Below, in pieces: positions 1-64,000 of a stretch of DNA of 64,000 nucleotides. The stretch comes from an uncultured Dorea sp. (GTDB taxonomy: Bacteria; Bacillota; Clostridia; Lachnospirales; Lachnospiraceae), in assembly GCA_900543415.1 (NCBI GenBank), contig UQRE01000003.1, positions 30,014-94,013 on the forward strand. The letters are read 5' to 3'. The translations under genes were made by a program, and so were the position numbers. Position 1 is the stretch's first letter. Each line of letters starts with the position of its first letter. The notes beneath the pieces are model-generated. The model had not been told where the DNA came from, searched no databases, and saw only the letters and a list, made by a program, of their open reading frames with translations.

Positions 1-665
1 CTCGGATTTCCTCCTTTTCTGCCTTCTATAAGAACCATATTGGGCTCTTTGTCCACATACGGATATACCATCCGCATCCTCTTAGGCTCCAGCCCATACT
101 GACACATCCTGGTCATAATCTCCGGAAGCCGGAATGGGCGATGTACCATATAGAAGCGCCCCTTCACTTTCAACATACGGGCACTCTCCCTTAAAATATC
201 GTCCAGCGTACATAATGCCTCGTGTCTAGCAATATACAGCGCTTCTTTTTCATTTTTTAACCCATGTTCATCAATCATATAGGGCGGATTGGTTGTAATA
301 ACATCAAAAGAGGCATTGTCGAATAACTTCGCTGCCTCCTTAACGTCTCCGGTCACAATCTCTATCTGCCCCTCCAAGTGATTGTGACAAACACTGCGCC
401 TTGCCATATCCGCGCTTTCCTCTTGAATTTCAAGCCCTGTATAGCTACCCCCTTCGTTTCTGGCAGCAAGCAGGATGGGAAGAATCCCCGTTCCGGTTCC
501 AATATCCAGCGCTTTCTCTCTCTTTTTTATCGAAGCAAAATGGGACAGAAGCACCGCGTCCATCCCGAAGCAAAAACGCCCCGGGCTTTGGATAATTTCG
601 TATCCCTTGATCTGAAGATCATCCAGACGTTCTCCCGCTTTCAAACCGGAATCTTCTCTATTCAT
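1..665 (-). CDS. N6-adenine-specific RNA methyltransferase (YabB/TrmN6-like), C-terminus cut by window edge
   Basis: Manual minus-strand translation from ATG at 665 gives MNREDSGLKAGERLDDLQIKGYEIIQSPGRFCFGMDAVLLSHF...LDIGTGTGIL. This shows SAM motif I and a downstream NPPY motif, with no stop before position 1. It is absent from the ORF track because it runs off the window. It sits in the conserved position after ricT. Confidence 0.8.
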   Translation of the reverse strand, partial: MNREDSGLKAGERLDDLQIKGYEIIQSPGRFCFGMDAVLLSHFASIKKREKALDIGTGTGILPILLAARNEGGSYTGLEIQEESADMARRSVCHNHLEGQIEIVTGDVKEAAKLFDNASFDVITTNPPYMIDEHGLKNEKEALYIARHEALCTLDDILRESARMLKVKGRFYMVHRPFRLPEIMTRMCQYGLEPKRMRMVYPYVDKEPNMVLIEGRKGGNP

Positions 666-1569
666 CATCTAATTTTGACGCTCCGTTTCTCTCTTCCAAT
701 GCCCGCAGTTCTGCCATCTCTTCCTTGGAAATGCGAACATCCTTTTTCTTGCGTCTCGGTTTAAACTTTAATTCAGACGCCTTGTATTCGCGAATTTCTT
801 TCTCGTCATTATCTAAAGTCACAATAACTTTTACAAGCTGTCTCAATACATTAACAGATTGTACATCTCCCTTTAATCCTTCCGGTGTTGTGACAAAATC
901 TCCGGTGTTCGGAAGATGACTGTTTAATTCCTCATAAGTCTCTTCTTCATTTGTGAGACAGCACATCAGTCTTCCGCATACGCCTGAGATCTTGGTCGGA
1001 TTCAAAGAAAGGTTCTGTTCCTTCGCCATCTTGATTGATACCGGCGCAAACTCTGATAAATAGGTGTGACAGCACAACGGTCTTCCGCAGATTCCGATAC
1101 CGCCTCGGATCTTTGTCTCATCTCTGACTCCGATCTGGCGCAATTCGATACGAGTGCGGAATACACTTGCAAGATCTTTGACCAGTTCACGGAAATCAAT
1201 TCTTCCATCCGCAGTAAAATAAAACAACACCTTATTATTATCAAATGTATACTCCGCATCAATGAGCTTCATCTCCAAGCCATGTTTGCGAATCTTTTCC
1301 AGACAGATCTCAAACGCTTCTTTTTCTTTCACGCGGTTCTTTTCTTCTTTTTTCTTGTCTTCCTCTGTCGCAATTCGAATCACCGGCTTCAGCGGAAGCG
1401 TGATCTTATCATCCTCTACTTCTTTTTCTCCCACAACAACAGAACCATATTCTACGCCGCGGGCTGTTTCCACGATAACTTTATCTCCTGTTTTTATATT
1501 TAATTTCCCCGGAGCAAAGAAATAAATCTTCCCCGCCGGTCTGAATCGTACACCTATTACTTTTGTCAT
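658..1569 (-). CDS. ricT: PSP1 domain protein RicT/YaaT (stage 0 sporulation / RNase Y regulator)
   Basis: 303 aa ORF with a PSP1 C-terminal domain and Cys-rich motifs (GICGRPLCCH, CGRLMCC). It has the conserved position downstream of holB. Confidence 0.9.
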   Translation of the reverse strand: MTKVIGVRFRPAGKIYFFAPGKLNIKTGDKVIVETARGVEYGSVVVGEKEVEDDKITLPLKPVIRIATEEDKKKEEKNRVKEKEAFEICLEKIRKHGLEMKLIDAEYTFDNNKVLFYFTADGRIDFRELVKDLASVFRTRIELRQIGVRDETKIRGGIGICGRPLCCHTYLSEFAPVSIKMAKEQNLSLNPTKISGVCGRLMCCLTNEEETYEELNSHLPNTGDFVTTPEGLKGDVQSVNVLRQLVKVIVTLDNDEKEIREYKASELKFKPRRKKKDVRISKEEMAELRALEERNGASKLDDE

Positions 1570-1572
1570 GAA

Positions 1573-2562
1573 TTAATTCTCCTTTATCGTCAGGAACAAA
1601 AGCTCCATTACAAGTTCAAAATTAACATTTGCTTTCAATCTTGCTTTTGCCTTTTCTAAGCTCTCAAGAATCAGTTCAATCCCTTCATAAGAACTTCTTC
1701 TCGCCTGTTCCTTAATATACTGGATCTGATCTTTAAATACAACTTTATCCAGTTCCTTTGTCGCTTTATACATCAGTACATCTCTATACCAGATCATAAT
1801 AAGATCCAAGTAATCACTGATCTCCAATTTATACACCGTAATATGATTTACCGCATTTACAATCTCAGAGAGCTCCATCTCATGAATATATTTCAACAGT
1901 TGAACGGCTTCCTCCCGAACCTCGTTGAAATGTTCAGAATTGGCAAGCATGATCGCACGCCCCATATTTCCCTGTGCAAACGCAGTACATACATCCGCTT
2001 TATAATCCGGGATCTGCATCTTCTCCATCAAATACTTCTTGATCAATGTGTCTTTGATATTCCGCAATTTCAGCATGACACATCTGGAGTTGATCGTCGG
2101 AAGTAAAAGCTCCGCATTCTCCGTAAGCAGAAAGATTACCGCATATTTAGGCGGCTCTTCAATCGTTTTCAGAAGTGCATTCTGCGCCTGCGCTGTCATT
2201 CTGTCTGCCTCCGGGATAATATAGATTTTATACGGTCCCTGATACGGTTTGATATCAATGGTATTATTCACCTGTTCACGAATATCATCTACGCTGATCG
2301 TATTTGGCTTCTCATGTGTGACTCTGATAATATCCGGATGATTCCCGCTCTCTGCCTGTATACAGGAATGACATTCGTTACACGGGTCCGGTCCGTGCTT
2401 CTCGCACAACAGTGTCATGGCAAATAAGCTTGCCAGCATCTTTTTCCCCGATCCCCGCTCGCCATTCAATATATACGCATGTGATACGCGGTCTTCCATC
2501 ACAGCATTCCCGATATATTTGATAATGTCCTTGTGTCCAACTACGTCTTTAAAACTTCCCAT
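1573..2562 (-). CDS. holB: DNA polymerase III subunit delta-prime
   Basis: 329 aa with AAA+ clamp-loader motifs (GERGSGKKMLA Walker A, zinc module CNECHSC, SRC-like TINSRC). Conserved synteny with ricT. Confidence 0.9.
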   Translation of the reverse strand: MGSFKDVVGHKDIIKYIGNAVMEDRVSHAYILNGERGSGKKMLASLFAMTLLCEKHGPDPCNECHSCIQAESGNHPDIIRVTHEKPNTISVDDIREQVNNTIDIKPYQGPYKIYIIPEADRMTAQAQNALLKTIEEPPKYAVIFLLTENAELLLPTINSRCVMLKLRNIKDTLIKKYLMEKMQIPDYKADVCTAFAQGNMGRAIMLANSEHFNEVREEAVQLLKYIHEMELSEIVNAVNHITVYKLEISDYLDLIMIWYRDVLMYKATKELDKVVFKDQIQYIKEQARRSSYEGIELILESLEKAKARLKANVNFELVMELLFLTIKEN

Positions 2563-3136
2563 TCTGTATTTCCCCTATAATCTCTTCTAAACATTGTGTT
2601 TTATTCTGGTTTCTGTATCTTCTGTTTATTCCGGCTTCTCTCAAATTCTCTTCTGAAAAATCATTTTGATCTGCCAGAAATCTTCTGCACAATTCATCAT
2701 ACTTTGGCTGTTCCTGCTGCCTCTCTCTTTGAAGCGCACGTAACAATCGTTCACCATCTTCTACTTCAATGTAGATCGGCACAAGATACTCTTCCCCATA
2801 ATATGACTTCATCTTACTGTAGGATTCAAGAGTTCCGATGATCAGATAATCCGAATCATCAAGATTCATCTGCCCATCATCTATTGTAGCATATTTCCAC
2901 TGTCCATACACAGTGTCATATGTTCTTTTCTCAATTATTTTTCCATCTTCCTCATAATGCTTCAAAGTTTCTTCTGAAACAAAATGATACTCCACGCCGT
3001 CTCTTTCACCATCTCGGATTGGTCTTGTCGTATAGAGTGTCACCGTCTTAACCTCCGGCATCCGACTCAATATCTCTTTATACAACGTATCTTTCCCCGA
3101 AGAGCTCTTCCCCATCAAATAATATATTTTACCCAT
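2549..3136 (-). CDS. Guanylate kinase-like nucleotide kinase (likely start at MGKIYY, RBS-supported)
   Basis: P-loop GKSSSGKDT. The YHFVSEETLKHYEEDGKIIEKRTYDTVYGQWKYAT block resembles the Gmk substrate-binding region. It occupies the slot where tmk sits in Bacillus. Confidence 0.7.
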   Translation of the reverse strand: MGKIYYLMGKSSSGKDTLYKEILSRMPEVKTVTLYTTRPIRDGERDGVEYHFVSEETLKHYEEDGKIIEKRTYDTVYGQWKYATIDDGQMNLDDSDYLIIGTLESYSKMKSYYGEEYLVPIYIEVEDGERLLRALQRERQQEQPKYDELCRRFLADQNDFSEENLREAGINRRYRNQNKTQCLEEIIGEIQNGKF

Positions 3137-4541
3137 TGTTCCACACCTCAATGCATCCCTCTGTATGAAGACCTTCGATGGAAAATCCAAGTCTTTCATA
3201 CTGACGAAGCGCATCTGTGATTTCTTTTGTAATCCGCTCTCCCGGCACGATCATAGGCGTCCCCGGCGGATACAGATACGCATACTCCATAGAAATAAAA
3301 CCGATACTCTCTTTCCACGGAAGTACGGATACCGCTTCTCCTTTTTGCATTTTTTTCATCCTCTTCATCTGAGCCGTCGTATAAACGAGCTCCGCCTTCG
3401 GAGGTTTGATATTCATTTCTTCCGAAACTTTTTTCTCAAGACTTTCATCCAACTCAAAAAGAGCCTTCTCAAGCCGTGCAAATCCTTCCTCTGTATCTCC
3501 TACCGACGTCATGGCAAGAACATAATTTCCCGCCGCCATCTCCATTTGTAAGTGGTAATCCGAAAGAAGCAGGTTCTGAAGCTCTTTTCCCGAAACTCCG
3601 CTTCCCCCCGCAGATATCACGATCTTGGACCGGTCATAATCTTCGGTTTCCACAAGCTGTAAACTTTGAAGCTTCTTAAGAGATTTTCTTAATTTCTCTA
3701 AGCGAACTACATACGGATCAAACAAATTTGCTCCCTCTTGTTTCAACAGGTTCACGCAGGAATCGATACTCGCCATCAGAAGATAGGACGGACTGCTTGA
3801 CTGCAGCATATGAAGATATTCCCTCACCGCTTCCCTGTTCACAAAGGTTCCGTTCATATGAAGAAGCGCAGTCTGTGTCAAGGACGGCAATGTCTTATGA
3901 AGACTGTGGATGACAATATCCGCTCCCTGTAAATTAGAATTTTTCGGGAAATACGGATGAAAGCCAAAATGGGCTCCGTGTGCCTCATCAACGATCAGCG
4001 GGATTCCCTTTTTATGCACTACCTCTGAAATTGCTTTCACATCTGACACTACACCGTCATAAGTAGGGGATACCATTACCACTGCCCGGATCCTTGGATG
4101 TTCTCTAAGCGCCAGTTCTACATCTTCAGCAGATACTGCCATATTAAGCCCTGCCTGCGAATCAAACTCAGGATATAAATACACCGGACGAAGCTCATTC
4201 ATATCTATGGCATGATATACTGACTTGTGACAGTTTCTCGCCACAAGTATTGTGTCCTCCCTCTCTGTCACCCCAAGAACCGCACTCAGAAGTCCCACTG
4301 TACTTCCATTTACTAAAAAATGCGTCTCGTCTGCCCGATAGACCTGCGCCGCCTGCTCCTGTGCCTCTTTCAAGATTCCTTCTGCATGGTGCAGATCATC
4401 AAAGCCTTCAATCTCTGTAATGTCCCACTCGCAGGGAAGTCCTGCATTTACGTATTTTTTATTTCTTTTGTGCCCCGGCATATGGAACCCATAATAATCA
4501 GATTCACTGTATGCTTTCAGTCTATCGTATAATGTATCCAT
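3129..4541 (-). CDS. Orn/Lys/Arg decarboxylase family PLP enzyme (YaaO-like)
   Basis: 470 aa with FHMPGHK and SPTYDG motifs of the OKR decarboxylase major domain. Synteny with holB as in B. subtilis yaaO. Confidence 0.85.
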   Translation of the reverse strand: MDTLYDRLKAYSESDYYGFHMPGHKRNKKYVNAGLPCEWDITEIEGFDDLHHAEGILKEAQEQAAQVYRADETHFLVNGSTVGLLSAVLGVTEREDTILVARNCHKSVYHAIDMNELRPVYLYPEFDSQAGLNMAVSAEDVELALREHPRIRAVVMVSPTYDGVVSDVKAISEVVHKKGIPLIVDEAHGAHFGFHPYFPKNSNLQGADIVIHSLHKTLPSLTQTALLHMNGTFVNREAVREYLHMLQSSSPSYLLMASIDSCVNLLKQEGANLFDPYVVRLEKLRKSLKKLQSLQLVETEDYDRSKIVISAGGSGVSGKELQNLLLSDYHLQMEMAAGNYVLAMTSVGDTEEGFARLEKALFELDESLEKKVSEEMNIKPPKAELVYTTAQMKRMKKMQKGEAVSVLPWKESIGFISMEYAYLYPPGTPMIVPGERITKEITDALRQYERLGFSIEGLHTEGCIEVWNNG

Positions 4542-4617
4542 CGCAATCTCTTCAATTATTCTCTTCTTTGTTTTCTAAAATGCTTACGTTTTATTTTAAC
4601 AAAACAGACTCTTTTAA

Positions 4618-5424
4618 TCAAGCCATAAACTCCTCCAGTATCTGACGGATCAGCACTTCTTTCGCAGGTGTCTCCTTTTTTTCTTCCACCTGTTTCTCCT
4701 GTTCACTTACTGTCACTTCCTGCCGGCGCAGATCTGATACCGGAAGAACCCTTGGTATCGGTTCTGGCTGCAGTGGCGCTGTTAACTCAGGCTGTGGCTT
4801 TGGCTGCGGAAGTGCTGTTGATTCCATCTCCGACTGCATATCCGTCTGTGGCTCAGGCTGTGGTTCCTGAGGCGCTTTTCCCTTCGACTCAGTCTCTTTC
4901 TGGTATGCTTTCTCATAACGGTGCAGACACACATTTTCCAGATAATCAACCATATAATTTCTCACAACACTTACACTGTACTTCTCATCCGTAGTCAAAT
5001 GAAGCAGATACAGAAGAATTCCGGCTCCAATCCCAAAAGCTCCCGTTGTAAGCACCTCATCATTCATTCCATTTCCCGTATACTCGAGGAACCCTCCCAG
5101 AAGCCCTGCTGCCATACAGATGCCGACCGCCGTCACTTCCATTCTCTGAAGACTGTGAAGCTTAAGCCCCGCCACACGATACTCATACAGATACTTGTCC
5201 ACAAATGCCTCTACATTTTCCACCTTCTCGCTGACCATGCAGGCATGTTCGAACTTCGCACGCACCAGACGCATAAACGGATGATTGCTTTTCCCCATAC
5301 TTCCGGCGCCACGCACCAGTCGTTTCAGCGACACGTTCACAATACATTTGCTGATCACTCCCATAGCAACACCTATACCAATAACCACTTGAACCACATG
5401 CTTGTCTAAAATCATCTCTAACAT
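4618..5424 (-). CDS. Hypothetical membrane protein with Pro/Gln/Glu-rich repetitive C-terminal tail
   Basis: 268 aa with 2-3 predicted hydrophobic helices and then a PQEPQPEPQ...PQPKPQPE low-complexity tail. I recognised no domain. Confidence 0.5.
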   Translation of the reverse strand: MLEMILDKHVVQVVIGIGVAMGVISKCIVNVSLKRLVRGAGSMGKSNHPFMRLVRAKFEHACMVSEKVENVEAFVDKYLYEYRVAGLKLHSLQRMEVTAVGICMAAGLLGGFLEYTGNGMNDEVLTTGAFGIGAGILLYLLHLTTDEKYSVSVVRNYMVDYLENVCLHRYEKAYQKETESKGKAPQEPQPEPQTDMQSEMESTALPQPKPQPELTAPLQPEPIPRVLPVSDLRRQEVTVSEQEKQVEEKKETPAKEVLIRQILEEFMA

Positions 5425-5469
5425 AAAAAAGCCCTCCTTTTGTCTAGAATTATACTAGATATTCAAAAA

Positions 5470-5523
5470 GAGCGCCGAAAAAGCGTTCCCCAGATTCCGA
5501 CTCTCACCTGTCAGAATCTGGGG
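5470..5523 (-). terminator. Putative intrinsic terminator after mtnN
   Basis: 10-bp stem ccccagattc/gaatctgggg (5488-5497/5514-5523) with a 16-nt loop. It is followed on the minus strand by U-rich AACGCUUUUUCGGCGCUCUUUUUG. Confidence 0.45.
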
Positions 5524-5550
5524 AACAACCTCACATCCTATTCTGCTATT

Positions 5551-6249
5551 CTATACGATTTCCGCTACAAGTTCTGTCACAAGCCTTACATTCTGCTTGA
5601 TTGCCCGCTTCTCAAACTCCGGATAATCCATCACTGCACTGTTGTCGGCTTTATCCGAAATCGCACGAATAATGACACACGAAACTTTGTTCAGATATGC
5701 TGCGTGAGCGATTGCCGCCCCCTCCATCTCTGCACAAAGCGCATGGAAATTTGTAACAATCCTGTCTTTCGCCTCTTTGGAAGCGATAAACTGATCGCCG
5801 CTTGCCACGATTCCGGTAAACGTATGAATATCCGGATTCACCTTTTCATTTACTTCTTTTGCCTTTTGTACCAGACACTCATCTGCCGGGAACAGGAAGG
5901 TATCCATCTGAGGAACCTGTCCCAGCGGATCTCCAAATACGGTTGCATCCATATCGTGCTGCACTGCCGCTGTAGAAATCACAATATCTCCGATATCGAT
6001 GGCGGCATCCAGAGAGCCTGCAACACCGGTGTTGATCAATACATCCACTTGGAATTTATCCACAAGAATCTGCGCACAAATACCGGCATTCACTTTGCCG
6101 ATCCCACTTCTCACCACGACAACTTCTTTGCCATTTAACAAGCCTTTGCAGAAATTCATACCCGCATACTCGACAACCTCTTCGATCTCCATTGTCTCTT
6201 TTAAAATAGCAACCTCTGCTTCCATTGCACCGATAATACCTATCATCAA
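5551..6249 (-). CDS. mtnN: 5'-methylthioadenosine/S-adenosylhomocysteine nucleosidase
   Basis: 232 aa PNP_UDP_1 family. GIIGAMEAE N-terminus and the SDKAD motif are typical of MtnN. Confidence 0.9.
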   Translation of the reverse strand: MMIGIIGAMEAEVAILKETMEIEEVVEYAGMNFCKGLLNGKEVVVVRSGIGKVNAGICAQILVDKFQVDVLINTGVAGSLDAAIDIGDIVISTAAVQHDMDATVFGDPLGQVPQMDTFLFPADECLVQKAKEVNEKVNPDIHTFTGIVASGDQFIASKEAKDRIVTNFHALCAEMEGAAIAHAAYLNKVSCVIIRAISDKADNSAVMDYPEFEKRAIKQNVRLVTELVAEIV

Positions 6250-6250
6250 T

Positions 6251-8335
6251 CTATGTCTCCTTTGTTTCTATGGGAAAAGTTTCCTCAATTTCCTCTTCTT
6301 TCAATGTTACAGCAATCAGCACCGAGTGTGCCCCCATATTTACTACAAGTTCTCCGTCACAGATCAAATACTCCTCATATTCCGTTGTATATCCCTTTTC
6401 ACCGGAATAGATCAAGCGTTTCATCCTGCCCTTTACCGGAACTTCCGCTTTCCATACAGGCGCAGTCACTTCTGTAAGCTCATCCTTATTATTCAAGATG
6501 ACAACCAACTGTTCTTCACCTAAGAACCTTCCATAAGATAAAATGTGTTCCTCCCACAGAAGCATATGAAGAGCTCCTGTTCGAAATGCTTTATAAGACT
6601 TATGAATCTTGATCAATTCCCTGTGGAATGCGATCATCTCTTTATCTTCTCTTCCCCACGGATAGGTTCTCCTGTTGTCCGGATCAGTAAAACCGCACAC
6701 TCCGGCTTCATCCCCATAATAAATCGTCGGAGAGCCAATCCACGTCATCTGAAATGCTGCCGCTTCTCTCATCACTGCCGGTTCAACGAATTCATTCGCC
6801 GCTTCCGGTCCGAGATGTTCCACACGCCCAACTACATGATTGGTTCTTGTAAGAAATCTGGAGTGGTCGTGATTCGAAAGCTGGTTCATAGACGTAAGAA
6901 GAGACGGCATCAGCATATTCGCCATGTGGTGAGACATTGCGCCTATAAAATGATCCGCATTTCCGCGAAGCTCCTCTCGCATCTCATCACTGTGTTTTTC
7001 CATCCCCGTCAAAAACCATGTGATTGGCTCCATGAAAGCGTCATAATTCATAACAGTATCCCACTCATCACCTTGAAGCCATTCACTGGGATCTCCATAA
7101 TGCTCCGCCAAAATGATGGCATTCGGATTCGCTTTTTTTACTACTTGCCGGAATTTCTTCCAGAAACGATGATTATATTCATTGCTCTGTCCAAGATCCG
7201 CTGCTACATCAAGACGCCATCCATCCACATTGTAGGGCGGAGACACCCATTTCTTTCCAATGCCCAGAATATAATTTTCTAATTTTACAGAATCTTCGTA
7301 ATTCAATTTCGGAAGGGTATCGTGTCCCCACCATCCTTCATAATTCACATTATAAGGCCAATTCTCCGGTGCGTTTTTAAAAAACCGAAAATATTCACGA
7401 TACGGACTTTTCTCCGAAATAAAGGCGCCCTTTTCATAATCGGGCTGATTTTCATAGATCCGTTCCCGATCCATCCACTTATTGAAAGAACCACAGTGAT
7501 TAAATACTCCATCGAGAATGATTTTCATCCCTCGCTTATGAAGTTCTTCCACCAATTGAATAAACAAAGCGTTGCTGGCTTCCAAATTCTTGCGAGAAGT
7601 TGTACGGATCTGATATTTGGTTGCCTCGGCATTATCCCCCACACCCTCTTGAAGAATTTCTCCTCCATCTTCTACGATCACGCCTAAATGCGGATCAATA
7701 TAGTCATAATCCTGTGTATCATATTTGTGATTCGACGGAGAGACAAAGAGCGGGTTAAAATACACAACCTCAACCCCCAACTCTTGAAGATAATCCAGCT
7801 TGTCAATCACTCCTTTGATATCGCCGCCGTAAAATTCCCGCACCCCCATTGATGCCGGATATTTCTCCCAGTCTGTCACACGGCTGCTATAATCACCAAT
7901 GTAGAAATATTCATTTGTTTCCACATCGTTGGACGGATCCCCATTACAGAAACGATCAATATAGATCTGGTACATCACCGCGCCCTTTGCCCAGTCCGGT
8001 GTAGAAAATCCGGGCACAATCCGAAACTCATAAAAAGGAACAATCTCCCCGGCTATTCCACATCGGTTATAATAACAGACTTCATCGCCCTCTTGGATCT
8101 CAAAGCAGTAACTAAAAGGCTCTTCATTCAATCTCCAGTCAATTTTATAATAGTCAAAAGCTCCCCTGGAACACTCTTTTTCCATATCATATCCGCCGAC
8201 TTTTGTCATAAGACGCACACGGACGGAGTCATCCTTGGCTGTACGGAAACGCAGTGTCACCGTGGAATTGCATTCCGGCTCGATCGGAATCACATACTCG
8301 GTCGTTCCGTCACAAAACAAAGCCTCTTTGTTCAT
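6251..8335 (-). CDS. GH13 alpha-glycosidase (neopullulanase/cyclomaltodextrinase-like)
   Basis: 694 aa with GH13 conserved regions GVFNHCG, GWRLDVAADL, EHYG and NHDHSRF. An N-terminal extra domain precedes the catalytic barrel. Confidence 0.9.
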   Translation of the reverse strand: MNKEALFCDGTTEYVIPIEPECNSTVTLRFRTAKDDSVRVRLMTKVGGYDMEKECSRGAFDYYKIDWRLNEEPFSYCFEIQEGDEVCYYNRCGIAGEIVPFYEFRIVPGFSTPDWAKGAVMYQIYIDRFCNGDPSNDVETNEYFYIGDYSSRVTDWEKYPASMGVREFYGGDIKGVIDKLDYLQELGVEVVYFNPLFVSPSNHKYDTQDYDYIDPHLGVIVEDGGEILQEGVGDNAEATKYQIRTTSRKNLEASNALFIQLVEELHKRGMKIILDGVFNHCGSFNKWMDRERIYENQPDYEKGAFISEKSPYREYFRFFKNAPENWPYNVNYEGWWGHDTLPKLNYEDSVKLENYILGIGKKWVSPPYNVDGWRLDVAADLGQSNEYNHRFWKKFRQVVKKANPNAIILAEHYGDPSEWLQGDEWDTVMNYDAFMEPITWFLTGMEKHSDEMREELRGNADHFIGAMSHHMANMLMPSLLTSMNQLSNHDHSRFLTRTNHVVGRVEHLGPEAANEFVEPAVMREAAAFQMTWIGSPTIYYGDEAGVCGFTDPDNRRTYPWGREDKEMIAFHRELIKIHKSYKAFRTGALHMLLWEEHILSYGRFLGEEQLVVILNNKDELTEVTAPVWKAEVPVKGRMKRLIYSGEKGYTTEYEEYLICDGELVVNMGAHSVLIAVTLKEEEIEETFPIETKET

Positions 8336-8340
8336 GTATT

Positions 8341-10209
8341 CTATACATCCTCTCTCTTTTCAAATAACGCTTCAAATTCTTCGCGAGTAATCTTCTCCTT
8401 CTCTAACAGGAGGTTCGCGCAGGCATGAAGAACATCTTCATGCTCTTTGATAATCGATCTTGCACGGCTGTAGCACCCATCAATGATCCGCTTTACTTCG
8501 CTGTCAATGACGGTTGCCATACTTTCTCCATAACCTCTTGAAGAGTGTGCCAGATCCCGTCCGATAAACACTTCATCACTGTCGTTATCGTAATTTACAA
8601 GACCTACTGCTTCTGACATACCGAATTTTGTCACCATGGACTTCGCAAGTCCGGTAGCCTGTTTAATATCTTGAGAAGCCCCTGTGGTAATATCGTCAAA
8701 CACTTCCTCTTCTGCCACACGTCCGCCAAGCGCTACTGTAATATCCTGCAGCATCTTGCCTTTTGTATTAAACATCTCATCCTTCTCCGGAAGCGGCATT
8801 GTATATCCGCCCGCTCCGCCTGTCGGAATGATCGACACACTGTAAACCGGTCCCACATCAGGCAGTACATGGAAAAGAATCGCGTGTCCTGCTTCATGGA
8901 ATGCAGTAATCCGTTTCTCTTTTTCGGAAATAACGTGACTCTTTTTCTCTGCCCCGATACCCACTTTCACGAATGCTTTCTGCACATCAGCCTGTTTCAG
9001 ATAAACACGCTCATCTTTTGCCGCCAGAATAGCAGCCTCATTCAACAGGTTTTCAAGATCCGCTCCGGTAAATCCTGCGGTTGTACGGGCAATCTGTCCA
9101 AGATCAATATCCTCACTGAGCGGTTTCCCTTTTGCATGTACCTTAAGAATTTCTTCACGTCCCTGCACATCCGGTCTTCCGACCATAACTTTACGGTCAA
9201 ATCTTCCCGGACGGAGAATTGCGCGGTCTAAAATATCCACACGGTTCGTTGCCGCCATCACAATGATGCCTTCATTCACACCAAACCCATCCATCTCCAC
9301 AAGGAGCTGGTTCAATGTCTGTTCTCTCTCATCATGACCGCCGCCCATGCCGGTTCCTCTGCTTCTGGCAACCGCATCGATCTCATCAATAAAAATGATA
9401 CAAGGCGCGTTTCTCTTCGCCTCTTCAAACAGGTCTCTTACGCGGGATGCTCCCACTCCGACAAACATTTCCACAAAATCAGAACCTGAGATTGTAAAGA
9501 ACGGTACCCCCGCCTCTCCTGCAACTGCTTTCGCAAGCAATGTCTTACCGGTTCCCGGAGGTCCTACAAGAAGGATTCCTTTAGGAATTCTTGCGCCGAC
9601 CTGAATATATTTTTTCGGAGACTTTAAAAAATCTACCACTTCTTCCAGTTCTTCTTTTTCTTCCTTAAGCCCTGCCACTTGTGCAAAGGTGATTTTTTTA
9701 TCTTTCTCTGTACTAAGCTTCGCACGGCTCTTTCCAAAGCTCATAGCCCTGGCATTCGCTCCGCCGCCCTGACGGTTCATCATGGAAAACAGGAAAAAAA
9801 CTCCCGCCATCATAAGGAGCACAGGAAGGATTGTTGTGGTAAACCAATTATCCTGCGGCGCATTCGGCAATTCATAATCTACGTCCCACTCCGCCAGATC
9901 TTCCTGAATCCGGTTTACGTCAGACACATAGTAATTCTTCACCTCACCGCGCTCTCCTTCTTCCGCCTTCAGTTCAATCTCCACCCGTCCGGTCGGAACA
10001 TTCTTATTCTGAATCACGGTGACATTTTGAACCTGATCACTGACGATCAGCTCTTCAAATTCTTTTCTCGAGAGCATATCTGCCCTCTCTCCAAGTGTAT
10101 TGGTAAGCCAGAACATCGCAAACAACAAAATCACAAATGTTAAAAGTGTGAATCCGCCTACCCCTCTGTTTCTTCTATCCTCCAAAGTTGTCCCCTTTCT
10201 ACTCCACAC
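8341..10209 (-). CDS. ftsH: ATP-dependent zinc metalloprotease FtsH
   Basis: 622 aa with two N-terminal TM helices, AAA module GPPGTGKT, second region of homology, and the HEAGH zinc motif. Confidence 0.95.
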
Positions 10210-10741
10210 CTTCTACAATGCCGATGTATGGAAGGTTTCTATATTTTTGCGCATAGTCAAGCCCGTATCCCACAACGAATTCATCCGGGATCTCAAAGCC
10301 TACGTAATCTACGTTTACATCTCTTACGCGTCGATCCGGTTTATCTAACAGTGTACAAAGATGCATGCTGTTTGGATTTCTCTTCTTCAGGATCTCTAAC
10401 AGATAATAAAGTGTACGTCCGGAGTCGATGATATCCTCTACAACAAGGACATCCTTTCCTTCTAATGTCTCATCCAGATCTTTTGCAATCTTTACTACCC
10501 CGCTTGATGAAGTTCCGTCACCGTAGCTACTGACGCTCATAAAGTCCATAGATACCGGAACGGAAATTCTCTTTGCCAATTCGCACATAAAAAATACGCC
10601 GCCCTTTAATACACAGATTAAATGAATCTGCTTTCCTGCGTAATCTTTGCTGATCTGCTCACCAAGCTTTTTAATTCTTTCTTCTACCTGTTCTTCAGGA
10701 ATCATTACTTTCACTGTCTCTGCCATTTTTCTTTCCTCCAT
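10199..10741 (-). CDS. hpt: Hypoxanthine phosphoribosyltransferase
   Basis: 180 aa with the PRTase motif VLVVEDIIDSGRT. Conserved tilS-hpt-ftsH order. Confidence 0.9.
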   Translation of the reverse strand: MEERKMAETVKVMIPEEQVEERIKKLGEQISKDYAGKQIHLICVLKGGVFFMCELAKRISVPVSMDFMSVSSYGDGTSSSGVVKIAKDLDETLEGKDVLVVEDIIDSGRTLYYLLEILKKRNPNSMHLCTLLDKPDRRVRDVNVDYVGFEIPDEFVVGYGLDYAQKYRNLPYIGIVEGVE

Positions 10742-12095
10742 AAAATGTAATTTCCAAAACGTGTTTTGTTCTGTCTGTTATCTGATATGTTTGATTCTGT
10801 CTGTATCCCACCACCCATAAAATATGGTGTCCGTCTGCCACAAGCCATATGTGGTCTCTTACTTCCTGTGGAATCTTCTCATTGACAAAATACTGCTTCA
10901 GCTTTTGCGTTCCCCCGGCTTCATTGATTGTAATATAATCTCCCGGCTGCCTGTGTCTGATTTCTACAGTATTGTTTATTATATCATAATCAAACCACTT
11001 CGTGTATACTTTTTCCGGAAATGTTTCCTCTTCCGGGTGGTACTCAAACACTCGCATACGATATAGCTTTCCCGGCTCCTCTTCTTCTGCACAATGATTT
11101 TCTTCTGCTTCCGCAGAACCATTGCTGCTCGTCAACCTGATCCCTTCATAGCATCGCCGGGCGGTCATCCCATATGGAAGGTAAAGCATTCTTCCCGTCT
11201 GCCGGTCAAACAATTCTGCCAGCGCCTCTATATGCACAGCCTGAAGATCCTTCTTCCTTCCCGCCATCCGGCATAATACAAGCTGAAGTACATAATTTCT
11301 CAACTCCTCCGGCACTTGCCTGTAAGCCTCTTCTTTAAGCATTACACCGCCTGAGACTTCCGATACACATTCCCCTGCATATCGTTCCACTTCTCTTTCC
11401 ACATATGCTTTCACACCGGTCATTTCTTCCATTGTGCGCGCCATATGCTGTACACTCTCGCGGTTAATATACTGTTCCAGATAAGGCAGAATCTTCTGCC
11501 GGATTCGATTTCTCGTATAGCGGATGTCCAGATTGGTCTCATCTGTACAATAAGATATTCCCCGTTTTTCCAAGTATGATTCAATCTCTTTTCGATCCAC
11601 GCACAAAAGCGGATGAATCCAAGGTCCATCTGCCGGGGCAATACCTGCAAGTCCTGCAAGCCCCGTCCCTCGGCACAGGTGAAAGATCAGCGTCTCGACA
11701 TTGTCGTTTCTATGATGTGCAAGCGCAATCTTCGTGCCTCCCCACAGTTCCATCTGTCGAAGAAAGGCGAATCTTCTTACTTCTCTTCCTGCTTCTTCCT
11801 CTGTCAATTTATGTTTTTCGGCATACTTCGGCACATCTTCCTTATATACAACAAGATCTACGCCCTGCTCTTTACATACCGTTTCTACATACTCTTGATC
11901 CGAATCTGCATCCGCTCCTCGAATCTGGTGGTTTACATGTACTGCCCGAAGCTCAAACCCCAGTTCTTTTTGAAGTTCTAAGAGCACAAAAAGCAGGCAT
12001 ATGGAATCCGCTCCTCCCGATACACCTGCTAATACCTTGTCTGTTTTCTCAATCATGTGCTGATCCTGCACATATTTTCTCACTTTTTGATCCAT
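10695..12095 (-). CDS. tilS: tRNA(Ile)-lysidine synthetase
   Basis: 466 aa with the PP-loop SGGADS and a TilS C-terminal domain. Conserved synteny. Confidence 0.9.
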   Translation of the reverse strand: MDQKVRKYVQDQHMIEKTDKVLAGVSGGADSICLLFVLLELQKELGFELRAVHVNHQIRGADADSDQEYVETVCKEQGVDLVVYKEDVPKYAEKHKLTEEEAGREVRRFAFLRQMELWGGTKIALAHHRNDNVETLIFHLCRGTGLAGLAGIAPADGPWIHPLLCVDRKEIESYLEKRGISYCTDETNLDIRYTRNRIRQKILPYLEQYINRESVQHMARTMEEMTGVKAYVEREVERYAGECVSEVSGGVMLKEEAYRQVPEELRNYVLQLVLCRMAGRKKDLQAVHIEALAELFDRQTGRMLYLPYGMTARRCYEGIRLTSSNGSAEAEENHCAEEEEPGKLYRMRVFEYHPEEETFPEKVYTKWFDYDIINNTVEIRHRQPGDYITINEAGGTQKLKQYFVNEKIPQEVRDHIWLVADGHHILWVVGYRQNQTYQITDRTKHVLEITFYGGKKNGRDSESNDS

Positions 12096-12240
12096 ATATA
12101 TCCCTTAAAATTCTACATTTCTGTCATGGAAGGCGCAAACGCCCCGTCAAACGGTTTCGCGCTTCCGCCTGCCAGCGCATCTTAATCTGATTCTAAGACA
12201 CTCTAAATATATATAATCTGGCTCAAAAAAGCAAGGACTC

Positions 12241-13677
12241 TTACAATTTCCAAATTCCCGCAGTCACGATCGTCATATCATCGGCAGGATTTTCTCCGCT
12301 TTGCTCCAACACCTTTCCGAGAAGATAATGCGCCAGTTCTTTCGGGTTCACAATATCGGTTCCTTCGATGAATGCACACATCAGAGTATCCTGTTCTCCG
12401 GCAGGAAGTGCATCCATCACTCCATCGGTCACCATGATCACATAGTCCCCGGAAGAGAGCACACGCGTATCCGTCTGGATCTCAATATCCTGCAGCACTC
12501 CGATGGGAAGTGTTGTGGAACTTATCTTTTCCACCTTCCCATTTTGCTTCACAAACGTGGCAGACGCTCCGGCTTTTACAAATTCGCACTCTCCCGTATA
12601 CAGATCAAAGATCGCCGCATCTATCGTAGAAAACCGGACATCTTCCCTTCCAATGACTAATGCCGTATTCATCATCTGAATTGCCATTTTCACCGGGAAT
12701 CCAGCCTCCAGAAGCTCCTCCAGCATTTCCACTACCATTGTGCTTTCCTTGAATGCTTCCTCTCCGGAGCCCATACCATCGGACAATGCTACCCCTTTTT
12801 TCCCTCCCGGAAGATCCGTCATAAGAAACGTATCTCCTGAAATCTTATCACAATCTTTTCCAATTCTTGCCACTCCCTGAAGCGTATGATATCTTGCGCC
12901 CTCCACGCATGCCACGGTACTGTAATCCTCCCCCAGGATCGGGCGCTCTCCCTGCTGCGGCATCATCACCCTTCCGACACATTTGCCCACCTCTGCCGCC
13001 AGTTCTTTCGTCACAATGCAATGCCCCTTCATTGCCTTCACAGTCAAATGGATCTCATACTTTCCCTGCGGTGTAAGGTAAAATACGGAAGACATCATTT
13101 TAACGCCGTGCTTTTTTAAATGATTTTTCAACTTCTTTTCCAAATGATCGTCCTCAAAAATACCCGCATCCAGTTCTCTTGTCGTATACTGGATCATTTT
13201 TGCAAAGCTTTTCATCTGACCGGCATAACCTTCCCGGTTCTTCACTATTTTATTATTCCAGAGCATCACTTGCTTAGCGCTTTCATAGCGCTCCAAAGTC
13301 TCCCGCAAGAACCTCGGTGCTCTCAGACACTGCTTCTGCATTTTCCGTTTTAACTCTACATTAATCTCCGCCCCATACTCTTCTACTGTACACAACACAT
13401 CGCACATCATCTGGTACGCTGCAAGCCGCTCTGCTGCCAGACAGATTCCTTTTTTTTCACAGCCCTCACACACACTTCCGGTCACATCCCGAAACATATT
13501 TTCAAGCTCTTCTTCTGACAAAGCGCCTTTATATCCTTCCAGTGTAAAAAATGTTTTTGACAGATGGATCAGCGAATCCGCAAACTTGTCCATCTGCATC
13601 ACATACGGATTCAAAAAAACCCCTTTTTCTTTTACTTTGTCCATGACGGTCTCCCCTTTATTCTGTTTTTCTACCAT
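12241..13677 (-). CDS. spoIIE: SpoIIE-family PP2C protein phosphatase lacking the N-terminal polytopic membrane domain
   Basis: 478 aa covering a central regulatory region plus a C-terminal PP2C domain (DGMGSGEEA, VTDGVMDA). The position between divIC and tilS matches B. subtilis spoIIE. There are no TM helices, and only 88 nt separate it from divIC. Confidence 0.75.
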   Translation of the reverse strand: MVEKQNKGETVMDKVKEKGVFLNPYVMQMDKFADSLIHLSKTFFTLEGYKGALSEEELENMFRDVTGSVCEGCEKKGICLAAERLAAYQMMCDVLCTVEEYGAEINVELKRKMQKQCLRAPRFLRETLERYESAKQVMLWNNKIVKNREGYAGQMKSFAKMIQYTTRELDAGIFEDDHLEKKLKNHLKKHGVKMMSSVFYLTPQGKYEIHLTVKAMKGHCIVTKELAAEVGKCVGRVMMPQQGERPILGEDYSTVACVEGARYHTLQGVARIGKDCDKISGDTFLMTDLPGGKKGVALSDGMGSGEEAFKESTMVVEMLEELLEAGFPVKMAIQMMNTALVIGREDVRFSTIDAAIFDLYTGECEFVKAGASATFVKQNGKVEKISSTTLPIGVLQDIEIQTDTRVLSSGDYVIMVTDGVMDALPAGEQDTLMCAFIEGTDIVNPKELAHYLLGKVLEQSGENPADDMTIVTAGIWKL

Positions 13678-13699
13678 GTCAGATAGAAACCAAATGTCC

Positions 13700-13739
13700 G
13701 ATAATAATAAAAAGCTTTAGGATCTTCATCCTAAAGCTT
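13700..13739 (-). terminator. Intrinsic terminator after divIC-like gene
   Basis: 11-bp stem aagctttagga/tcctaaagctt followed on the minus strand by UUUAUUAUUAU. Confidence 0.55.
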
Positions 13740-13764
13740 GTCATCTGTACATTTTAATATTCAA

Positions 13765-14130
13765 TTATTTCCCTTTGAATATGATTTCATTTTCATGCAC
13801 CAGTCCTAATTTTTCTCTGGCAACTTCCTCCACATATTCGTCTGTATTTACATAGCTCTCCAGATCGTCAATCTCGGCAGCGCGTTCTTCTTCCTCTTTC
13901 AACTGCTCTTCAAGTTCTGTTTCCTGCGCCCGGTAAGCTTTTTCTTTCGCACGCAAGGTCATTGCATTGACAGAAACTACGGCAATCAGCAGTACAATAA
14001 CGGCACTGATCGCAAGCACGCTTCTCTTATGTGTCTGTAAATAACTCTTATTACGCCTTCCACGGCTTCTCTTTTTCGTCTTACTCATAATTATATACTC
14101 ACCCTTACATCCGTCCCCAACGGATTTCAA
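13765..14130 (-). CDS. divIC: Septum formation initiator (DivIC/FtsB family)
   Basis: 121 aa with a basic N-terminus, one TM helix (VLAISAVIVLLIAVVSV) and a coiled coil. Conserved yabQ-divIC order. Confidence 0.65.
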   Translation of the reverse strand: MKSVGDGCKGEYIIMSKTKKRSRGRRNKSYLQTHKRSVLAISAVIVLLIAVVSVNAMTLRAKEKAYRAQETELEEQLKEEEERAAEIDDLESYVNTDEYVEEVAREKLGLVHENEIIFKGK

Positions 14131-14135
14131 TCTTA

Positions 14136-14501
14136 CTAATTATGATATCTTTTTTTATTTTTTTTCGCAAGAAAACGAAAAGATTTTTTTTGATTTCGGG
14201 TGTAGATTTTTTTGTACACATTTTCAGCTTTCCACAGAGCAAACGAAGAAATAACCGCCCCAAACACAACACCTAGTACGAAATGCCACCTGATACTTCC
14301 AGAAGTTGTATGGTAAATTTGCACAAACAAAAACAGCGCCGAGAAGATCCAGAACAAAAAATCCTCTATTTCTATTGCCAGAAGGCTATGGCGCACAATC
14401 TGCCTGACACAGTGCAGAAATCGATAGGACAGCCTGACAATCCCTCCGGAAACCACTGCCAGTAAAAAGATAATGAGTTCTTCTTTTACTTCCATCATCA
14501 T
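14136..14501 (-). CDS. yabQ: Spore cortex biosynthesis protein YabQ
   Basis: 121 aa small polytopic membrane protein immediately downstream of yabP. Confidence 0.7.
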   Translation of the reverse strand: MMMEVKEELIIFLLAVVSGGIVRLSYRFLHCVRQIVRHSLLAIEIEDFLFWIFSALFLFVQIYHTTSGSIRWHFVLGVVFGAVISSFALWKAENVYKKIYTRNQKKSFRFLAKKNKKRYHN

Positions 14502-14503
14502 GC

Positions 14504-14788
14504 TTAACGAAACAGTTTAGAGAATAGATTTTCTCCCTGCTTTGCCCCCGTATGTACTTCCGAATAAGAGACACTGTCAATATTTCCGGACAGATCAACC
14601 TCTCCCTTTTCAAGGCTCAAACGGTTTACGTGAAGATCCGTCCCTTTTACCATCATCATCCCCTGCTGCGTTTCCAGCAAAATCTCATTAAGATCAAAGG
14701 AGAGCACGTCTATGACCCCGGTCACCAGACTCGTTTTTCGGTTATTTACGACCAGTTTATGATTTTTCTGTGTCGTTCTCTCTTCCAT
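14504..14788 (-). CDS. yabP: Sporulation protein YabP
   Basis: 94 aa YabP-family sequence (LVVNNRKTSLVTGV...LLETQQG) in conserved position. Confidence 0.8.
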   Translation of the reverse strand: MEERTTQKNHKLVVNNRKTSLVTGVIDVLSFDLNEILLETQQGMMMVKGTDLHVNRLSLEKGEVDLSGNIDSVSYSEVHTGAKQGENLFSKLFR

Positions 14789-14836
14789 GCAATCACAACC
14801 TTTCTTAATAATTATATGAAAGGCCTCGTGATTCTA

Positions 14837-15076
14837 TTACAAATATCTGAACAAGTCTTTTGCTTCTTCTTTTTTCGTTGTATCCTGAAGATCAAGCACT
14901 TCCACCTTCACGGTCTTTGTGCCGAATTGAATTTCGATCACATCGCCGACCTTTACTTTTACAGATGCTTTTGCCACATTTCCATTGACAAGAACACGCC
15001 CTGCATCACACGCTTCATTTGCCACGGTCCGCCTCTTGATCAGGCGGGATACTTTTAAAAATTTATCCAGTCTCAT
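14837..15076 (-). CDS. S4-domain RNA-binding protein (YabO/Hsp15-like)
   Basis: 79 aa S4 domain (MRLDKFLKVSRLIKRR). Conserved position. Confidence 0.85.
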   Translation of the reverse strand: MRLDKFLKVSRLIKRRTVANEACDAGRVLVNGNVAKASVKVKVGDVIEIQFGTKTVKVEVLDLQDTTKKEEAKDLFRYL

Positions 15077-15087
15077 TAAAATTTCTC

Positions 15088-15130
15088 CTTAATATAAAAG
15101 TAGAGAACCTGCAAGAAAGGCTCTCTACTA
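15088..15130 (-). terminator. Putative intrinsic terminator after hup
   Basis: Stem agtagaga/tctctact with extension, followed by a U-rich run on the minus strand. Confidence 0.5.
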
Positions 15131-15151
15131 TCATCTTCTTATTCGTTCGAC

Positions 15152-15427
15152 TTATGCGTTTACAGCATCTTTTAATGCTTTACCAGCTTTAAATCTTGGA
15201 GCTTTGCAAGCCTCGATCTTCATTGTCTTACCTGTCTGAGGATTTCTTCCCTCTCTTGCAGCTCTCTTACTTACTTCAAAAGTTCCGAAACCAACTAACT
15301 GGATCTTCTCTTCTTTCTTAAGCTCTGCTGTTACTACATCAACAAAAGCTTTTAATGCCTTTTCAGAGTCTTTCTTAGATAATTCTGCTTTCTCAGCAAT
15401 AGCTGCAACTAATTCTGTTTTGTTCAT
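15152..15427 (-). CDS. hup: DNA-binding protein HU
   Basis: 91 aa with the canonical HU sequence (MNKTELVAAIAEKAELSKKD...GRNPQTGK). Confidence 0.95.
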   Translation of the reverse strand: MNKTELVAAIAEKAELSKKDSEKALKAFVDVVTAELKKEEKIQLVGFGTFEVSKRAAREGRNPQTGKTMKIEACKAPRFKAGKALKDAVNA

Positions 15428-15517
15428 GGATAATTTCCTCCTCTTGTTTGACTATAGAACTTTATATTATATCCATCGGATATCGGACATGTTCTCTTTC
15501 TTTCGCCCTTAGTTATT

Positions 15518-15546
15518 GTTATACCTTTTTTCCCTATATTTGTCAA
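15518..15546 (-). promoter_or_regulatory. Sigma-A-type promoter for hup
   Basis: On the minus strand TTGACA (15546-15541), a 17-nt spacer and TATAAC (15523-15518), about 90 nt upstream of the hup start. Confidence 0.45.
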
Positions 15547-15623
15547 GGTACTTTTCTTACAAACGCCCTGTTTTCAAGGCTTTTCACAGATTTTTTATCC
15601 TTCGGATTCTGCATTCTGACATT

Positions 15624-16625
15624 TTACAGGCGAAAATCAAACACGGTCTCCAAAAATCTTTTCTTCTCTCCCGTCTGTCTGATCGAAAGCTTTAATTTCT
15701 CAATACTTTTCGAAGAAATCCACGCCTTATTTGTATGGTAATAGGCACTTGCCGTTTTCCAGAATTTTTCCGGATAGACAAGCCGAAGCTTCATATATTC
15801 TATCTCCGCTCCGGTCAGAGGTCGAATTGCCGAATAAGCATTAAGCATATTATCTCCGAGACGTTCCTTCCACCCGTGCTTTTCCATTACCTTCCTGAGA
15901 AAATAATACAGATCTTCTACTTGAATATCCCTCTTGAACTTATCAAAATTCGTAGTCGCCTCTATCTGCGAATATGTCCCTTCCGTCTGCATCAGTACGT
16001 TATGATAATTATATTCCCCGTGAGTCACACAATATTCTTCCATACTTTTCTCGTAGAGCGCTTCATACCCGGATGTCTCCAGCATCGCTTCTGCCGCATC
16101 CGCCCATTGATACATCTGATCAAAGCATTTCAGAAAAGCATATTCAAACTCCCCTTTCGGCGTTTGATCTCGTATGAACCTGCGCACTTTTTTCAGTTCA
16201 CGGTCATGTCGCAGATACAATTGCCGCAAGGGCTCCGCTACCGCCACATCACCGGACATCTCCCGTCTCATAACTCCGTGGAGCTTCGCCAGATTCCCCG
16301 CAGCTTCCAATATATCTGCCGTTCTTCTGACGTCACACTCCCATCCCGAAAACCACCGTTTTACAATATATCGGCTTCCGTCCTCGGTACGGGAGATATA
16401 CTCGTCTTCTTTATTTAAAATAATAGAATCCACATGATCATATCCCTGTTCCTTAAGATGCTCATACAATTCACACAATGCCGAAAGTCGGCTCTCGGAC
16501 ATCTGCACCTCTTTTAAAAGGAACACCCCCTGCTTCGCATCACATAATATAGCTCCCCTTGTTTTACGGGTACTGTTTACTTCTAAATTATATTGTTCTA
16601 ATATACTTTGTTCATAATCCTGCAT
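15624..16625 (-). CDS. CotS-family spore coat protein / phosphotransferase-fold kinase
   Basis: 333 aa with the aminoglycoside-phosphotransferase-like fold signature (HGEYNYHNVL) typical of the CotS/YtaA family. Confidence 0.75.
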   Translation of the reverse strand: MQDYEQSILEQYNLEVNSTRKTRGAILCDAKQGVFLLKEVQMSESRLSALCELYEHLKEQGYDHVDSIILNKEDEYISRTEDGSRYIVKRWFSGWECDVRRTADILEAAGNLAKLHGVMRREMSGDVAVAEPLRQLYLRHDRELKKVRRFIRDQTPKGEFEYAFLKCFDQMYQWADAAEAMLETSGYEALYEKSMEEYCVTHGEYNYHNVLMQTEGTYSQIEATTNFDKFKRDIQVEDLYYFLRKVMEKHGWKERLGDNMLNAYSAIRPLTGAEIEYMKLRLVYPEKFWKTASAYYHTNKAWISSKSIEKLKLSIRQTGEKKRFLETVFDFRL

Positions 16626-16637
16626 ACTTTCAATCCC

Positions 16638-16678
16638 CTGTACTTACATATTCTCTCTAACAATATGTAAGCACAGGA
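16638..16678. other. Strong hairpin (16-bp stem) between cca and cotS
   Basis: Arm cctgtacttacatatt is matched by aatatgtaagcacagg (15 of 16) with a 9-nt loop. There is no clear U-tract on either strand, and the stem overlaps the cotS RBS AGGGG. Confidence 0.4.
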
Positions 16679-16713
16679 GAAATTATGCGTCACGCGTATG
16701 CTTGATGCGATCA

Positions 16714-18039
16714 TCATAACCTTCCAAGCAATTCTTCTTTCGTATTTAATTCCGGTTCTTCCAGTACCAGTTCCAGAAATTCATTCAGCTTCTTCCCGAT
16801 CTCTTTGCCCGGCTTCATTCCGGCAGCAATCAGATCACTTCCATTTACCGCAAGCATTCCAAGTGACACGCATTGCCCAGCCTCTGTAATCTGCTCATAC
16901 AAGCGTGTAACCTCTTGAATATTTGCCAGCTTTTCCTCTCTCTGGTACATGCTCTGTGCCAATGTGTCAGCCCGACGGACTTCCAGATAACAGGAAAACA
17001 ATTCTGTCCCGATCTTCGCCATCGCCCGGCGGACATTCTTCTCTTTTGCCGGCATACGGTAATCATGATAGTATACGAGATGGGATACCTTTCGAAGCGT
17101 ATCATTATCAAACTTCAGTCTCTTAAGCACCGTTTTGGTAATCTCCTGGCTTTTAAAAGCATGATTTTTGAAATGTGCCACACCGTCCTCATCTACCGTC
17201 TTAAGCGCCGGTTTTCCCATATCGTGGAACAACATGGTAAGCCGGAGTACTTTATCACTGCGTACATTCTGCATGGCGTGCAATGTATGCTCTCCCACGT
17301 TATACATGTGGTGGGGAGTCTCCTGCTCCGTCTTCATAAGTTCATCAAATTCCGGCAGGAACTGCGCTGTAATACCAAGTTCATACGCAGTCCGAAGAAG
17401 CTCCGGACGATCAGACACCAGCATCTTAATAAGCTCCACCTGTATTCGCTCGGCGCTGATATTCTGAAGCGTAGGCGCAAGCGACTTCATACCTTCTTTC
17501 GTCTCCTCGCCAATGGCAAAACCAAGCTGCGCGGCAAATCTGACACCTCTTAAAATCCGAAGAGCATCCTCAGAAAATCGTTCTTTTGCGTTCCCCACAC
17601 ACCGGATAACCTTCTTTTCTAAATCTTCAAGACCTCCGAAGATATCTACCAGCCCATCCTTTTCATTATATGCCATAGCGTTAATCGTAAAATCTCTGCG
17701 AAGAAGATCGTCTCTTAAGTTTCTGGTAAATGTTACCTCGGAAGGATGTCTGCTGTCTTCATATTTTCCATCAATACGGTAAGTCGTAACTTCAAAACCT
17801 TCCTGTTCTAAAAGCACAGTCACTGTTCCGTGCTCAATCCCTGTATCAAAAGTCTTTCGAAACAGCGCCTTCGTCTCTTCCGGCATAGCGGACGTGGTAA
17901 TGTCCCAGTCCTCCGGCTCTCTTCCCAGAATCGAATCTCGCACGCAGCCTCCTACAGCGTAGGCTTCAAAGCCATGTTCCTGTAACGTTTTTATAATTGT
18001 ATGAACCTTTGGGGGTAGTTGAATCTTAATCATGCTCAC
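16714..18039 (-). CDS. cca: CCA tRNA nucleotidyltransferase with HD domain
   Basis: 441 aa with PolyA_pol head motif GGCVRD and a C-terminal HD domain. GTG start at 18039 or ATG at 18033. Confidence 0.9.
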   Translation of the reverse strand: MSMIKIQLPPKVHTIIKTLQEHGFEAYAVGGCVRDSILGREPEDWDITTSAMPEETKALFRKTFDTGIEHGTVTVLLEQEGFEVTTYRIDGKYEDSRHPSEVTFTRNLRDDLLRRDFTINAMAYNEKDGLVDIFGGLEDLEKKVIRCVGNAKERFSEDALRILRGVRFAAQLGFAIGEETKEGMKSLAPTLQNISAERIQVELIKMLVSDRPELLRTAYELGITAQFLPEFDELMKTEQETPHHMYNVGEHTLHAMQNVRSDKVLRLTMLFHDMGKPALKTVDEDGVAHFKNHAFKSQEITKTVLKRLKFDNDTLRKVSHLVYYHDYRMPAKEKNVRRAMAKIGTELFSCYLEVRRADTLAQSMYQREEKLANIQEVTRLYEQITEAGQCVSLGMLAVNGSDLIAAGMKPGKEIGKKLNEFLELVLEEPELNTKEELLGRL

Positions 18040-18275
18040 AGAAGTTCCTCCATCAGTTTCTTCTGATATTCCGGCTCCGTTGCCGCCTTAATAATATCCG
18101 CTGTCCGGTTCTGTTCTGCCAGAAGCTTATTCAGAGCGTTAATGCGCTGAGCTGCTTTTTCCGCTGCTTTTTCTGCTGCTTTTTCTACATCTTCCGCAAA
18201 TAACTCATGGAATGCCTCACACATATATCTTTCCTCCTCCATCTTCTCCTTATTTGCACGAACGATCAGATCCAT
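18036..18275 (-). CDS. Small hypothetical protein (Ala/Glu/Lys-rich), stop overlaps cca start
   Basis: 79 aa ORF with AEKAAEKAAEKAA repeats and the 4-nt overlap GTGA with the cca start. The frame stays open about 180 nt upstream without an ATG. Confidence 0.35.
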   Translation of the reverse strand: MDLIVRANKEKMEEERYMCEAFHELFAEDVEKAAEKAAEKAAQRINALNKLLAEQNRTADIIKAATEPEYQKKLMEELL

Positions 18276-18543
18276 AACTGCCTGATAATATCGGGATGAT
18301 TTTCTTTCTTCATACCGTCTTACCAGTTCGTTGATTTCTTCTCTGCCCTCCAGATCTCGTTCTTTCAGTATAATACAACTACATATTTTCGTGCAACTAA
18401 AATTGGATTTGCCGAAAGCTGATAAAAACCAGTTCGGAAGCCGCTTGGCTCATCATTGATAATTCATAGAAGCAAGAATTACTTCTAAGAATTTTATGTA
18501 TGATCACTATAATAAATCAAACTCTGAAAGTCAAGTCACATTT

Positions 18544-18580
18544 AGAAAAAAACGGAGCGACCGCAATCGGTCACTCCGCC
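18544..18580 (-). terminator. Intrinsic terminator after proS
   Basis: Minus-strand RNA CGGAGUGACCG-AUUG-CGGUCGCUCCG followed by UUUUUUU. Confidence 0.6.
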
Positions 18581-18597
18581 ATATGCTAACATAAATC

Positions 18598-20037
18598 TTA
18601 GTAAGATTTTCCCCAGTATGCCATGTGTTTTGCAGGTTTTCCACAGTAGATACATTTATCGGAAATCATTTCTTCATCCTCGATCAGGCATCGTGTTGCC
18701 GCTCCGCCTGTTGCGTATTTTACTTCACCTTCACATTCCGGATCTCCACACCAGCATGCTTTTACAAAACCACGATTTGCTTTGAACTTCTCTACCATTT
18801 CATCCATAGTCACTGCTGTATCGATGTGGTTGTCAAGGAATTCCTTAGCTCTGTCATACATATCCTGCTGTTCCTGCTCTAAGATTTCACGCAGTTTTAC
18901 TGCAATGTCATCCAGAGATACGACAATCTTCTCACGTGTATCACGACGAACAACAACAACCTGATTTTTCTCGATATCTTTTGGTCCGATCTCGATACGG
19001 GTTGGAATACCAAGGATCTCCTGTTCAGAGAATTTCCATCCAGGACTCTTCTCAGAATCATCGATCTTCACGCGGTATCCTGCTTTCTTAAGCTCGTCAA
19101 GCAATGCGTATGCCCGGTCAAGCACACCTTCTTTGTGCTGCGCGATCGGAATCACTCTACACTCAACCGGCGCAACGTGTGGTGGAAGAACAAGTCCGTC
19201 ATCATCACCGTGAACCATGATAAGCGCTCCGATACTTCTTGTGGACCATCCCCATGATGTCTCGTATACACTGTGAGGTTCATTGTTTTTATCAATATAT
19301 TTAATACCAAATGCATCCGGGAATCCACTTCCGAAGAAATGGCTTGTTGCAGACTGTAATGCCTTACCATCATGCATCAATGCTTCTACTGTGTAAGTGT
19401 CCTGAGCTCCGGCAAATTTCTCGTGTTCTGCTTTTCTTCCTGATACATAAGGAATCGCCATTGTCTCTCTGTAGCAGTCTTCATATACATGGAACATCTG
19501 AATTGTACGTTCTTCCGCTTCTTCATATGTTGCGTGAATGGTGTGTCCTTCCTGCCATAAGAACTCTCTGGAACGAAGGAAAGGTCTTGTTGTCTTCTCC
19601 CAACGAAGTACGCTGTTCCACTGGTTCCATACTTTCGGAAGATCACGATAAGATTTTACTGTTCTTGCCCACAGGTCACAAAATAAAGTCTCAGAAGTAG
19701 GACGGATACAAAGTCTCTCCTGTAATCTCTCCATACCACCGTGTGTTACCCATGCAACTTCCGGTGCAAATCCGTCAATGTGATCTGACTCTTTCTCCAA
19801 AAGACTTTCCGGAATTAAAAGTGGCAAAGATACGTTCTCTACCCCTGTCTCTTTAAAACGTCTGTCCAAGTCTGCCTGAATCAGTTCCCAGATTGCATAT
19901 CCGTTTGGCAGATAGTTAAGACATCCTTTTACACTTGAATAATCACAAAGCTCTGCTTCTCGCACAACATCTGTATACCACTGTGCGAAATTTTCATCAC
20001 GAGGTGTGATGTTTTTGACTAATTTTTCTTTTGCCAT
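18598..20037 (-). CDS. proS: Proline--tRNA ligase (archaeal/eukaryote-like class II ProRS with C-terminal zinc domain)
   Basis: Class II aaRS motifs and a C-terminal Cys cluster (CWCGDPECE...CIYCGK). RBS GGAG supports a start at MAKEKL (20037). The ORF opens at 20067. Confidence 0.9.
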   Translation of the reverse strand: MAKEKLVKNITPRDENFAQWYTDVVREAELCDYSSVKGCLNYLPNGYAIWELIQADLDRRFKETGVENVSLPLLIPESLLEKESDHIDGFAPEVAWVTHGGMERLQERLCIRPTSETLFCDLWARTVKSYRDLPKVWNQWNSVLRWEKTTRPFLRSREFLWQEGHTIHATYEEAEERTIQMFHVYEDCYRETMAIPYVSGRKAEHEKFAGAQDTYTVEALMHDGKALQSATSHFFGSGFPDAFGIKYIDKNNEPHSVYETSWGWSTRSIGALIMVHGDDDGLVLPPHVAPVECRVIPIAQHKEGVLDRAYALLDELKKAGYRVKIDDSEKSPGWKFSEQEILGIPTRIEIGPKDIEKNQVVVVRRDTREKIVVSLDDIAVKLREILEQEQQDMYDRAKEFLDNHIDTAVTMDEMVEKFKANRGFVKACWCGDPECEGEVKYATGGAATRCLIEDEEMISDKCIYCGKPAKHMAYWGKSY

Positions 20038-20067
20038 GTTTCTCTTCTCCTTTTCATACATTTTCAC

Positions 20068-20401
20068 GAAGCCCTTGCCCCGCCTTATATTTTACGAAGA
20101 GCGCATCCTGTTGGAAACAAAAAAACGCCAAGCCTCCTGCGCTCCCTGCGAAAGGGACCGAAAAGCTCGGCGGTACCACCCTAGTTAACTGCAACCCACT
20201 TACAGTTCTCTCATTTATCGTTATCGCTGATAAGCGCTGTATTTTCATACAGAGGCTCCAAGGCCGGTTCCATATAAGTGTTAGGCAGAAATCTCGCACC
20301 ATCTGATTTCCTCTCTGAGCCGGCTTACATGTACTAATCCTCTTCACAGCCAAAAATCTTGAGTTAAACGTAATTTTAATCTATACACTTTCGTTTGTCA
20401 A
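20068..20401 (-). ncRNA. T-box riboswitch leader of proS (with sigma-A promoter)
   Basis: Minus strand carries TTGACA-17-TAAAAT (20401-20373). The leader has AGAGAGG, a candidate specifier region GGAACCGGCC (Pro codon CCG), and the conserved T-box AACUAGGGUGGUACCGCCG (plus strand 20169-20188). A terminator hairpin ending GCUUGGCGUUUUUUU lies before the proS RBS. Confidence 0.75.
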
Positions 20402-20488
20402 GGTCTGAAATTCCTTCCTTTTACCAGATTCTCGACATTTTTCTATTCATTCTTTTCATATATACATATCAATGATATAATTAAACAC

Positions 20489-21691
20489 ATGAAGTATTTA
20501 AGAACATGTACCCTGCTGCTCTGCCTTCTGACTGCATCAGTATCTCTATCGGTATGCGGTTCTAAAGAAGAGCATCAGCCGGACAAAACACAAACCGAAA
20601 AACAATTGAATACAGACAAAAACACTTCGATAAAATCAAAGGAACAACCTCCTGTAAAAGTGACCGATACAACATTTACAAGACTGTCCCGAACAGAGCT
20701 TCAGATTTCATGGTCGGATTCTCTCAATCCTTATGTCGCGAAATATGATGTTCTTCGTAAATGTCCCGAACATTCCCAATGGACGGTCATCCAGACGCTC
20801 CACTCAGATGGAGAAACACTGGGGCGAACACTTGCTGTCACAGATACGCTGTCTGACGATTCCATGCAGCAATACCTTTACCGAGTGGATATAACCGCAG
20901 CTTCTCCGGATAAATACAAGAGCGAATCCGGCAAAGAGATTCCGGCAACAAATCTTATTCTCTGTATTGATCCCGGACATTTCGAAGGAAAAAATGCTGT
21001 TACCTCAGATGATCTTGGCTACGCAGAAGGAGATTTTACTCTGGCACTTGCTATTGAACTTGAGAAAACGCTGAAAGAAACTTATGGAATCAGTTCCAAG
21101 CTCACGCGCAATTCCGGCACGATTACCATTGACGGATATGAAGACCGGCAATTAGATTCTTCACACATCAGTCTGCGCGGAGAACTGGCAAAGGATTGCG
21201 ACCTATTTGTATCCCTTCACACCAACGCCAATCTGGAAAATGCCGGCGGCTCCCCAACCGAGCAGCAGCCCATTTCCATAAATAAACCGATTATTTTCGT
21301 TAATTCCGTTGCGCTTGACAATCCGACAGCGCTTCGCATTGCAAATGAAGCAGGCAGCCGCCTCGCCGCCGCTTCTTTTGACAAAGGTCTTTCGGAAACC
21401 AAAGCCTTTCGGGAAGCCCAAAAACAAGAAGTCCTTGAATGGACGGACGCCTATAATGACAGCCGTGACAAAGAAGGAACCGTATGTAAGCGCACGGGAA
21501 CAAAAGGGGATTACTATGGTGTTCTGCGCGGAGCTTCTAACGTACAGGTTCCCGGTCTCATCATCGAACACGGATTTCATACTGTGCCGGAGGTTCGTCA
21601 GGCTGCTGTTAAAGGGGACTTAAAAGCGGTCTGGAGCAAAGCAGATGCAGAAGGTATCGCTGCCGGTTTTGGTCTTTTAGAAAATGAATAA
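20489..21691 (+). CDS. Lipoprotein N-acetylmuramoyl-L-alanine amidase (Amidase_3) with FN3-like N-domain
   Basis: Signal peptide with lipobox LSVCGS. The amidase_3 signature is ILCIDPGHF...SLHTNA...EHGFHT. Confidence 0.8.
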   Translation: MKYLRTCTLLLCLLTASVSLSVCGSKEEHQPDKTQTEKQLNTDKNTSIKSKEQPPVKVTDTTFTRLSRTELQISWSDSLNPYVAKYDVLRKCPEHSQWTVIQTLHSDGETLGRTLAVTDTLSDDSMQQYLYRVDITAASPDKYKSESGKEIPATNLILCIDPGHFEGKNAVTSDDLGYAEGDFTLALAIELEKTLKETYGISSKLTRNSGTITIDGYEDRQLDSSHISLRGELAKDCDLFVSLHTNANLENAGGSPTEQQPISINKPIIFVNSVALDNPTALRIANEAGSRLAAASFDKGLSETKAFREAQKQEVLEWTDAYNDSRDKEGTVCKRTGTKGDYYGVLRGASNVQVPGLIIEHGFHTVPEVRQAAVKGDLKAVWSKADAEGIAAGFGLLENE

Positions 21692-21744
21692 TTACATAAG
21701 GAAACTTTTATTTATAATAACTTGAGAGTAAAGGAGAAACTATT

Positions 21745-23739
21745 ATGTTTTGTAAAAATTGTGGAAGTCCACTGGATGATAATGCTTCATTCTGTGGCAA
21801 TTGCGGCGCAAAAGTAAATCAAGAAAAGGCTCAAGCCGAACCTTCTTCAAATAAAGAAAAACATTCGCCACTGAAATTTGTATTTCTGATTCTCACCCTG
21901 CTTCTGGTCTGCGGCGGTCTCTATGCTACCGTCGGATTAAATATGCGCAAAAACCATTTGATGTCTAAAATAGAAGAATCAAAAGTTGACGAATATGTAA
22001 CTGCCGGAAAAAGACTGAACAAACAGTGGTCAAAACTTGGCATTACTGACTTTTCTGACAAGAACGATCTTTTAAAGGATTTTAAAAAGATCAACAAAAA
22101 TGTTTCCGATTTCCAGTCCTGCAGCAAAGAGGTCAAAACCATGCAGGAAGAAAAAGCACACTATGATCTCGCACACGAAAAATACGAAGAATATGAAAAA
22201 CTTCTTTCTGACTGTGCAGATGCAATAAAAGAAGAAGACGCCTCCGGCGCCTTAGAACTCTTTCAGGAAGTCAAACAATCTTTCTCTGATTTAAAAGCAG
22301 CCAATGATGATTACATCGATGACCGCATTGACACTTACGAAAATCTGGACCTTAAAGGTGCCGAAGACAAAGTTAAAACGTCCTACGACAAAAATCTTTC
22401 TAAAATCCATGAGCTTGCAAAGAGTGAAGACCGCGATTACAAAGCGCTCCAAAAAGCATTTAACACAATGGATCAAGCAATTTTCATGTATATCGAACCG
22501 AAAAATCCTTTGGAGGTCACCGTTCAGCAGGTAGACGCCTCTGAATTTCCAAAGGTGAAATTATATGTGAACCTGAAAGATCCTGCCACTCAAAAGGTTC
22601 CCGACAATCTGGATAAGGCGCTTTTCTATATCAACAAAGAGGATGCAAATCAGAAATACATCAAGCAGGTTGTCACTTCTGTAAACCAGCTCAATGAGAA
22701 AGAAGCGCTGAAGATCAACATGGTTGCTGACGTCAGCGGAAGTATGGACGGGGCACCGCTTGCAGAAGCAAAAAACATCATGATTAATTTCATTAACAGT
22801 GTACAGTTTGACGCAGGCGACCTTGTAGAACTTACATCCTTTTCCACAGGTGTGCGCCTGGAGCGGGAATTTTGTGATGACCCGAATGTTTTGACAAACG
22901 ACATAAATGCACTTTATACCGATGATATGACCAGTCTCTATGATGCTCTCTATACAGCGGTTGAACGTGTAGCAACCCAGACAGGTGCAAGATGTGTCAT
23001 CGCTTTCACCGATGGAAACGATAACTATAGTAACTGTACTCCTCAGGATGTCATCGATGTGGCTAAGCGTTACCATATTCCGGTCTTTATCATCGGCATT
23101 GGTTCGGTTAATTCCAACGATCCAAGCCAGATTGCAGCTCAGACCGGCGGAGCTTATTATAATATCAACACCGTTGACTCTATGCAAAATATCTATGATG
23201 AAATCTATCAGATGGAAAAAGAACTCTACCTTGTAGAATTTGAAGACAACACCGGAGCAACGGTAAAAGATACCGCTCAGATCGAAGCCGGATACCACAG
23301 TCTGGAATACGGCGGAAAATGCAGCTATTCTTACACACCGAATGTACTGCTTAATCCGAACAGCACTTCCATTTATCAGGATGGTCCGGAAGCAGTTGTA
23401 GAAAGATACTTGAAGAACTTCCCTCAGGCTGTCACAGATTCCGACTTTTCACTGATTGCAGACTGTATGAAGCAAGGCAGCGCAATCTATACCGAACAGG
23501 AAAAATATGTGAAACGCAATATTGAAGAGACTCTGGATTCTTACGAGATTGTGGACACCCAATACAGCGGAGACAGCAACTGCGTAATCTCTACACGGGA
23601 AACATACTATGTTCAAGTACAGGGCAAAGCTCTTCAGCTCATGACACAGGAATGTAAATACTCCTTAGAGAAAAACGGAAATGACTGGAAGATGACTTCC
23701 TTCGTTGATCTCAAAGTCACTTCAAGAATTAAACAATAA
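21745..23739 (+). CDS. Zinc-ribbon / single-TM / coiled-coil / von Willebrand factor A domain protein
   Basis: 664 aa. N-terminal CxxC-x13-CxxC zinc ribbon (FCKNCGSP...FCGNCGAK), a TM helix LKFVFLILTLLLVCGGLYATV, a long charged coiled-coil region, and a vWA domain with the MIDAS motif DVSGSMDG...T..D. A strong RBS AAAGGAG precedes it. Confidence 0.8.
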   Translation: MFCKNCGSPLDDNASFCGNCGAKVNQEKAQAEPSSNKEKHSPLKFVFLILTLLLVCGGLYATVGLNMRKNHLMSKIEESKVDEYVTAGKRLNKQWSKLGITDFSDKNDLLKDFKKINKNVSDFQSCSKEVKTMQEEKAHYDLAHEKYEEYEKLLSDCADAIKEEDASGALELFQEVKQSFSDLKAANDDYIDDRIDTYENLDLKGAEDKVKTSYDKNLSKIHELAKSEDRDYKALQKAFNTMDQAIFMYIEPKNPLEVTVQQVDASEFPKVKLYVNLKDPATQKVPDNLDKALFYINKEDANQKYIKQVVTSVNQLNEKEALKINMVADVSGSMDGAPLAEAKNIMINFINSVQFDAGDLVELTSFSTGVRLEREFCDDPNVLTNDINALYTDDMTSLYDALYTAVERVATQTGARCVIAFTDGNDNYSNCTPQDVIDVAKRYHIPVFIIGIGSVNSNDPSQIAAQTGGAYYNINTVDSMQNIYDEIYQMEKELYLVEFEDNTGATVKDTAQIEAGYHSLEYGGKCSYSYTPNVLLNPNSTSIYQDGPEAVVERYLKNFPQAVTDSDFSLIADCMKQGSAIYTEQEKYVKRNIEETLDSYEIVDTQYSGDSNCVISTRETYYVQVQGKALQLMTQECKYSLEKNGNDWKMTSFVDLKVTSRIKQ

Positions 23740-23757
23740 CAATTAGGAACTTTAGAA

Positions 23758-24432
23758 ATGATAAATTCTTTGAACATTTTATATGAAGACAACCACATCC
23801 TTGTCTGCGAAAAGCCTTCCGGTATCGCCGTACAAAGCCGGCGTATCGGAACTGCGGACATGGAATCACTTTTAAAAAATCATATTTTCCGGGAAGGTAA
23901 CGGACAGCGTCCTCCCTATCTGGCAGTCATTCACCGATTGGATCAGCCTGTGCGCGGTATCCTTGTATTTGCGAAAACACCTTTCAGCGCAAAAGAGTTA
24001 AACCGTCAGCTGACAGATGGTTCCTTCGGAAAATACTACCGTGCATTGGCAGATGGTATTCCGTCTAAACCGGAAGGAATCTTGACCGATTATATGATAA
24101 AAAACGGACGCACCAACTTATCGTCTATTTGCGCCAAAGACCAGCCCGGTGCTAAACAGGCGCGCCTTACTTACCATACGGTTGCACCGGAAAAGCTTTT
24201 CTTTCCTGCACCGGCTGCCTCCTCTCGTCAGACAGAATTGGAAATTAAGTTAGACACCGGACGTCATCATCAAATCCGCTGTCAACTGGCTCACCTTGGC
24301 TGTCCGATTGTAGGAGATGCAAAATACAATCCAAATGCACAGCACGGGACAACCATCTGCCTGTGCGCTTATAAGCTGGAGTTCCGGCATCCAAAGACGA
24401 AGAAAAAACTGACATTTAAACTCTCAACATAA
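23758..24432 (+). CDS. RluA-family pseudouridine synthase
   Basis: 224 aa with the catalytic motif HRLDQPVRGIL. Stop-start spacing to the vWA gene is 18 nt. Confidence 0.85.
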   Translation: MINSLNILYEDNHILVCEKPSGIAVQSRRIGTADMESLLKNHIFREGNGQRPPYLAVIHRLDQPVRGILVFAKTPFSAKELNRQLTDGSFGKYYRALADGIPSKPEGILTDYMIKNGRTNLSSICAKDQPGAKQARLTYHTVAPEKLFFPAPAASSRQTELEIKLDTGRHHQIRCQLAHLGCPIVGDAKYNPNAQHGTTICLCAYKLEFRHPKTKKKLTFKLST

Positions 24433-24478
24433 AAACATGCCTGTGGGAACCAAAATACTGCTTCCCACAGGCATGTTT
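24433..24478. terminator. Bidirectional intrinsic terminator (rluA-family / spoVG convergent)
   Basis: Perfect 17-bp stem aaacatgcctgtgggaa/ttcccacaggcatgttt, flanked by T-runs on both strands. Confidence 0.65.
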
Positions 24479-24500
24479 TATATTGTAATTATTTTTTCAA

Positions 24501-24776
24501 TTATACTTCCTCAGGTTCCTCTGTCAGAGCCTCTTCATATTTCTCAAGAATAATCTTTTGAAACCGCTCTCTTGTCCCTGAGTTAATTGGATGAGCAATA
24601 TCTCTATACTCTCCATCTAATGCCTTCTTACTTGGCATTGCGATGAAAACACCTTTTTCACCTTCAATGACTTTAATGTCATGTACTACAAACTCATCAT
24701 CCATAGTAATTGACACAACCGCCTTTAATTTTCCCTCTTTTGCGACTTTTCGCACACGTACATCTGTAATTTGCAT
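24501..24776 (-). CDS. spoVG: Septation protein SpoVG
   Basis: Canonical [10 protein letters not shown] start and a conserved SpoVG core. The ORF-track N-terminal extension is likely not translated. Confidence 0.9.
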
Positions 24777-24808
24777 TCTCTTCTGCCCCTTTCTTACAAG
24801 CCGCTGCA

Positions 24809-25927
24809 CTATAGTGCATACCTCTCGTTCTTTTCAACAACTACTTTCACACCATCTTCGCCAATGTATCTTGTGTTTGCTCTGATGGTATTTCTACTCT
24901 CGACAATACAGTTTTCAATATAGGTATTGTCCCCGAGATACACATCATTTAAAATAATAGAATTTTTAATGACACAATTATTACCGACAAATGTCTTTTT
25001 AAATAATATAGAATTTTCCACCGTACCATTGATAATACTTCCGCTTGCCACAAGGCTGTTCTTCACAACCGCACCCGGATTATATTTCGCCGGCGGCAGA
25101 TCACTTACCTTTGAATAGATTTCCGGCTCCTGCCGGAAGAAATAATTTCTGACTTCCGGTTTCAGGAAATCCATATTTGTCCGATAATAAGCATCGACTG
25201 TTGATATGCTGCTCCAGTAATTTTTTATCTTATAACCATATATTTTCTTCAGATTTCTGTATCTGATAAGAATATCGGTTACAAAATCATGTCTGTCCTC
25301 TTCTGCACAATGTTCGATCATCTCGATCAACAGGCGTCTTCTGATTACATAGATTCCCGTTGAGATAATACTTCCATTTGCCACCATAGGTTTTTCTTCA
25401 AATTCCTCAATGCGCATCGAGTCATTCATTTTTAATACACCAAAACGGCTTGCGTCTTCGCCCCGCTCCAATTCTCTGCAGACAACAGTGATATCCGCCA
25501 TCTTAGCGATATGATATTCAAGGACTTTATTATAGTCCATCTTGTAAACGGCATCTCCCGATGTGATGATCACATACGGCTCATGGCAACGTTTCAAAAA
25601 TTCCAGATTCTGGTGAATTGCATCTGCGGTTCCCCGATACCAGTATCCATTATCCGCAGTAATGGTCGGAGTAAATACATACAGACCACCCTGTTTTCTT
25701 CCAAAATCCCACCACTTGGAAGAATTCAGATGTTCGTTTAACGAACGTGAGTTATACTGTGTCAATACGGCAACTTTCTGAATATGTGAATTGGACATAT
25801 TACTCAAAGCAAAGTCAATTGCCCGATAGCTGCCTGCGATCGGCATTGCCGCTGCCGCCCTCTTACGAGTCAGATCGCGCATTCTGTTGCTGTTTCCGCC
25901 TGCTAAAATAATTCCTACTGCTCTCAT
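24809..25927 (-). CDS. glgD: Glucose-1-phosphate adenylyltransferase regulatory subunit GlgD
   Basis: 372 aa NTP-transferase plus left-handed beta-helix. It lacks the GlgC catalytic signature and follows glgC with a 4-nt overlap. Confidence 0.85.
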
Positions 25928-27198
25928 GCTCGTCCACCTGCCTTTATCAATGTTTCTCCGCTTTCCAGAACTCCGTCAGGATAATCTTCTCTGGATGTAA
26001 CACCGCTAATGGCAGTATTTTTTCCAATCTGCACTGATTCCGGAATCACTGAATTCTCTCCGATCGTCACAAGACCAAAAGAGTAAATTGCCGGTTTCAG
26101 CCGGTTTGGCACATCACTTCCTATTCCAAGTACCGCGTGATCTCCAATCTTCGTATTCTCCGCTATGATTGCTTTATCGATCACACATCCCTGTCCAATC
26201 TGCGCATCCCTCATAATGATAGAATCTCTCACTACTGCACCTTCGCCGATCACGACGCCGGAGCTGATGATACAGTTGTGTACCTCTCCGTAGATCTCTG
26301 CGCCATTTCCGATAATACACCGATCGATCACCGCCTGAGACGCTACATACTGCGGCGGAAGAATAGAACTGTTCGTATAGATCTTCCAGAATTCTTCATA
26401 GAGATTAAACTCCGGAATAATATCAATAAGCTCCATGTTCGCTTCCCAATATGAACCAAGCGTTCCTACGTCTTTCCAATATCCGTTGTATTCATAGGCA
26501 AATAAACGCTGCCCATTTTCATGGCAGTACGGAATGATGTGCTTTCCGAAATCACACCCCGGTTCATTTCGAAGTGCAATAAGCGCATCCTTTAACACCT
26601 GCCAGCTGAATATGTAGATTCCCATCGATGCGAGGTTACTCTTTGGCTGTGGCGGCTTTTCCTGAAATTCTTCAATCCGCCCTTCGCCGTCTGTAACTAC
26701 AACACCGAACCGGCTTGCTTCCTCGATAGGTACCGGCATTGCCGCAATCGTGATATCCGCATGATTGGCCTTGTGATAATCAAGCATTACCTCATAATCC
26801 ATCTTGTAGACGTGGTCGCCCGATAAGATCAGCACATAATCCGGATGAAATGTCTCCATATAATCCAGATTCTGGTAAATGGCATTGGCTGTCCCTGTAT
26901 ACCATTCGCTGTTGCCGCTCTTCTCATACGGCGGCAAGATTGTCACGCCTCCAAAGTTACGGTCCAGATCCCACGGAATTCCTATTCCTATATGAGAATT
27001 CAGTCGAAGCGGCTGGTACTGCGTCAATACTCCCACCGTGTCAATACCCGAATTAATACAGTTGCTCAAAGGGAAATCGATAATTCTGTACTTCCCTCCA
27101 AATGCAACTGCCGGCTTAGCAACTTTAGACGTTAGGACTCCAAGTCTGCTGCCCTGTCCACCCGCCAGAAGCATTGCAATCATTTCCTTCTTTCTCAT
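25924..27198 (-). CDS. glgC: Glucose-1-phosphate adenylyltransferase
   Basis: 424 aa with LAGGQGSRL and [13 protein letters not shown] motifs. Confidence 0.9.
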
Positions 27199-27429
27199 AT
27201 CTCCACCCCTTCCCAGTCGTTCAATAACTGTATTATACCATAGTTTCTATAGTACGTGAACAAATTTTACAAATTTTAAAAACTTTTTCTTTACTTTTTA
27301 TGAAAATATACCAAAAAATTTAACCTTGGTTTTTTCTCAAGATATGTATATAATAATATGATAAGATACTATCATTTATGACACATATAATAATGGAATT
27401 GAACACATCAATAGAAAGGTGACTTACTT

Positions 27430-28806
27430 ATGTATAAAATTAATTTTACACAACCGGTACACGTTCACTTTATAGGAATCGGCGGTATCAGCATGAGCGG
27501 TCTTGCAGAGATTTTATTAAAAGAAGGCTTTACAGTCTCAGGTTCAGACAACAAGGAGTCTGCGCTCACCGATCAGCTGGAGAAAGCCGGCGCCAAAGTT
27601 TTTTATAAACAACAAGCTTCTAATATTATAGATGGAATTGATGTTGTCGTTTATACTGCTGCCATCCACGAGGACAATGAAGAATACCGCGCCGCGCTGG
27701 ACAGAGGACTTCCTATGTTAAGCCGCGCGGAATTATTAGGTCAGTTAATGACAAACTATCAGATTCCGATCGCTGTTTCCGGAACTCACGGAAAAACCAC
27801 AACTACATCAATGTTATCTCACATTTTATTAAGCGCTGATCTTGATCCTACCATTTCTGTGGGCGGAATCTTAAAGGCGATCGGCGGAAATATCCGCGTG
27901 GGAAATTCAGAAGTATTTCTGACAGAAGCATGTGAATACACGAATAGTTTTCTCCACTTTTTTCCTAAGATCAGTGTGATTCTCAACATTGATGAAGATC
28001 ACCTCGACTTTTTCAAAGATCTCGATGATATCCGCAGATCTTTCCGCAAGTTTGCAGAGCTTCTTCCCGCAGACGGCACTCTGGTGATCAACGGTGAAAT
28101 TCCTGATTACGAAGAATTGACAGAAGGACTATCCTGCCATGTTGTTACTTACGGTCCGGATACTTCCTTTGATTACAGCGCAGTGAACATCGCTCACGAT
28201 GCATCCGGATGCGCTTCTTTCGATTTTGTAAAACACGGAGAATTTGTAGCCCGCATTTCCTTATCCGTCAACGGCGACCACAACGTATCCAATGCGCTTT
28301 CCGCTCTCGCCGTTGCTGATGTTTTGAAGATTTCCGTTCAGGACGCCGGGGCAGGACTGAAAGATTTCCACGGCACAAACCGCCGTTTTGAATACAAGGG
28401 CGAATTTAACGGAGTGACTGTCATTGATGACTATGCCCACCATCCAACGGAGATCCACGCAAGCCTTGCTGCTGCAAAACACTATCCACACCGTGAGATC
28501 TGGTGCATTTTCCAGCCTCACACCTATACGAGAACAAAGGCTTTATTCCCGGAATTTGTGGATGCATTAATGCAGACGGATCATGTGATCTTAGCGGACA
28601 TTTATGCCGCACGTGAGACAGACACCCTCGGTATCTCCTCGAGAGACCTCGCCGAGGCATTAAAAGAAAAAGGCGCTGACACTTATTATTTCCCTTCTTT
28701 TGAAGATATTGAAAACTTCTGCAAAGAGAAGTGTCAAAAAGGGGACTTGTTGATAACTATGGGAGCTGGAGACGTTGTAAACATTGGGGAAACGCTTCTA
28801 AAATAA
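27430..28806 (+). CDS. murC: UDP-N-acetylmuramate--L-alanine ligase
   Basis: 458 aa Mur ligase with the GIGGISMSGLA N-terminal motif and the GTHGKTTT P-loop. Confidence 0.9.
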   Translation: MYKINFTQPVHVHFIGIGGISMSGLAEILLKEGFTVSGSDNKESALTDQLEKAGAKVFYKQQASNIIDGIDVVVYTAAIHEDNEEYRAALDRGLPMLSRAELLGQLMTNYQIPIAVSGTHGKTTTTSMLSHILLSADLDPTISVGGILKAIGGNIRVGNSEVFLTEACEYTNSFLHFFPKISVILNIDEDHLDFFKDLDDIRRSFRKFAELLPADGTLVINGEIPDYEELTEGLSCHVVTYGPDTSFDYSAVNIAHDASGCASFDFVKHGEFVARISLSVNGDHNVSNALSALAVADVLKISVQDAGAGLKDFHGTNRRFEYKGEFNGVTVIDDYAHHPTEIHASLAAAKHYPHREIWCIFQPHTYTRTKALFPEFVDALMQTDHVILADIYAARETDTLGISSRDLAEALKEKGADTYYFPSFEDIENFCKEKCQKGDLLITMGAGDVVNIGETLLK

Positions 28807-28809
28807 AAG

Positions 28810-28896
28810 TTATCCACATTTTCCACAGGATTTTATCCACAAAAAACTTGATTTTTGGCTCAAAAATTTCTTTTTTGCCTGTCCAACTAATGCTAT
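28810..28896 (+). promoter_or_regulatory. DnaA-box cluster plus extended -10 promoter upstream of dnaB-like/dnaI operon
   Basis: TTATCCACA at 28810-28818, TTTTCCACA at 28819-28827 (one mismatch) and TTATCCACA at 28833-28841. TGcTATAAT lies at 28888-28896. Confidence 0.6.
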
Positions 28897-28943
28897 AATG
28901 TCTCTACGAAATGAGAAATATTGGGGAAGGACCGGCAAAGGTT

Positions 28944-29924
28944 ATGAAGAAACTAACATTAACAAATTCAGCACAAAATAATACAACCGTACTGGAAAAT
29001 GAATTTATTGACCAGTATATGGTCAAAGCAAACGGAGAGTATGTGAAAGTATACCTTCTCCTTTTGCGCCATCAGAACGAATCTTCCACACCGCTTGGCA
29101 TCTCTCAGATTGCCGATATTTTAGAGGTGACAGAGAAAGATGTCATTCGTGCGCTAAATTATTGGAATAAACAGGGGCTTTTGGAATACGAGTCTGCAGA
29201 GACTGCTCCGGCCGCTTCACCTAAGCCGGCTCCGGCTGTTGTTTCAGAGCTTTCTTCCAAGGTTCCTGACATCCGGCAGTTTAAGAGCCGCAAGGAATTT
29301 AAGGAACTGTTATTTGTAGCAGAACAATATCTTGGTAAGACGTTATCTGTCACCGATATTGACACGATCACTTATTTCTATGAAACATTGAAAATGTCTG
29401 TGGAATTGATCGAATATCTGATTGAATACTGCGTTGAAAACGGTCACAAAAGCATGCATTATATTCAAAAGGTTGCTCTTTCATGGCACAAGCAGGATAT
29501 AAAGACTGTCGATCAGGCAAAAACAAGCTCATTGCTTTATAATAAAAACTGTTATTCGATTTTAAACGCATACGGAATCAAAGGTCGTGCTCCGGCGGCT
29601 TCCGAGATTGCATACATTCGTAAGTGGAACGAAGAATACGCTTTCAGTTTGGATATTATTCTGGAAGCATGTAACCGGACAATGAATGCAATTCATCAGC
29701 CAAGCTTCGACTATACGGATTCTATCTTAAAGAAATGGCACGCGCAAAATGTACGCCATCTCAAAGATATTGCCGCTCTCGACGCTTCTTTTACCCGCGA
29801 AAAAGAACTGAAGAAAAAACAGACTGTAAAGACGCCTGTTGTAAAAACCACAAATAAATTTAACAATTTTGAAAGTCGTTCCTACGATATGAATGAATTG
29901 GAACGCAAATTAGTACAACAATAA
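28944..29924 (+). CDS. DnaD-domain replication initiation/membrane attachment protein (DnaB-like, two DDBH2 repeats)
   Basis: An N-terminal winged-helix-like region and two C-terminal repeats with the Y..IL..W motif (HYIQKVALSWHKQ; DYTDSILKKWHAQ). The ORF opens at 28911 but RBS evidence favours 28944. Confidence 0.75.
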   Translation: MKKLTLTNSAQNNTTVLENEFIDQYMVKANGEYVKVYLLLLRHQNESSTPLGISQIADILEVTEKDVIRALNYWNKQGLLEYESAETAPAASPKPAPAVVSELSSKVPDIRQFKSRKEFKELLFVAEQYLGKTLSVTDIDTITYFYETLKMSVELIEYLIEYCVENGHKSMHYIQKVALSWHKQDIKTVDQAKTSSLLYNKNCYSILNAYGIKGRAPAASEIAYIRKWNEEYAFSLDIILEACNRTMNAIHQPSFDYTDSILKKWHAQNVRHLKDIAALDASFTREKELKKKQTVKTPVVKTTNKFNNFESRSYDMNELERKLVQQ

Positions 29925-29953
29925 CACTTGTAAACAGAGGAGAACTGCTTTTC

Positions 29954-30967
29954 ATGGCACTTTCGAATGCTCAGTACGATGAATTGATGCGTACATACGA
30001 ACAACGACAATTAGATAATGAACATGCGCTTCGTAAACGTTACGAAACTGCCCGTTCTATGATTCCTGAACTCTCCGCTTTGGATGATGCCATATCATCA
30101 AGCAGTATCAAACAGGCCCGTCTCTTACTGGACGGACACGAAGATGCACTCAGCGAGCTCAAAAAGGAAATCTCGCGTCTTTCTGCACAGAAGCAAGCTC
30201 TTCTTTGTTCTCACGGATTTCCGGAAAATTATCTGGAACTCCACTATCTCTGCCCGGACTGTAAAGACACGGGTTACATTGGTACGAATAAATGCCACTG
30301 TTTCAAAAAAGCAATTGTGGATTTATTATATACACAGTCAAATTTGCAGGAAATTCTGGAAAAGGAAAACTTCTCTACGTTTTCTCTTGATTATTATTCC
30401 AGCAACCACAAAGATCCGCTTACCGGCCGATCTTCACTGGAAGCTATACAGACTGCCCTGCACATCTGCCATGAATTTGTAGATACATTCTCTGAAGATT
30501 TCCGCAACATACTATTATACGGCGATACCGGTGTAGGAAAGACATTTCTCTCTCACTGCATTGCCAAGGAAGTCATGGACAGTTCTTATTCTGTCATTTA
30601 TTTCTCGGCTTCCCGGCTCTTTGATGTGCTCGCCAACAATGTGTTTGGAAAAAAGGATGAGGAAACAGACGATTCTCTGGATTATATTTATAATTGTGAT
30701 CTGCTCATTATTGATGACTTGGGAACTGAGCTTGCCAATACTTTTACTACATCACAGCTTTTTTCCTGTCTCAACGAGCGTATCCTTCGCCGGAAGTCGA
30801 CCATTATCTCAACAAATCTGGCACTTGACGATATTAAAACTATTTATTCAGAACGTATCTTCTCACGGATCAGCAGCCACTATACTATGCTCAGGCTCAC
30901 CGGAGATGATATTCGCATCCAAAAAAAATTATTAAACTTGGGAGGTACAAATGATGTTACGCCGTAA
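29954..30967 (+). CDS. dnaI: Primosomal helicase loader DnaI/DnaC family
   Basis: N-terminal zinc module CPDCKDTGYIGTNKCHC and a C-terminal AAA+ IstB-like domain (Walker A GDTGVGKT, Walker B LLIIDDLG). Confidence 0.85.
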   Translation: MALSNAQYDELMRTYEQRQLDNEHALRKRYETARSMIPELSALDDAISSSSIKQARLLLDGHEDALSELKKEISRLSAQKQALLCSHGFPENYLELHYLCPDCKDTGYIGTNKCHCFKKAIVDLLYTQSNLQEILEKENFSTFSLDYYSSNHKDPLTGRSSLEAIQTALHICHEFVDTFSEDFRNILLYGDTGVGKTFLSHCIAKEVMDSSYSVIYFSASRLFDVLANNVFGKKDEETDDSLDYIYNCDLLIIDDLGTELANTFTTSQLFSCLNERILRRKSTIISTNLALDDIKTIYSERIFSRISSHYTMLRLTGDDIRIQKKLLNLGGTNDVTP

Positions 30968-32141
30968 TGAACGTATTTTGGACAACATACCGGTTGGGTC
31001 TCTGGGAATCATTGCCTTAGATGGCTGCACCGAGATGGGAAACAAGGTCAACGACTACATCGTAAAATGGCGCCATGAAGACGGACATGCACACAAGGAT
31101 GATGTTGTTTTCCATGGCTATGAAAGAGACAACTATTTGATTGAGGCTAATACTCCTCGTTTTGGTTCAGGGGAAGCCAAAGGTATTATCAAAGAATCTG
31201 TAAGAGGTATGGATCTCTACTTAATGGTTGATGTATGTAATTACAGCCTCACCTACTCCCTTTCCGGAAAAACAAATCACATGTCACCGGACGATCATTT
31301 TCAGAATCTGAAACGTATGATTGCCGCAATCGGTGGAAAAGGCCGACGCATTAATGTTATTATGCCTTTCCTGTATGAAAGCCGTCAGCACAAAAGAAGC
31401 AGCCGTGAATCTCTCGACTGCGCATTGGCTCTTCAGGAGCTTGTACGCATGGGTGTTGATAATATTATCACCTTTGACGCGCACGACCCGCGTGTACAGA
31501 ACGCAATCCCTCTGAGCGGATTTGAGACAGTTCGTCCGACTTATCAGTTTGTAAAAGGACTTCTTCGCACCTACAAAGATCTTCAGATCGACAGCGACCA
31601 CATGATGGTAATCAGCCCGGATGAAGGTGCTACTGCCCGTGCTGTTTATCTCGCCAACGTTCTGAATCTTGATATGGGAATGTTCTATAAGAGACGTGAT
31701 TATACACAGATTGTAAATGGACGCAACCCAATCGTTGCCCATGAATTTTTAGGCTCTTCCGTAGAAGGAAAAGACGTCATCATTTTAGACGATATGATCT
31801 CTTCCGGTGACAGTATTTTAGATGTTGCAAAGCAGTTAAAACAAAGAAAAGCAAAACGAATTTTTGCAGCTGCTACTTTCGGACTGTTCACCAACGGTCT
31901 TGCTAAATTCGATCAGGCATACGAGGAAGGTATGATTGATGGTATTCTTACAACAAACTTGATCTATCAGACACCGGAATTACTGGAAAGACCTTATTAT
32001 ATTAACTGTGATATGAGTAAATATATTGCATTAATGATCGATACTTTGAACCACGATGGTTCTATCAGCAGTATCTTATCGCCAAATGAGCGTATCCAGA
32101 ACATCGTAAGAAAATACAAAAACGGAGAGGAAGTCGTTTAG
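30951..32141 (+). CDS. prs: Ribose-phosphate pyrophosphokinase family protein (extended 396-aa form)
   Basis: PRPP synthetase N- and C-domains with the PRPP-binding loop DDMISSGDS. An N-terminal extension and insertions are present, and it overlaps dnaI by 17 nt. Confidence 0.8.
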   Translation: MMLRRNERILDNIPVGSLGIIALDGCTEMGNKVNDYIVKWRHEDGHAHKDDVVFHGYERDNYLIEANTPRFGSGEAKGIIKESVRGMDLYLMVDVCNYSLTYSLSGKTNHMSPDDHFQNLKRMIAAIGGKGRRINVIMPFLYESRQHKRSSRESLDCALALQELVRMGVDNIITFDAHDPRVQNAIPLSGFETVRPTYQFVKGLLRTYKDLQIDSDHMMVISPDEGATARAVYLANVLNLDMGMFYKRRDYTQIVNGRNPIVAHEFLGSSVEGKDVIILDDMISSGDSILDVAKQLKQRKAKRIFAAATFGLFTNGLAKFDQAYEEGMIDGILTTNLIYQTPELLERPYYINCDMSKYIALMIDTLNHDGSISSILSPNERIQNIVRKYKNGEEVV

Positions 32142-33694
32142 ACTTCCTCTTTCTTATATGGAATATGTAATTTTCTCAAAATAGCCTCTTCTCTCTTCTG
32201 ACAAGTAAAGATCAATACTTGCTTTTTATTCCTTGCCAGCCATTTTAATGTGTTTTCCAAACGTACATCATCATAATAGGCAAAGGTATCATCCAGAATA
32301 ACCGGAAGCTCCTCTCTTCCTAATACATCTACCGCCGCCATACGGAGTGCAAAATAAATCTGCTCGATCGTTCCTCTGCTTAATTGAGAAACCGGTATCT
32401 TTCTCCCTTCACTGATAAGACTCATCTTAAGCTGGTCTTCAACTACAAGTCTATTATATTTCCCACCGGTAATTTCTCGTATAATAGAAGACACTTGATC
32501 ATTTAATTCTTCTCCCATCTTACTTTCCAATTTCCGTGATAATTCTTCCAGCTTATTCGCGGCAAATTGTACAGAAGCACGTTCTTTTTCTATCCCTTTT
32601 ACAGAATCATCCAATTCATCCAGCTCCGCAATCTGCTCCTGTAAATTAGAATACTCTATTTCACGATCCTTTAATTCTTCTTTTGTATGTGCAAGCTCCC
32701 ATTTCAATTTTTCAATAGATGCTTTTTCTTCCTCCGGCGTAATCTCTTCCAACAACTTTTCCGGCTCCGTCTTTTCCCGTTTCTTTCCCACTTTCATTCG
32801 ATTCCAGACATAAATTCCGCAACTTAGAAACAATATAATTGCCACCAGATAATTCCACGGTTGATGAAGCAAGAACATTGGTAAAATAATGATTAATGCA
32901 AATACCAATAATTCTAATGGGTGAATTCGCCATTTTTCCGGTCGAATCTCATCGATAACACCTTTATTTTCTGTTTCCCGCTCCGCCTTTTCTCTTTCCT
33001 GCTCTTGACGAACCGCAATCTCTTCCTCCAGACACCGCTGTTCCTCTCGCAGCTTATGTATGTCTCTCCATATATAGGAAGCCTCCTGCTCTTTATGCTC
33101 TCTCTGCCTCTGCTTCTTTTGAAGCGCTGCTTTTAACTGACGTTCCAGTTCTTTTCTTCGCTCCTTCAGCTGATTGAAGGCTCCCGTAAGATTCATATCT
33201 CCGCCTCCACCGGCATAATAATTTGTAGCAAAATCCCTTAACTCATCCGCCAGTGTGCGATCCGTCTCTATTTTTAATTGTCCGATAGACACCGTATTCT
33301 CATAAGAAGCTGCATTCACTCCATCGAGCAGTATTTCAAGATCTCCATTTTCCACAGATAGTTCTTCACCATCATCCTCACAGATTAACTGAACTTTTTT
33401 TGAAACTTTATCAAAATCTCTGCGAATACAAAAATGTTTCCCTCCACTTTCAAATCTTAAGATTCCCGAATAATAATTGGGATTTTCCCACGGTTCATAC
33501 CGTGTAAAAGTATCATTCGACGATGCTCTGCCGCGCTTTCTTTCCATGCCAAACAGCATGCACTTAATAAAAGTATGAATCGTTGATTTCCCCGACTCAT
33601 TTTCTCCATAAAACAGCTGAATCCCATCTGAGAGACGAATCTTTTTTTCTGTGAATTTTCCGAAATTTTTAATTACTAACTCTGCAATCTGCAT
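32138..33694 (-). CDS. SMC/SbcC-like ATPase with internal TM hairpin (YhaN/SbcE-like)
   Basis: 518 aa with Walker A GENESGKST, coiled-coil segments, two hydrophobic helices (LLVFALIIILPMFLL; LVAIILFLSCGIYVW), ABC signature LSRGTIEQ and D-loop ILDDTFAYYD. Confidence 0.75.
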   Translation of the reverse strand: MQIAELVIKNFGKFTEKKIRLSDGIQLFYGENESGKSTIHTFIKCMLFGMERKRGRASSNDTFTRYEPWENPNYYSGILRFESGGKHFCIRRDFDKVSKKVQLICEDDGEELSVENGDLEILLDGVNAASYENTVSIGQLKIETDRTLADELRDFATNYYAGGGGDMNLTGAFNQLKERRKELERQLKAALQKKQRQREHKEQEASYIWRDIHKLREEQRCLEEEIAVRQEQEREKAERETENKGVIDEIRPEKWRIHPLELLVFALIIILPMFLLHQPWNYLVAIILFLSCGIYVWNRMKVGKKREKTEPEKLLEEITPEEEKASIEKLKWELAHTKEELKDREIEYSNLQEQIAELDELDDSVKGIEKERASVQFAANKLEELSRKLESKMGEELNDQVSSIIREITGGKYNRLVVEDQLKMSLISEGRKIPVSQLSRGTIEQIYFALRMAAVDVLGREELPVILDDTFAYYDDVRLENTLKWLARNKKQVLIFTCQKREEAILRKLHIPYKKEEV

Positions 33695-33695
33695 A

Positions 33696-34751
33696 CTAAT
33701 CCCTTCTTGTCTCCATGAGCGCTTTTACTCCTTCGCACATAGCCCCATATTCTATACTCTCCCTATCATAGTCCTTTAACTCTTGAATAAAATAACCTAA
33801 AATATTGTGAGCATTATTTGTCATAATTCGTTCAAAATCATATGCCGGTGCTGTCTCATCTGAAATTTCAATTATATTTCCGTAGACATCCATACCGGAC
33901 AGGTCAAATCGGACTTCCGGATCTCGAAATCCTGTCAGGATTATTTTATACATATTTTGCTGTCCATTTTCCCGAATTACCCGATCGATTTTCTCTCTTA
34001 ATGCGAATCCCGTCATATCCGGTGTCACTTCCACCTCAACGTGGCAATATTCTCTTTTGGCGTTTGGAACAAATCTTGTTTTACAACCACGCTCCGTAAT
34101 CTCACCGATAATATAACCATGCTGTCCCACATCATTTTTATCAATCGGTTCTAATGCTCCGCAATATGCAATTTTATCTTTCACCAAAGACTGTGGTTTA
34201 TGGATATGTCCAAGGGCAATATAATCATATCCACACTTTAGTAGTTTCTCTTTTTGGAATGGTACATGCGATTCATCACCTCCATGCAAAAGCAAAACTT
34301 CATATTTTTGTTTATGTTCGGCATTTTTTTCTTGACATGTACACTCTTTAATTTCTCTTTTATGATAACTGAATCCTGATACTGCTGTTTCAAACTCCGG
34401 AAACTCTATAGTTTCCAGAGTTTCTTCCAATAACACATGTACATTTGAAGGCCACGAATATGTACGATAATAAGAATCAGCTTTTATGTAATCATGATTT
34501 CCTGCTGTCAGCACCACTTGTGTATGTGACAGCTTGCCTAACAAATAGCCAACTTCTTTTAGCTCTCTTAAAAGTGGCTGGCGATGAAATAAATCTCCCA
34601 CAATCAAAAGCAGATCCATTTCCTCTTTCTCGCATATCTCTATCACTTGTTGGAAGCTATTCCATATTTCCCTTTCCCGCTTTTGTGTGTAAGCGGTTCC
34701 GGCGTCCGGCTTTGCCCCTAAATGAATGTCCGCGGTGTGTAGAAACTTCAT
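33696..34751 (-). CDS. SbcD/Mre11-family metallophosphoesterase (YhaO/SbcF-like)
   Basis: 351 aa with nuclease motifs DIHLG, GDLFH, GNHD and GHIH. A strong RBS GGAGGAAGAA precedes the ATG. Confidence 0.8.
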   Translation of the reverse strand: MKFLHTADIHLGAKPDAGTAYTQKREREIWNSFQQVIEICEKEEMDLLLIVGDLFHRQPLLRELKEVGYLLGKLSHTQVVLTAGNHDYIKADSYYRTYSWPSNVHVLLEETLETIEFPEFETAVSGFSYHKREIKECTCQEKNAEHKQKYEVLLLHGGDESHVPFQKEKLLKCGYDYIALGHIHKPQSLVKDKIAYCGALEPIDKNDVGQHGYIIGEITERGCKTRFVPNAKREYCHVEVEVTPDMTGFALREKIDRVIRENGQQNMYKIILTGFRDPEVRFDLSGMDVYGNIIEISDETAPAYDFERIMTNNAHNILGYFIQELKDYDRESIEYGAMCEGVKALMETRRD

Positions 34752-35895
34752 TCGGTTCTTCCTCCTCTTCCTGCTTCTTAGACGGCAGCGTCACAATAAA
34801 CTGCGTGCGAAGGTCATTACTCTTTGCCATCACACTTCCACCATGCAGCTCTACAATTTCTTTCGCGATAGCAAGTCCAAGGCCTGCTCCTCCGGTTCCG
34901 CTGCTCCTTGAACCATCCACACGATAGAATTTCTCAAAAATTGTCTGCAGCATTGTTCCCGGAATTTTATCTCCTTCATTGCTGAAGATAATCTCTATAT
35001 TTCCATTCTTCGCTTTTGCCTCTATCTCAATCTTCGTTCCCTCGTAACAATAGGCAATTGCATTTCGTAAAATATTGTCAAAGACACGAGCCAGTTTATC
35101 CGGATCTCCGGTCACTTCCAGATTCTCCTCCACATCCACTTCGCAACTTAAATGTTTCTCTTGAAGCACTGCATACAGCTCATCCGCCAATTGTTCTAAC
35201 ATCAATGACAAATGGATATCTACCGGCTCCAATTCTATGTCTTGAAGATTATACCGAGTGATATCAAAAAACTCATTTATGAGCTCCCCAAGCCGTATAG
35301 ATTTCTCATGTGCGATATGGATATATTTTTCTCTCTCTTCCGCCGCCATCTCCGGATGCGTATCCAGCATCGTCAAATATGCAACAATTGAAGTAAGCGG
35401 TGTCTTTAAGTCATGAGCAAGAAAAAGCACCAAGTCATCTTTTCGTTTCTCGCCCTCAATAGACTCTAACTCCTGCCTCTTTAAAATAGCTTTAATTTCA
35501 TTTAGTCGGATCTCGATAGGTTTTAATTCTGTAATCAAATGAATTGGTTCCGTAGAATCCGATACAATATTTTCGATTCCATCTCCAACCTGATCCAAGT
35601 ATTTTGTCATTTTAGATAGCGCCACATAGAAAAATAAAGCAAATAAGAGAAGAAAGCCGACCACCATAAAGAATGTCTTATTATCCCCAATAAGACGCCA
35701 ATACAGATCAATCGCAGTCTTCTCTTCCACTTGAAACGCAGTCAATATGCTTATAAATGCTCTCGCAAACCAGTCGTTGTATATGCCATCGATTACATAA
35801 TTCAGCAAAAAACCGCCCACCAGTACCGTCAACGCTGTTACCAATACTGTCTGAAGCAATATACTGAACTTTAATTTCCGATAGTTATTCCTCAA
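34657..35895 (-). CDS. Sensor histidine kinase (two TM helices, HisKA, HATPase_c) with 38-aa C-terminal read-through tail
   Basis: 412 aa with H-box LAHDLKTPLTSI and N, G1 and G2 boxes. The tail after TLPSKK overlaps the start of the downstream gene. Confidence 0.85.
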   Translation of the reverse strand: MRNNYRKLKFSILLQTVLVTALTVLVGGFLLNYVIDGIYNDWFARAFISILTAFQVEEKTAIDLYWRLIGDNKTFFMVVGFLLLFALFFYVALSKMTKYLDQVGDGIENIVSDSTEPIHLITELKPIEIRLNEIKAILKRQELESIEGEKRKDDLVLFLAHDLKTPLTSIVAYLTMLDTHPEMAAEEREKYIHIAHEKSIRLGELINEFFDITRYNLQDIELEPVDIHLSLMLEQLADELYAVLQEKHLSCEVDVEENLEVTGDPDKLARVFDNILRNAIAYCYEGTKIEIEAKAKNGNIEIIFSNEGDKIPGTMLQTIFEKFYRVDGSRSSGTGGAGLGLAIAKEIVELHGGSVMAKSNDLRTQFIVTLPSKKQEEEEEPNEVSTHRGHSFRGKAGRRNRLHTKAGKGNME

Positions 35896-36580
35896 CTTTA
35901 TACCCCACTCCCCAAACGGTTTTAATGAAATCCGATTTTCCGGCAGGTGTATTCATCTTTTCACGTAGATGACGAATATGCACCATCACCGTATTGTTGC
36001 TGTTCTTGTAATATTTCTCATGCCATACTTTTTCGAAAAGCTCTTCAGAACTTATTACCTTTCCTCTGTTTTCACATAACAGCCATAAGATATCAAATTC
36101 AATCGGCGTCAATGTCAACGGAACTTCATTATATACACATTCGTGAGAGGTACGATTTAACTGAAGTCCTGCAAAGTCAATAATATCCCCTGCATCTTTT
36201 CCACCTTCATTATATTGTGTATATCTTCGTATCTGAGCCTTCACACGAGCCACAAGCTCCAGAGGATTGAAAGGCTTCGGTATATAATCATCTGCGCCTA
36301 ATGTAAGACCTGTGATCTTGTCCATATATTCCGTTTTCGCAGTCAGCATGATCACCGGAAATGTATACTTTTCACGAATCTGTTTCAAAATCTGAAATCC
36401 ATCCACATCCGGCAGCATAATATCCAGAATTGCCAGATCAATCTTCATACTCTTAATACAGTCAAGCGCTTCCTGCCCCGTATAAAACTTATACACATTA
36501 TATTGATCATTTTGCAGATATAATTCAATAACATCCGCAATCTCTTTCTCATCATCAACCACTAAAATATTCATACTCAT
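35885..36580 (-). CDS. OmpR/PhoB-family response regulator
   Basis: 231 aa receiver (DD..D..K) plus a winged-helix output domain. It overlaps the kinase gene by 11 nt. Confidence 0.9.
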   Translation of the reverse strand: MSMNILVVDDEKEIADVIELYLQNDQYNVYKFYTGQEALDCIKSMKIDLAILDIMLPDVDGFQILKQIREKYTFPVIMLTAKTEYMDKITGLTLGADDYIPKPFNPLELVARVKAQIRRYTQYNEGGKDAGDIIDFAGLQLNRTSHECVYNEVPLTLTPIEFDILWLLCENRGKVISSEELFEKVWHEKYYKNSNNTVMVHIRHLREKMNTPAGKSDFIKTVWGVGYKVEE

Positions 36581-36613
36581 AGAACCCCTCCTATCATGAT
36601 TCTATAATAAAAA

Positions 36614-36792
36614 AGTAACTATTCAGCTTTACAACCATCCCCCCAAGCTGCCAGGGCAGCCTCTTCGCCGCTTACGCAGCTATAGTTCTCGTTGAATGGC
36701 TAAACGCCATATGCCGCCACATCAGTTCAATCTATCGCAAATAAATTTGCACATCTCATACTGATGTGACAGCGCATAGCTGAATAGTTACT
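36614..36792 (-). repeat. 179-nt structured element bounded by a perfect 15-bp inverted repeat, terminator-like on the minus strand
   Basis: agtaactattcagct (36614-36628) is the reverse complement of agctgaatagttact (36778-36792). Nested inner palindromes include cacatcagt/actgatgtg, gcaaataaatttgc and gctgccagggcagc. The minus-strand RNA ends AGCUGAAUAGUUACUUUUUUAUUAU. Confidence 0.45.
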
Positions 36793-38182
36793 ATAAGTCG
36801 CAGTTATTTACAGTACGTGGGAATGGAATTACGTCACGGATATTGCCCATTCCTGTAAGATACATTACACATCTTTCAAATCCAAGACCAAATCCTGCAT
36901 GTCTTGTTGATCCGTATTTTCTAAGATCAAGGTAGAAGTCATAGTCTTCTTCTTTTAATCCCATCTCTTTCATACGTCCCAAAAGCTTTTCGTAATCATC
37001 TTCTCTCTGGCTTCCTCCGATGATCTCTCCGATTCCCGGAACGAGACAATCTACTGCTGCCACTGTCTTGCCGTCTTCATTTAATTTCATATAAAATGCC
37101 TTGATATCCTTCGGATAGTCGGTAACAAATACCGGACGCTTATACACTTCCTCTGTCAGATACCGTTCATGCTCTGTCTGAAGGTCTGCCCCCCAAGACA
37201 CTTTGTATTCAAATTTATCGTTGTTTTTCTCTAAGATCTCAATCGCTTCTGTATAAGTCACTCTTGCAAATTCAGAAGACACTACATTGTTCAATCTTTC
37301 TAACAATCCTTTATCTACAAAAGAATTAAAGAAATTCATCTCTTCCGGCGCATTCTCAAGAACATAGTTAATGACATATTTGAGCATGGACTCTGCCAAT
37401 ACCATATTGTCATCCAGATCAGCAAATGCAATCTCCGGCTCAATCATCCAGAACTCTGCCGCATGTCTTGTTGTGTTAGAATTTTCGGCACGGAATGTCG
37501 GTCCGAATGTATAGATGTTGCGGAATGCCTGCGCATAAGTCTCACCATTTAACTGCCCGCTTACCGTAAGGCTTGTCTCTTTATTAAAGAAATCCTGAGA
37601 GTAATCTACTTTACCGTCTTCTGTCTTCGGAACATTTTCCATATCCAGAGTTGTTACACGGAACATCTCTCCTGCGCCTTCACAGTCACTTCCTGTGATC
37701 AATGGTGTATGCACATACACAAATCCTCTCTCCTGGAAAAACTTATGAATCGCGTAAGCCGCCAGTGAACGCACGCGGAACACTGCCTGAAATGTATTGG
37801 TTCTCGGTCTTAAATGAGAAATTGTTCTTAAGTATTCGAAACTATGACGTTTCTTCTGCAATGGATAGTCCGGTGCGGATGCGCCTTCTACTTCCACAAT
37901 ATCTGCCTGAATCTCAAATGGCTGCTTTGCCTGTGGTGTTGCAACCAATGTTCCTGTTACGATGATCGCCGCTCCAACATTTAACTTGGACACCTCTGCA
38001 AAATTATCCATTGTATCATGGTACACAACCTGTAATGGTTCAAAAAATGAACCGTCATTTACTACAATAAATCCGAATGCCTTGGAGTCACGAATACTGC
38101 GTACCCATCCTCCAACTGTAATCTTCTTATCCAGATATTCTTCCTTATGTTTGTATAGTTCTCTAATGGTTATTAAATCCAT
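36791..38182 (-). CDS. asnS: Asparagine--tRNA ligase
   Basis: Class IIb aaRS with an N-terminal OB fold and motifs 1-3. RBS AAAGGAG supports a start at MDLITI (38182). The ORF opens at 38209. Confidence 0.9.
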
Positions 38183-38362
38183 ATCTGCCTGCTCCTTTTC
38201 TATCATCACACTTTGTGGTTAGTATAACACATCTCTGCAAAATTTAAAAGTATAACAAACAGCAGGACACCTCTCTTTAAAGAAATAGAGAAATGCCCTG
38301 CCATCCTAATTTTCTAATTCCAAATTTCCTGCCGCAATTTCGCTTCTACATTGCTAAACCAC

Positions 38363-40054
38363 TTAAGCTAATATCACTTTCATTGCCTCTGCCAATTTCT
38401 CTTTCTGGGCTTTCGCCTCTTCCAGATCCTTGCCAAGAGTTGTGTAGTAGATCTTAATCTTCGGTTCTGTTCCGGAAGGACGAACGATAACCGTTGCCCC
38501 ATCTTCTAATTTGTAGATCAATACATTTGCAGATGGAAGTCCTGTCTCTTCTGGTTTCGTATAATCAATTGCCTGCGCCACTTGCACACCGGCAACCTCC
38601 GTCAATGGATTTTCACGAAGGTTCTGCATGATACCTGCCATCTTATCCATTCCGCTAAGTCCCGGAAATTCAAAGCTGTCAATCTTGTTAAAATAACGTC
38701 CGTATTCTGTATAGATCTCTTCCATTCTCTGCTTCAGGGAGCTTCCGATACTTCTGTAGTAAGCTGCCATCTCACAGATAAGCATAGAACCGATGACAGC
38801 GTCTTTATCACGGACATACGGACCTGCCAGATATCCGTAGCTCTCCTCAAAACCGAAGATAAAGCGATCTACTTCCCCGGCTTCCTCCAACTGTGCAATC
38901 TGATCTCCGATCCACTTAAAACCGGTAAGCACATTGCGAAGTTCCACTCCATAGTGAGCAGCCACTGCATCCGCAAGAGGTGTAGATACAATAGATTTTA
39001 CTGCTACCGGATTCTCAGGCATGGTTCCTTTTTCGATGCGTCCTGCGCAAATATAATCAAGAAGCAATACACCTACTTCATTACCGCTCACCAGCTCATA
39101 AGACCCATCCGGACACTTCATTGCAATACCGACACGGTCTGCATCCGGATCTGTGGCAAGCATAAGATCTGCGCCCACTTCTTTTGCAAGGTTCAAACCG
39201 CTTTCCAAAGCCTCAAAGATCTCCGGATTCGGGTAACTGCATGTTGTAAAATATCCATTTGGATACTCCTGTTCAGGAACAATCGTAATGTCTGTAATTC
39301 CAATATCCTTTAACACCTGTGTTACCGGCACAAGACCTGAACCATTTAACGGACTGTATACTAATTTTAATCCGGCAGTCTTGCAAAGTCCCGGACGAAC
39401 CTGACGAGATTCAATTGCCTCATAAAGAGCCTTCTTACAATCGTCTCCCACAAAGCGGATCAAACCTCTTTCTACGCCTTCCGCGAAAGAAATATAGTTC
39501 GCTCCTGTCAAGACATCTGTCTTCTGGATTTCTTCATATACGATCGCCGCCGCATCGTCTGTCATCTGACAGCCATCCGGTCCATACGCCTTATAGCCAT
39601 TATATTTCGCCGGATTATGAGATGCTGTTACCATGACACCGGCATTGCATTTATAATAACGTGTTGCAAAAGAAAGTGCAGGCACCGGCATGAGCGCGTC
39701 ATAAATTCTTACATTGATTCCATTTGCCGCAAGGACGCCTGCTGCTGTTTTCGCAAATACATCACTCTTCAAACGACTGTCGTAACTGATCGCTACGGTC
39801 TGGCTTCCTCCCTGTGTCTTTACCCAGTTTGCAAGTCCTTGTGTTGCCTGACGTACTACATAGATATTCATACGGTTCGTTCCTGCCCCTAATACACCTC
39901 GAAGTCCGGCTGTTCCGAACTTAAGGGCAACTGCGAAACGCTCTTTGATCTCTGTCTCATTCCCCTCGATTGCTCTCAACTCCGGATTTAAATCCGCATC
40001 TTCCAGATCTGCTGCCATCCAGCGTTTATATTCTTCCAGATACATTCTCATCAC
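38363..40054 (-). CDS. Alpha-phosphoglucomutase/phosphomannomutase (PgcA-like)
   Basis: 563 aa alpha-D-phosphohexomutase with active-site TASHNP. Confidence 0.85.
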   Translation of the reverse strand: MMRMYLEEYKRWMAADLEDADLNPELRAIEGNETEIKERFAVALKFGTAGLRGVLGAGTNRMNIYVVRQATQGLANWVKTQGGSQTVAISYDSRLKSDVFAKTAAGVLAANGINVRIYDALMPVPALSFATRYYKCNAGVMVTASHNPAKYNGYKAYGPDGCQMTDDAAAIVYEEIQKTDVLTGANYISFAEGVERGLIRFVGDDCKKALYEAIESRQVRPGLCKTAGLKLVYSPLNGSGLVPVTQVLKDIGITDITIVPEQEYPNGYFTTCSYPNPEIFEALESGLNLAKEVGADLMLATDPDADRVGIAMKCPDGSYELVSGNEVGVLLLDYICAGRIEKGTMPENPVAVKSIVSTPLADAVAAHYGVELRNVLTGFKWIGDQIAQLEEAGEVDRFIFGFEESYGYLAGPYVRDKDAVIGSMLICEMAAYYRSIGSSLKQRMEEIYTEYGRYFNKIDSFEFPGLSGMDKMAGIMQNLRENPLTEVAGVQVAQAIDYTKPEETGLPSANVLIYKLEDGATVIVRPSGTEPKIKIYYTTLGKDLEEAKAQKEKLAEAMKVILA

Positions 40055-40094
40055 TCCTGTCTTTCATTAAAAATCTAAATTAAATATACCATGT

Positions 40095-41237
40095 TTAGGA
40101 GTGAATGGCAACAATCAGTCTGAATACCTGTTCTACCGTTTCTATCAGATTCCTCTTGGCATTATCTCGATCCATTGCCTCTTCTAATGTGGTAATTCCT
40201 CTCAAGATCGGAAAGAACGCATGAATTCCCTCTTCGTTACATTTTCCGGCATCCTCCGTCACACTTCCGGCAAAGGCAAGCACCGGAATGTTATATTTTC
40301 CAGCCAGTTTTGCCACTCCTACCGGTGCTTTTCCCATCGCAGTCTGACCGTCAAGACGACCTTCTCCGGTAATGACAATATCTGCGTCTTGAATATACTG
40401 TTCTAATTTCGTTTCTTTTAAAACAATTTTAATTCCCGGCTCTAATACCGCATTGGTAAATGTAAGAAATGCAAAGCCAAGACCTCCTGCTGCCCCTGTT
40501 CCCGGATACTTAGGATCTGCTTTCTCATAATGCTTTTCTGCAAGCTTCGCATAGTCAGATAACCATTGATCCATCTTCCGGATCATTTCCGGTGTTGCTC
40601 CCTTTTGCGGTCCATACACAGCGCTTGCACCCTGTTGTCCGCATAAAGGATTTGTCACATCGCAGGCAACTTTAAACTCACACTGTGCAAGCTCCGATAT
40701 TACATTTCCGCTCTTAATTTCCGCAAGAGCTTCCAACCCTTTTGCTCCATAAGGAACCGCATTTCCTTTGCTGTCCAAAAAATCATATCCAAGCGCCTGC
40801 AGCATTCCGATTCCGCCGTCATTCGTTGCACTTCCGCCAATGCCGACCACAAACTTCCGACACCCCTTCTCAATGGCATCCCGGATCATCTCACCGACAC
40901 CGTAAGTTGTCGTAAACAGTGGATTTTTCTTCTCATCCGGAACCAGTGTGATTCCTGCTGCCGCTGACATTTCTATCACTGCCATTTTCTCTTCTTCTAT
41001 GATCCCATATGCAGCATCCACTTTTTCCCCAAGCGGTCCTGTAACACAAACCTTCCGCAAGCTGCCGTTCATCCCCTGCACAAGTGCGTCTACTGTTCCT
41101 TCTCCTCCGTCTGCCAAAGGTCTGACAACCACTTCCGCCTGCGCATCCGCACGACGGATTCCTTCTGCAATCGCATTGCCTGCCTCCACAGAACTTAAAC
41201 TTCCTTTTAATGAATCAATCGCAACTACTGCCTTCAT
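40095..41237 (-). CDS. Glycerate kinase (GarK/GlxK family)
   Basis: 380 aa with MKAVVAIDSLKGSLSS N-terminus and RPLADGGEGT typical of glycerate kinase. Confidence 0.85.
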   Translation of the reverse strand: MKAVVAIDSLKGSLSSVEAGNAIAEGIRRADAQAEVVVRPLADGGEGTVDALVQGMNGSLRKVCVTGPLGEKVDAAYGIIEEEKMAVIEMSAAAGITLVPDEKKNPLFTTTYGVGEMIRDAIEKGCRKFVVGIGGSATNDGGIGMLQALGYDFLDSKGNAVPYGAKGLEALAEIKSGNVISELAQCEFKVACDVTNPLCGQQGASAVYGPQKGATPEMIRKMDQWLSDYAKLAEKHYEKADPKYPGTGAAGGLGFAFLTFTNAVLEPGIKIVLKETKLEQYIQDADIVITGEGRLDGQTAMGKAPVGVAKLAGKYNIPVLAFAGSVTEDAGKCNEEGIHAFFPILRGITTLEEAMDRDNAKRNLIETVEQVFRLIVAIHS

Positions 41238-41275
41238 TCTTCTCTCCCTTCTTGAATCGTATATTCCTCATTGAC

Positions 41276-43432
41276 TTATGAAACAGAAATATGCTTACAG
41301 GCAAGGTGGCTGCCCTCAAGCACACCGAGTCCAATTGAGCCTTGTAAATATGGGTGGTCCACATCACAGGCAGATAATAACTCCTGTCCATCTACTTCTA
41401 CCGAAATTGTATCATGCTTTGCATGGATTGTAATCTTATATTCCTTCCCGTGGCGCCACATAAATTCTGTCGTCGCAAGAATCCTGTAATCATTCTCTTT
41501 TTTCAAGATTCCGATTTTGTTATCGGGAAGCAGCGCCGCAGCATAACAACGTCCGGCCCCCTGTACCCTTACATTCATCAGATGTTTCTCGCCCACGACC
41601 GGTATGACCACATATTCCACCTGATAGTCAGCCCAATTATATTTTCCTGTATAAACTTCTCCAAAGTCTCCACACGACAAATGAAGCATATTATTTTCCA
41701 GATAAAAGAGACCTTTTAATCTTGTAAACTGACTGATTTCCCGATGTACGATCGTCCAAAGCTCTTCTTTTTCTTTTTCCATACAAATTCCATAACATGG
41801 ATTTCCATCCACATATAAATCATCCATCAGGCATACAACTGTAGTCCCTTTCCCTCGGTTTCCTTTCACATGGATACAGATCCCGATTTCTTCAATAAGA
41901 CCGCCATCAAGTGCCGGAATCTGACAGGATAGTTGTTCCCACTCCCCTTTTGAGAGACTCCTCTTTTCTCCATGGTAAATATTCTGTGTATGCTGTTCTT
42001 TTGCATATGCGCTCACTAAAATATCATTACCATACTCCGGAAGCATGACACTTACATGCACCATCTGCCCCGGATATGCTACAGGAGAAAACGCCGGATC
42101 ATAACGACTGTCATGAAAATCTTCCGGTCCATAATAGGTCTTTTTATACACATACAGATTCTCTCCGCCCTGCATGACATTTGCGGTAACCTTTAAAGAC
42201 CTTATTCCACTCGCCGCCGATTCCGTCGTATTCTGTAGTGTATATTCCAAATCCTGATAAATATCGGAAGCGTGAAGATGCTCGGATCTAACGCGTATTG
42301 CATGCGTTGACCCCAGATATTCAAAGTGACAGCTGTCGATTCTCTCCTCAAAAATTGTCCGATATGGTTCCGGCAATTCCAACTGTTGAAGAGCCGCAGC
42401 CTGCTTTGCGATATAAGACGCCGCATAAGGAATATCCATAATATTCAACGAACCGACAACACTGGAGCATGCAAGAAAATCATGAATCGGACGACGCCAT
42501 TTCTCATAATCTATTGCATCAAGACCTCCTCGAACTCCCATAATAGTTCCAAGATTCCCCACATTACAGTCCGTGTCCCATCCACACCTGTTGCAAATAT
42601 TAAGTGTATCATCGAAATCCCCTTTTCCATATAAAAGCGCAAGGATCATTACTGCAATATTGGGAATGATATGGCACACTCCCTGATACTTGTCATATCC
42701 ATAATGTTCGAAAATATATCGGTAACAAGCTTCCCAGCCTCCATTTGTGCCATAGTTTTCAAAATAATTCATCACTGCCCGTACTACACGAGCATATTCA
42801 CAGTCTTCCGGAAGATAGCTTAATGCTTTCTCGATGATTTTAGAAATATCTTTCTCAACAAACGCATAGCTGATGCAGACTGCAACAAAAATTCCTCCGT
42901 ATATTCCATTTCTATCATGTGTAACACTTGCTGCTTTCTGCGCTAATTTTGCTGCCAGATCCGGGTTCCCGGGTGCCACAAGCCCCCAGGTATCGATAAA
43001 TATCTGACCTCCGATCTGCTCTGCAGCTACATGACCGTTCTGTTTGATGCTTCCACTTCTGGGAGCTTCGATTCCATTTCTCAGATTCAGGTAAGCGGTA
43101 TGTTCTGTAGAGACACCATATCCACCCCACCAGAAGAAGCCATGTTCAAACGGCGCATAATTTAGCAGTGCGTCTGCCACATCCTGCGCTTCGATTGCTT
43201 CCCCTTTGCTGCTGTCTTCTAATGCGCGTAGGAAAAACAGAGGACCATTGCTGTCATCGTCCGCTGCAGACTCTTTTCCTCTATAATCTATCGGATATCC
43301 ATCTAGTTCCCCATATATGTTTTTAATCTGCTCATAACTAAAACCTTCTACCGGTGCCCCCATACGAATTCCAATTATCTTTCCAAGCCACCCTGCATAG
43401 ATTTTCTCGATGTATTCTTCTTTTATCAACAT
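41276..43432 (-). CDS. ADP-ribosylglycohydrolase-fold domain fused to ~370-aa uncharacterised C-terminal domain
   Basis: 718 aa. The N-terminal roughly 350 aa match the DraG/ARH fold signature (AGWLGKIIG..., DDD, GWDTDCN). The C-terminal half has no motif I recognise. Confidence 0.7.
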   Translation of the reverse strand: MLIKEEYIEKIYAGWLGKIIGIRMGAPVEGFSYEQIKNIYGELDGYPIDYRGKESAADDDSNGPLFFLRALEDSSKGEAIEAQDVADALLNYAPFEHGFFWWGGYGVSTEHTAYLNLRNGIEAPRSGSIKQNGHVAAEQIGGQIFIDTWGLVAPGNPDLAAKLAQKAASVTHDRNGIYGGIFVAVCISYAFVEKDISKIIEKALSYLPEDCEYARVVRAVMNYFENYGTNGGWEACYRYIFEHYGYDKYQGVCHIIPNIAVMILALLYGKGDFDDTLNICNRCGWDTDCNVGNLGTIMGVRGGLDAIDYEKWRRPIHDFLACSSVVGSLNIMDIPYAASYIAKQAAALQQLELPEPYRTIFEERIDSCHFEYLGSTHAIRVRSEHLHASDIYQDLEYTLQNTTESAASGIRSLKVTANVMQGGENLYVYKKTYYGPEDFHDSRYDPAFSPVAYPGQMVHVSVMLPEYGNDILVSAYAKEQHTQNIYHGEKRSLSKGEWEQLSCQIPALDGGLIEEIGICIHVKGNRGKGTTVVCLMDDLYVDGNPCYGICMEKEKEELWTIVHREISQFTRLKGLFYLENNMLHLSCGDFGEVYTGKYNWADYQVEYVVIPVVGEKHLMNVRVQGAGRCYAAALLPDNKIGILKKENDYRILATTEFMWRHGKEYKITIHAKHDTISVEVDGQELLSACDVDHPYLQGSIGLGVLEGSHLACKHISVS

Positions 43433-43444
43433 ATAGAGTTCCTC

Positions 43445-44089
43445 CTACAAAGAAGTCAAATCCACCTGTGTTAATTCTTCTGTGCTTGATACTACAACAT
43501 TCGCAGCACCTAACAGTTCTTTATTCCCTACACCGATACACTTCATATTTCCCGCAATGGCAGCCTCAATTCCTGCCTGTGCATCTTCCACTACAATACA
43601 GTTTTCACACGGAACTCCAAGAAGTTCTGCCGCTTTTACAAATACTTGCGGGTTTGGTTTCGGTATCTCAACCAGATTTCCATCTACCACTGCATCAAAC
43701 TGATCGATCAGGTTCATCTTCTCAAGAATCATACCACCGCTTTTACTTGCAGATCCAAGAGCGATCAAATATCCCTCACTCTTAATCTTCTGCAAAAATT
43801 CCGGAATCCCCGGAAGGATCTCAGACTCATCAATCTTGGAGATCATATCCAGATAATATCCATTCTTTCGTGTTGCAAGTTCAAGCTTCTCTTCTTCTGA
43901 CAGGTTCTGAATCCCTCCTACCTCTAACACAATATTAAGGGAATCCATACGGCTTACCCCTTTCAGCTTCTCATTGTGAACGATATCGAATTCAAAGCCA
44001 AGCTCAGACGCCAGCTTTTTCCATGCCAGATAATGGTACTTCGCAGTATTCACTACTACTCCGTCCAGATCAAATATTACTGCTTTCAT
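43445..44089 (-). CDS. pgmB: Beta-phosphoglucomutase (HAD superfamily)
   Basis: Motif I DLDGVV, and HAD motifs SASKS and EDAQAGI. RBS GGAG supports a start at MKAVIF (44089). The ORF opens at 44125. Confidence 0.85.
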   Translation of the reverse strand: MKAVIFDLDGVVVNTAKYHYLAWKKLASELGFEFDIVHNEKLKGVSRMDSLNIVLEVGGIQNLSEEEKLELATRKNGYYLDMISKIDESEILPGIPEFLQKIKSEGYLIALGSASKSGGMILEKMNLIDQFDAVVDGNLVEIPKPNPQVFVKAAELLGVPCENCIVVEDAQAGIEAAIAGNMKCIGVGNKELLGAANVVVSSTEELTQVDLTSL

Positions 44090-44124
44090 ATGTCTTATTT
44101 CTCCTTTTTCCTCGTAAATGCACA

Positions 44125-46419
44125 CTATGCCAGTGAAAGATCCAAATGTTCTTCCAGCATATATTCTCTGTTACCAGCTTTTACCTTAATCATTCGTCCT
44201 TCCTGTTTGTCGCAGGTCAATGCGATTTTCTCCCTGCCGACTGTGAAATGAACCTTTACACCTTCTATGTACATATAGAATTCCATTGTCTTCCACTGTT
44301 TCGGAAGATTCGGTGTCAGATACAGAACACCCTTTTCATAATGAACACCTGAAAATCCAAAGATCAGACAATTCCAGATTCCTCCAAGAGAGGCTGAATG
44401 AACGCCATCGGTACTATCATGTGGATTTTCATTAATGTCTACGACAAGACATTTACGGAAGAATTCCCATGCCAGATCCATTGCTCCTATAGCGGCGCAT
44501 GCTTGTGCGTGTGCACAGTAGCTTAAGGAAGAATCATGTATCGTTCTATTTTCATAGAAAAGTACATTCTTTCTGACAGTCTCTTCATCAAAAAGTTTTG
44601 GGAACAGGTTTAGAAGCATCACCACATCCGCCTGCTTCAGAACCTGCATATTGACCACTTCTTCTCTGGAATAATCAAGAAGCACAGACTGTTTGATCTG
44701 AGATTCTTTATATTTCTCAATGTTTTCCAGACATGGCTTTGACAAGAAGCTGTCATCCTGCGGAATAATTCCCTCTTTATTTGGTACCGGAAGGTACATC
44801 TTCTCCTGAAACTCCTTCCATTTCTGTAACTCTTTTTCCAATTTGAGTTTCTGATTAAGACTTTTAAATACTTCTACGTTTTCTGCCTTTAATCTTTCCG
44901 CATAATTAAGCGCCATTTTCACACAATACACCGCCATGTAGTTGGTGTAAGCATTGTTATCTACATGCTCCGTATATTCATCCGGTCCGATCACATCATA
45001 GATTCCGTATTTTTGTCTCTTTTCATCCCATTTTGCACAGGATACCCAGAATCTCGCTGCTTCAAAGACAATCTCATAGCCACAATCTTCCATGAAGCTA
45101 TCATCCCCTGTAGATTCATAATATTGCTCTACTGCATATGCGATATCTGCTGTCACATGATATTCTTTAATACCGGACCAAACTTTGTTTGCCTTACCGG
45201 TATGTATGTTGAGTGCTGCATAAAGCGGAGTTTCCTCTTCACCTGTACGCGCTGCTTCCCAAGGGAACATTGCCCCTTCAAAGCCGTAGTCCTTTGCCTT
45301 CTTTCTTGCTCCGTCCAGTCCTCTGTACCGGAATTCCAGCAATCGCTTTGCTTCTTCCGGATACCCGTATAAGAGCATCGGGAACAGGAAGATCTCCGTA
45401 TCCCAGAACACATGACCTTTGTATCCCTCGCCGGTCAGTCCTTTCGCGGCAATGCTGCTCTCGTTGGTATGCCACGGTGTCATCCCCAAAATGTGATACT
45501 GTGCAAAGCATACCGCTGCTTCTTCCGCCTCACTCATACCGTCTACATGAATACGTGTCACATCCCAGAACTCTTTCATTTTCATCTGCTGCTCTGCCCA
45601 AAGAACGTCATATCCTTTCTTTAACGCAGCCGTCAGCATCTGCTTTCTCTCTTCTGTCGTAATTCCATTCTCGCCTTGATCTGCAAGGGTCACCTTCTCG
45701 AAAATGACTTCTTTGTCTTCCGGAACGATCACATAAGTTCCATACACGCTTCTTCGCTTAAGATTGAATTCCTTCTCTTCCTGCACGCCCCGAACCACTT
45801 TACACCCGGTCGCTTCGGTCACCGTACCGTTCTCAAGCTCACTTCGGATTTCCATGACTTCTTTCTCATAGACTCTGGCAGTCGAAGTGTGAAAATGCGA
45901 CACACCACTATTTGTGATCTGCCCGTTAATTCCGGTTTTTACTTTCACTTGTCCGCTTTTATCACCTAAAAACTGTACACGAAGTGTCTGCGCAAAAAGA
46001 CCGGACTGTACCATAGATGCAAATCTCCGGTTCTCAACCAGAACTTCACCCTTTTCACCGAGCGCAAACACATAGCGGATCACTAACTCTCCGCTGAAAA
46101 TATCTAATTTTCTCTCGAAGGATTTCAGGCAGGAACGCTCCGGATAAATCTTCTCACCATCAATCTCCAATCCAAACCATGTGACATCCGGACAGTTGAC
46201 AAGCTCCGTAACTTCTCCTTCATATGCCTTATTAAATGCTCCGCTTAAGAACATTCCTCTCTGTTCTTCAATGAGTGAAAATGGATGAGCCGCGCGCACT
46301 CCCATATATCCGTTGCACTGTGCAAACACGGATTCTGTTTTTAACTCGTACTCCGGTAAAAATTCATTTTCACCAATCCAAAATCTTTTCTTTTCTCTTT
46401 CTGTCTGATAATGAATCAT
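44125..46419 (-). CDS. GH65 glycoside phosphorylase (kojibiose/nigerose/trehalose/glucosylglycerol phosphorylase family)
   Basis: 764 aa with GH65 N-terminal beta-sandwich, (alpha/alpha)6 barrel and the catalytic-acid region GHVFWDTEIF. Confidence 0.9.
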   Translation of the reverse strand: MIHYQTEREKKRFWIGENEFLPEYELKTESVFAQCNGYMGVRAAHPFSLIEEQRGMFLSGAFNKAYEGEVTELVNCPDVTWFGLEIDGEKIYPERSCLKSFERKLDIFSGELVIRYVFALGEKGEVLVENRRFASMVQSGLFAQTLRVQFLGDKSGQVKVKTGINGQITNSGVSHFHTSTARVYEKEVMEIRSELENGTVTEATGCKVVRGVQEEKEFNLKRRSVYGTYVIVPEDKEVIFEKVTLADQGENGITTEERKQMLTAALKKGYDVLWAEQQMKMKEFWDVTRIHVDGMSEAEEAAVCFAQYHILGMTPWHTNESSIAAKGLTGEGYKGHVFWDTEIFLFPMLLYGYPEEAKRLLEFRYRGLDGARKKAKDYGFEGAMFPWEAARTGEEETPLYAALNIHTGKANKVWSGIKEYHVTADIAYAVEQYYESTGDDSFMEDCGYEIVFEAARFWVSCAKWDEKRQKYGIYDVIGPDEYTEHVDNNAYTNYMAVYCVKMALNYAERLKAENVEVFKSLNQKLKLEKELQKWKEFQEKMYLPVPNKEGIIPQDDSFLSKPCLENIEKYKESQIKQSVLLDYSREEVVNMQVLKQADVVMLLNLFPKLFDEETVRKNVLFYENRTIHDSSLSYCAHAQACAAIGAMDLAWEFFRKCLVVDINENPHDSTDGVHSASLGGIWNCLIFGFSGVHYEKGVLYLTPNLPKQWKTMEFYMYIEGVKVHFTVGREKIALTCDKQEGRMIKVKAGNREYMLEEHLDLSLA

Positions 46420-46439
46420 AAACTATCCCTCACTCACCT

Positions 46440-47480
46440 CTAATTAAAAACCACGGGTCTGCCGGTCTTCGCAGATTCATACAGTGCACAGATCAGCTTC
46501 TGAATGTAAGCCCCCTGCTTTGCTGTTACAAGCAGTTCTTCTTCTCCAAGACACGCTTTCACGAAATTAGTATCTACATCTAAATGCCAGTCTCTCATCT
46601 CAAGGAATGGGAAGGTATGGTCTACGAGCTGACCGTCTTCCTCCCCGTAGATCTCTAACGGGAACAGATCAGCGCCTTCTTTGGAGCCATAGAACTTCAC
46701 ACTTCTTACATCTCTTTCTTTTCGGTTGATTGCAAAGGATGTCTGAAGGTCAAGACTTGTTCCGTCAGCAAAACGGATATATCCAAAGATTCCGTCTTCC
46801 ACCGTAAAACGTTCCGGGTCCCAACCGCCCATAAGACCAACCTTTGAAGTCTTTCCGATGCGGTCGCTGCTTGTCGCACAGACATAGGAGATTTCCGGAT
46901 AATCAAGAAGGTATAATGCGCTGTCTAACATATGTGCGCCAATGTCAATCAACGGTCCGCCGCCCTGAATTTCCTTATTTGTAAAGCAGCCCCATCCCGG
47001 GATTCCTCTTCTTCTGTGCCATTTCACTTCTGTATGGTATATCTCTCCCATTTTGCCGACTTTGATTCTGTTTTTCAAAAATGCCACATGCTCACTTGCC
47101 CTGAAGTGAAAGCCATAAGAGAGAAGTTTCTCTTTTTCCTGCGCTTTCTTCTCCATGCTTTCGGCTTCTTCTACTGTAATTGCCGGCGGCTTTTCGCAGA
47201 ATACATGACATCCTGCTTCCAAAGCATCTAATGTAATCTGGCAATGAAATTTATTCGGAACACAGATTGTTACTGCATCTGGTTTTACCTCTTCTAACAT
47301 TTCTTTATGAGAATCGTAATATTTTTCAATTCCAAACTTTTCAGCTACTGTCTTAGCAGCTTCCAGACGCGTGTCACAGATTCCCACAATCTCCACATTC
47401 CCCATAAGCTGATAATTCGGGATATGTGTTACCTGAGCAATCTGTCCGGAACCGATGATCGCCATTCTTAATTTTTCCAT
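46440..47480 (-). CDS. Gfo/Idh/MocA-family NAD(P)-dependent oxidoreductase
   Basis: Rossmann motif MAIIGSGQIAQ. The RBS GAGGAAACAAA supports a start at MEKLRMA (47480). The ORF opens at 47549. Confidence 0.85.
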   Translation of the reverse strand: MEKLRMAIIGSGQIAQVTHIPNYQLMGNVEIVGICDTRLEAAKTVAEKFGIEKYYDSHKEMLEEVKPDAVTICVPNKFHCQITLDALEAGCHVFCEKPPAITVEEAESMEKKAQEKEKLLSYGFHFRASEHVAFLKNRIKVGKMGEIYHTEVKWHRRRGIPGWGCFTNKEIQGGGPLIDIGAHMLDSALYLLDYPEISYVCATSSDRIGKTSKVGLMGGWDPERFTVEDGIFGYIRFADGTSLDLQTSFAINRKERDVRSVKFYGSKEGADLFPLEIYGEEDGQLVDHTFPFLEMRDWHLDVDTNFVKACLGEEELLVTAKQGAYIQKLICALYESAKTGRPVVFN

Positions 47481-47602
47481 TTTGTTTCCTCTTCTTTCCT
47501 GTCTGTCATCAGACATTTTAAAGATCAAAAGGATGCCGCAAAATGACACTGCATACGTTGTACCGACTCACTTTACCGCACCCTTTCTTTATAATCATTT
47601 TC

Positions 47603-48394
47603 CTACATAAATTGTTTCATGAAATCCACAGACTCCTGATATGCCTTCAAAGGATCTTCGCCGCGAATTCTTCCTTCATTTACAACCGGACCTTCATAGC
47701 CGATTTCTTTTAATGTCTCCATATGGCGTTTCCAGTCAATTGAACCGGTTCCCGGCTGATAACGGTGATTTTCAGCAATATGGATATGTCCTACATAGTC
47801 TTTATATTTTTTCAGTGTTTCAGAAATATCGTCTTCTTCAATTGCCATGTGGTAGAAATCAGAAGTTAATTTCACTCTCTTAAATCCACCCTGACGAATA
47901 ATATTTACCGCATCTTCCTGCGTATTAAGCATATGATCCTGATAACGGTTCAGTGGTTCAAGATAGAGATAAGTACCTGTCTCTTCGGCAGTTTTCTCAA
48001 GTTCTGTCAAAGAATCGATAATCGCCTTTACATCTCCCTCATGACTTCTGGGAGAAACCATTGGCGGAAGTCTGAATGTAAACATTCCCCATGCAGCAGG
48101 AACTACAACTCCTGTGCCGCCAACTTCTTTCAATGCGCGGAGAATCTCTTTTAAATCCTCAATTCCATTTAAGCGTTTCTCTTCGATAAAGTCACCGATC
48201 CATCCACGATATCCGCCGCAGGCTGTACATACCGGAAGACCTGTCTCCTTGATTGCTTTCTTCACTTCTTCAAGATTTTCAACTAATACTTTTCCATCAA
48301 TCTCAAAACATTCAAATCCCATTTCTTTCATGAAGCGGAATTTTTCGACCATATCTTTAGGGAAAAAATCTTTATCCTGTGTTCCTAATAACAT
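47603..48394 (-). CDS. Sugar phosphate isomerase/epimerase (xylose-isomerase-like TIM barrel)
   Basis: 263 aa with the LEPLNRYQ and HIAENHR metal-binding motifs of the AP_endonuc_2 TIM-barrel family. Confidence 0.8.
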   Translation of the reverse strand: MLLGTQDKDFFPKDMVEKFRFMKEMGFECFEIDGKVLVENLEEVKKAIKETGLPVCTACGGYRGWIGDFIEEKRLNGIEDLKEILRALKEVGGTGVVVPAAWGMFTFRLPPMVSPRSHEGDVKAIIDSLTELEKTAEETGTYLYLEPLNRYQDHMLNTQEDAVNIIRQGGFKRVKLTSDFYHMAIEEDDISETLKKYKDYVGHIHIAENHRYQPGTGSIDWKRHMETLKEIGYEGPVVNEGRIRGEDPLKAYQESVDFMKQFM

Positions 48395-48406
48395 ACTGAC
48401 TGCCTC

Positions 48407-49462
48407 CTATGAAAAATCTACGCCCATCTTAATGCTGCTTTCCGGATGCCGATCTACATATTTACAGAATCCTTCTGCACACTCTTCAAACGGAACGACC
48501 GGATCAATAATATCTTCACAGTTCAAGTATCCGTTCATCAAAAGTTCCCAACAAACATCTTCAATTCTCTTTCTGTTCCAACGTGGATATTCTGGATTCG
48601 GCTCACTGCATGCTCTGGAGAAAATAATTTTTCCATAGTTGAAGTGCGCTTCCTGTCCAAGCCATAATCCTTCCGGGAACGGTTTTGCAAATGCAACGTA
48701 TGCGATAGTTCCGTTGTATGCAAGTCCTTTTAATGCGGACTGAAGTGCATGTACGTTACCGCTTGTCTCAATGATCACATCAGCGCCCTGCTTCTCTGTC
48801 AGGCGTTTGATCTCAAGTCCTGCATCGCAAGCTGTAGAATCTAACGTATAATGAGCGCCTGTCTTTGTCGCAATCTCACGTCTCTTAGCGATCGGGTCGA
48901 TTCCGATAACAGTTGTTGCGCCAATCTTTACTGCAAGCTGAAGTGCGATCAATCCGATTGCGCCAAGACCGATAACAACTACACGGTCTCCAGGTCTTAC
49001 GTCTGCGTCGCGAATTCCGCTTAATGCAAATTGTGCCGGATCATAACAAACTGCATTTTTAGCAGATGCATCTTTGCTCATTTTACGAAGTTTATAATTG
49101 TCCACTGCATTTACAATCTGTGTTTCTTTGATCGGTCCATAAGAACATACACGATCTCCGACCTCATATTCAGTAACATCGCTTCCTTTTCCTGTAATTG
49201 TTCCCACGAACATATTACCTAATGGAAGATCTCCAAATTCGATTCCTCTTGGCTCATTCTCATCTCTTTTTGCAAATACACGCCACTCCTCATCAAACTT
49301 ACCGTCAATGAAAGGAGTTGTGCCTCTGAAATCTGCAAGCTCAGTTCCATGCTTTGGCGCTGCAAATTCCACTTTCACTTTTACCTCGTTGCTCTTAATC
49401 TCTCTGTCTTCATACTCCTTAAGCTCTGCAGTTCTTGGAGCTGTTGCTACTAATTTCTTCAT
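48407..49462 (-). CDS. MDR-family (zinc-binding alcohol/polyol dehydrogenase-like) oxidoreductase
   Basis: 351 aa with GroES-like fold and the Rossmann motif VIGLGAIGL. The overall architecture matches the sorbitol/threonine dehydrogenase family. Confidence 0.8.
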   Translation of the reverse strand: MKKLVATAPRTAELKEYEDREIKSNEVKVKVEFAAPKHGTELADFRGTTPFIDGKFDEEWRVFAKRDENEPRGIEFGDLPLGNMFVGTITGKGSDVTEYEVGDRVCSYGPIKETQIVNAVDNYKLRKMSKDASAKNAVCYDPAQFALSGIRDADVRPGDRVVVIGLGAIGLIALQLAVKIGATTVIGIDPIAKRREIATKTGAHYTLDSTACDAGLEIKRLTEKQGADVIIETSGNVHALQSALKGLAYNGTIAYVAFAKPFPEGLWLGQEAHFNYGKIIFSRACSEPNPEYPRWNRKRIEDVCWELLMNGYLNCEDIIDPVVPFEECAEGFCKYVDRHPESSIKMGVDFS

Positions 49463-49485
49463 AAAGATCCTCTCCCTTTTTTATC

Positions 49486-50334
49486 TTAACCTTTTACACC
49501 GCCGTCAGTGCTTCCGCTTCTGATCAAATGCTGGCTGAAGCCATACATAATAACAATCGGCAGTGATGTTACCAGTGATGCTGCCATCATACGTCCCCAG
49601 ATGTAATCCGGTGTATTGAACAAGGAGTTCAAACCGATCGGAATTGTCATAAGATCTGGTGAATCAATGAAAATAGATGCAAACAATACATCATTCCATG
49701 CGATCATGAAGGCATATACAAATACCGATATAATTCCGGACATGGAAAGTGGAACTACAATACGGAAAATAATTCCCATCTTGCTGAGTCCGTCTACTCT
49801 TCCGGCCTCTTCAAGCTCTGCCGGAATGGTATCAAAATAACTTCTTGTCATATAAATTGCTGTCGGCAAAGTCTGCACGATCATACAGATGATAACCGCT
49901 TCACGGCTGTTGCTAAGTCCAACTGCTGACAACATTTTGAACAATGGAACGATCAACAGGATTCCTGAGAACATATAAACTAAGAAAAACATTTCGCTGA
50001 TCGCGCTTTTCCCTTTGAATTTCAGTCTTGATAATGCGTATCCACCTAAAATACCTAAGATCACTGCGATTACAGATGTTGTAAGCGCGATATACAAGCT
50101 GTTCTTCATATATTTTACAAACGGGAAAATATTTTCATTAAATATATCAATAAAGTGCTGGATCTCCCAATCTCTTGGTATGATCGTTGGTGGATATCCA
50201 ATTGTTTCTGCTGTCGCCTTGAAGGAAATACTGAGCATGATTATAAATGGGAATAATAAGATCAGCACTATCAGGATGACACGTGCATAAAACCATATCT
50301 CTTTACCGACTTTTTTATGATTAGTCTTCTTCAA
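49486..50334 (-). CDS. Carbohydrate ABC transporter permease
   Basis: 282 aa, 6 TM, with an EAA-like loop. Confidence 0.85.
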   Translation of the reverse strand: MKKTNHKKVGKEIWFYARVILIVLILLFPFIIMLSISFKATAETIGYPPTIIPRDWEIQHFIDIFNENIFPFVKYMKNSLYIALTTSVIAVILGILGGYALSRLKFKGKSAISEMFFLVYMFSGILLIVPLFKMLSAVGLSNSREAVIICMIVQTLPTAIYMTRSYFDTIPAELEEAGRVDGLSKMGIIFRIVVPLSMSGIISVFVYAFMIAWNDVLFASIFIDSPDLMTIPIGLNSLFNTPDYIWGRMMAASLVTSLPIVIMYGFSQHLIRSGSTDGGVKG

Positions 50335-51208
50335 CTCTCAGCACCTTCTTTCTAATTAACATAATCAGGGCGAATATAAACACAAACAATACAATGGAGA
50401 TTGCTGCTGCTTTTCCAAAATCATGTGTTGCAAACGCCATATCGTAAAGGTATACACCTAATACATCCACCTGTTTTGTCAACAGATATACTTCTGTATA
50501 AATGTAGAATACCCAGATTGTTCTAAGGCTTACTACGGTTACAAGCGTAGGCTTGATCGCCGGATATGTGATGGCTTTGAATTTCTGCCATGAGGTTGCT
50601 CCGTCAATGTCTGCTGCCTCATAGAGACTGTTGTCCATAGACTGCAGAATCGCATTGAAGGAAATATATGCATATGGGAAAAATTTCCAAATTGCAAAAA
50701 TCGATACTAATATAAAGGCACTGACCGGTTGGTCGAACCAGAGAGGCGCTTTATCAACAATCCCAAATACATCAACTACAAAATAATTTACAATTCCATA
50801 AATATTATTAAACATGTACCGCCATGTGAAGATCAGGCAGACTGCCGGAACCACATAGGAAAGAATGATGATTGAATTTACTAATTTCTTTCCGAAGAAT
50901 GGACGATTTAAAAATACGGACAATGCCAGTCCTAAAACGGTACTGATTGACGTTACTACTACAGTAAATAAAAGTGTGATTGCTACGGATTTATAAAAAG
51001 ACGGGTCCGTAAATACATCAATAAAGTTTTGTAATCCTACAAATTCTGAAGGCAGATTCGGATTCAGCGGAACATCCTGACAACTGATCACTATGTTATA
51101 AATAAGCGGGTAGCCGATCAGCAGCACCAATAGGATAATACTTGGTGACAGGAGTGCATATGCAAATTTTGTATCACTTCCTCCAAGCTTCTTTTTCTTT
51201 ACACTCAT
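50321..51208 (-). CDS. Carbohydrate ABC transporter permease
   Basis: 295 aa, 6 TM, MalF/UgpA-like. It overlaps the downstream permease by 14 nt. Confidence 0.85.
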   Translation of the reverse strand: MSVKKKKLGGSDTKFAYALLSPSIILLVLLIGYPLIYNIVISCQDVPLNPNLPSEFVGLQNFIDVFTDPSFYKSVAITLLFTVVVTSISTVLGLALSVFLNRPFFGKKLVNSIIILSYVVPAVCLIFTWRYMFNNIYGIVNYFVVDVFGIVDKAPLWFDQPVSAFILVSIFAIWKFFPYAYISFNAILQSMDNSLYEAADIDGATSWQKFKAITYPAIKPTLVTVVSLRTIWVFYIYTEVYLLTKQVDVLGVYLYDMAFATHDFGKAAAISIVLFVFIFALIMLIRKKVLRVEED

Positions 51209-51266
51209 TTTTCATCTTCCTTTGCAAATGGTTGGGAGAGGAAGATTCCTCTCCCTGGATTCAATA

Positions 51267-52568
51267 TTATTTCATCAGGCCTTCCACTGCTGTCTGTGCT
51301 GTTTTCAGTTCTGCATCTACATCTGCGTTCTGTACAACTACGTTGTTAACCATCTTACTGATCGCACCTGTATTTGTAACATCACCCATCTCTGTAAAGT
51401 TCTTACCGTCAACAGCTCCAAATAACTGAAGGTTTGCTACTGCGTTCGCAATTTCTTCGTTCATATGAACATATGCTTTTCTTTCTTCCAGCTCTGTGTA
51501 TTCCGGCATTTCATCCACAGATTTGATTACCGGCTGAATTCCGCCCGGAGCCATGTTGAGCCAGTCAACGTTGTTCTCATCTTCTAACATAAAGCTTACA
51601 AATTTTTTCGCAGCATCTGTCTTAGCTTCGTCCATACCAGCAGCGATACCAAGAACTGTAATACATCCGTAAGCAGCCTCAGATTTTCTGTTTGGAAGAA
51701 CTAATGTAAGATCTTCAGCAAATCCTGCCTCTTTTACATTACCGAGAATGTAAGTAGAATACATAGCCATTGGTGTGTGTTTACCTACAAATGCGTCATT
51801 AACATCTGCCACTTCTGTAGATCCCGGCATAGAAAGTGCTGCAAGCTCTTTATAGTACTCTAATGCTTCTTTCATCTCAGGTGTATCAACGGTTACTTTT
51901 TTATCTCCGTCAAATACGTTTGCTCCGTTAGAAAGTGCGAACTGAGAGAATACCTGCTCTGTAAATGCACTGTCAGAAGTCGGAAGTGCGATACCATACA
52001 TCTGGTTATTCGGATCATGGAAAGCTTCTGCAACTTTTAATACTTCTTCCCATGTTGTCGGAACTGCTAAGTTCTTCTCTGCTAACATTGCTTCATTTAC
52101 CCAGATACCCTGTACCCAGCTGCTCACCGGAACACCAACATAGCTTGCGCCATCTTCTGTTTTTGTTACTTTTAATGCTCCTTCATAGAAAGCATCTTCA
52201 CCTTTTGCATCAATAACTTCTTTTACTGCATCTACGTCTGTAAACTGGTTTGCTACGCTTGTCTTAGCCTGATCCTGGCTGTACTCTACAACTGCTGCAA
52301 GCTCACCATTTCCACCCTGTGTTGCAATTTTAGAATCATAGTCGTCCTCATTTACCGGAACAGACTCAACAACGATATCCGGATTTGCTTCCTGGAACTT
52401 GTCGATAAGCGCCTGAACAGCATCCTGTCTCTCCTGCTCTACCTGCATGTGCATAAACTGAATATGCACTTTCCCATCTTTGGACTCTTCGGACTTCTTG
52501 CCGCATCCTGCAACCATTGTTGCTGCCATTGCTGTAATAAGCAATGCACTGATTAATCTTTTTTTCAT
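51267..52568 (-). CDS. ABC transporter sugar-binding lipoprotein
   Basis: 433 aa with a signal peptide and the lipobox MVAGCG. Family-1 extracellular solute-binding fold. Confidence 0.85.
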   Translation of the reverse strand: MKKRLISALLITAMAATMVAGCGKKSEESKDGKVHIQFMHMQVEQERQDAVQALIDKFQEANPDIVVESVPVNEDDYDSKIATQGGNGELAAVVEYSQDQAKTSVANQFTDVDAVKEVIDAKGEDAFYEGALKVTKTEDGASYVGVPVSSWVQGIWVNEAMLAEKNLAVPTTWEEVLKVAEAFHDPNNQMYGIALPTSDSAFTEQVFSQFALSNGANVFDGDKKVTVDTPEMKEALEYYKELAALSMPGSTEVADVNDAFVGKHTPMAMYSTYILGNVKEAGFAEDLTLVLPNRKSEAAYGCITVLGIAAGMDEAKTDAAKKFVSFMLEDENNVDWLNMAPGGIQPVIKSVDEMPEYTELEERKAYVHMNEEIANAVANLQLFGAVDGKNFTEMGDVTNTGAISKMVNNVVVQNADVDAELKTAQTAVEGLMK

Positions 52569-52619
52569 AATCTTTCTCTCCTTTTTTTGTTTTATTGTTA
52601 ACAGGAAATCTCTTCTCTG

Positions 52620-54314
52620 TTACAAGCGTGATTCCTTTACCCATGCACACTCCCATGCATTTAAGGTAAGTTCTCCTTCCACATTTTTACCTGTCAGAAG
52701 GTCGCATCCATTTAATTCTTCATAAGCGATATGCTGTTCTTTTCCTGATACATTGATCAATACATGGATACGTTCTTTTGTTGTTTTGTTTTCTCTGATA
52801 AAGCTGATCACCTGTTCATTGAGCTTCAGCACTTTCTGACCGGCCTGCGGTGAAAACGCACTTTCTTCGCGTCGGATGTTCAGTCTTCCTACCAAAGCAT
52901 CGAAAATCTCTTTTCGATTGGTGCCTTCCGTCAATTGATTTTCCAATGTCTGATACTCCAGCTTTTCTCTGTTGATTCTTCGCGGAATCCCGGAAACCGT
53001 TTTTCCATAATAGTCATTTCTGGAACCAAGCAGGCTGTGAATATAGATTCCCGGCACCCCTTGCAGTGAGAACAATAATGTTTCTGCCGCAACAAATTTA
53101 CTGATTCTTTCTCTGTCTGAACATTCCGGACCTGCAAGCGCATCCTGATAGTTAATATTTAACTCATACGGACTCTTCGTTCCGTCCCCGTTATCTTTAT
53201 AAGAAACAACGCCACCGTGTTTTAATGTCGCCTCCAACAAGACATTTCTCTCTTCTTCTGTAAGTATCCCTTCTGTTGGTCTCACTCCGATTCCATCGTG
53301 GGAACTTAAGAAGTTAAAGTATGTAACCTTATCATTTGGAAGCTCCAGTGTTTCTATCCAGTTTAAAAGAATTTTCGCATTTTCGGAAAGGAACGTATAC
53401 ATCGTAAGCGGCGGAAGAGGGAACTGATATACAAGATCTGCCTCGTCTCCATTTTCTCCGAAATAACTGATGTTGTCCTTGTGCGGAACATTCGTCTCCG
53501 TAATAATTCTTGTTCCCGGAGCGTATACTTTTAACACATCTTTCATTAATTTGATAAGCTCATGTGTCTCCGGAAGATGCATACATGTTGTTCCTAATTC
53601 TTTCCACATGAATCCAATCGCATCCAGACGGATGAATTTAGCGCCGCTTCTTCCATACATAACAAGGATATCCAGAATCTCTGCCAACAACTCCGGGCAC
53701 TCAAAGTTCAGATCGATCTGATCGTCACTAAAGGTTGTCCACACATACTTTTCTCCGTCTTTTGTCTCAAATCTTGTCAACAGAGGAAGCGCTCTTGGAC
53801 GTGTAACCGTACTGTAATCAGCATCTTTATCACAGGTGATAAAATAATTCTTATAAGGCTCTTCGCCTTTCAAATATCCTTCAAACCATTCGCTGCTTTT
53901 TGAAATGTGGTTGATCACCGCATCAAACATTAACCCGTAATCAGAAGACATCTCTTTAATCTGTTCCCAGTCTCCAAGCTCCGGGTTGATCTTTCTATAA
54001 TCTACAACAGAAAATCCATCGTCCGATGTATACGGATACATTGGAAGAAGGTGAACTGTCTCAATCGCCTCACCCACATATTTATTCAGAAATTGATGCA
54101 AAACCTCCAGTCCCGGTTTCTCGCCATCTGTGATCGTATCCCCGTATGTAATCAGGATACTGTCTTTCTCTGAAAGCGGTGTCTCTAAAGCTTCTGTCGT
54201 TTCGTATCCGTTAAGTCGCTCATCGATCAGCTTTGTCGCAGCTTCTGCTTTCTCTTCGCTTTTGTATACACGAACAATCCTCTCTTTTATTTGTTTCTTC
54301 AAACTGTCTTTCAT
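52620..54314 (-). CDS. GH13_18 sucrose-phosphorylase-family glucoside phosphorylase
   Basis: 564 aa with the GH13 catalytic regions (FIRLDAIGFMW nucleophile region, ITETNVPH). Length and fold are typical of sucrose, glucosylglycerate or glucosylglycerol phosphorylases. Confidence 0.85.
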   Translation of the reverse strand: MKDSLKKQIKERIVRVYKSEEKAEAATKLIDERLNGYETTEALETPLSEKDSILITYGDTITDGEKPGLEVLHQFLNKYVGEAIETVHLLPMYPYTSDDGFSVVDYRKINPELGDWEQIKEMSSDYGLMFDAVINHISKSSEWFEGYLKGEEPYKNYFITCDKDADYSTVTRPRALPLLTRFETKDGEKYVWTTFSDDQIDLNFECPELLAEILDILVMYGRSGAKFIRLDAIGFMWKELGTTCMHLPETHELIKLMKDVLKVYAPGTRIITETNVPHKDNISYFGENGDEADLVYQFPLPPLTMYTFLSENAKILLNWIETLELPNDKVTYFNFLSSHDGIGVRPTEGILTEEERNVLLEATLKHGGVVSYKDNGDGTKSPYELNINYQDALAGPECSDRERISKFVAAETLLFSLQGVPGIYIHSLLGSRNDYYGKTVSGIPRRINREKLEYQTLENQLTEGTNRKEIFDALVGRLNIRREESAFSPQAGQKVLKLNEQVISFIRENKTTKERIHVLINVSGKEQHIAYEELNGCDLLTGKNVEGELTLNAWECAWVKESRL

Positions 54315-54373
54315 CTTTTTTTCTCACTCTTTTCTTTTTATAAGCAACATTCTCTTACTGTTTTGTCTATTAT

Positions 54374-54441
54374 TGACAACGTTGTCTTATTGTTTTTTTC
54401 GTGACAACCCTATCCTGTCTCTCGACTTGACAACGTTGTCA
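54374..54441. promoter_or_regulatory. Two LacI-family operator palindromes upstream of the GH13_18 operon
   Basis: Perfect 14-bp palindrome TGACAACGTTGTCA at 54428-54441 and a 13-of-14 copy at 54374-54387. A half-site tgacaac lies at 54403. Confidence 0.5.
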
Positions 54442-54498
54442 CGTTTTGCCCTATTTAACGCTCTCCGCATTCGTGGAGAGCGCATCTTTTTCATCTAA

Positions 54499-55497
54499 CT
54501 ATGTAGATTCTCTCTCTATCACTTTGCATGGGAATTTAAAACTTTTATTTTCATCTTCACCATTACTTATTCGATCGATCACATAATCAATACAACATTT
54601 TGCAAGCTTTTCAAAGTCTTGTTCCACCGTAGAGATCGGCGGATAATAATATTCTCCTAATGTAATATTATCAATGCCGAGTACGGCAATATCCTTCGGG
54701 ATCGCTAATCCCTTCTCGTAGATTGCCCGGTATACTCCAAGCGCTCTTTCATCACCTGAGACGAAAAAGGCATTGACTTCGTGCGTATCCAAGACTTCTT
54801 TTGCTTTATTATAAGCCTTCTTCACCGTATCGAGCCCTGTAAATATGTGGTAATCTGTTTTCTGCTCTTTCATCGCAGCTTCGAATCCCTTTACACGGTT
54901 CTGGGTAGATAAAAATTTCTTCTCTCCTATAAACAGAGCAATCTTATTGAGATTCTTTTCCGCTAAATATCGTCCGCCCTGGTAGCCCACATCATAGTTA
55001 TCCAAGCTGACCGATGGAACATCCGGATTCTCCGGTTCTCCAAACACGACATACGGAATGTCGTGACTCTCAAAATAATCCACTCGAGGATCCTGTAAAA
55101 TATTCTCGAGTAATATTGCGCCATCTGCAATTCCACTGGCGATCAGATAGAAGCCATCTGTCTCGTCTTCTTCAAAGCGTTCACTACTTGATGGCGAAAG
55201 GACAATTTTCATAGAACGCTTCTTTGCATATGTGAATAAATGCTTTAACATAATTGTATGCCAAATACTCAAATGCTCTTCATGGTGACGCTCGGCAAAT
55301 ACTACGATAATATTCGTCCGACTTCCTTTTAAGCCACGGGCAAGCATATTCACCTGATATCCCTGCTCCTTAATTGTATTCATGACTTTTTCTCTCATTC
55401 CGGCACTGACATTCGGGCTGTTGTTCAACACTCTGGATACCGACTTGATCGATACTCCGCAGGCATTGGCTATATCAACAATTGTCACATTTCCCAC
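54499..55497 (-). CDS. LacI-family transcriptional regulator
   Basis: 332 aa with an N-terminal HTH (VTIVDIANACGVSIKSVSRVLN) and a periplasmic-binding-protein-like sugar-binding domain. Confidence 0.9.
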   Translation of the reverse strand: MGNVTIVDIANACGVSIKSVSRVLNNSPNVSAGMREKVMNTIKEQGYQVNMLARGLKGSRTNIIVVFAERHHEEHLSIWHTIMLKHLFTYAKKRSMKIVLSPSSSERFEEDETDGFYLIASGIADGAILLENILQDPRVDYFESHDIPYVVFGEPENPDVPSVSLDNYDVGYQGGRYLAEKNLNKIALFIGEKKFLSTQNRVKGFEAAMKEQKTDYHIFTGLDTVKKAYNKAKEVLDTHEVNAFFVSGDERALGVYRAIYEKGLAIPKDIAVLGIDNITLGEYYYPPISTVEQDFEKLAKCCIDYVIDRISNGEDENKSFKFPCKVIEREST

Positions 55498-55674
55498 TTG
55501 ACATCACCCCTCTTTGTCCTACGTTGTCATTATAGTTCCTTTCTTATCTTTTTTCAACCCTCTTTTGACTTTTCAGCATAACTGGCAAATTCGCACCACT
55601 GTTTTTGTTCACTTGTCACAAAAATCGTCTCATTTCTTCTTATGCATATTTGACTATCTCACACTATTATAAAC

Positions 55675-55710
55675 AAAGGGAGCATATCACTTGACTGATA
55701 TGCTCCCTTT
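55675..55710 (-). terminator. Putative terminator after V-ATPase operon
   Basis: 15-bp stem aaagggagcatatca/tgatatgctcccttt with a 6-nt loop. U/A-rich flanks. Confidence 0.5.
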
Positions 55711-55723
55711 GTTATTCTTTTCC

Positions 55724-56383
55724 CTATGCTCTCTCACTATAGTGATGTGCTTCTTCAAGCATCATATCTTTTACTTTCATCAAACGAATCTGGGAACTTC
55801 TCTCATTCTCATCCAGCTTCATTGTGATATATTTGATCGTTGCCTGAGCCTCCGGAATCGTCACATGCTCCAGCGCATTTACACGACGTCTCGTCTTCTC
55901 AATCTCCGCCGCCATGAGCTGACATGCTTTTTCTGTCTCTGCAAGCTTCAACATATCCGGCAGAATATCTGCCAATGATTTTACCGCACCATCCAGATCA
56001 CTGGAAGTAAATGCGAATCCATAAGAATAAATGTCGTTGGCATCCGCTGTCCTTGTCTTTGTCTCATAGACCGGGATATCAACACTCATAACATTTTTCT
56101 GTTCTACATTCAGATTCACTTCCTGCTTCGGTGCCATCAATGCTGTATTTAATGTAGCTTCGTCCATGCCTGCCTTCGCTATGACAAAATTCTTATTTGC
56201 AGAGAGGATTCCGGCTTCTACTTTTTTTCTAAGCGCCATGTTCTCCTTGACCAGTTCCAGAAACTGACGCATCAGCTCGTCTCGCTTATCTTTCAGAAGT
56301 TTGTGTCCTCTTCTGGCTGTAACAAGCTTTTTCTTTGTTTTTGTCAGCTCCATACGGGTAGGAGTAATCTGCTTTTTAGCCAT
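55724..56383 (-). CDS. ntpD: V-type ATP synthase subunit D
   Basis: 219 aa central-stalk coiled-coil subunit with a conserved N-terminus (TRMELTKTKKKL). Confidence 0.9.
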   Translation of the reverse strand: MAKKQITPTRMELTKTKKKLVTARRGHKLLKDKRDELMRQFLELVKENMALRKKVEAGILSANKNFVIAKAGMDEATLNTALMAPKQEVNLNVEQKNVMSVDIPVYETKTRTADANDIYSYGFAFTSSDLDGAVKSLADILPDMLKLAETEKACQLMAAEIEKTRRRVNALEHVTIPEAQATIKYITMKLDENERSSQIRLMKVKDMMLEEAHHYSERA

Positions 56384-56427
56384 CGTTTTCCTCCTTCATT
56401 TGGGTTTGCTGCGGGCTTGCGCCCTAT

Positions 56428-56487
56428 ACAGATATAGAAAAGTTCTCATTTGCAAGCAAGCTTGCATGATACCTTTTCTATATCTGT
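56428..56487 (-). other. Two-tier hairpin in the ntpB-ntpD intercistronic region
   Basis: Perfect 15-bp arms acagatatagaaaag (56428-56442) and cttttctatatctgt (56473-56487). They enclose the palindrome tgcaag-caag-cttgca. Confidence 0.5.
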
Positions 56488-56494
56488 GCATGGC

Positions 56495-57868
56495 TTATTG
56501 CTTTCCATAATACATATCTAAGAATTTGTCGTCGATACGTTTCAGTTCTGCTCTTGGCAGCATAGACAGAAGTTTCCAGCCGATTTCCAATGTTTCTTCT
56601 ATGGATCGATCTGTGTTATACCCCTGAGATACGTATTCTTTCTCGAAGGCTTCTGCAAATTCTGCGTATTTCAGATCTATTTCTGTAAGCGCTGCCTCTC
56701 CGAGAATTGTCATCAGCTCTTTGGCATCTTTACCACGAGAGTATGCTGCAAATAACTGGTTCATCGTGTTGGAATGGTCTGCTCTTGTCTTTCCTTCTCC
56801 GATACCTTTATCTTTCAGACGGGAAAGTGACGGTAATACATCGATTGGCGGCTGCAATCCCTTTCGGTACAGCTCACGGCTTAAGATTACCTGTCCCTCT
56901 GTAATATATCCGGTAAGGTCCGGAATCGGATGTGTCTTATCATCCTCTGGCATTGTAAGAATCGGGATCATTGTGATACTTCCGTTCTTACCTCTCTGAC
57001 GACCGGCTCTCTCATACATGGTCGCAAGGTCTGTGTACATATAACCCGGATATCCACGACGTCCCGGAACCTCTTTCTTCGCTGCGGAAATCTCACGAAG
57101 TGCGTCTGCATAGTTTGTAATATCTGTCAAGATAACCAATACATGCATATCTTTCTCAAACGCCAGATATTCTGCCGCAGTCAGCGCCATACGAGGTGTG
57201 GAAATACGCTCAACCGCCGGGTCATTTGCCAGGTTAATAAACAACACGGTTCGGTCAATTGCTCCTGTCTCTTTGAAAGACTCTATGAAATAGTTGGACT
57301 CTTCAAATGTAATACCCATAGCGGCAAATACAACCGCGAATTTTTCGTCTGTGCCGCGTACTTTCGCCTGTCTTGCAATCTGAGCCGCCAACTGAGAATG
57401 TGGCAGACCGGAACAAGAGAAGATTGGCAGTTTCTGTCCACGAACCAATGTATTCAGTCCGTCAATAGCAGATACTCCGGTCTGGATAAATTCCTCCGGA
57501 TATACTCTTGCCGCCGGGTTCATCGGAAGACCGTTGATATCTCTTCTTTCTTCCGGCAAAATCTCCGGACCATCATCAATCGGACGTCCAAGTCCATCGA
57601 AGACACGTCCAAGCATATCGCCGGACACACCCAGTTCCATTGTTCGTCCAAGAAAACGCACTTTACTGTTACTCAAATTAATACCGGCTGCATTTTCATA
57701 GAGCTGTACAACTACATTGTCTCCATCTACTTCCAGCACTTTACAACGACGTTTTTCTCCACTGGCAAGCTCGATTTCTCCAAGCTCATCAAAGGTAACG
57801 CCCTCTACTCCTTTTACCATCATCAGCGGTCCGGCAACTTCCTGTATGGTTCTATATTCTTTTGGCAT
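56495..57868 (-). CDS. ntpB: V-type ATP synthase subunit B
   Basis: 457 aa non-catalytic nucleotide-binding subunit. Confidence 0.95.
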
Positions 57869-57870
57869 AA

Positions 57871-59640
57871 TTAGAAGTCCTCCTTCCCGAATGTTCCTTT
57901 AATTTCTTCACGAAGTTCATTCATGATCTTCTCATACTCTTCTTCGATCTGATCTGTTGTTGTGTATTTATAACGTCCGATTCGCTCTCTTACTTCCATA
58001 ACCAGAAGTTCTTTCATCGGAGCGCCTTTTGCCAGTGCTTCACTTGCCTGATCATAAAACGCAAGCACCAGTTTCATCATCAAATACTGTTTACGAAGCG
58101 GTGTATACGTATCAATCTCATGGAAAGAGTTCTGATGTAAGAAGTCTTCACGGATTGATCTTGCCGCCTCCATTTTCAGGCGGTCACTCGGAGACAAAGC
58201 ATCCATACCTACCATCTGCACGATTTCTTCCAGAGCCGCCTCTTCTGTCAAAAGGCTCATCATTCTCTGTCTGTCACTCATCCAGTCTTCGGCAACTGTA
58301 TTGTTAAACCAATCCTGCATATTGTCAAGATACAGGGAATAACTGGTCAGCCAGTTGATCGCCGGGAAATGTCTCTTATATGCCAGCGCAGAATCCAGTC
58401 CCCAGAACACCTTCACGATACGAAGCGTTGCCTGCGATACCGGCTCAGAAGTATCACCACCCGGTGGAGATACCGCTCCGATTACAGACAGAGAACCTTC
58501 TCTTCCTTCTTTTCCAAGCGACTGTACACGTCCTGCTCTCTCATAGAATTCTGCAAGACGAGATCCAAGGTATGCCGGATATCCTTCCTCACCCGGCATT
58601 TCTTCCAGACGTCCTGACATCTCACGAAGAGCCTCTGCCCAACGGGATGTTGAGTCTGCCATCAATGCTACGGAATATCCCATATCACGGAAATATTCTG
58701 CGATTGTGATTCCTGTATAAATAGATGCCTCACGTGCCGCAAACGGCATATCGGACGTATTTGCGATCAGAACGGTTCTCTCCATCAGCGAACGACCTGT
58801 CTTCGGGTCCTTAAGCTCTGGAAATTCATTCAAAACGTCCGTCATCTCATTTCCACGCTCACCGCATCCGATATAAACTACGATATCTGCCTCTGCCCAT
58901 TTTGCAAGCTGATGCTGGATCACTGTTTTACCACTTCCGAAAGGTCCCGGAACGGCAGCTACACCACCTTTTGCAATTGGGAAGAAGGTATCTACTACTC
59001 GCTGTCCTGTTACAAGCGGTGCGTCAAGCGGAAGTTTCTTCACGTATGGACGTCCTATACGAACCGGCCATTTCTGCATCATTGTAAGTTCCTTATCACC
59101 GTCTTTTGTGGAAAGAACAGCTACCACTTCCTCTACGGTAAATTCTCCTGCTTTAATCTCTTTTACCGTACCGGAAAGCCCGTATGGAACCATAATTTTC
59201 TGTTCTACAACAGCAGTTTCCTGAACGGTGCCAAGCACATCTCCTGCGGACACCTCATCGCCGACTTTTGCAACCGGAACAAATTCCCATTTCTTATCTC
59301 TCTTCAAGGAAGCAACTTCAACTCCACGCTGTAAGTTGTTTCCTGAAATCTTCATAATATCATCAAGCGGACGCTGGATTCCATCGTAAATGCTTGTGAT
59401 AAGACCAGGGCCAAGTTCTACGGACATTGGCGCGCCTGTAGATTCTACCGGCTCACCAGGTCCAAGACCTGACGTCTCTTCATATACCTGAATGGATGCC
59501 TCATCACCATGCATCTCGATGATCTCTCCGATCAGACGTTTCTCGCTGACACGTACAACGTCGGACATATTCGCATCACGCATACCGGACGCGATGACCA
59601 GCGGTCCTGCTACTTTTTTGATCGTACCTGTACTACTCAT
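57871..59640 (-). CDS. ntpA: V-type ATP synthase catalytic subunit A
   Basis: 589 aa with the P-loop GPFGSGKT and the non-homologous insert region typical of A subunits. Confidence 0.95.
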
Positions 59641-59703
59641 GTGGACGAATCACCTTACCTTTCCTACAATTTTACCACTGCACAGCTCTTACTCTGGCAT
59701 GGC

Positions 59704-60024
59704 TTAGCTGTCACCGAACAGAATGTCTGATCCGACAGCTATCTCTACGGATTTCTTTACTCCCGCTACTCCGGCTCCGGTATTTCCTGCAATTCCCGGA
59801 ATCTGGATAATCGCCGGAATAATCTGCTCCTGATATTTTGAAATCTCATGCTTTAACTGTGCGGCACACGCTTCCGTGATATAGATCACACCATAATCTC
59901 CCGCTGCCAGTTTTGAAAGCATCTCTGCGGCTTCTTCCTGAGTCTCAACCGGAAATGTATCAAGTCCCAGTGCAGCGAAACCGTAAATGCTATCGTAATC
60001 GCCTAATACTGCAATCTTATACAT
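59704..60024 (-). CDS. V-type ATP synthase subunit F
   Basis: 106 aa small stalk subunit (MYKIAVLGD...). Confidence 0.85.
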   Translation of the reverse strand: MYKIAVLGDYDSIYGFAALGLDTFPVETQEEAAEMLSKLAAGDYGVIYITEACAAQLKHEISKYQEQIIPAIIQIPGIAGNTGAGVAGVKKSVEIAVGSDILFGDS

Positions 60025-60985
60025 ACATTTCCCTTACCCTTTCCCGAATAGAATCATCCGGCAGATCACTTCGCTTACCGGAAAGAATGATTCGCACCGT
60101 TTTTATTTCATTCTGTCTTGCGATCACATAAGCAATCACAGGACCTATTGTAAATGCATTATATTTCTGCGGACTGATGGTTTCAATAATACGATTATCG
60201 CACCATCGTTCAAATGCAGACGGAGATTCCGCTAACGCTTCTGCCCCTTCCGCATAGACGGTTCCAAGCAGATAATCTCTCAGTGCATCTGCTCCTGCCA
60301 ATGCTGCTTTTGCAAGTTTATCAACACTGACGCTATCACATTCTGCCATCGCCCGCTTCATGAATTCTATTGATTTTGCGGTTTTCTGCGCACGCACGGC
60401 AATCTTAATATCTGCAACTGCAACGGTAGATTCTGCATAATCCCGAATAATCTGGTCTTTTGCTTCTTTTCCCGCTTTATAGATTGCATCAAGCGCCGCC
60501 CTGTCGATCATCACGTCGCACAATTGACCGTCTCCTGTATGAAGAAAAGATTCATACGCTTCTGCTGCCACATGCTGCATATTTGCCGGAAGCTTACCAA
60601 AGTTCTTCTCCTTCACAATCTCCAGCATCTCACTGCCCGGAATGGATACATCTTCATAGAAAATGTGACGTTTTTTCCCTTCCGTACAGGTTTCCTTGAT
60701 GGCTGCTTTCAGATTGTGAAAAAGCTTCGGATAAGAAAGCACCGCAAAGTGTTCCATTCCAACGGATAATTCCTTTACCACTTCCCACACCTTTTCTTCT
60801 TCTCTGGTCAATATGGCCTCGGCGTTTCCCGATGTTTCAGAGTCTCCCCATCCCTTCTCTTCCAGGAACTGAAGACACTGCTCATAGCTCTGGCACCCGA
60901 TCAGCTGATCAATAGTGCTGTTCGAAAACAGGGAAACTTCCAGCGCCCTTATGCGCGCAACCGCATAGGTATACTTTTCACTCAT
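60017..60985 (-). CDS. ntpC: V-type ATP synthase subunit C
   Basis: 322 aa all-alpha subunit (d-subunit homolog). Confidence 0.85.
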   Translation of the reverse strand: MSEKYTYAVARIRALEVSLFSNSTIDQLIGCQSYEQCLQFLEEKGWGDSETSGNAEAILTREEEKVWEVVKELSVGMEHFAVLSYPKLFHNLKAAIKETCTEGKKRHIFYEDVSIPGSEMLEIVKEKNFGKLPANMQHVAAEAYESFLHTGDGQLCDVMIDRAALDAIYKAGKEAKDQIIRDYAESTVAVADIKIAVRAQKTAKSIEFMKRAMAECDSVSVDKLAKAALAGADALRDYLLGTVYAEGAEALAESPSAFERWCDNRIIETISPQKYNAFTIGPVIAYVIARQNEIKTVRIILSGKRSDLPDDSIRERVREMYV

Positions 60986-61005
60986 GTTACTCCTCCTGTT
61001 GCGCG

Positions 61006-61599
61006 TTACGCGAATATGATACGATGCACTTTATCAGACAACTCATCTTTTTTCGCATCAAAAATTGCCTGCAAGGTACAATTTTCTTCTATGCCTCCAT
61101 AGGCGAGGACAAATCCATTTTCTATTTTTCTGCCTTCTTCCGAGATGACCAGACTTCCGCCTTTTGATGCTGCCGATTTTTCTACTTCTGCCCGAAAATC
61201 ATTCGACATTCTCGCAAGGTCAGAAGCCGCAAAAAAGATCTCTCCTGCTTCCGGCAGTGCATATTTATCAAGCATCTTAAGAAGAAGAGCAAAATATTCT
61301 TTCTCGTCCATAGCAACCAGGGAATCGTATGCTTTCTTAAGCACCTCTGCGATTACTTCCTGCTTCGCTTCCAGAATTCTGGTTCTTCTCTTAAGATCAA
61401 TTGCCGATGCCACTCTCTCTTCATAAGCTTTCACATCTGCCTCTGACTTGCGCTGTGCAAGTTCACTTGATTTCTCTGCTTCTGCCTCGGCCTGACTTGT
61501 GATCTTTTGAGCATCCGCTTTTGCTTCTTCGACCTTATTGTCTGCCAAAGCCCTGGCTTCGCTCAGAATCTGGCTTTTCATTTTCTCTAATCCAGTCAT
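61006..61599 (-). CDS. ntpE: V-type ATP synthase subunit E
   Basis: 197 aa peripheral-stalk subunit with a charged coiled-coil N-terminus. Confidence 0.85.
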   Translation of the reverse strand: MTGLEKMKSQILSEARALADNKVEEAKADAQKITSQAEAEAEKSSELAQRKSEADVKAYEERVASAIDLKRRTRILEAKQEVIAEVLKKAYDSLVAMDEKEYFALLLKMLDKYALPEAGEIFFAASDLARMSNDFRAEVEKSAASKGGSLVISEEGRKIENGFVLAYGGIEENCTLQAIFDAKKDELSDKVHRIIFA

Positions 61600-61615
61600 A
61601 GCCTTTTACTCCTTC

Positions 61616-62104
<489 letters not shown>

Positions 62105-62143
62105 CTACATTTCCTCCTTATATGTTGTTAACTTCGCTTATTA

Positions 62144-64000
62144 TTAATCTGCATTACTCTGAACATCTACATATTTTGTATCTGAATGAAATGGCCGAAA
62201 TGGTCTGCTTCCGCCTTCGTAGAATTTTCCGAAGAACTCTACAAACTGAAGACGATTTGTGTGTACATATGCGCCCAGTAAATTGATCGCAAGATTCAGC
62301 GTATGTCCTACGACAAAGAATACAACGAACAAAATAATACCAAGTATATTATTCGGGAACATTCCGATCATCTGATTGATTACAGATGCGATAACTCCGG
62401 TAGCAAGCCCAAGGGCTAACAGACGGGAGTAAGATAATACATCACTTAACCATCCGGTAATATTATACAAATCATATGCTCCAAGCGCGATCCGAAGTCC
62501 CGGATTCTTACTGCTTCTTCCCGACATGAGGACAATTCCGACTGCTCCTGCAATCGCAAGTCCTTTGGCAAGCATATTAAGTGCCGGTGGGAACACGATC
62601 GTTGTCTGTGCAATAGATGCAAATATATCACTTGGCAAAAGCATGAGGATCAATCCCACAAGAAGCATAAACCATAACACTACGTCGCAGAAGAAATCCA
62701 TAACCTTGTGATCTTTCAAACACAGATACCCTTTGATTCCAAGACCGACAAATAAATGAATCACACCAAACAGCATCGAGTATACGAGCAATTTCATCGG
62801 ATCGTTCAGCGGCATGAACCACAGTGCATCAATCGTAACCGTTGTTCCAAAAAACTTCTGAGATACAATATCTACAATATTTCCAAAATAACCGCCGAAT
62901 AAAATTCCCCAGACAACGGTAGAAAGTCCACAATACATAAATAACTTAATTGATTTGTGCATGCTCTCGCTCATTCTCGGGAATTTCTTCAGCATAACCA
63001 AACACGCAATCGCAATAATCGCTCCATATGCGGCATCCGATAACATCATTCCAAAGAAAAATACATAGAAGAATGACATGATCGTTGTCGGGTCGATTTC
63101 TCCCTTCTTCGGGAGTCCGTAAGATTCTACGATACCCTCTACCGACTCAGAAAAGCCATTGTTCTCAAGAAGTGTCGGTGCCTCTTCCTCTTCACCCAGC
63201 GCTTCGATATCTATCACACAGTCATAGTTATCTCCAATCGCTTTTTGGATTGCCGGCACGACCCTCTCCGGCACATACCCGCTGACGAGAAAGGTTCTCT
63301 GAGACTGAGGGATCGTTCCAAGAATCTGATACTTATCTGCCCGCATCCGGAAATAATCTCCGACTACCTTCAGGCTATTTCTCGCATCTCCATATCCTGC
63401 GATCGCTTCCTCATCCTTTTTAATTTCCTGCTTCAGGGCTTCCACCCTCTGCTCAAGCTCCTCTTTTTCTTTTGCCGGAACCTGATCTGTCATCTGCGAT
63501 GGTCTTGCGAATCCGCCCGCTCGAAGCGCTTCTTCTACCTTTCCAACATTTTCTTTCATACAGAACACGGCCAGATAAAGTGCATCCTTATCCTTTTCAA
63601 TCACCTGCACTTCTATATCAGGCGTCTCTTCCGGACAATGCTCTGCCACAAGAGCATATATGCGTTCTGTCGTAGTATCTGCTGCCATTGTTCCAAGCAG
63701 CATTGCAACTTTTTTCGTACCGGAATATGTCATCGGCACGTCTAAAGACAGCCACGGATGAAGGATCTCTATCTGATTTTCAAGCTTCAGTATCCCTGCC
63801 TTTTTCTCCGCAATCTCTTTACTCTTCGCAATCAGAATGTTGGCATTTTGTATCGCTTCGTCTTTTCCTAAAATGGCTTCTTGAAATTCTTCCTGACTGA
63901 TCAGCTTCTTTCCTTCCAAACCGGCAAACATAGATGTCTTGACCGGAGCGTACTCGTCAAGAACATGGAGAGCAGCTTCTGTAAGATGTGTCTTCTTCTC
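62144..64000 (-). CDS. ntpI: V-type ATP synthase subunit I (membrane a-subunit), N-terminus beyond window
   Basis: At least 595 aa with a polytopic C-terminal half. The reading frame stays open upstream of the first ATG to the window end. Confidence 0.85.
   Translation of the reverse strand, partial: EKKTHLTEAALHVLDEYAPVKTSMFAGLEGKKLISQEEFQEAILGKDEAIQNANILIAKSKEIAEKKAGILKLENQIEILHPWLSLDVPMTYSGTKKVAMLLGTMAADTTTERIYALVAEHCPEETPDIEVQVIEKDKDALYLAVFCMKENVGKVEEALRAGGFARPSQMTDQVPAKEKEELEQRVEALKQEIKKDEEAIAGYGDARNSLKVVGDYFRMRADKYQILGTIPQSQRTFLVSGYVPERVVPAIQKAIGDNYDCVIDIEALGEEEEAPTLLENNGFSESVEGIVESYGLPKKGEIDPTTIMSFFYVFFFGMMLSDAAYGAIIAIACLVMLKKFPRMSESMHKSIKLFMYCGLSTVVWGILFGGYFGNIVDIVSQKFFGTTVTIDALWFMPLNDPMKLLVYSMLFGVIHLFVGLGIKGYLCLKDHKVMDFFCDVVLWFMLLVGLILMLLPSDIFASIAQTTIVFPPALNMLAKGLAIAGAVGIVLMSGRSSKNPGLRIALGAYDLYNITGWLSDVLSYSRLLALGLATGVIASVINQMIGMFPNNILGIILFVVFFVVGHTLNLAINLLGAYVHTNRLQFVEFFGKFYEGGSRPFRPFHSDTKYVDVQSNAD

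What the first reader, a model, noticed from the sequence alone, without database searches (positions are those of the whole stretch)
40095..55497. LacI-controlled glycoside locus combining a retaining GH13_18 phosphorylase, an inverting GH65 phosphorylase, both phosphoglucomutases, glycerate kinase and a three-enzyme oxidoreductase/TIM-barrel module
Fourteen co-oriented genes form the locus. The GH13_18 enzyme would release alpha-G1P and the GH65 enzyme beta-G1P, and pgcA and pgmB respectively feed these into glycolysis. The adjacent glycerate kinase suggests that an aglycone or product is glycerate, as in glucosylglycerate, or possibly glucosylglycerol or a mannosylglycerate analogue. GH13_18 is known to contain glucosylglycerate and glucosylglycerol phosphorylases. 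The Gfo/Idh/MocA oxidoreductase, xylose-isomerase-like TIM barrel and MDR dehydrogenase resemble modules that oxidise or isomerise sugars and aglycones, such as 3-keto-glycoside or hydroxypyruvate-isomerase-type chemistry. I do not recall this combination from any characterised pathway. It could be a complete route for a compatible-solute-type glycoside in a gut anaerobe.
Basis: partly seen in the sequence, partly recalled or inferred. Interest (0 to 1): 0.7.

Follow-up and report, generated by a model that had tools for sequence, protein, structure and literature searches.

The report
Gut-bacterium copy of the E. coli ycj operon
This gene cluster is not an unknown pathway: it is a gut Lachnospiraceae version of the partly characterised E. 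coli ycj sugar operon (glucosylglycerate and kojibiose phosphorylases plus a guloside-to-glucoside converting trio), extended by a glycerate kinase and one unexplained extra hydrolase-like gene.

Summary
The genes are real, co-oriented and tightly packed, but the stated interval holds 12 genes, not 14. The pgcA-like mutase lies outside it (38363-40054), and a 718-aa ADP-ribosylglycohydrolase (ARH)-family gene (41276-43432) was missed.

The core, LacI + GH13_18 + SBP + two permeases + MDR dehydrogenase + TIM barrel + Gfo/Idh/MocA + GH65 + beta-PGM, is collinear with E. coli K-12 ycjW/ycjMNOPQRSTU. It matches gene for gene at 29-68% full-length identity.
- YcjM: glucosylglycerate phosphorylase
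- YcjT: kojibiose phosphorylase
- YcjU: beta-PGM
- YcjQRS: guloside-to-glucoside conversion

The published specificity signatures are present: TETN and the loop-A Glu in the GH13, and EEAPWS in the GH65. A conserved palindromic operator pair lies in front of the GH13 gene.

The claim of an undescribed pathway is not supported.

What is new is accessory. A glycerate kinase is appended, as in some relatives. A three-domain ARH-fold protein, normally found in ribokinase-linked operons, is inserted between beta-PGM and glxK in this lineage. Its role, like the natural substrate of ycj operons in general, is unknown.

The parts
54499..55497 (-). LacI-family repressor (YcjW counterpart)
   Evidence: Pfam LacI + Peripla_BP_3. 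29% identity over 319 aa to E. coli YcjW. An 11/12 sigma-70-like promoter lies at 55557-55529.
54428..54441 (.). Operator-like perfect palindrome TGACAACGTTGTCA, site 1
   Evidence: Exact match in the 184-bp LacI-GH13 spacer. The same 14-mer occupies the same spacer in related Lachnospiraceae loci L087, L088, L037 and L029.
54374..54387 (.). Operator-like palindrome, site 2 (1 mismatch)
   Evidence: It lies 54 bp downstream of site 1 and about 60 bp upstream of the GH13 start codon.
52620..54314 (-). GH13_18 retaining phosphorylase, predicted 2-O-alpha-glucosylglycerate phosphorylase (YcjM orthologue)
   Evidence: 43% identity over 561 aa to YcjM, 488 bits, against at most 160 bits to any solved sucrose, sucrose-6F-P or glucosylglycerol phosphorylase. 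T272-E273-T274-N275 and loop-A E384 are shared with YcjM. These are the signatures given in PMC7178133.
51267..52568 (-). Lipoprotein solute-binding protein (YcjN orthologue)
   Evidence: 45% identity to YcjN. PDB hits include 8VQK YcjN at E=6e-116. The N-terminus ends in the lipobox-like ...MVAGC.
50321..51208 (-). ABC permease (YcjO orthologue)
   Evidence: 57% identity to YcjO. Pfam BPD_transp_1.
49486..50334 (-). ABC permease (YcjP orthologue)
   Evidence: 59% identity to YcjP. Pfam BPD_transp_1.
48407..49462 (-). MDR Zn-dehydrogenase (YcjQ orthologue, D-guloside 3-dehydrogenase type)
   Evidence: 68% identity over 350 aa to YcjQ. The product name comes from the K-12 RefSeq annotation.
47603..48394 (-). 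Xylose-isomerase-like TIM barrel (YcjR orthologue, 3-keto-glycoside C4 epimerase)
   Evidence: 61% identity to YcjR. The best solved structure is 6WN6, '3-keto-D-glucoside 4-epimerase', at E=7e-109; the next family scores 5e-25.
46440..47480 (-). Gfo/Idh/MocA oxidoreductase (YcjS orthologue, D-glucoside 3-dehydrogenase type)
   Evidence: 46% identity over 340 aa to YcjS. Public gene calls give 346 aa; the ORF extends to 47549.
44125..46419 (-). GH65 inverting phosphorylase, kojibiose-phosphorylase type (YcjT orthologue)
   Evidence: 39% identity over 715 aa to YcjT. The best PDB hit is C. saccharolyticus kojibiose phosphorylase 3WIQ, E=2e-116. The residues at CsKP positions 64/392/394/402/416/585 read E-E-A-P-W-S, which is the KP motif EEAPxx of PMC8537180.
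43445..44089 (-). beta-phosphoglucomutase (YcjU orthologue)
   Evidence: TIGR01990 bPGM equivalog, 236 bits against a cutoff of 189. 37% identity to YcjU. Called as 214 aa in public assemblies.
41276..43432 (-). Three-domain ARH-fold protein (ADP-ribosylglycohydrolase family plus two beta-sandwich domains); function unknown; lineage-specific insertion
   Evidence: Pfam PF03747, 195 bits, residues 14-308. AF2 model with pLDDT 88. The N-terminal domain matches MJ1187, ARH3 and DraG at TMt 0.69-0.76, and the C-terminal parts match CBM22/CBM66-like sandwiches. It starts 12 bp after beta-PGM and ends 38 bp before glxK.
40095..41237 (-). Glycerate kinase (GlxK/GarK family)
   Evidence: Pfam Gly_kinase, 503 bits. 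TIGR00045, 476 bits against a cutoff of 168. Relatives also have it directly after beta-PGM (L088) or after the ARH gene (L002-L005).
   Evidence: Four PGM_PMM Pfam domains. No NCBIfam equivalog is reached. It starts 40 bp after glxK. It is absent from this position in L002-L005.
38260..38302 (-). Terminator-like hairpin after the mutase gene
   Evidence: 18-bp stem, dG -25.3 kcal/mol, followed by TTTGTT.

Best explanation
The locus is the Lachnospiraceae orthologue of the E. coli ycjW/ycjMNOPQRSTU operon. It is a LacI-repressed system for taking up and phosphorolytically breaking down alpha-1,2-linked glucosides.

Proposed working:
1. A lipoprotein binding protein and two permeases import the glycoside. 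The ATPase is supplied from elsewhere in the genome.
2. The GH65 kojibiose-type phosphorylase removes a non-reducing alpha-1,2-glucose as beta-glucose-1-phosphate. The beta-PGM converts this to glucose-6-phosphate.
3. The GH13_18 enzyme cleaves 2-O-alpha-glucosylglycerate to alpha-glucose-1-phosphate and D-glycerate.
4. Glycerate kinase feeds the glycerate into lower glycolysis. The adjacent PgcA-like mutase converts the alpha-glucose-1-phosphate.
5. The YcjQ/R/S-type trio (NAD-dependent 3-oxidation, C4 epimerisation of the 3-keto sugar, re-reduction) converts guloside-type sugars into glucosides that the phosphorylases can use.
6. The ARH-fold protein is an added hydrolase of unknown specificity. 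It was recruited from ribokinase-linked (ribose-scavenging-like) operons and probably trims an extra substituent from the imported compound.

Shown here: orthology, gene order, specificity motifs, the conserved operator and operon compactness.
Inferred: all enzyme activities (by transfer from E. coli and other characterised homologues), the order of the steps, and the role of the ARH protein.
Unknown: the natural substrate, as it is for E. coli.
For: - Gene-for-gene collinearity and full-length similarity to K-12 ycjM-U. Identities are M 43, N 45, O 57, P 59, Q 68, R 61, S 46, T 39, U 37 and W 29%.
- The K-12 RefSeq product names record the characterised activities.
- The GGaP signatures TETN and loop-A Glu are present.
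- The KP motif EEAPWS is present. It is identical to that of the experimentally confirmed H. orenii kojibiose phosphorylase.
- The beta-PGM and glycerate kinase score above their curated cutoffs.
- The TIM barrel's best solved relative is YcjR itself, by a margin of more than 80 orders of magnitude in E-value. The SBP matches the YcjN structure.
- Two copies of TGACAACGTTGTCA lie in the LacI-GH13 spacer and are conserved in the same spacer in four other Lachnospiraceae loci.
- Gaps from GH13 to the mutase are at most 122 bp, and a strong hairpin follows only the mutase.
- Relatives show a graded series: core only (L087), core + glxK (L088), and core + ARH + glxK (window, L002-L005).
Against: - No activity, expression or growth data exist for this organism.
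- Even in E. coli the physiological substrate is unknown. E. coli does not grow on kojibiose, and no YcjN ligand was found.
- ycjV (the ATPase) and ompG are absent.
- The operator sequence is not found in the E. coli locus, and the repressor is only 29% identical to YcjW. Regulation is therefore analogous rather than demonstrably conserved.
- The third residue of the WET motif is Ser, not Thr.
- The mutase has no equivalog-level assignment, and its adjacency is specific to this species.
Confidence: 0.85

Rival explanations
1. The locus is a previously undescribed pathway for a compatible-solute-type glycoside, and the oxidoreductase/TIM module acts on the aglycone or through 3-keto-glycoside or hydroxypyruvate-isomerase-type chemistry.
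For: - A GGaP-type GH13 and a glycerate kinase are present.
- The TIM barrel has weak sub-threshold similarity to hydroxypyruvate isomerase models (89 bits against a cutoff of 353).
- The natural substrate of ycj-type operons is still unknown.
Against: - The whole combination is the E. coli ycj operon, in the same order.
- The TIM barrel is 61% identical to YcjR, a 3-keto-glycoside C4 epimerase, with PDB 6WN6 as its best hit.
- The MDR and Gfo proteins are 68% and 46% identical to YcjQ and YcjS.
Confidence: 0.05
2. The Gfo/Idh/MocA enzyme, the TIM barrel and the DUF1080-like C-terminus of the ARH protein form an oxidative 'alternative glycosidase' route: 3-oxidation, beta-elimination by a TIM-barrel lyase, then hydration. 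This would resemble the Bacteroides BT2156-2160 or Agrobacterium 3-keto-glycoside systems, cleaving glycosides without a classical hydrolase.
For: - The Gfo protein hits the BT_2158 and BT_2159 glycoside/disaccharide 3-dehydrogenase models, far below their cutoffs (62 against 750 bits and 38 against 650 bits).
- Some homologues of the ARH protein give marginal PF06439 '3-keto-disaccharide hydrolase' matches in their last ~170 residues (25-29 bits against a cutoff of 26.8).
Against: - The window protein itself gives no PF06439 match even at E<=1.
- The C-terminal domain matches non-catalytic CBM66/CBM22-type sandwiches in structure.
- The TIM barrel is a close orthologue of the epimerase YcjR, not of a lyase.
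- The ARH gene is missing from most ycj-type operons (L087, L088, E. coli), so it cannot be an obligate partner of the trio.
Confidence: 0.05
3. The ARH gene, and the mutase, are functionally unrelated passengers that happen to sit in or next to the operon. The functional unit is only LacI + ycjM-U + glxK.
For: - In 48 of the 80 ARH-family loci (79 of which held a recognisable ARH gene) the gene lies next to ribokinase-type kinase genes, typically within an ABC-transporter operon with no ycj genes.
- The mutase is not adjacent in L002-L005.
- Complete ycj-type operons exist without either gene.
Against: - The ARH gene starts 12 bp after beta-PGM and ends 38 bp before glxK, so it is inside the transcript.
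- The same insertion is kept in four further genomes whose ARH proteins have diverged to 73-76% identity.
- ARH genes also lie next to ycj-type genes in two other arrangements (L037, L029/L024).
Confidence: 0.3

Closest known systems
E. coli K-12 ycjMNOPQRSTUV-ompG operon with repressor YcjW
   Same: - It has the same nine genes in the same order: GGaP, SBP, two permeases, MDR dehydrogenase, TIM epimerase, Gfo dehydrogenase, GH65 kojibiose phosphorylase and beta-PGM. Full-length identity is 37-68%.
- A LacI-family repressor is adjacent.
- The binding protein is a lipoprotein.
   Different: - There is no ycjV ATPase and no OmpG porin. This is a Gram-positive organism.
- The repressor lies upstream and co-oriented, rather than downstream and divergent, and is only 29% identical.
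- The operator sequence differs.
- Three extra genes lie downstream: the ARH-fold protein, the glycerate kinase and a phosphohexomutase.
GH13_18 glucosylglycerate phosphorylase gene neighbourhoods (Franceus, Pinel and Desmet 2017, as summarised in PMC7178133)
   Same: A GGaP gene accompanied by a glycerate kinase gene. The TETN motif and loop-A Glu are present.
   Different: No glucosyl-3-phosphoglycerate synthase or phosphatase genes were seen in the locus. The organism therefore looks like a consumer of glucosylglycerate, not a producer.
GH65 kojibiose phosphorylases (C. saccharolyticus CsKP 3WIQ; H. orenii HoGP)
   Same: The EEAPWS specificity motif is present, W-E is kept at 391/392, and the protein is paired with a beta-PGM.
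   Different: Thr417 of the WET motif is Ser. Identity to the characterised E. coli enzyme YcjT is only 39%. The acceptor range has not been tested.
ARH family hydrolases (ARH3, DraG, MJ1187) and ribose-utilisation loci that contain ADP-ribosylglycohydrolases (Bacteroidetes rus systems, bioRxiv 10.1101/574913)
   Same: - The N-terminal domain has the ARH fold (TMt 0.69-0.76).
- The family-invariant acidic residues E28, D57-D59 and D285/D287 lie where the family binds its two metal ions (the placement rests on my own knowledge of the family).
- Most homologues lie next to ribokinase genes, as ADP-RGH genes do in rus loci.
   Different: - At 718 aa it is about twice the usual length, with two added beta-sandwich domains.
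- Sequence similarity to any solved ARH is very low (E=1e-5).
- Here it sits in a glucoside-phosphorylase operon with no ribokinase anywhere in the window.
- There is no evidence that it acts on ADP-ribose.

Membership tests
ycj operon (E. coli ycjM-U type) | Collinear gene order: GGaP, SBP, permease, permease, MDR dehydrogenase, TIM epimerase, Gfo dehydrogenase, GH65, beta-PGM | tested here: met
   The BLASTP best hits run in exactly this order, each covering essentially the full length.
ycj operon (E. coli ycjM-U type) | Each protein is closer to its Ycj counterpart than to other characterised members of its superfamily | tested here: met
   - TIM barrel: YcjR 6WN6 at 7e-109 against 5e-25 for the next family.
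- GH13: 488 bits to YcjM against at most 160 bits to solved GH13_18 enzymes.
- SBP: matches the YcjN structure.
- MDR and Gfo proteins: 68% and 46% identity to YcjQ and YcjS, while every NCBIfam equivalog is far below its cutoff.
- A full reciprocal search against an E. coli proteome was not run.
ycj operon (E. coli ycjM-U type) | Dedicated ATPase (ycjV) and outer-membrane porin (ompG) in the cluster | tested here: not met
   No counterpart to either was found among the locus proteins or in the domain scans of the locus. This is expected for a Gram-positive organism that shares a transporter ATPase (own knowledge). I treat these two genes as accessory.
ycj operon (E. coli ycjM-U type) | LacI-family repressor acting on operators in front of the first gene | tested here: inconclusive
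   A LacI gene is adjacent, and a conserved palindrome pair lies in the spacer. Binding was not tested. The motif is not shared with the E. coli locus.
GH13_18 glucosylglycerate phosphorylase (EC 2.4.1.352) | [quoted passage not shown] | tested here: met
   T272-E273-T274-N275, identical in YcjM. The criterion comes from PMC7178133.
GH13_18 glucosylglycerate phosphorylase (EC 2.4.1.352) | Conserved Glu in loop A, where other clades have Gln | tested here: met
   E384 in SPYELN, aligned with the E of SPYEIN in YcjM. Assigning this segment to loop A rests on my own knowledge of the B. adolescentis enzyme.
GH13_18 glucosylglycerate phosphorylase (EC 2.4.1.352) | Phosphorolysis of 2-O-alpha-glucosylglycerate and no activity on sucrose | not testable with these tools
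   Needs an enzyme assay.
GH65 kojibiose phosphorylase (EC 2.4.1.230) | EEAPxx at CsKP positions 64/392/394/402/416/585 | tested here: met
   Read off the phmmer alignment to 3WIQ as E, E, A, P, W, S. The criterion comes from PMC8537180.
GH65 kojibiose phosphorylase (EC 2.4.1.230) | W391-E392-T417 (+1 subsite 'WET' motif) | tested here: inconclusive
   W and E are conserved, but position 417 is Ser. This is a conservative change whose effect is unknown.
GH65 kojibiose phosphorylase (EC 2.4.1.230) | A phosphorylase rather than a hydrolase (phosphate-binding residues; partner beta-PGM) | tested here: met
   - The GPDE and HxSSLS segments are conserved with CsKP. Their roles are from my own knowledge.
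- The kojibiose-hydrolase model scores 249 bits against a cutoff of 800.
- A beta-PGM gene follows 35 bp downstream.
beta-phosphoglucomutase | Score above the TIGR01990 equivalog cutoff | tested here: met
   236 bits against a cutoff of 189.4.
Glycerate kinase (GlxK/GarK, PF02595) | Full-length match above the family cutoff; product 2-PG or 3-PG | tested here: inconclusive
   Family membership is met (TIGR00045, 476 bits against 168). The 2-kinase model (381 against 686) and the 3-kinase model (370 against 625) are both below cutoff, so regiospecificity is unresolved.
ADP-ribosylglycohydrolase (ARH) family, PF03747 | ARH fold with the acidic metal-binding residues | tested here: met
   - Pfam: 195 bits against a cutoff of 26.
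- Foldseek: TMt 0.69-0.76 to MJ1187, ARH3 and DraG.
- E28, D57-D59 and D285/D287 are invariant across 40 homologues.
ADP-ribosylglycohydrolase (ARH) family, PF03747 | Hydrolysis of an ADP-ribosyl (or other ribosyl) linkage | not testable with these tools
   The only support is context: most homologues neighbour a true ribokinase (TIGR02152, 358 bits against a cutoff of 300).
3-keto-disaccharide hydrolase / DUF1080 (PF06439) | Pfam match above the gathering score in the C-terminal domain | tested here: not met
   The window protein gives no PF06439 match at E<=1. Three homologues score 25-29 bits against a cutoff of 26.8.

The most novel reading that the evidence does not exclude
The 718-aa ARH-fold protein inserted between beta-PGM and glycerate kinase could be a new kind of cytoplasmic glycoside hydrolase that acts on the true, still unidentified, natural substrate of ycj-type operons. 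One example would be removal of a ribosyl or other substituent from a decorated glucosylglycerate or kojibioside. If so, its specificity would reveal what this long-orphan E. coli and gut-bacterial pathway actually consumes.
Probability: 0.15. Interest if true: 0.65.

Novelty: new variant of a known kind. Interest (0 to 1): 0.3.

Why it matters
The ycj operon of E. coli has enzyme activities defined in vitro, but no known natural substrate or growth phenotype. This locus shows that the same nine-gene module, with its own conserved operator, is kept in abundant gut Lachnospiraceae. The exact GH13 protein is indexed in 134 blocks of the public assembly collection.

In some lineages the module has gained a glycerate kinase and an ARH-fold enzyme. 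This supports glucosylglycerate-type compounds as real substrates. It also offers a second, Gram-positive, system and one extra enzyme as handles for finding the natural substrate. Beyond that the locus is an ordinary orthologue of a known operon.

Tried and rejected
- I tried to read the primary Raushel papers (PMC5953851, PMC6613369, PMC7509853) and Franceus 2017 (PMC5601347). None is held. Their results are therefore cited through the K-12 RefSeq product names and secondary papers.\n- I searched for the Lachnospiraceae operator in the E. coli locus and found no match at 3 mismatches or fewer.\n- I tried to name the organism by exact protein look-up. The clusters carry no names. The closest named genomes are at 73-76% ARH-protein identity: Petralouisia muris, Lachnospiraceae bacterium LCP25S3_G4 and mouse-gut MAGs.\n- Three literature searches for a characterised ARH-fold enzyme linked to ycj, DUF1080 or glycoside hydrolases found nothing specific. 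The exception was the Bacteroidetes rus loci.\n- The mutase could not be assigned to a specific equivalog or a close solved structure.\n- I looked in the window for a ribokinase, a second ARH or the ARH-associated binding protein. There were no tblastn hits.\n- An NJ tree of ARH proteins places the ycj-linked copies in three separate positions. The tree has no support values, so I do not use it to claim independent recruitment.\n- I considered an inositol-catabolism (IolG/IolE/IolM-like) reading of the trio and rejected it. All such NCBIfam scores are far below their cutoffs, and orthology to YcjQRS is much stronger.

Full report
**Observation**

The minus strand between 38.3 and 55.5 kb carries an unbroken run of co-oriented genes. 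Domain scans identify them in transcription order:
- a LacI-family regulator (54499-55497)
- a GH13 alpha-amylase-family protein of 564 aa (52620-54314)
- a solute-binding protein (51267-52568)
- two ABC permeases (50321-51208, 49486-50334)
- an MDR zinc-type dehydrogenase (48407-49462)
- a xylose-isomerase-like TIM barrel (47603-48394)
- a Gfo/Idh/MocA oxidoreductase (46440-47549)
- a GH65 protein (44125-46419)
- a beta-phosphoglucomutase (43445-44125)
- a 718-aa protein with an ADP-ribosylglycohydrolase (ARH) domain (41276-43432)
- a glycerate kinase (40095-41237)
- a four-domain phosphohexomutase (38363-40054)

Public gene calls for the identical locus give shorter starts for the Gfo protein (346 aa, start 47480) and the beta-PGM (214 aa, start 44089).

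**What it is**

The gene order is that of the E. coli K-12 ycj cluster. I fetched NC_000913 1366000-1386000 and compared all proteins pairwise. Each window protein from the GH13 to the beta-PGM has its best hit in the ycj gene at the same ordinal position, over essentially the full length:

| Window protein | E. coli counterpart | Identity |
|---|---|---|
| GH13 | YcjM | 43% |
| SBP | YcjN | 45% |
| permease 1 | YcjO | 57% |
| permease 2 | YcjP | 59% |
| MDR dehydrogenase | YcjQ | 68% |
| TIM barrel | YcjR | 61% |
| Gfo/Idh/MocA | YcjS | 46% |
| GH65 | YcjT | 39% |
| beta-PGM | YcjU | 37% |
| LacI | YcjW | 29% |

RefSeq names the E. coli products as follows:
- YcjM: glucosylglycerate phosphorylase
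- YcjQ: D-guloside 3-dehydrogenase
- YcjR: 3-dehydro-D-guloside 4-epimerase
- YcjS: D-glucoside 3-dehydrogenase
- YcjT: kojibiose phosphorylase
- YcjU: beta-phosphoglucomutase
- YcjW: repressor

These names reflect the in-vitro work of the Raushel and Desmet groups, as summarised in PMC11543891, PMC7178133, PMC6599011 and PMC13053599. PMC11543891 also reports that the YcjN cluster with the full ycj neighbourhood includes Firmicutes.

**Specificity tests**

- GH13 protein. It carries T272-E273-T274-N275 and E384 in the SPYE(L/I)N segment, both shared with YcjM. The GH13_18 review gives the (T/S)ETN motif and the loop-A Glu as the two sequence marks of glucosylglycerate phosphorylases. Its similarity to solved sucrose, sucrose-6F-phosphate and glucosylglycerol phosphorylases is much lower: at most 160 bits against 488 bits to YcjM.
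- GH65 protein. I read the six specificity-determining positions of De Beul et al. (CsKP numbering 64, 392, 394, 402, 416, 585) from the alignment to 3WIQ. They spell E-E-A-P-W-S. This is the kojibiose-phosphorylase motif EEAPxx, and it is identical to the motif of the experimentally confirmed H. orenii enzyme. W391 and E392 of the WET motif are kept, and T417 is Ser.
- TIM barrel. Its best solved relative is YcjR itself (6WN6, E=7e-109; the next family scores 5e-25).
- Binding protein. It matches the YcjN crystal structure and has a lipoprotein-type N-terminus ending in VAGC. E. coli YcjN is also a lipoprotein.
- Beta-PGM and glycerate kinase. Both exceed their curated NCBIfam cutoffs.

**Regulation and transcript structure**

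The 184-bp spacer between the LacI gene and the GH13 gene holds the perfect palindrome TGACAACGTTGTCA (54428-54441) and a one-mismatch copy (54374-54387). The same 14-mer, with 0-1 mismatches, occupies the same spacer in every other Lachnospiraceae ycj-type locus I could inspect: L087, L088, L037 and L029. It is absent from the E. coli locus. This is phylogenetic-footprint support for LacI control, although binding was not tested.

From the GH13 gene to the mutase the gaps run from -14 to 122 bp. The ARH gene starts 12 bp after the beta-PGM stop. An 18-bp-stem hairpin (dG -25.3 kcal/mol) followed by TTTGTT lies just after the mutase (38260-38302). A long hairpin at 55672-55713 closes the upstream V-ATPase operon. 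The likely transcription units are therefore LacI alone, and GH13 through the mutase.

**Accessory genes and comparative genomics**

I took 80 genome loci anchored on the ARH protein and contexts anchored on GH65 homologues. Related Lachnospiraceae show a graded series:
- L087 (a Blautia-related assembly): LacI + ycjM-U only
- L088: the same, plus a glycerate kinase directly after beta-PGM
- the window species (L084-L086) and L002-L005 (Petralouisia muris, Lachnospiraceae bacterium LCP25S3_G4, mouse-gut MAGs): the ARH gene inserted between beta-PGM and glxK

The mutase follows glxK only in the window species. Two further loci carry decayed operons next to an ARH gene. L029 has an in-frame GH13/beta-PGM fusion with the ARH gene upstream of LacI. 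L037 has an SBP/Gfo fusion with the ARH gene after beta-PGM.

The conserved functional core is therefore the ycj module. glxK is a recurrent add-on, in line with the glycerate-kinase association noted for GGaP genes. The ARH gene is a lineage-specific add-on. The mutase is at best a species-specific one.

**The ARH-fold protein**

An AlphaFold2 model from a 40-sequence alignment (mean pLDDT 88, pTM 0.91) shows three parts. An N-terminal all-helical domain matches MJ1187, ARH3 and DraG (TMt 0.69-0.76). Two beta-sandwich domains follow, and their matches are carbohydrate-binding modules such as CBM22 and CBM66. E28, D57-D58-D59 and D285/D287 are invariant across the family. By my knowledge of ARH3 and DraG these are the positions of the binuclear metal ligands, so the domain is probably catalytically competent. 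There is no signal peptide.

Some homologues give marginal PF06439 (3-keto-disaccharide hydrolase/DUF1080) matches in the last domain, but the window protein does not.

Of the 80 loci, 79 held a recognisable ARH gene. In 48 of them it neighbours ribokinase-type kinase genes, typically in an operon with these members:
- a LacI-ribokinase fusion
- a true ribokinase (TIGR02152, 358 bits against a cutoff of 300)
- a binding protein and two permeases
- a second PfkB kinase
- a 334-aa ARH protein

This resembles the ribose-scavenging logic described for Bacteroidetes rus loci, which also contain ADP-ribosylglycohydrolases. No ribokinase or second ARH occurs in the window. Why this enzyme was recruited into a glucoside-phosphorylase operon is unexplained.

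**Mechanism**

Shown here: orthology, order, motifs, the operator and operon compactness.

Inferred by transfer from characterised homologues:
1. The lipoprotein SBP and two permeases import the glycoside. The ATPase is encoded elsewhere, as is usual for this transporter class in Firmicutes (own knowledge).
2. The GH65 enzyme phosphorolyses alpha-1,2-glucosidic bonds, giving beta-Glc1P. The beta-PGM then gives Glc6P.
3. The GH13_18 enzyme phosphorolyses 2-O-alpha-glucosylglycerate, giving alpha-Glc1P and D-glycerate.
4. Glycerate kinase gives phosphoglycerate. The mutase converts alpha-Glc1P to Glc6P.
5. The YcjQ/R/S trio converts guloside-type sugars to glucosides through 3-keto intermediates.

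One speculative way to unify the two phosphorylases is sequential action on an alpha-1,2-glucosylated glucosylglycerate. YcjT is reported to glucosylate the glucosyl unit of sucrose at O-2 (paper title seen), so it tolerates alpha-glucoside acceptors. This idea is untested.

The natural substrate is unknown even for E. coli. Kojibiose releases YcjW from DNA in vitro but does not support growth, and no YcjN ligand was found.

**Rivals**

- A truly novel pathway is refuted.
- An oxidative 3-keto-glycoside cleavage route is unlikely. The TIM barrel is a YcjR orthologue, the BT_2158/2159 models score far below their cutoffs, and the DUF1080 signal is absent in this protein.
- The ARH gene and the mutase may be passengers. 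This remains possible (about 0.3). It is weakened for the ARH gene by its intra-operon position and by its retention in four further genomes that have diverged to 73-76% ARH-protein identity.

**Novelty and verdict**

The locus is an orthologue of a known operon in a new host. It lacks ycjV and ompG, and it gains a glycerate kinase, an ARH-fold three-domain protein and an adjacent mutase. I file it as a new variant of a known kind.

Interest is modest. The main value lies in comparative clues to the orphan substrate of ycj operons and in the uncharacterised ARH-fold enzyme family.

Noticed in passing
L082:3579-14197 (Anaerocolumna xylanovorans); also 48 of the 80 ARH-family loci L002-L081: The 718-aa ARH-fold family usually sits in an uncharacterised operon. 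Its members are a LacI-ribokinase fusion regulator, a bona fide ribokinase, a binding protein, two permeases, ARH718, a second PfkB kinase and a 334-aa ARH protein. Some loci also carry a nucleoside-hydrolase-like gene. It looks like a Firmicutes counterpart of the ribose-scavenging loci of Bacteroidetes, and its substrate is unknown.
   Followed up: partly
L029:9392-11665 and L037:5436-7040: Two Lachnospiraceae MAGs carry decayed ycj-type operons. One has an in-frame GH13/beta-PGM fusion in which everything between the two genes is deleted. The other has a fusion of the binding-protein N-terminus to the Gfo C-terminus. These are either real gene loss or assembly artefacts.
   Followed up: partly
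window 20150-20356 (-): A T-box leader (Rfam RF00230, 101 bits) lies upstream of the 489-aa ORF at 18598-20067. It is the only Rfam match in the window.
   Followed up: no
window 55672-64000 (-): A V-type ATPase operon (D, B, A and further subunits) lies immediately upstream and ends in an 18-bp-stem hairpin at 55672-55713. A V-ATPase operon also lies near the ycj-type operon in L088, there downstream of it.
   Followed up: no
window 46440-47549 and 43445-44125 (-): The longest ORFs overstate two genes. Public gene calls on identical DNA start the Gfo/Idh/MocA gene at 47480 (346 aa) and the beta-PGM gene at 44089 (214 aa). This leaves a 122-bp gap between the TIM-barrel and Gfo genes, the largest inside the operon.
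   Followed up: partly
window 36791-38209 (-): A class II aminoacyl-tRNA synthetase (AsnS/AspS/LysS type) follows the locus after a terminator-like hairpin and has its own promoter-like site (38248-38221). It marks the 3' boundary of the locus.
   Followed up: no
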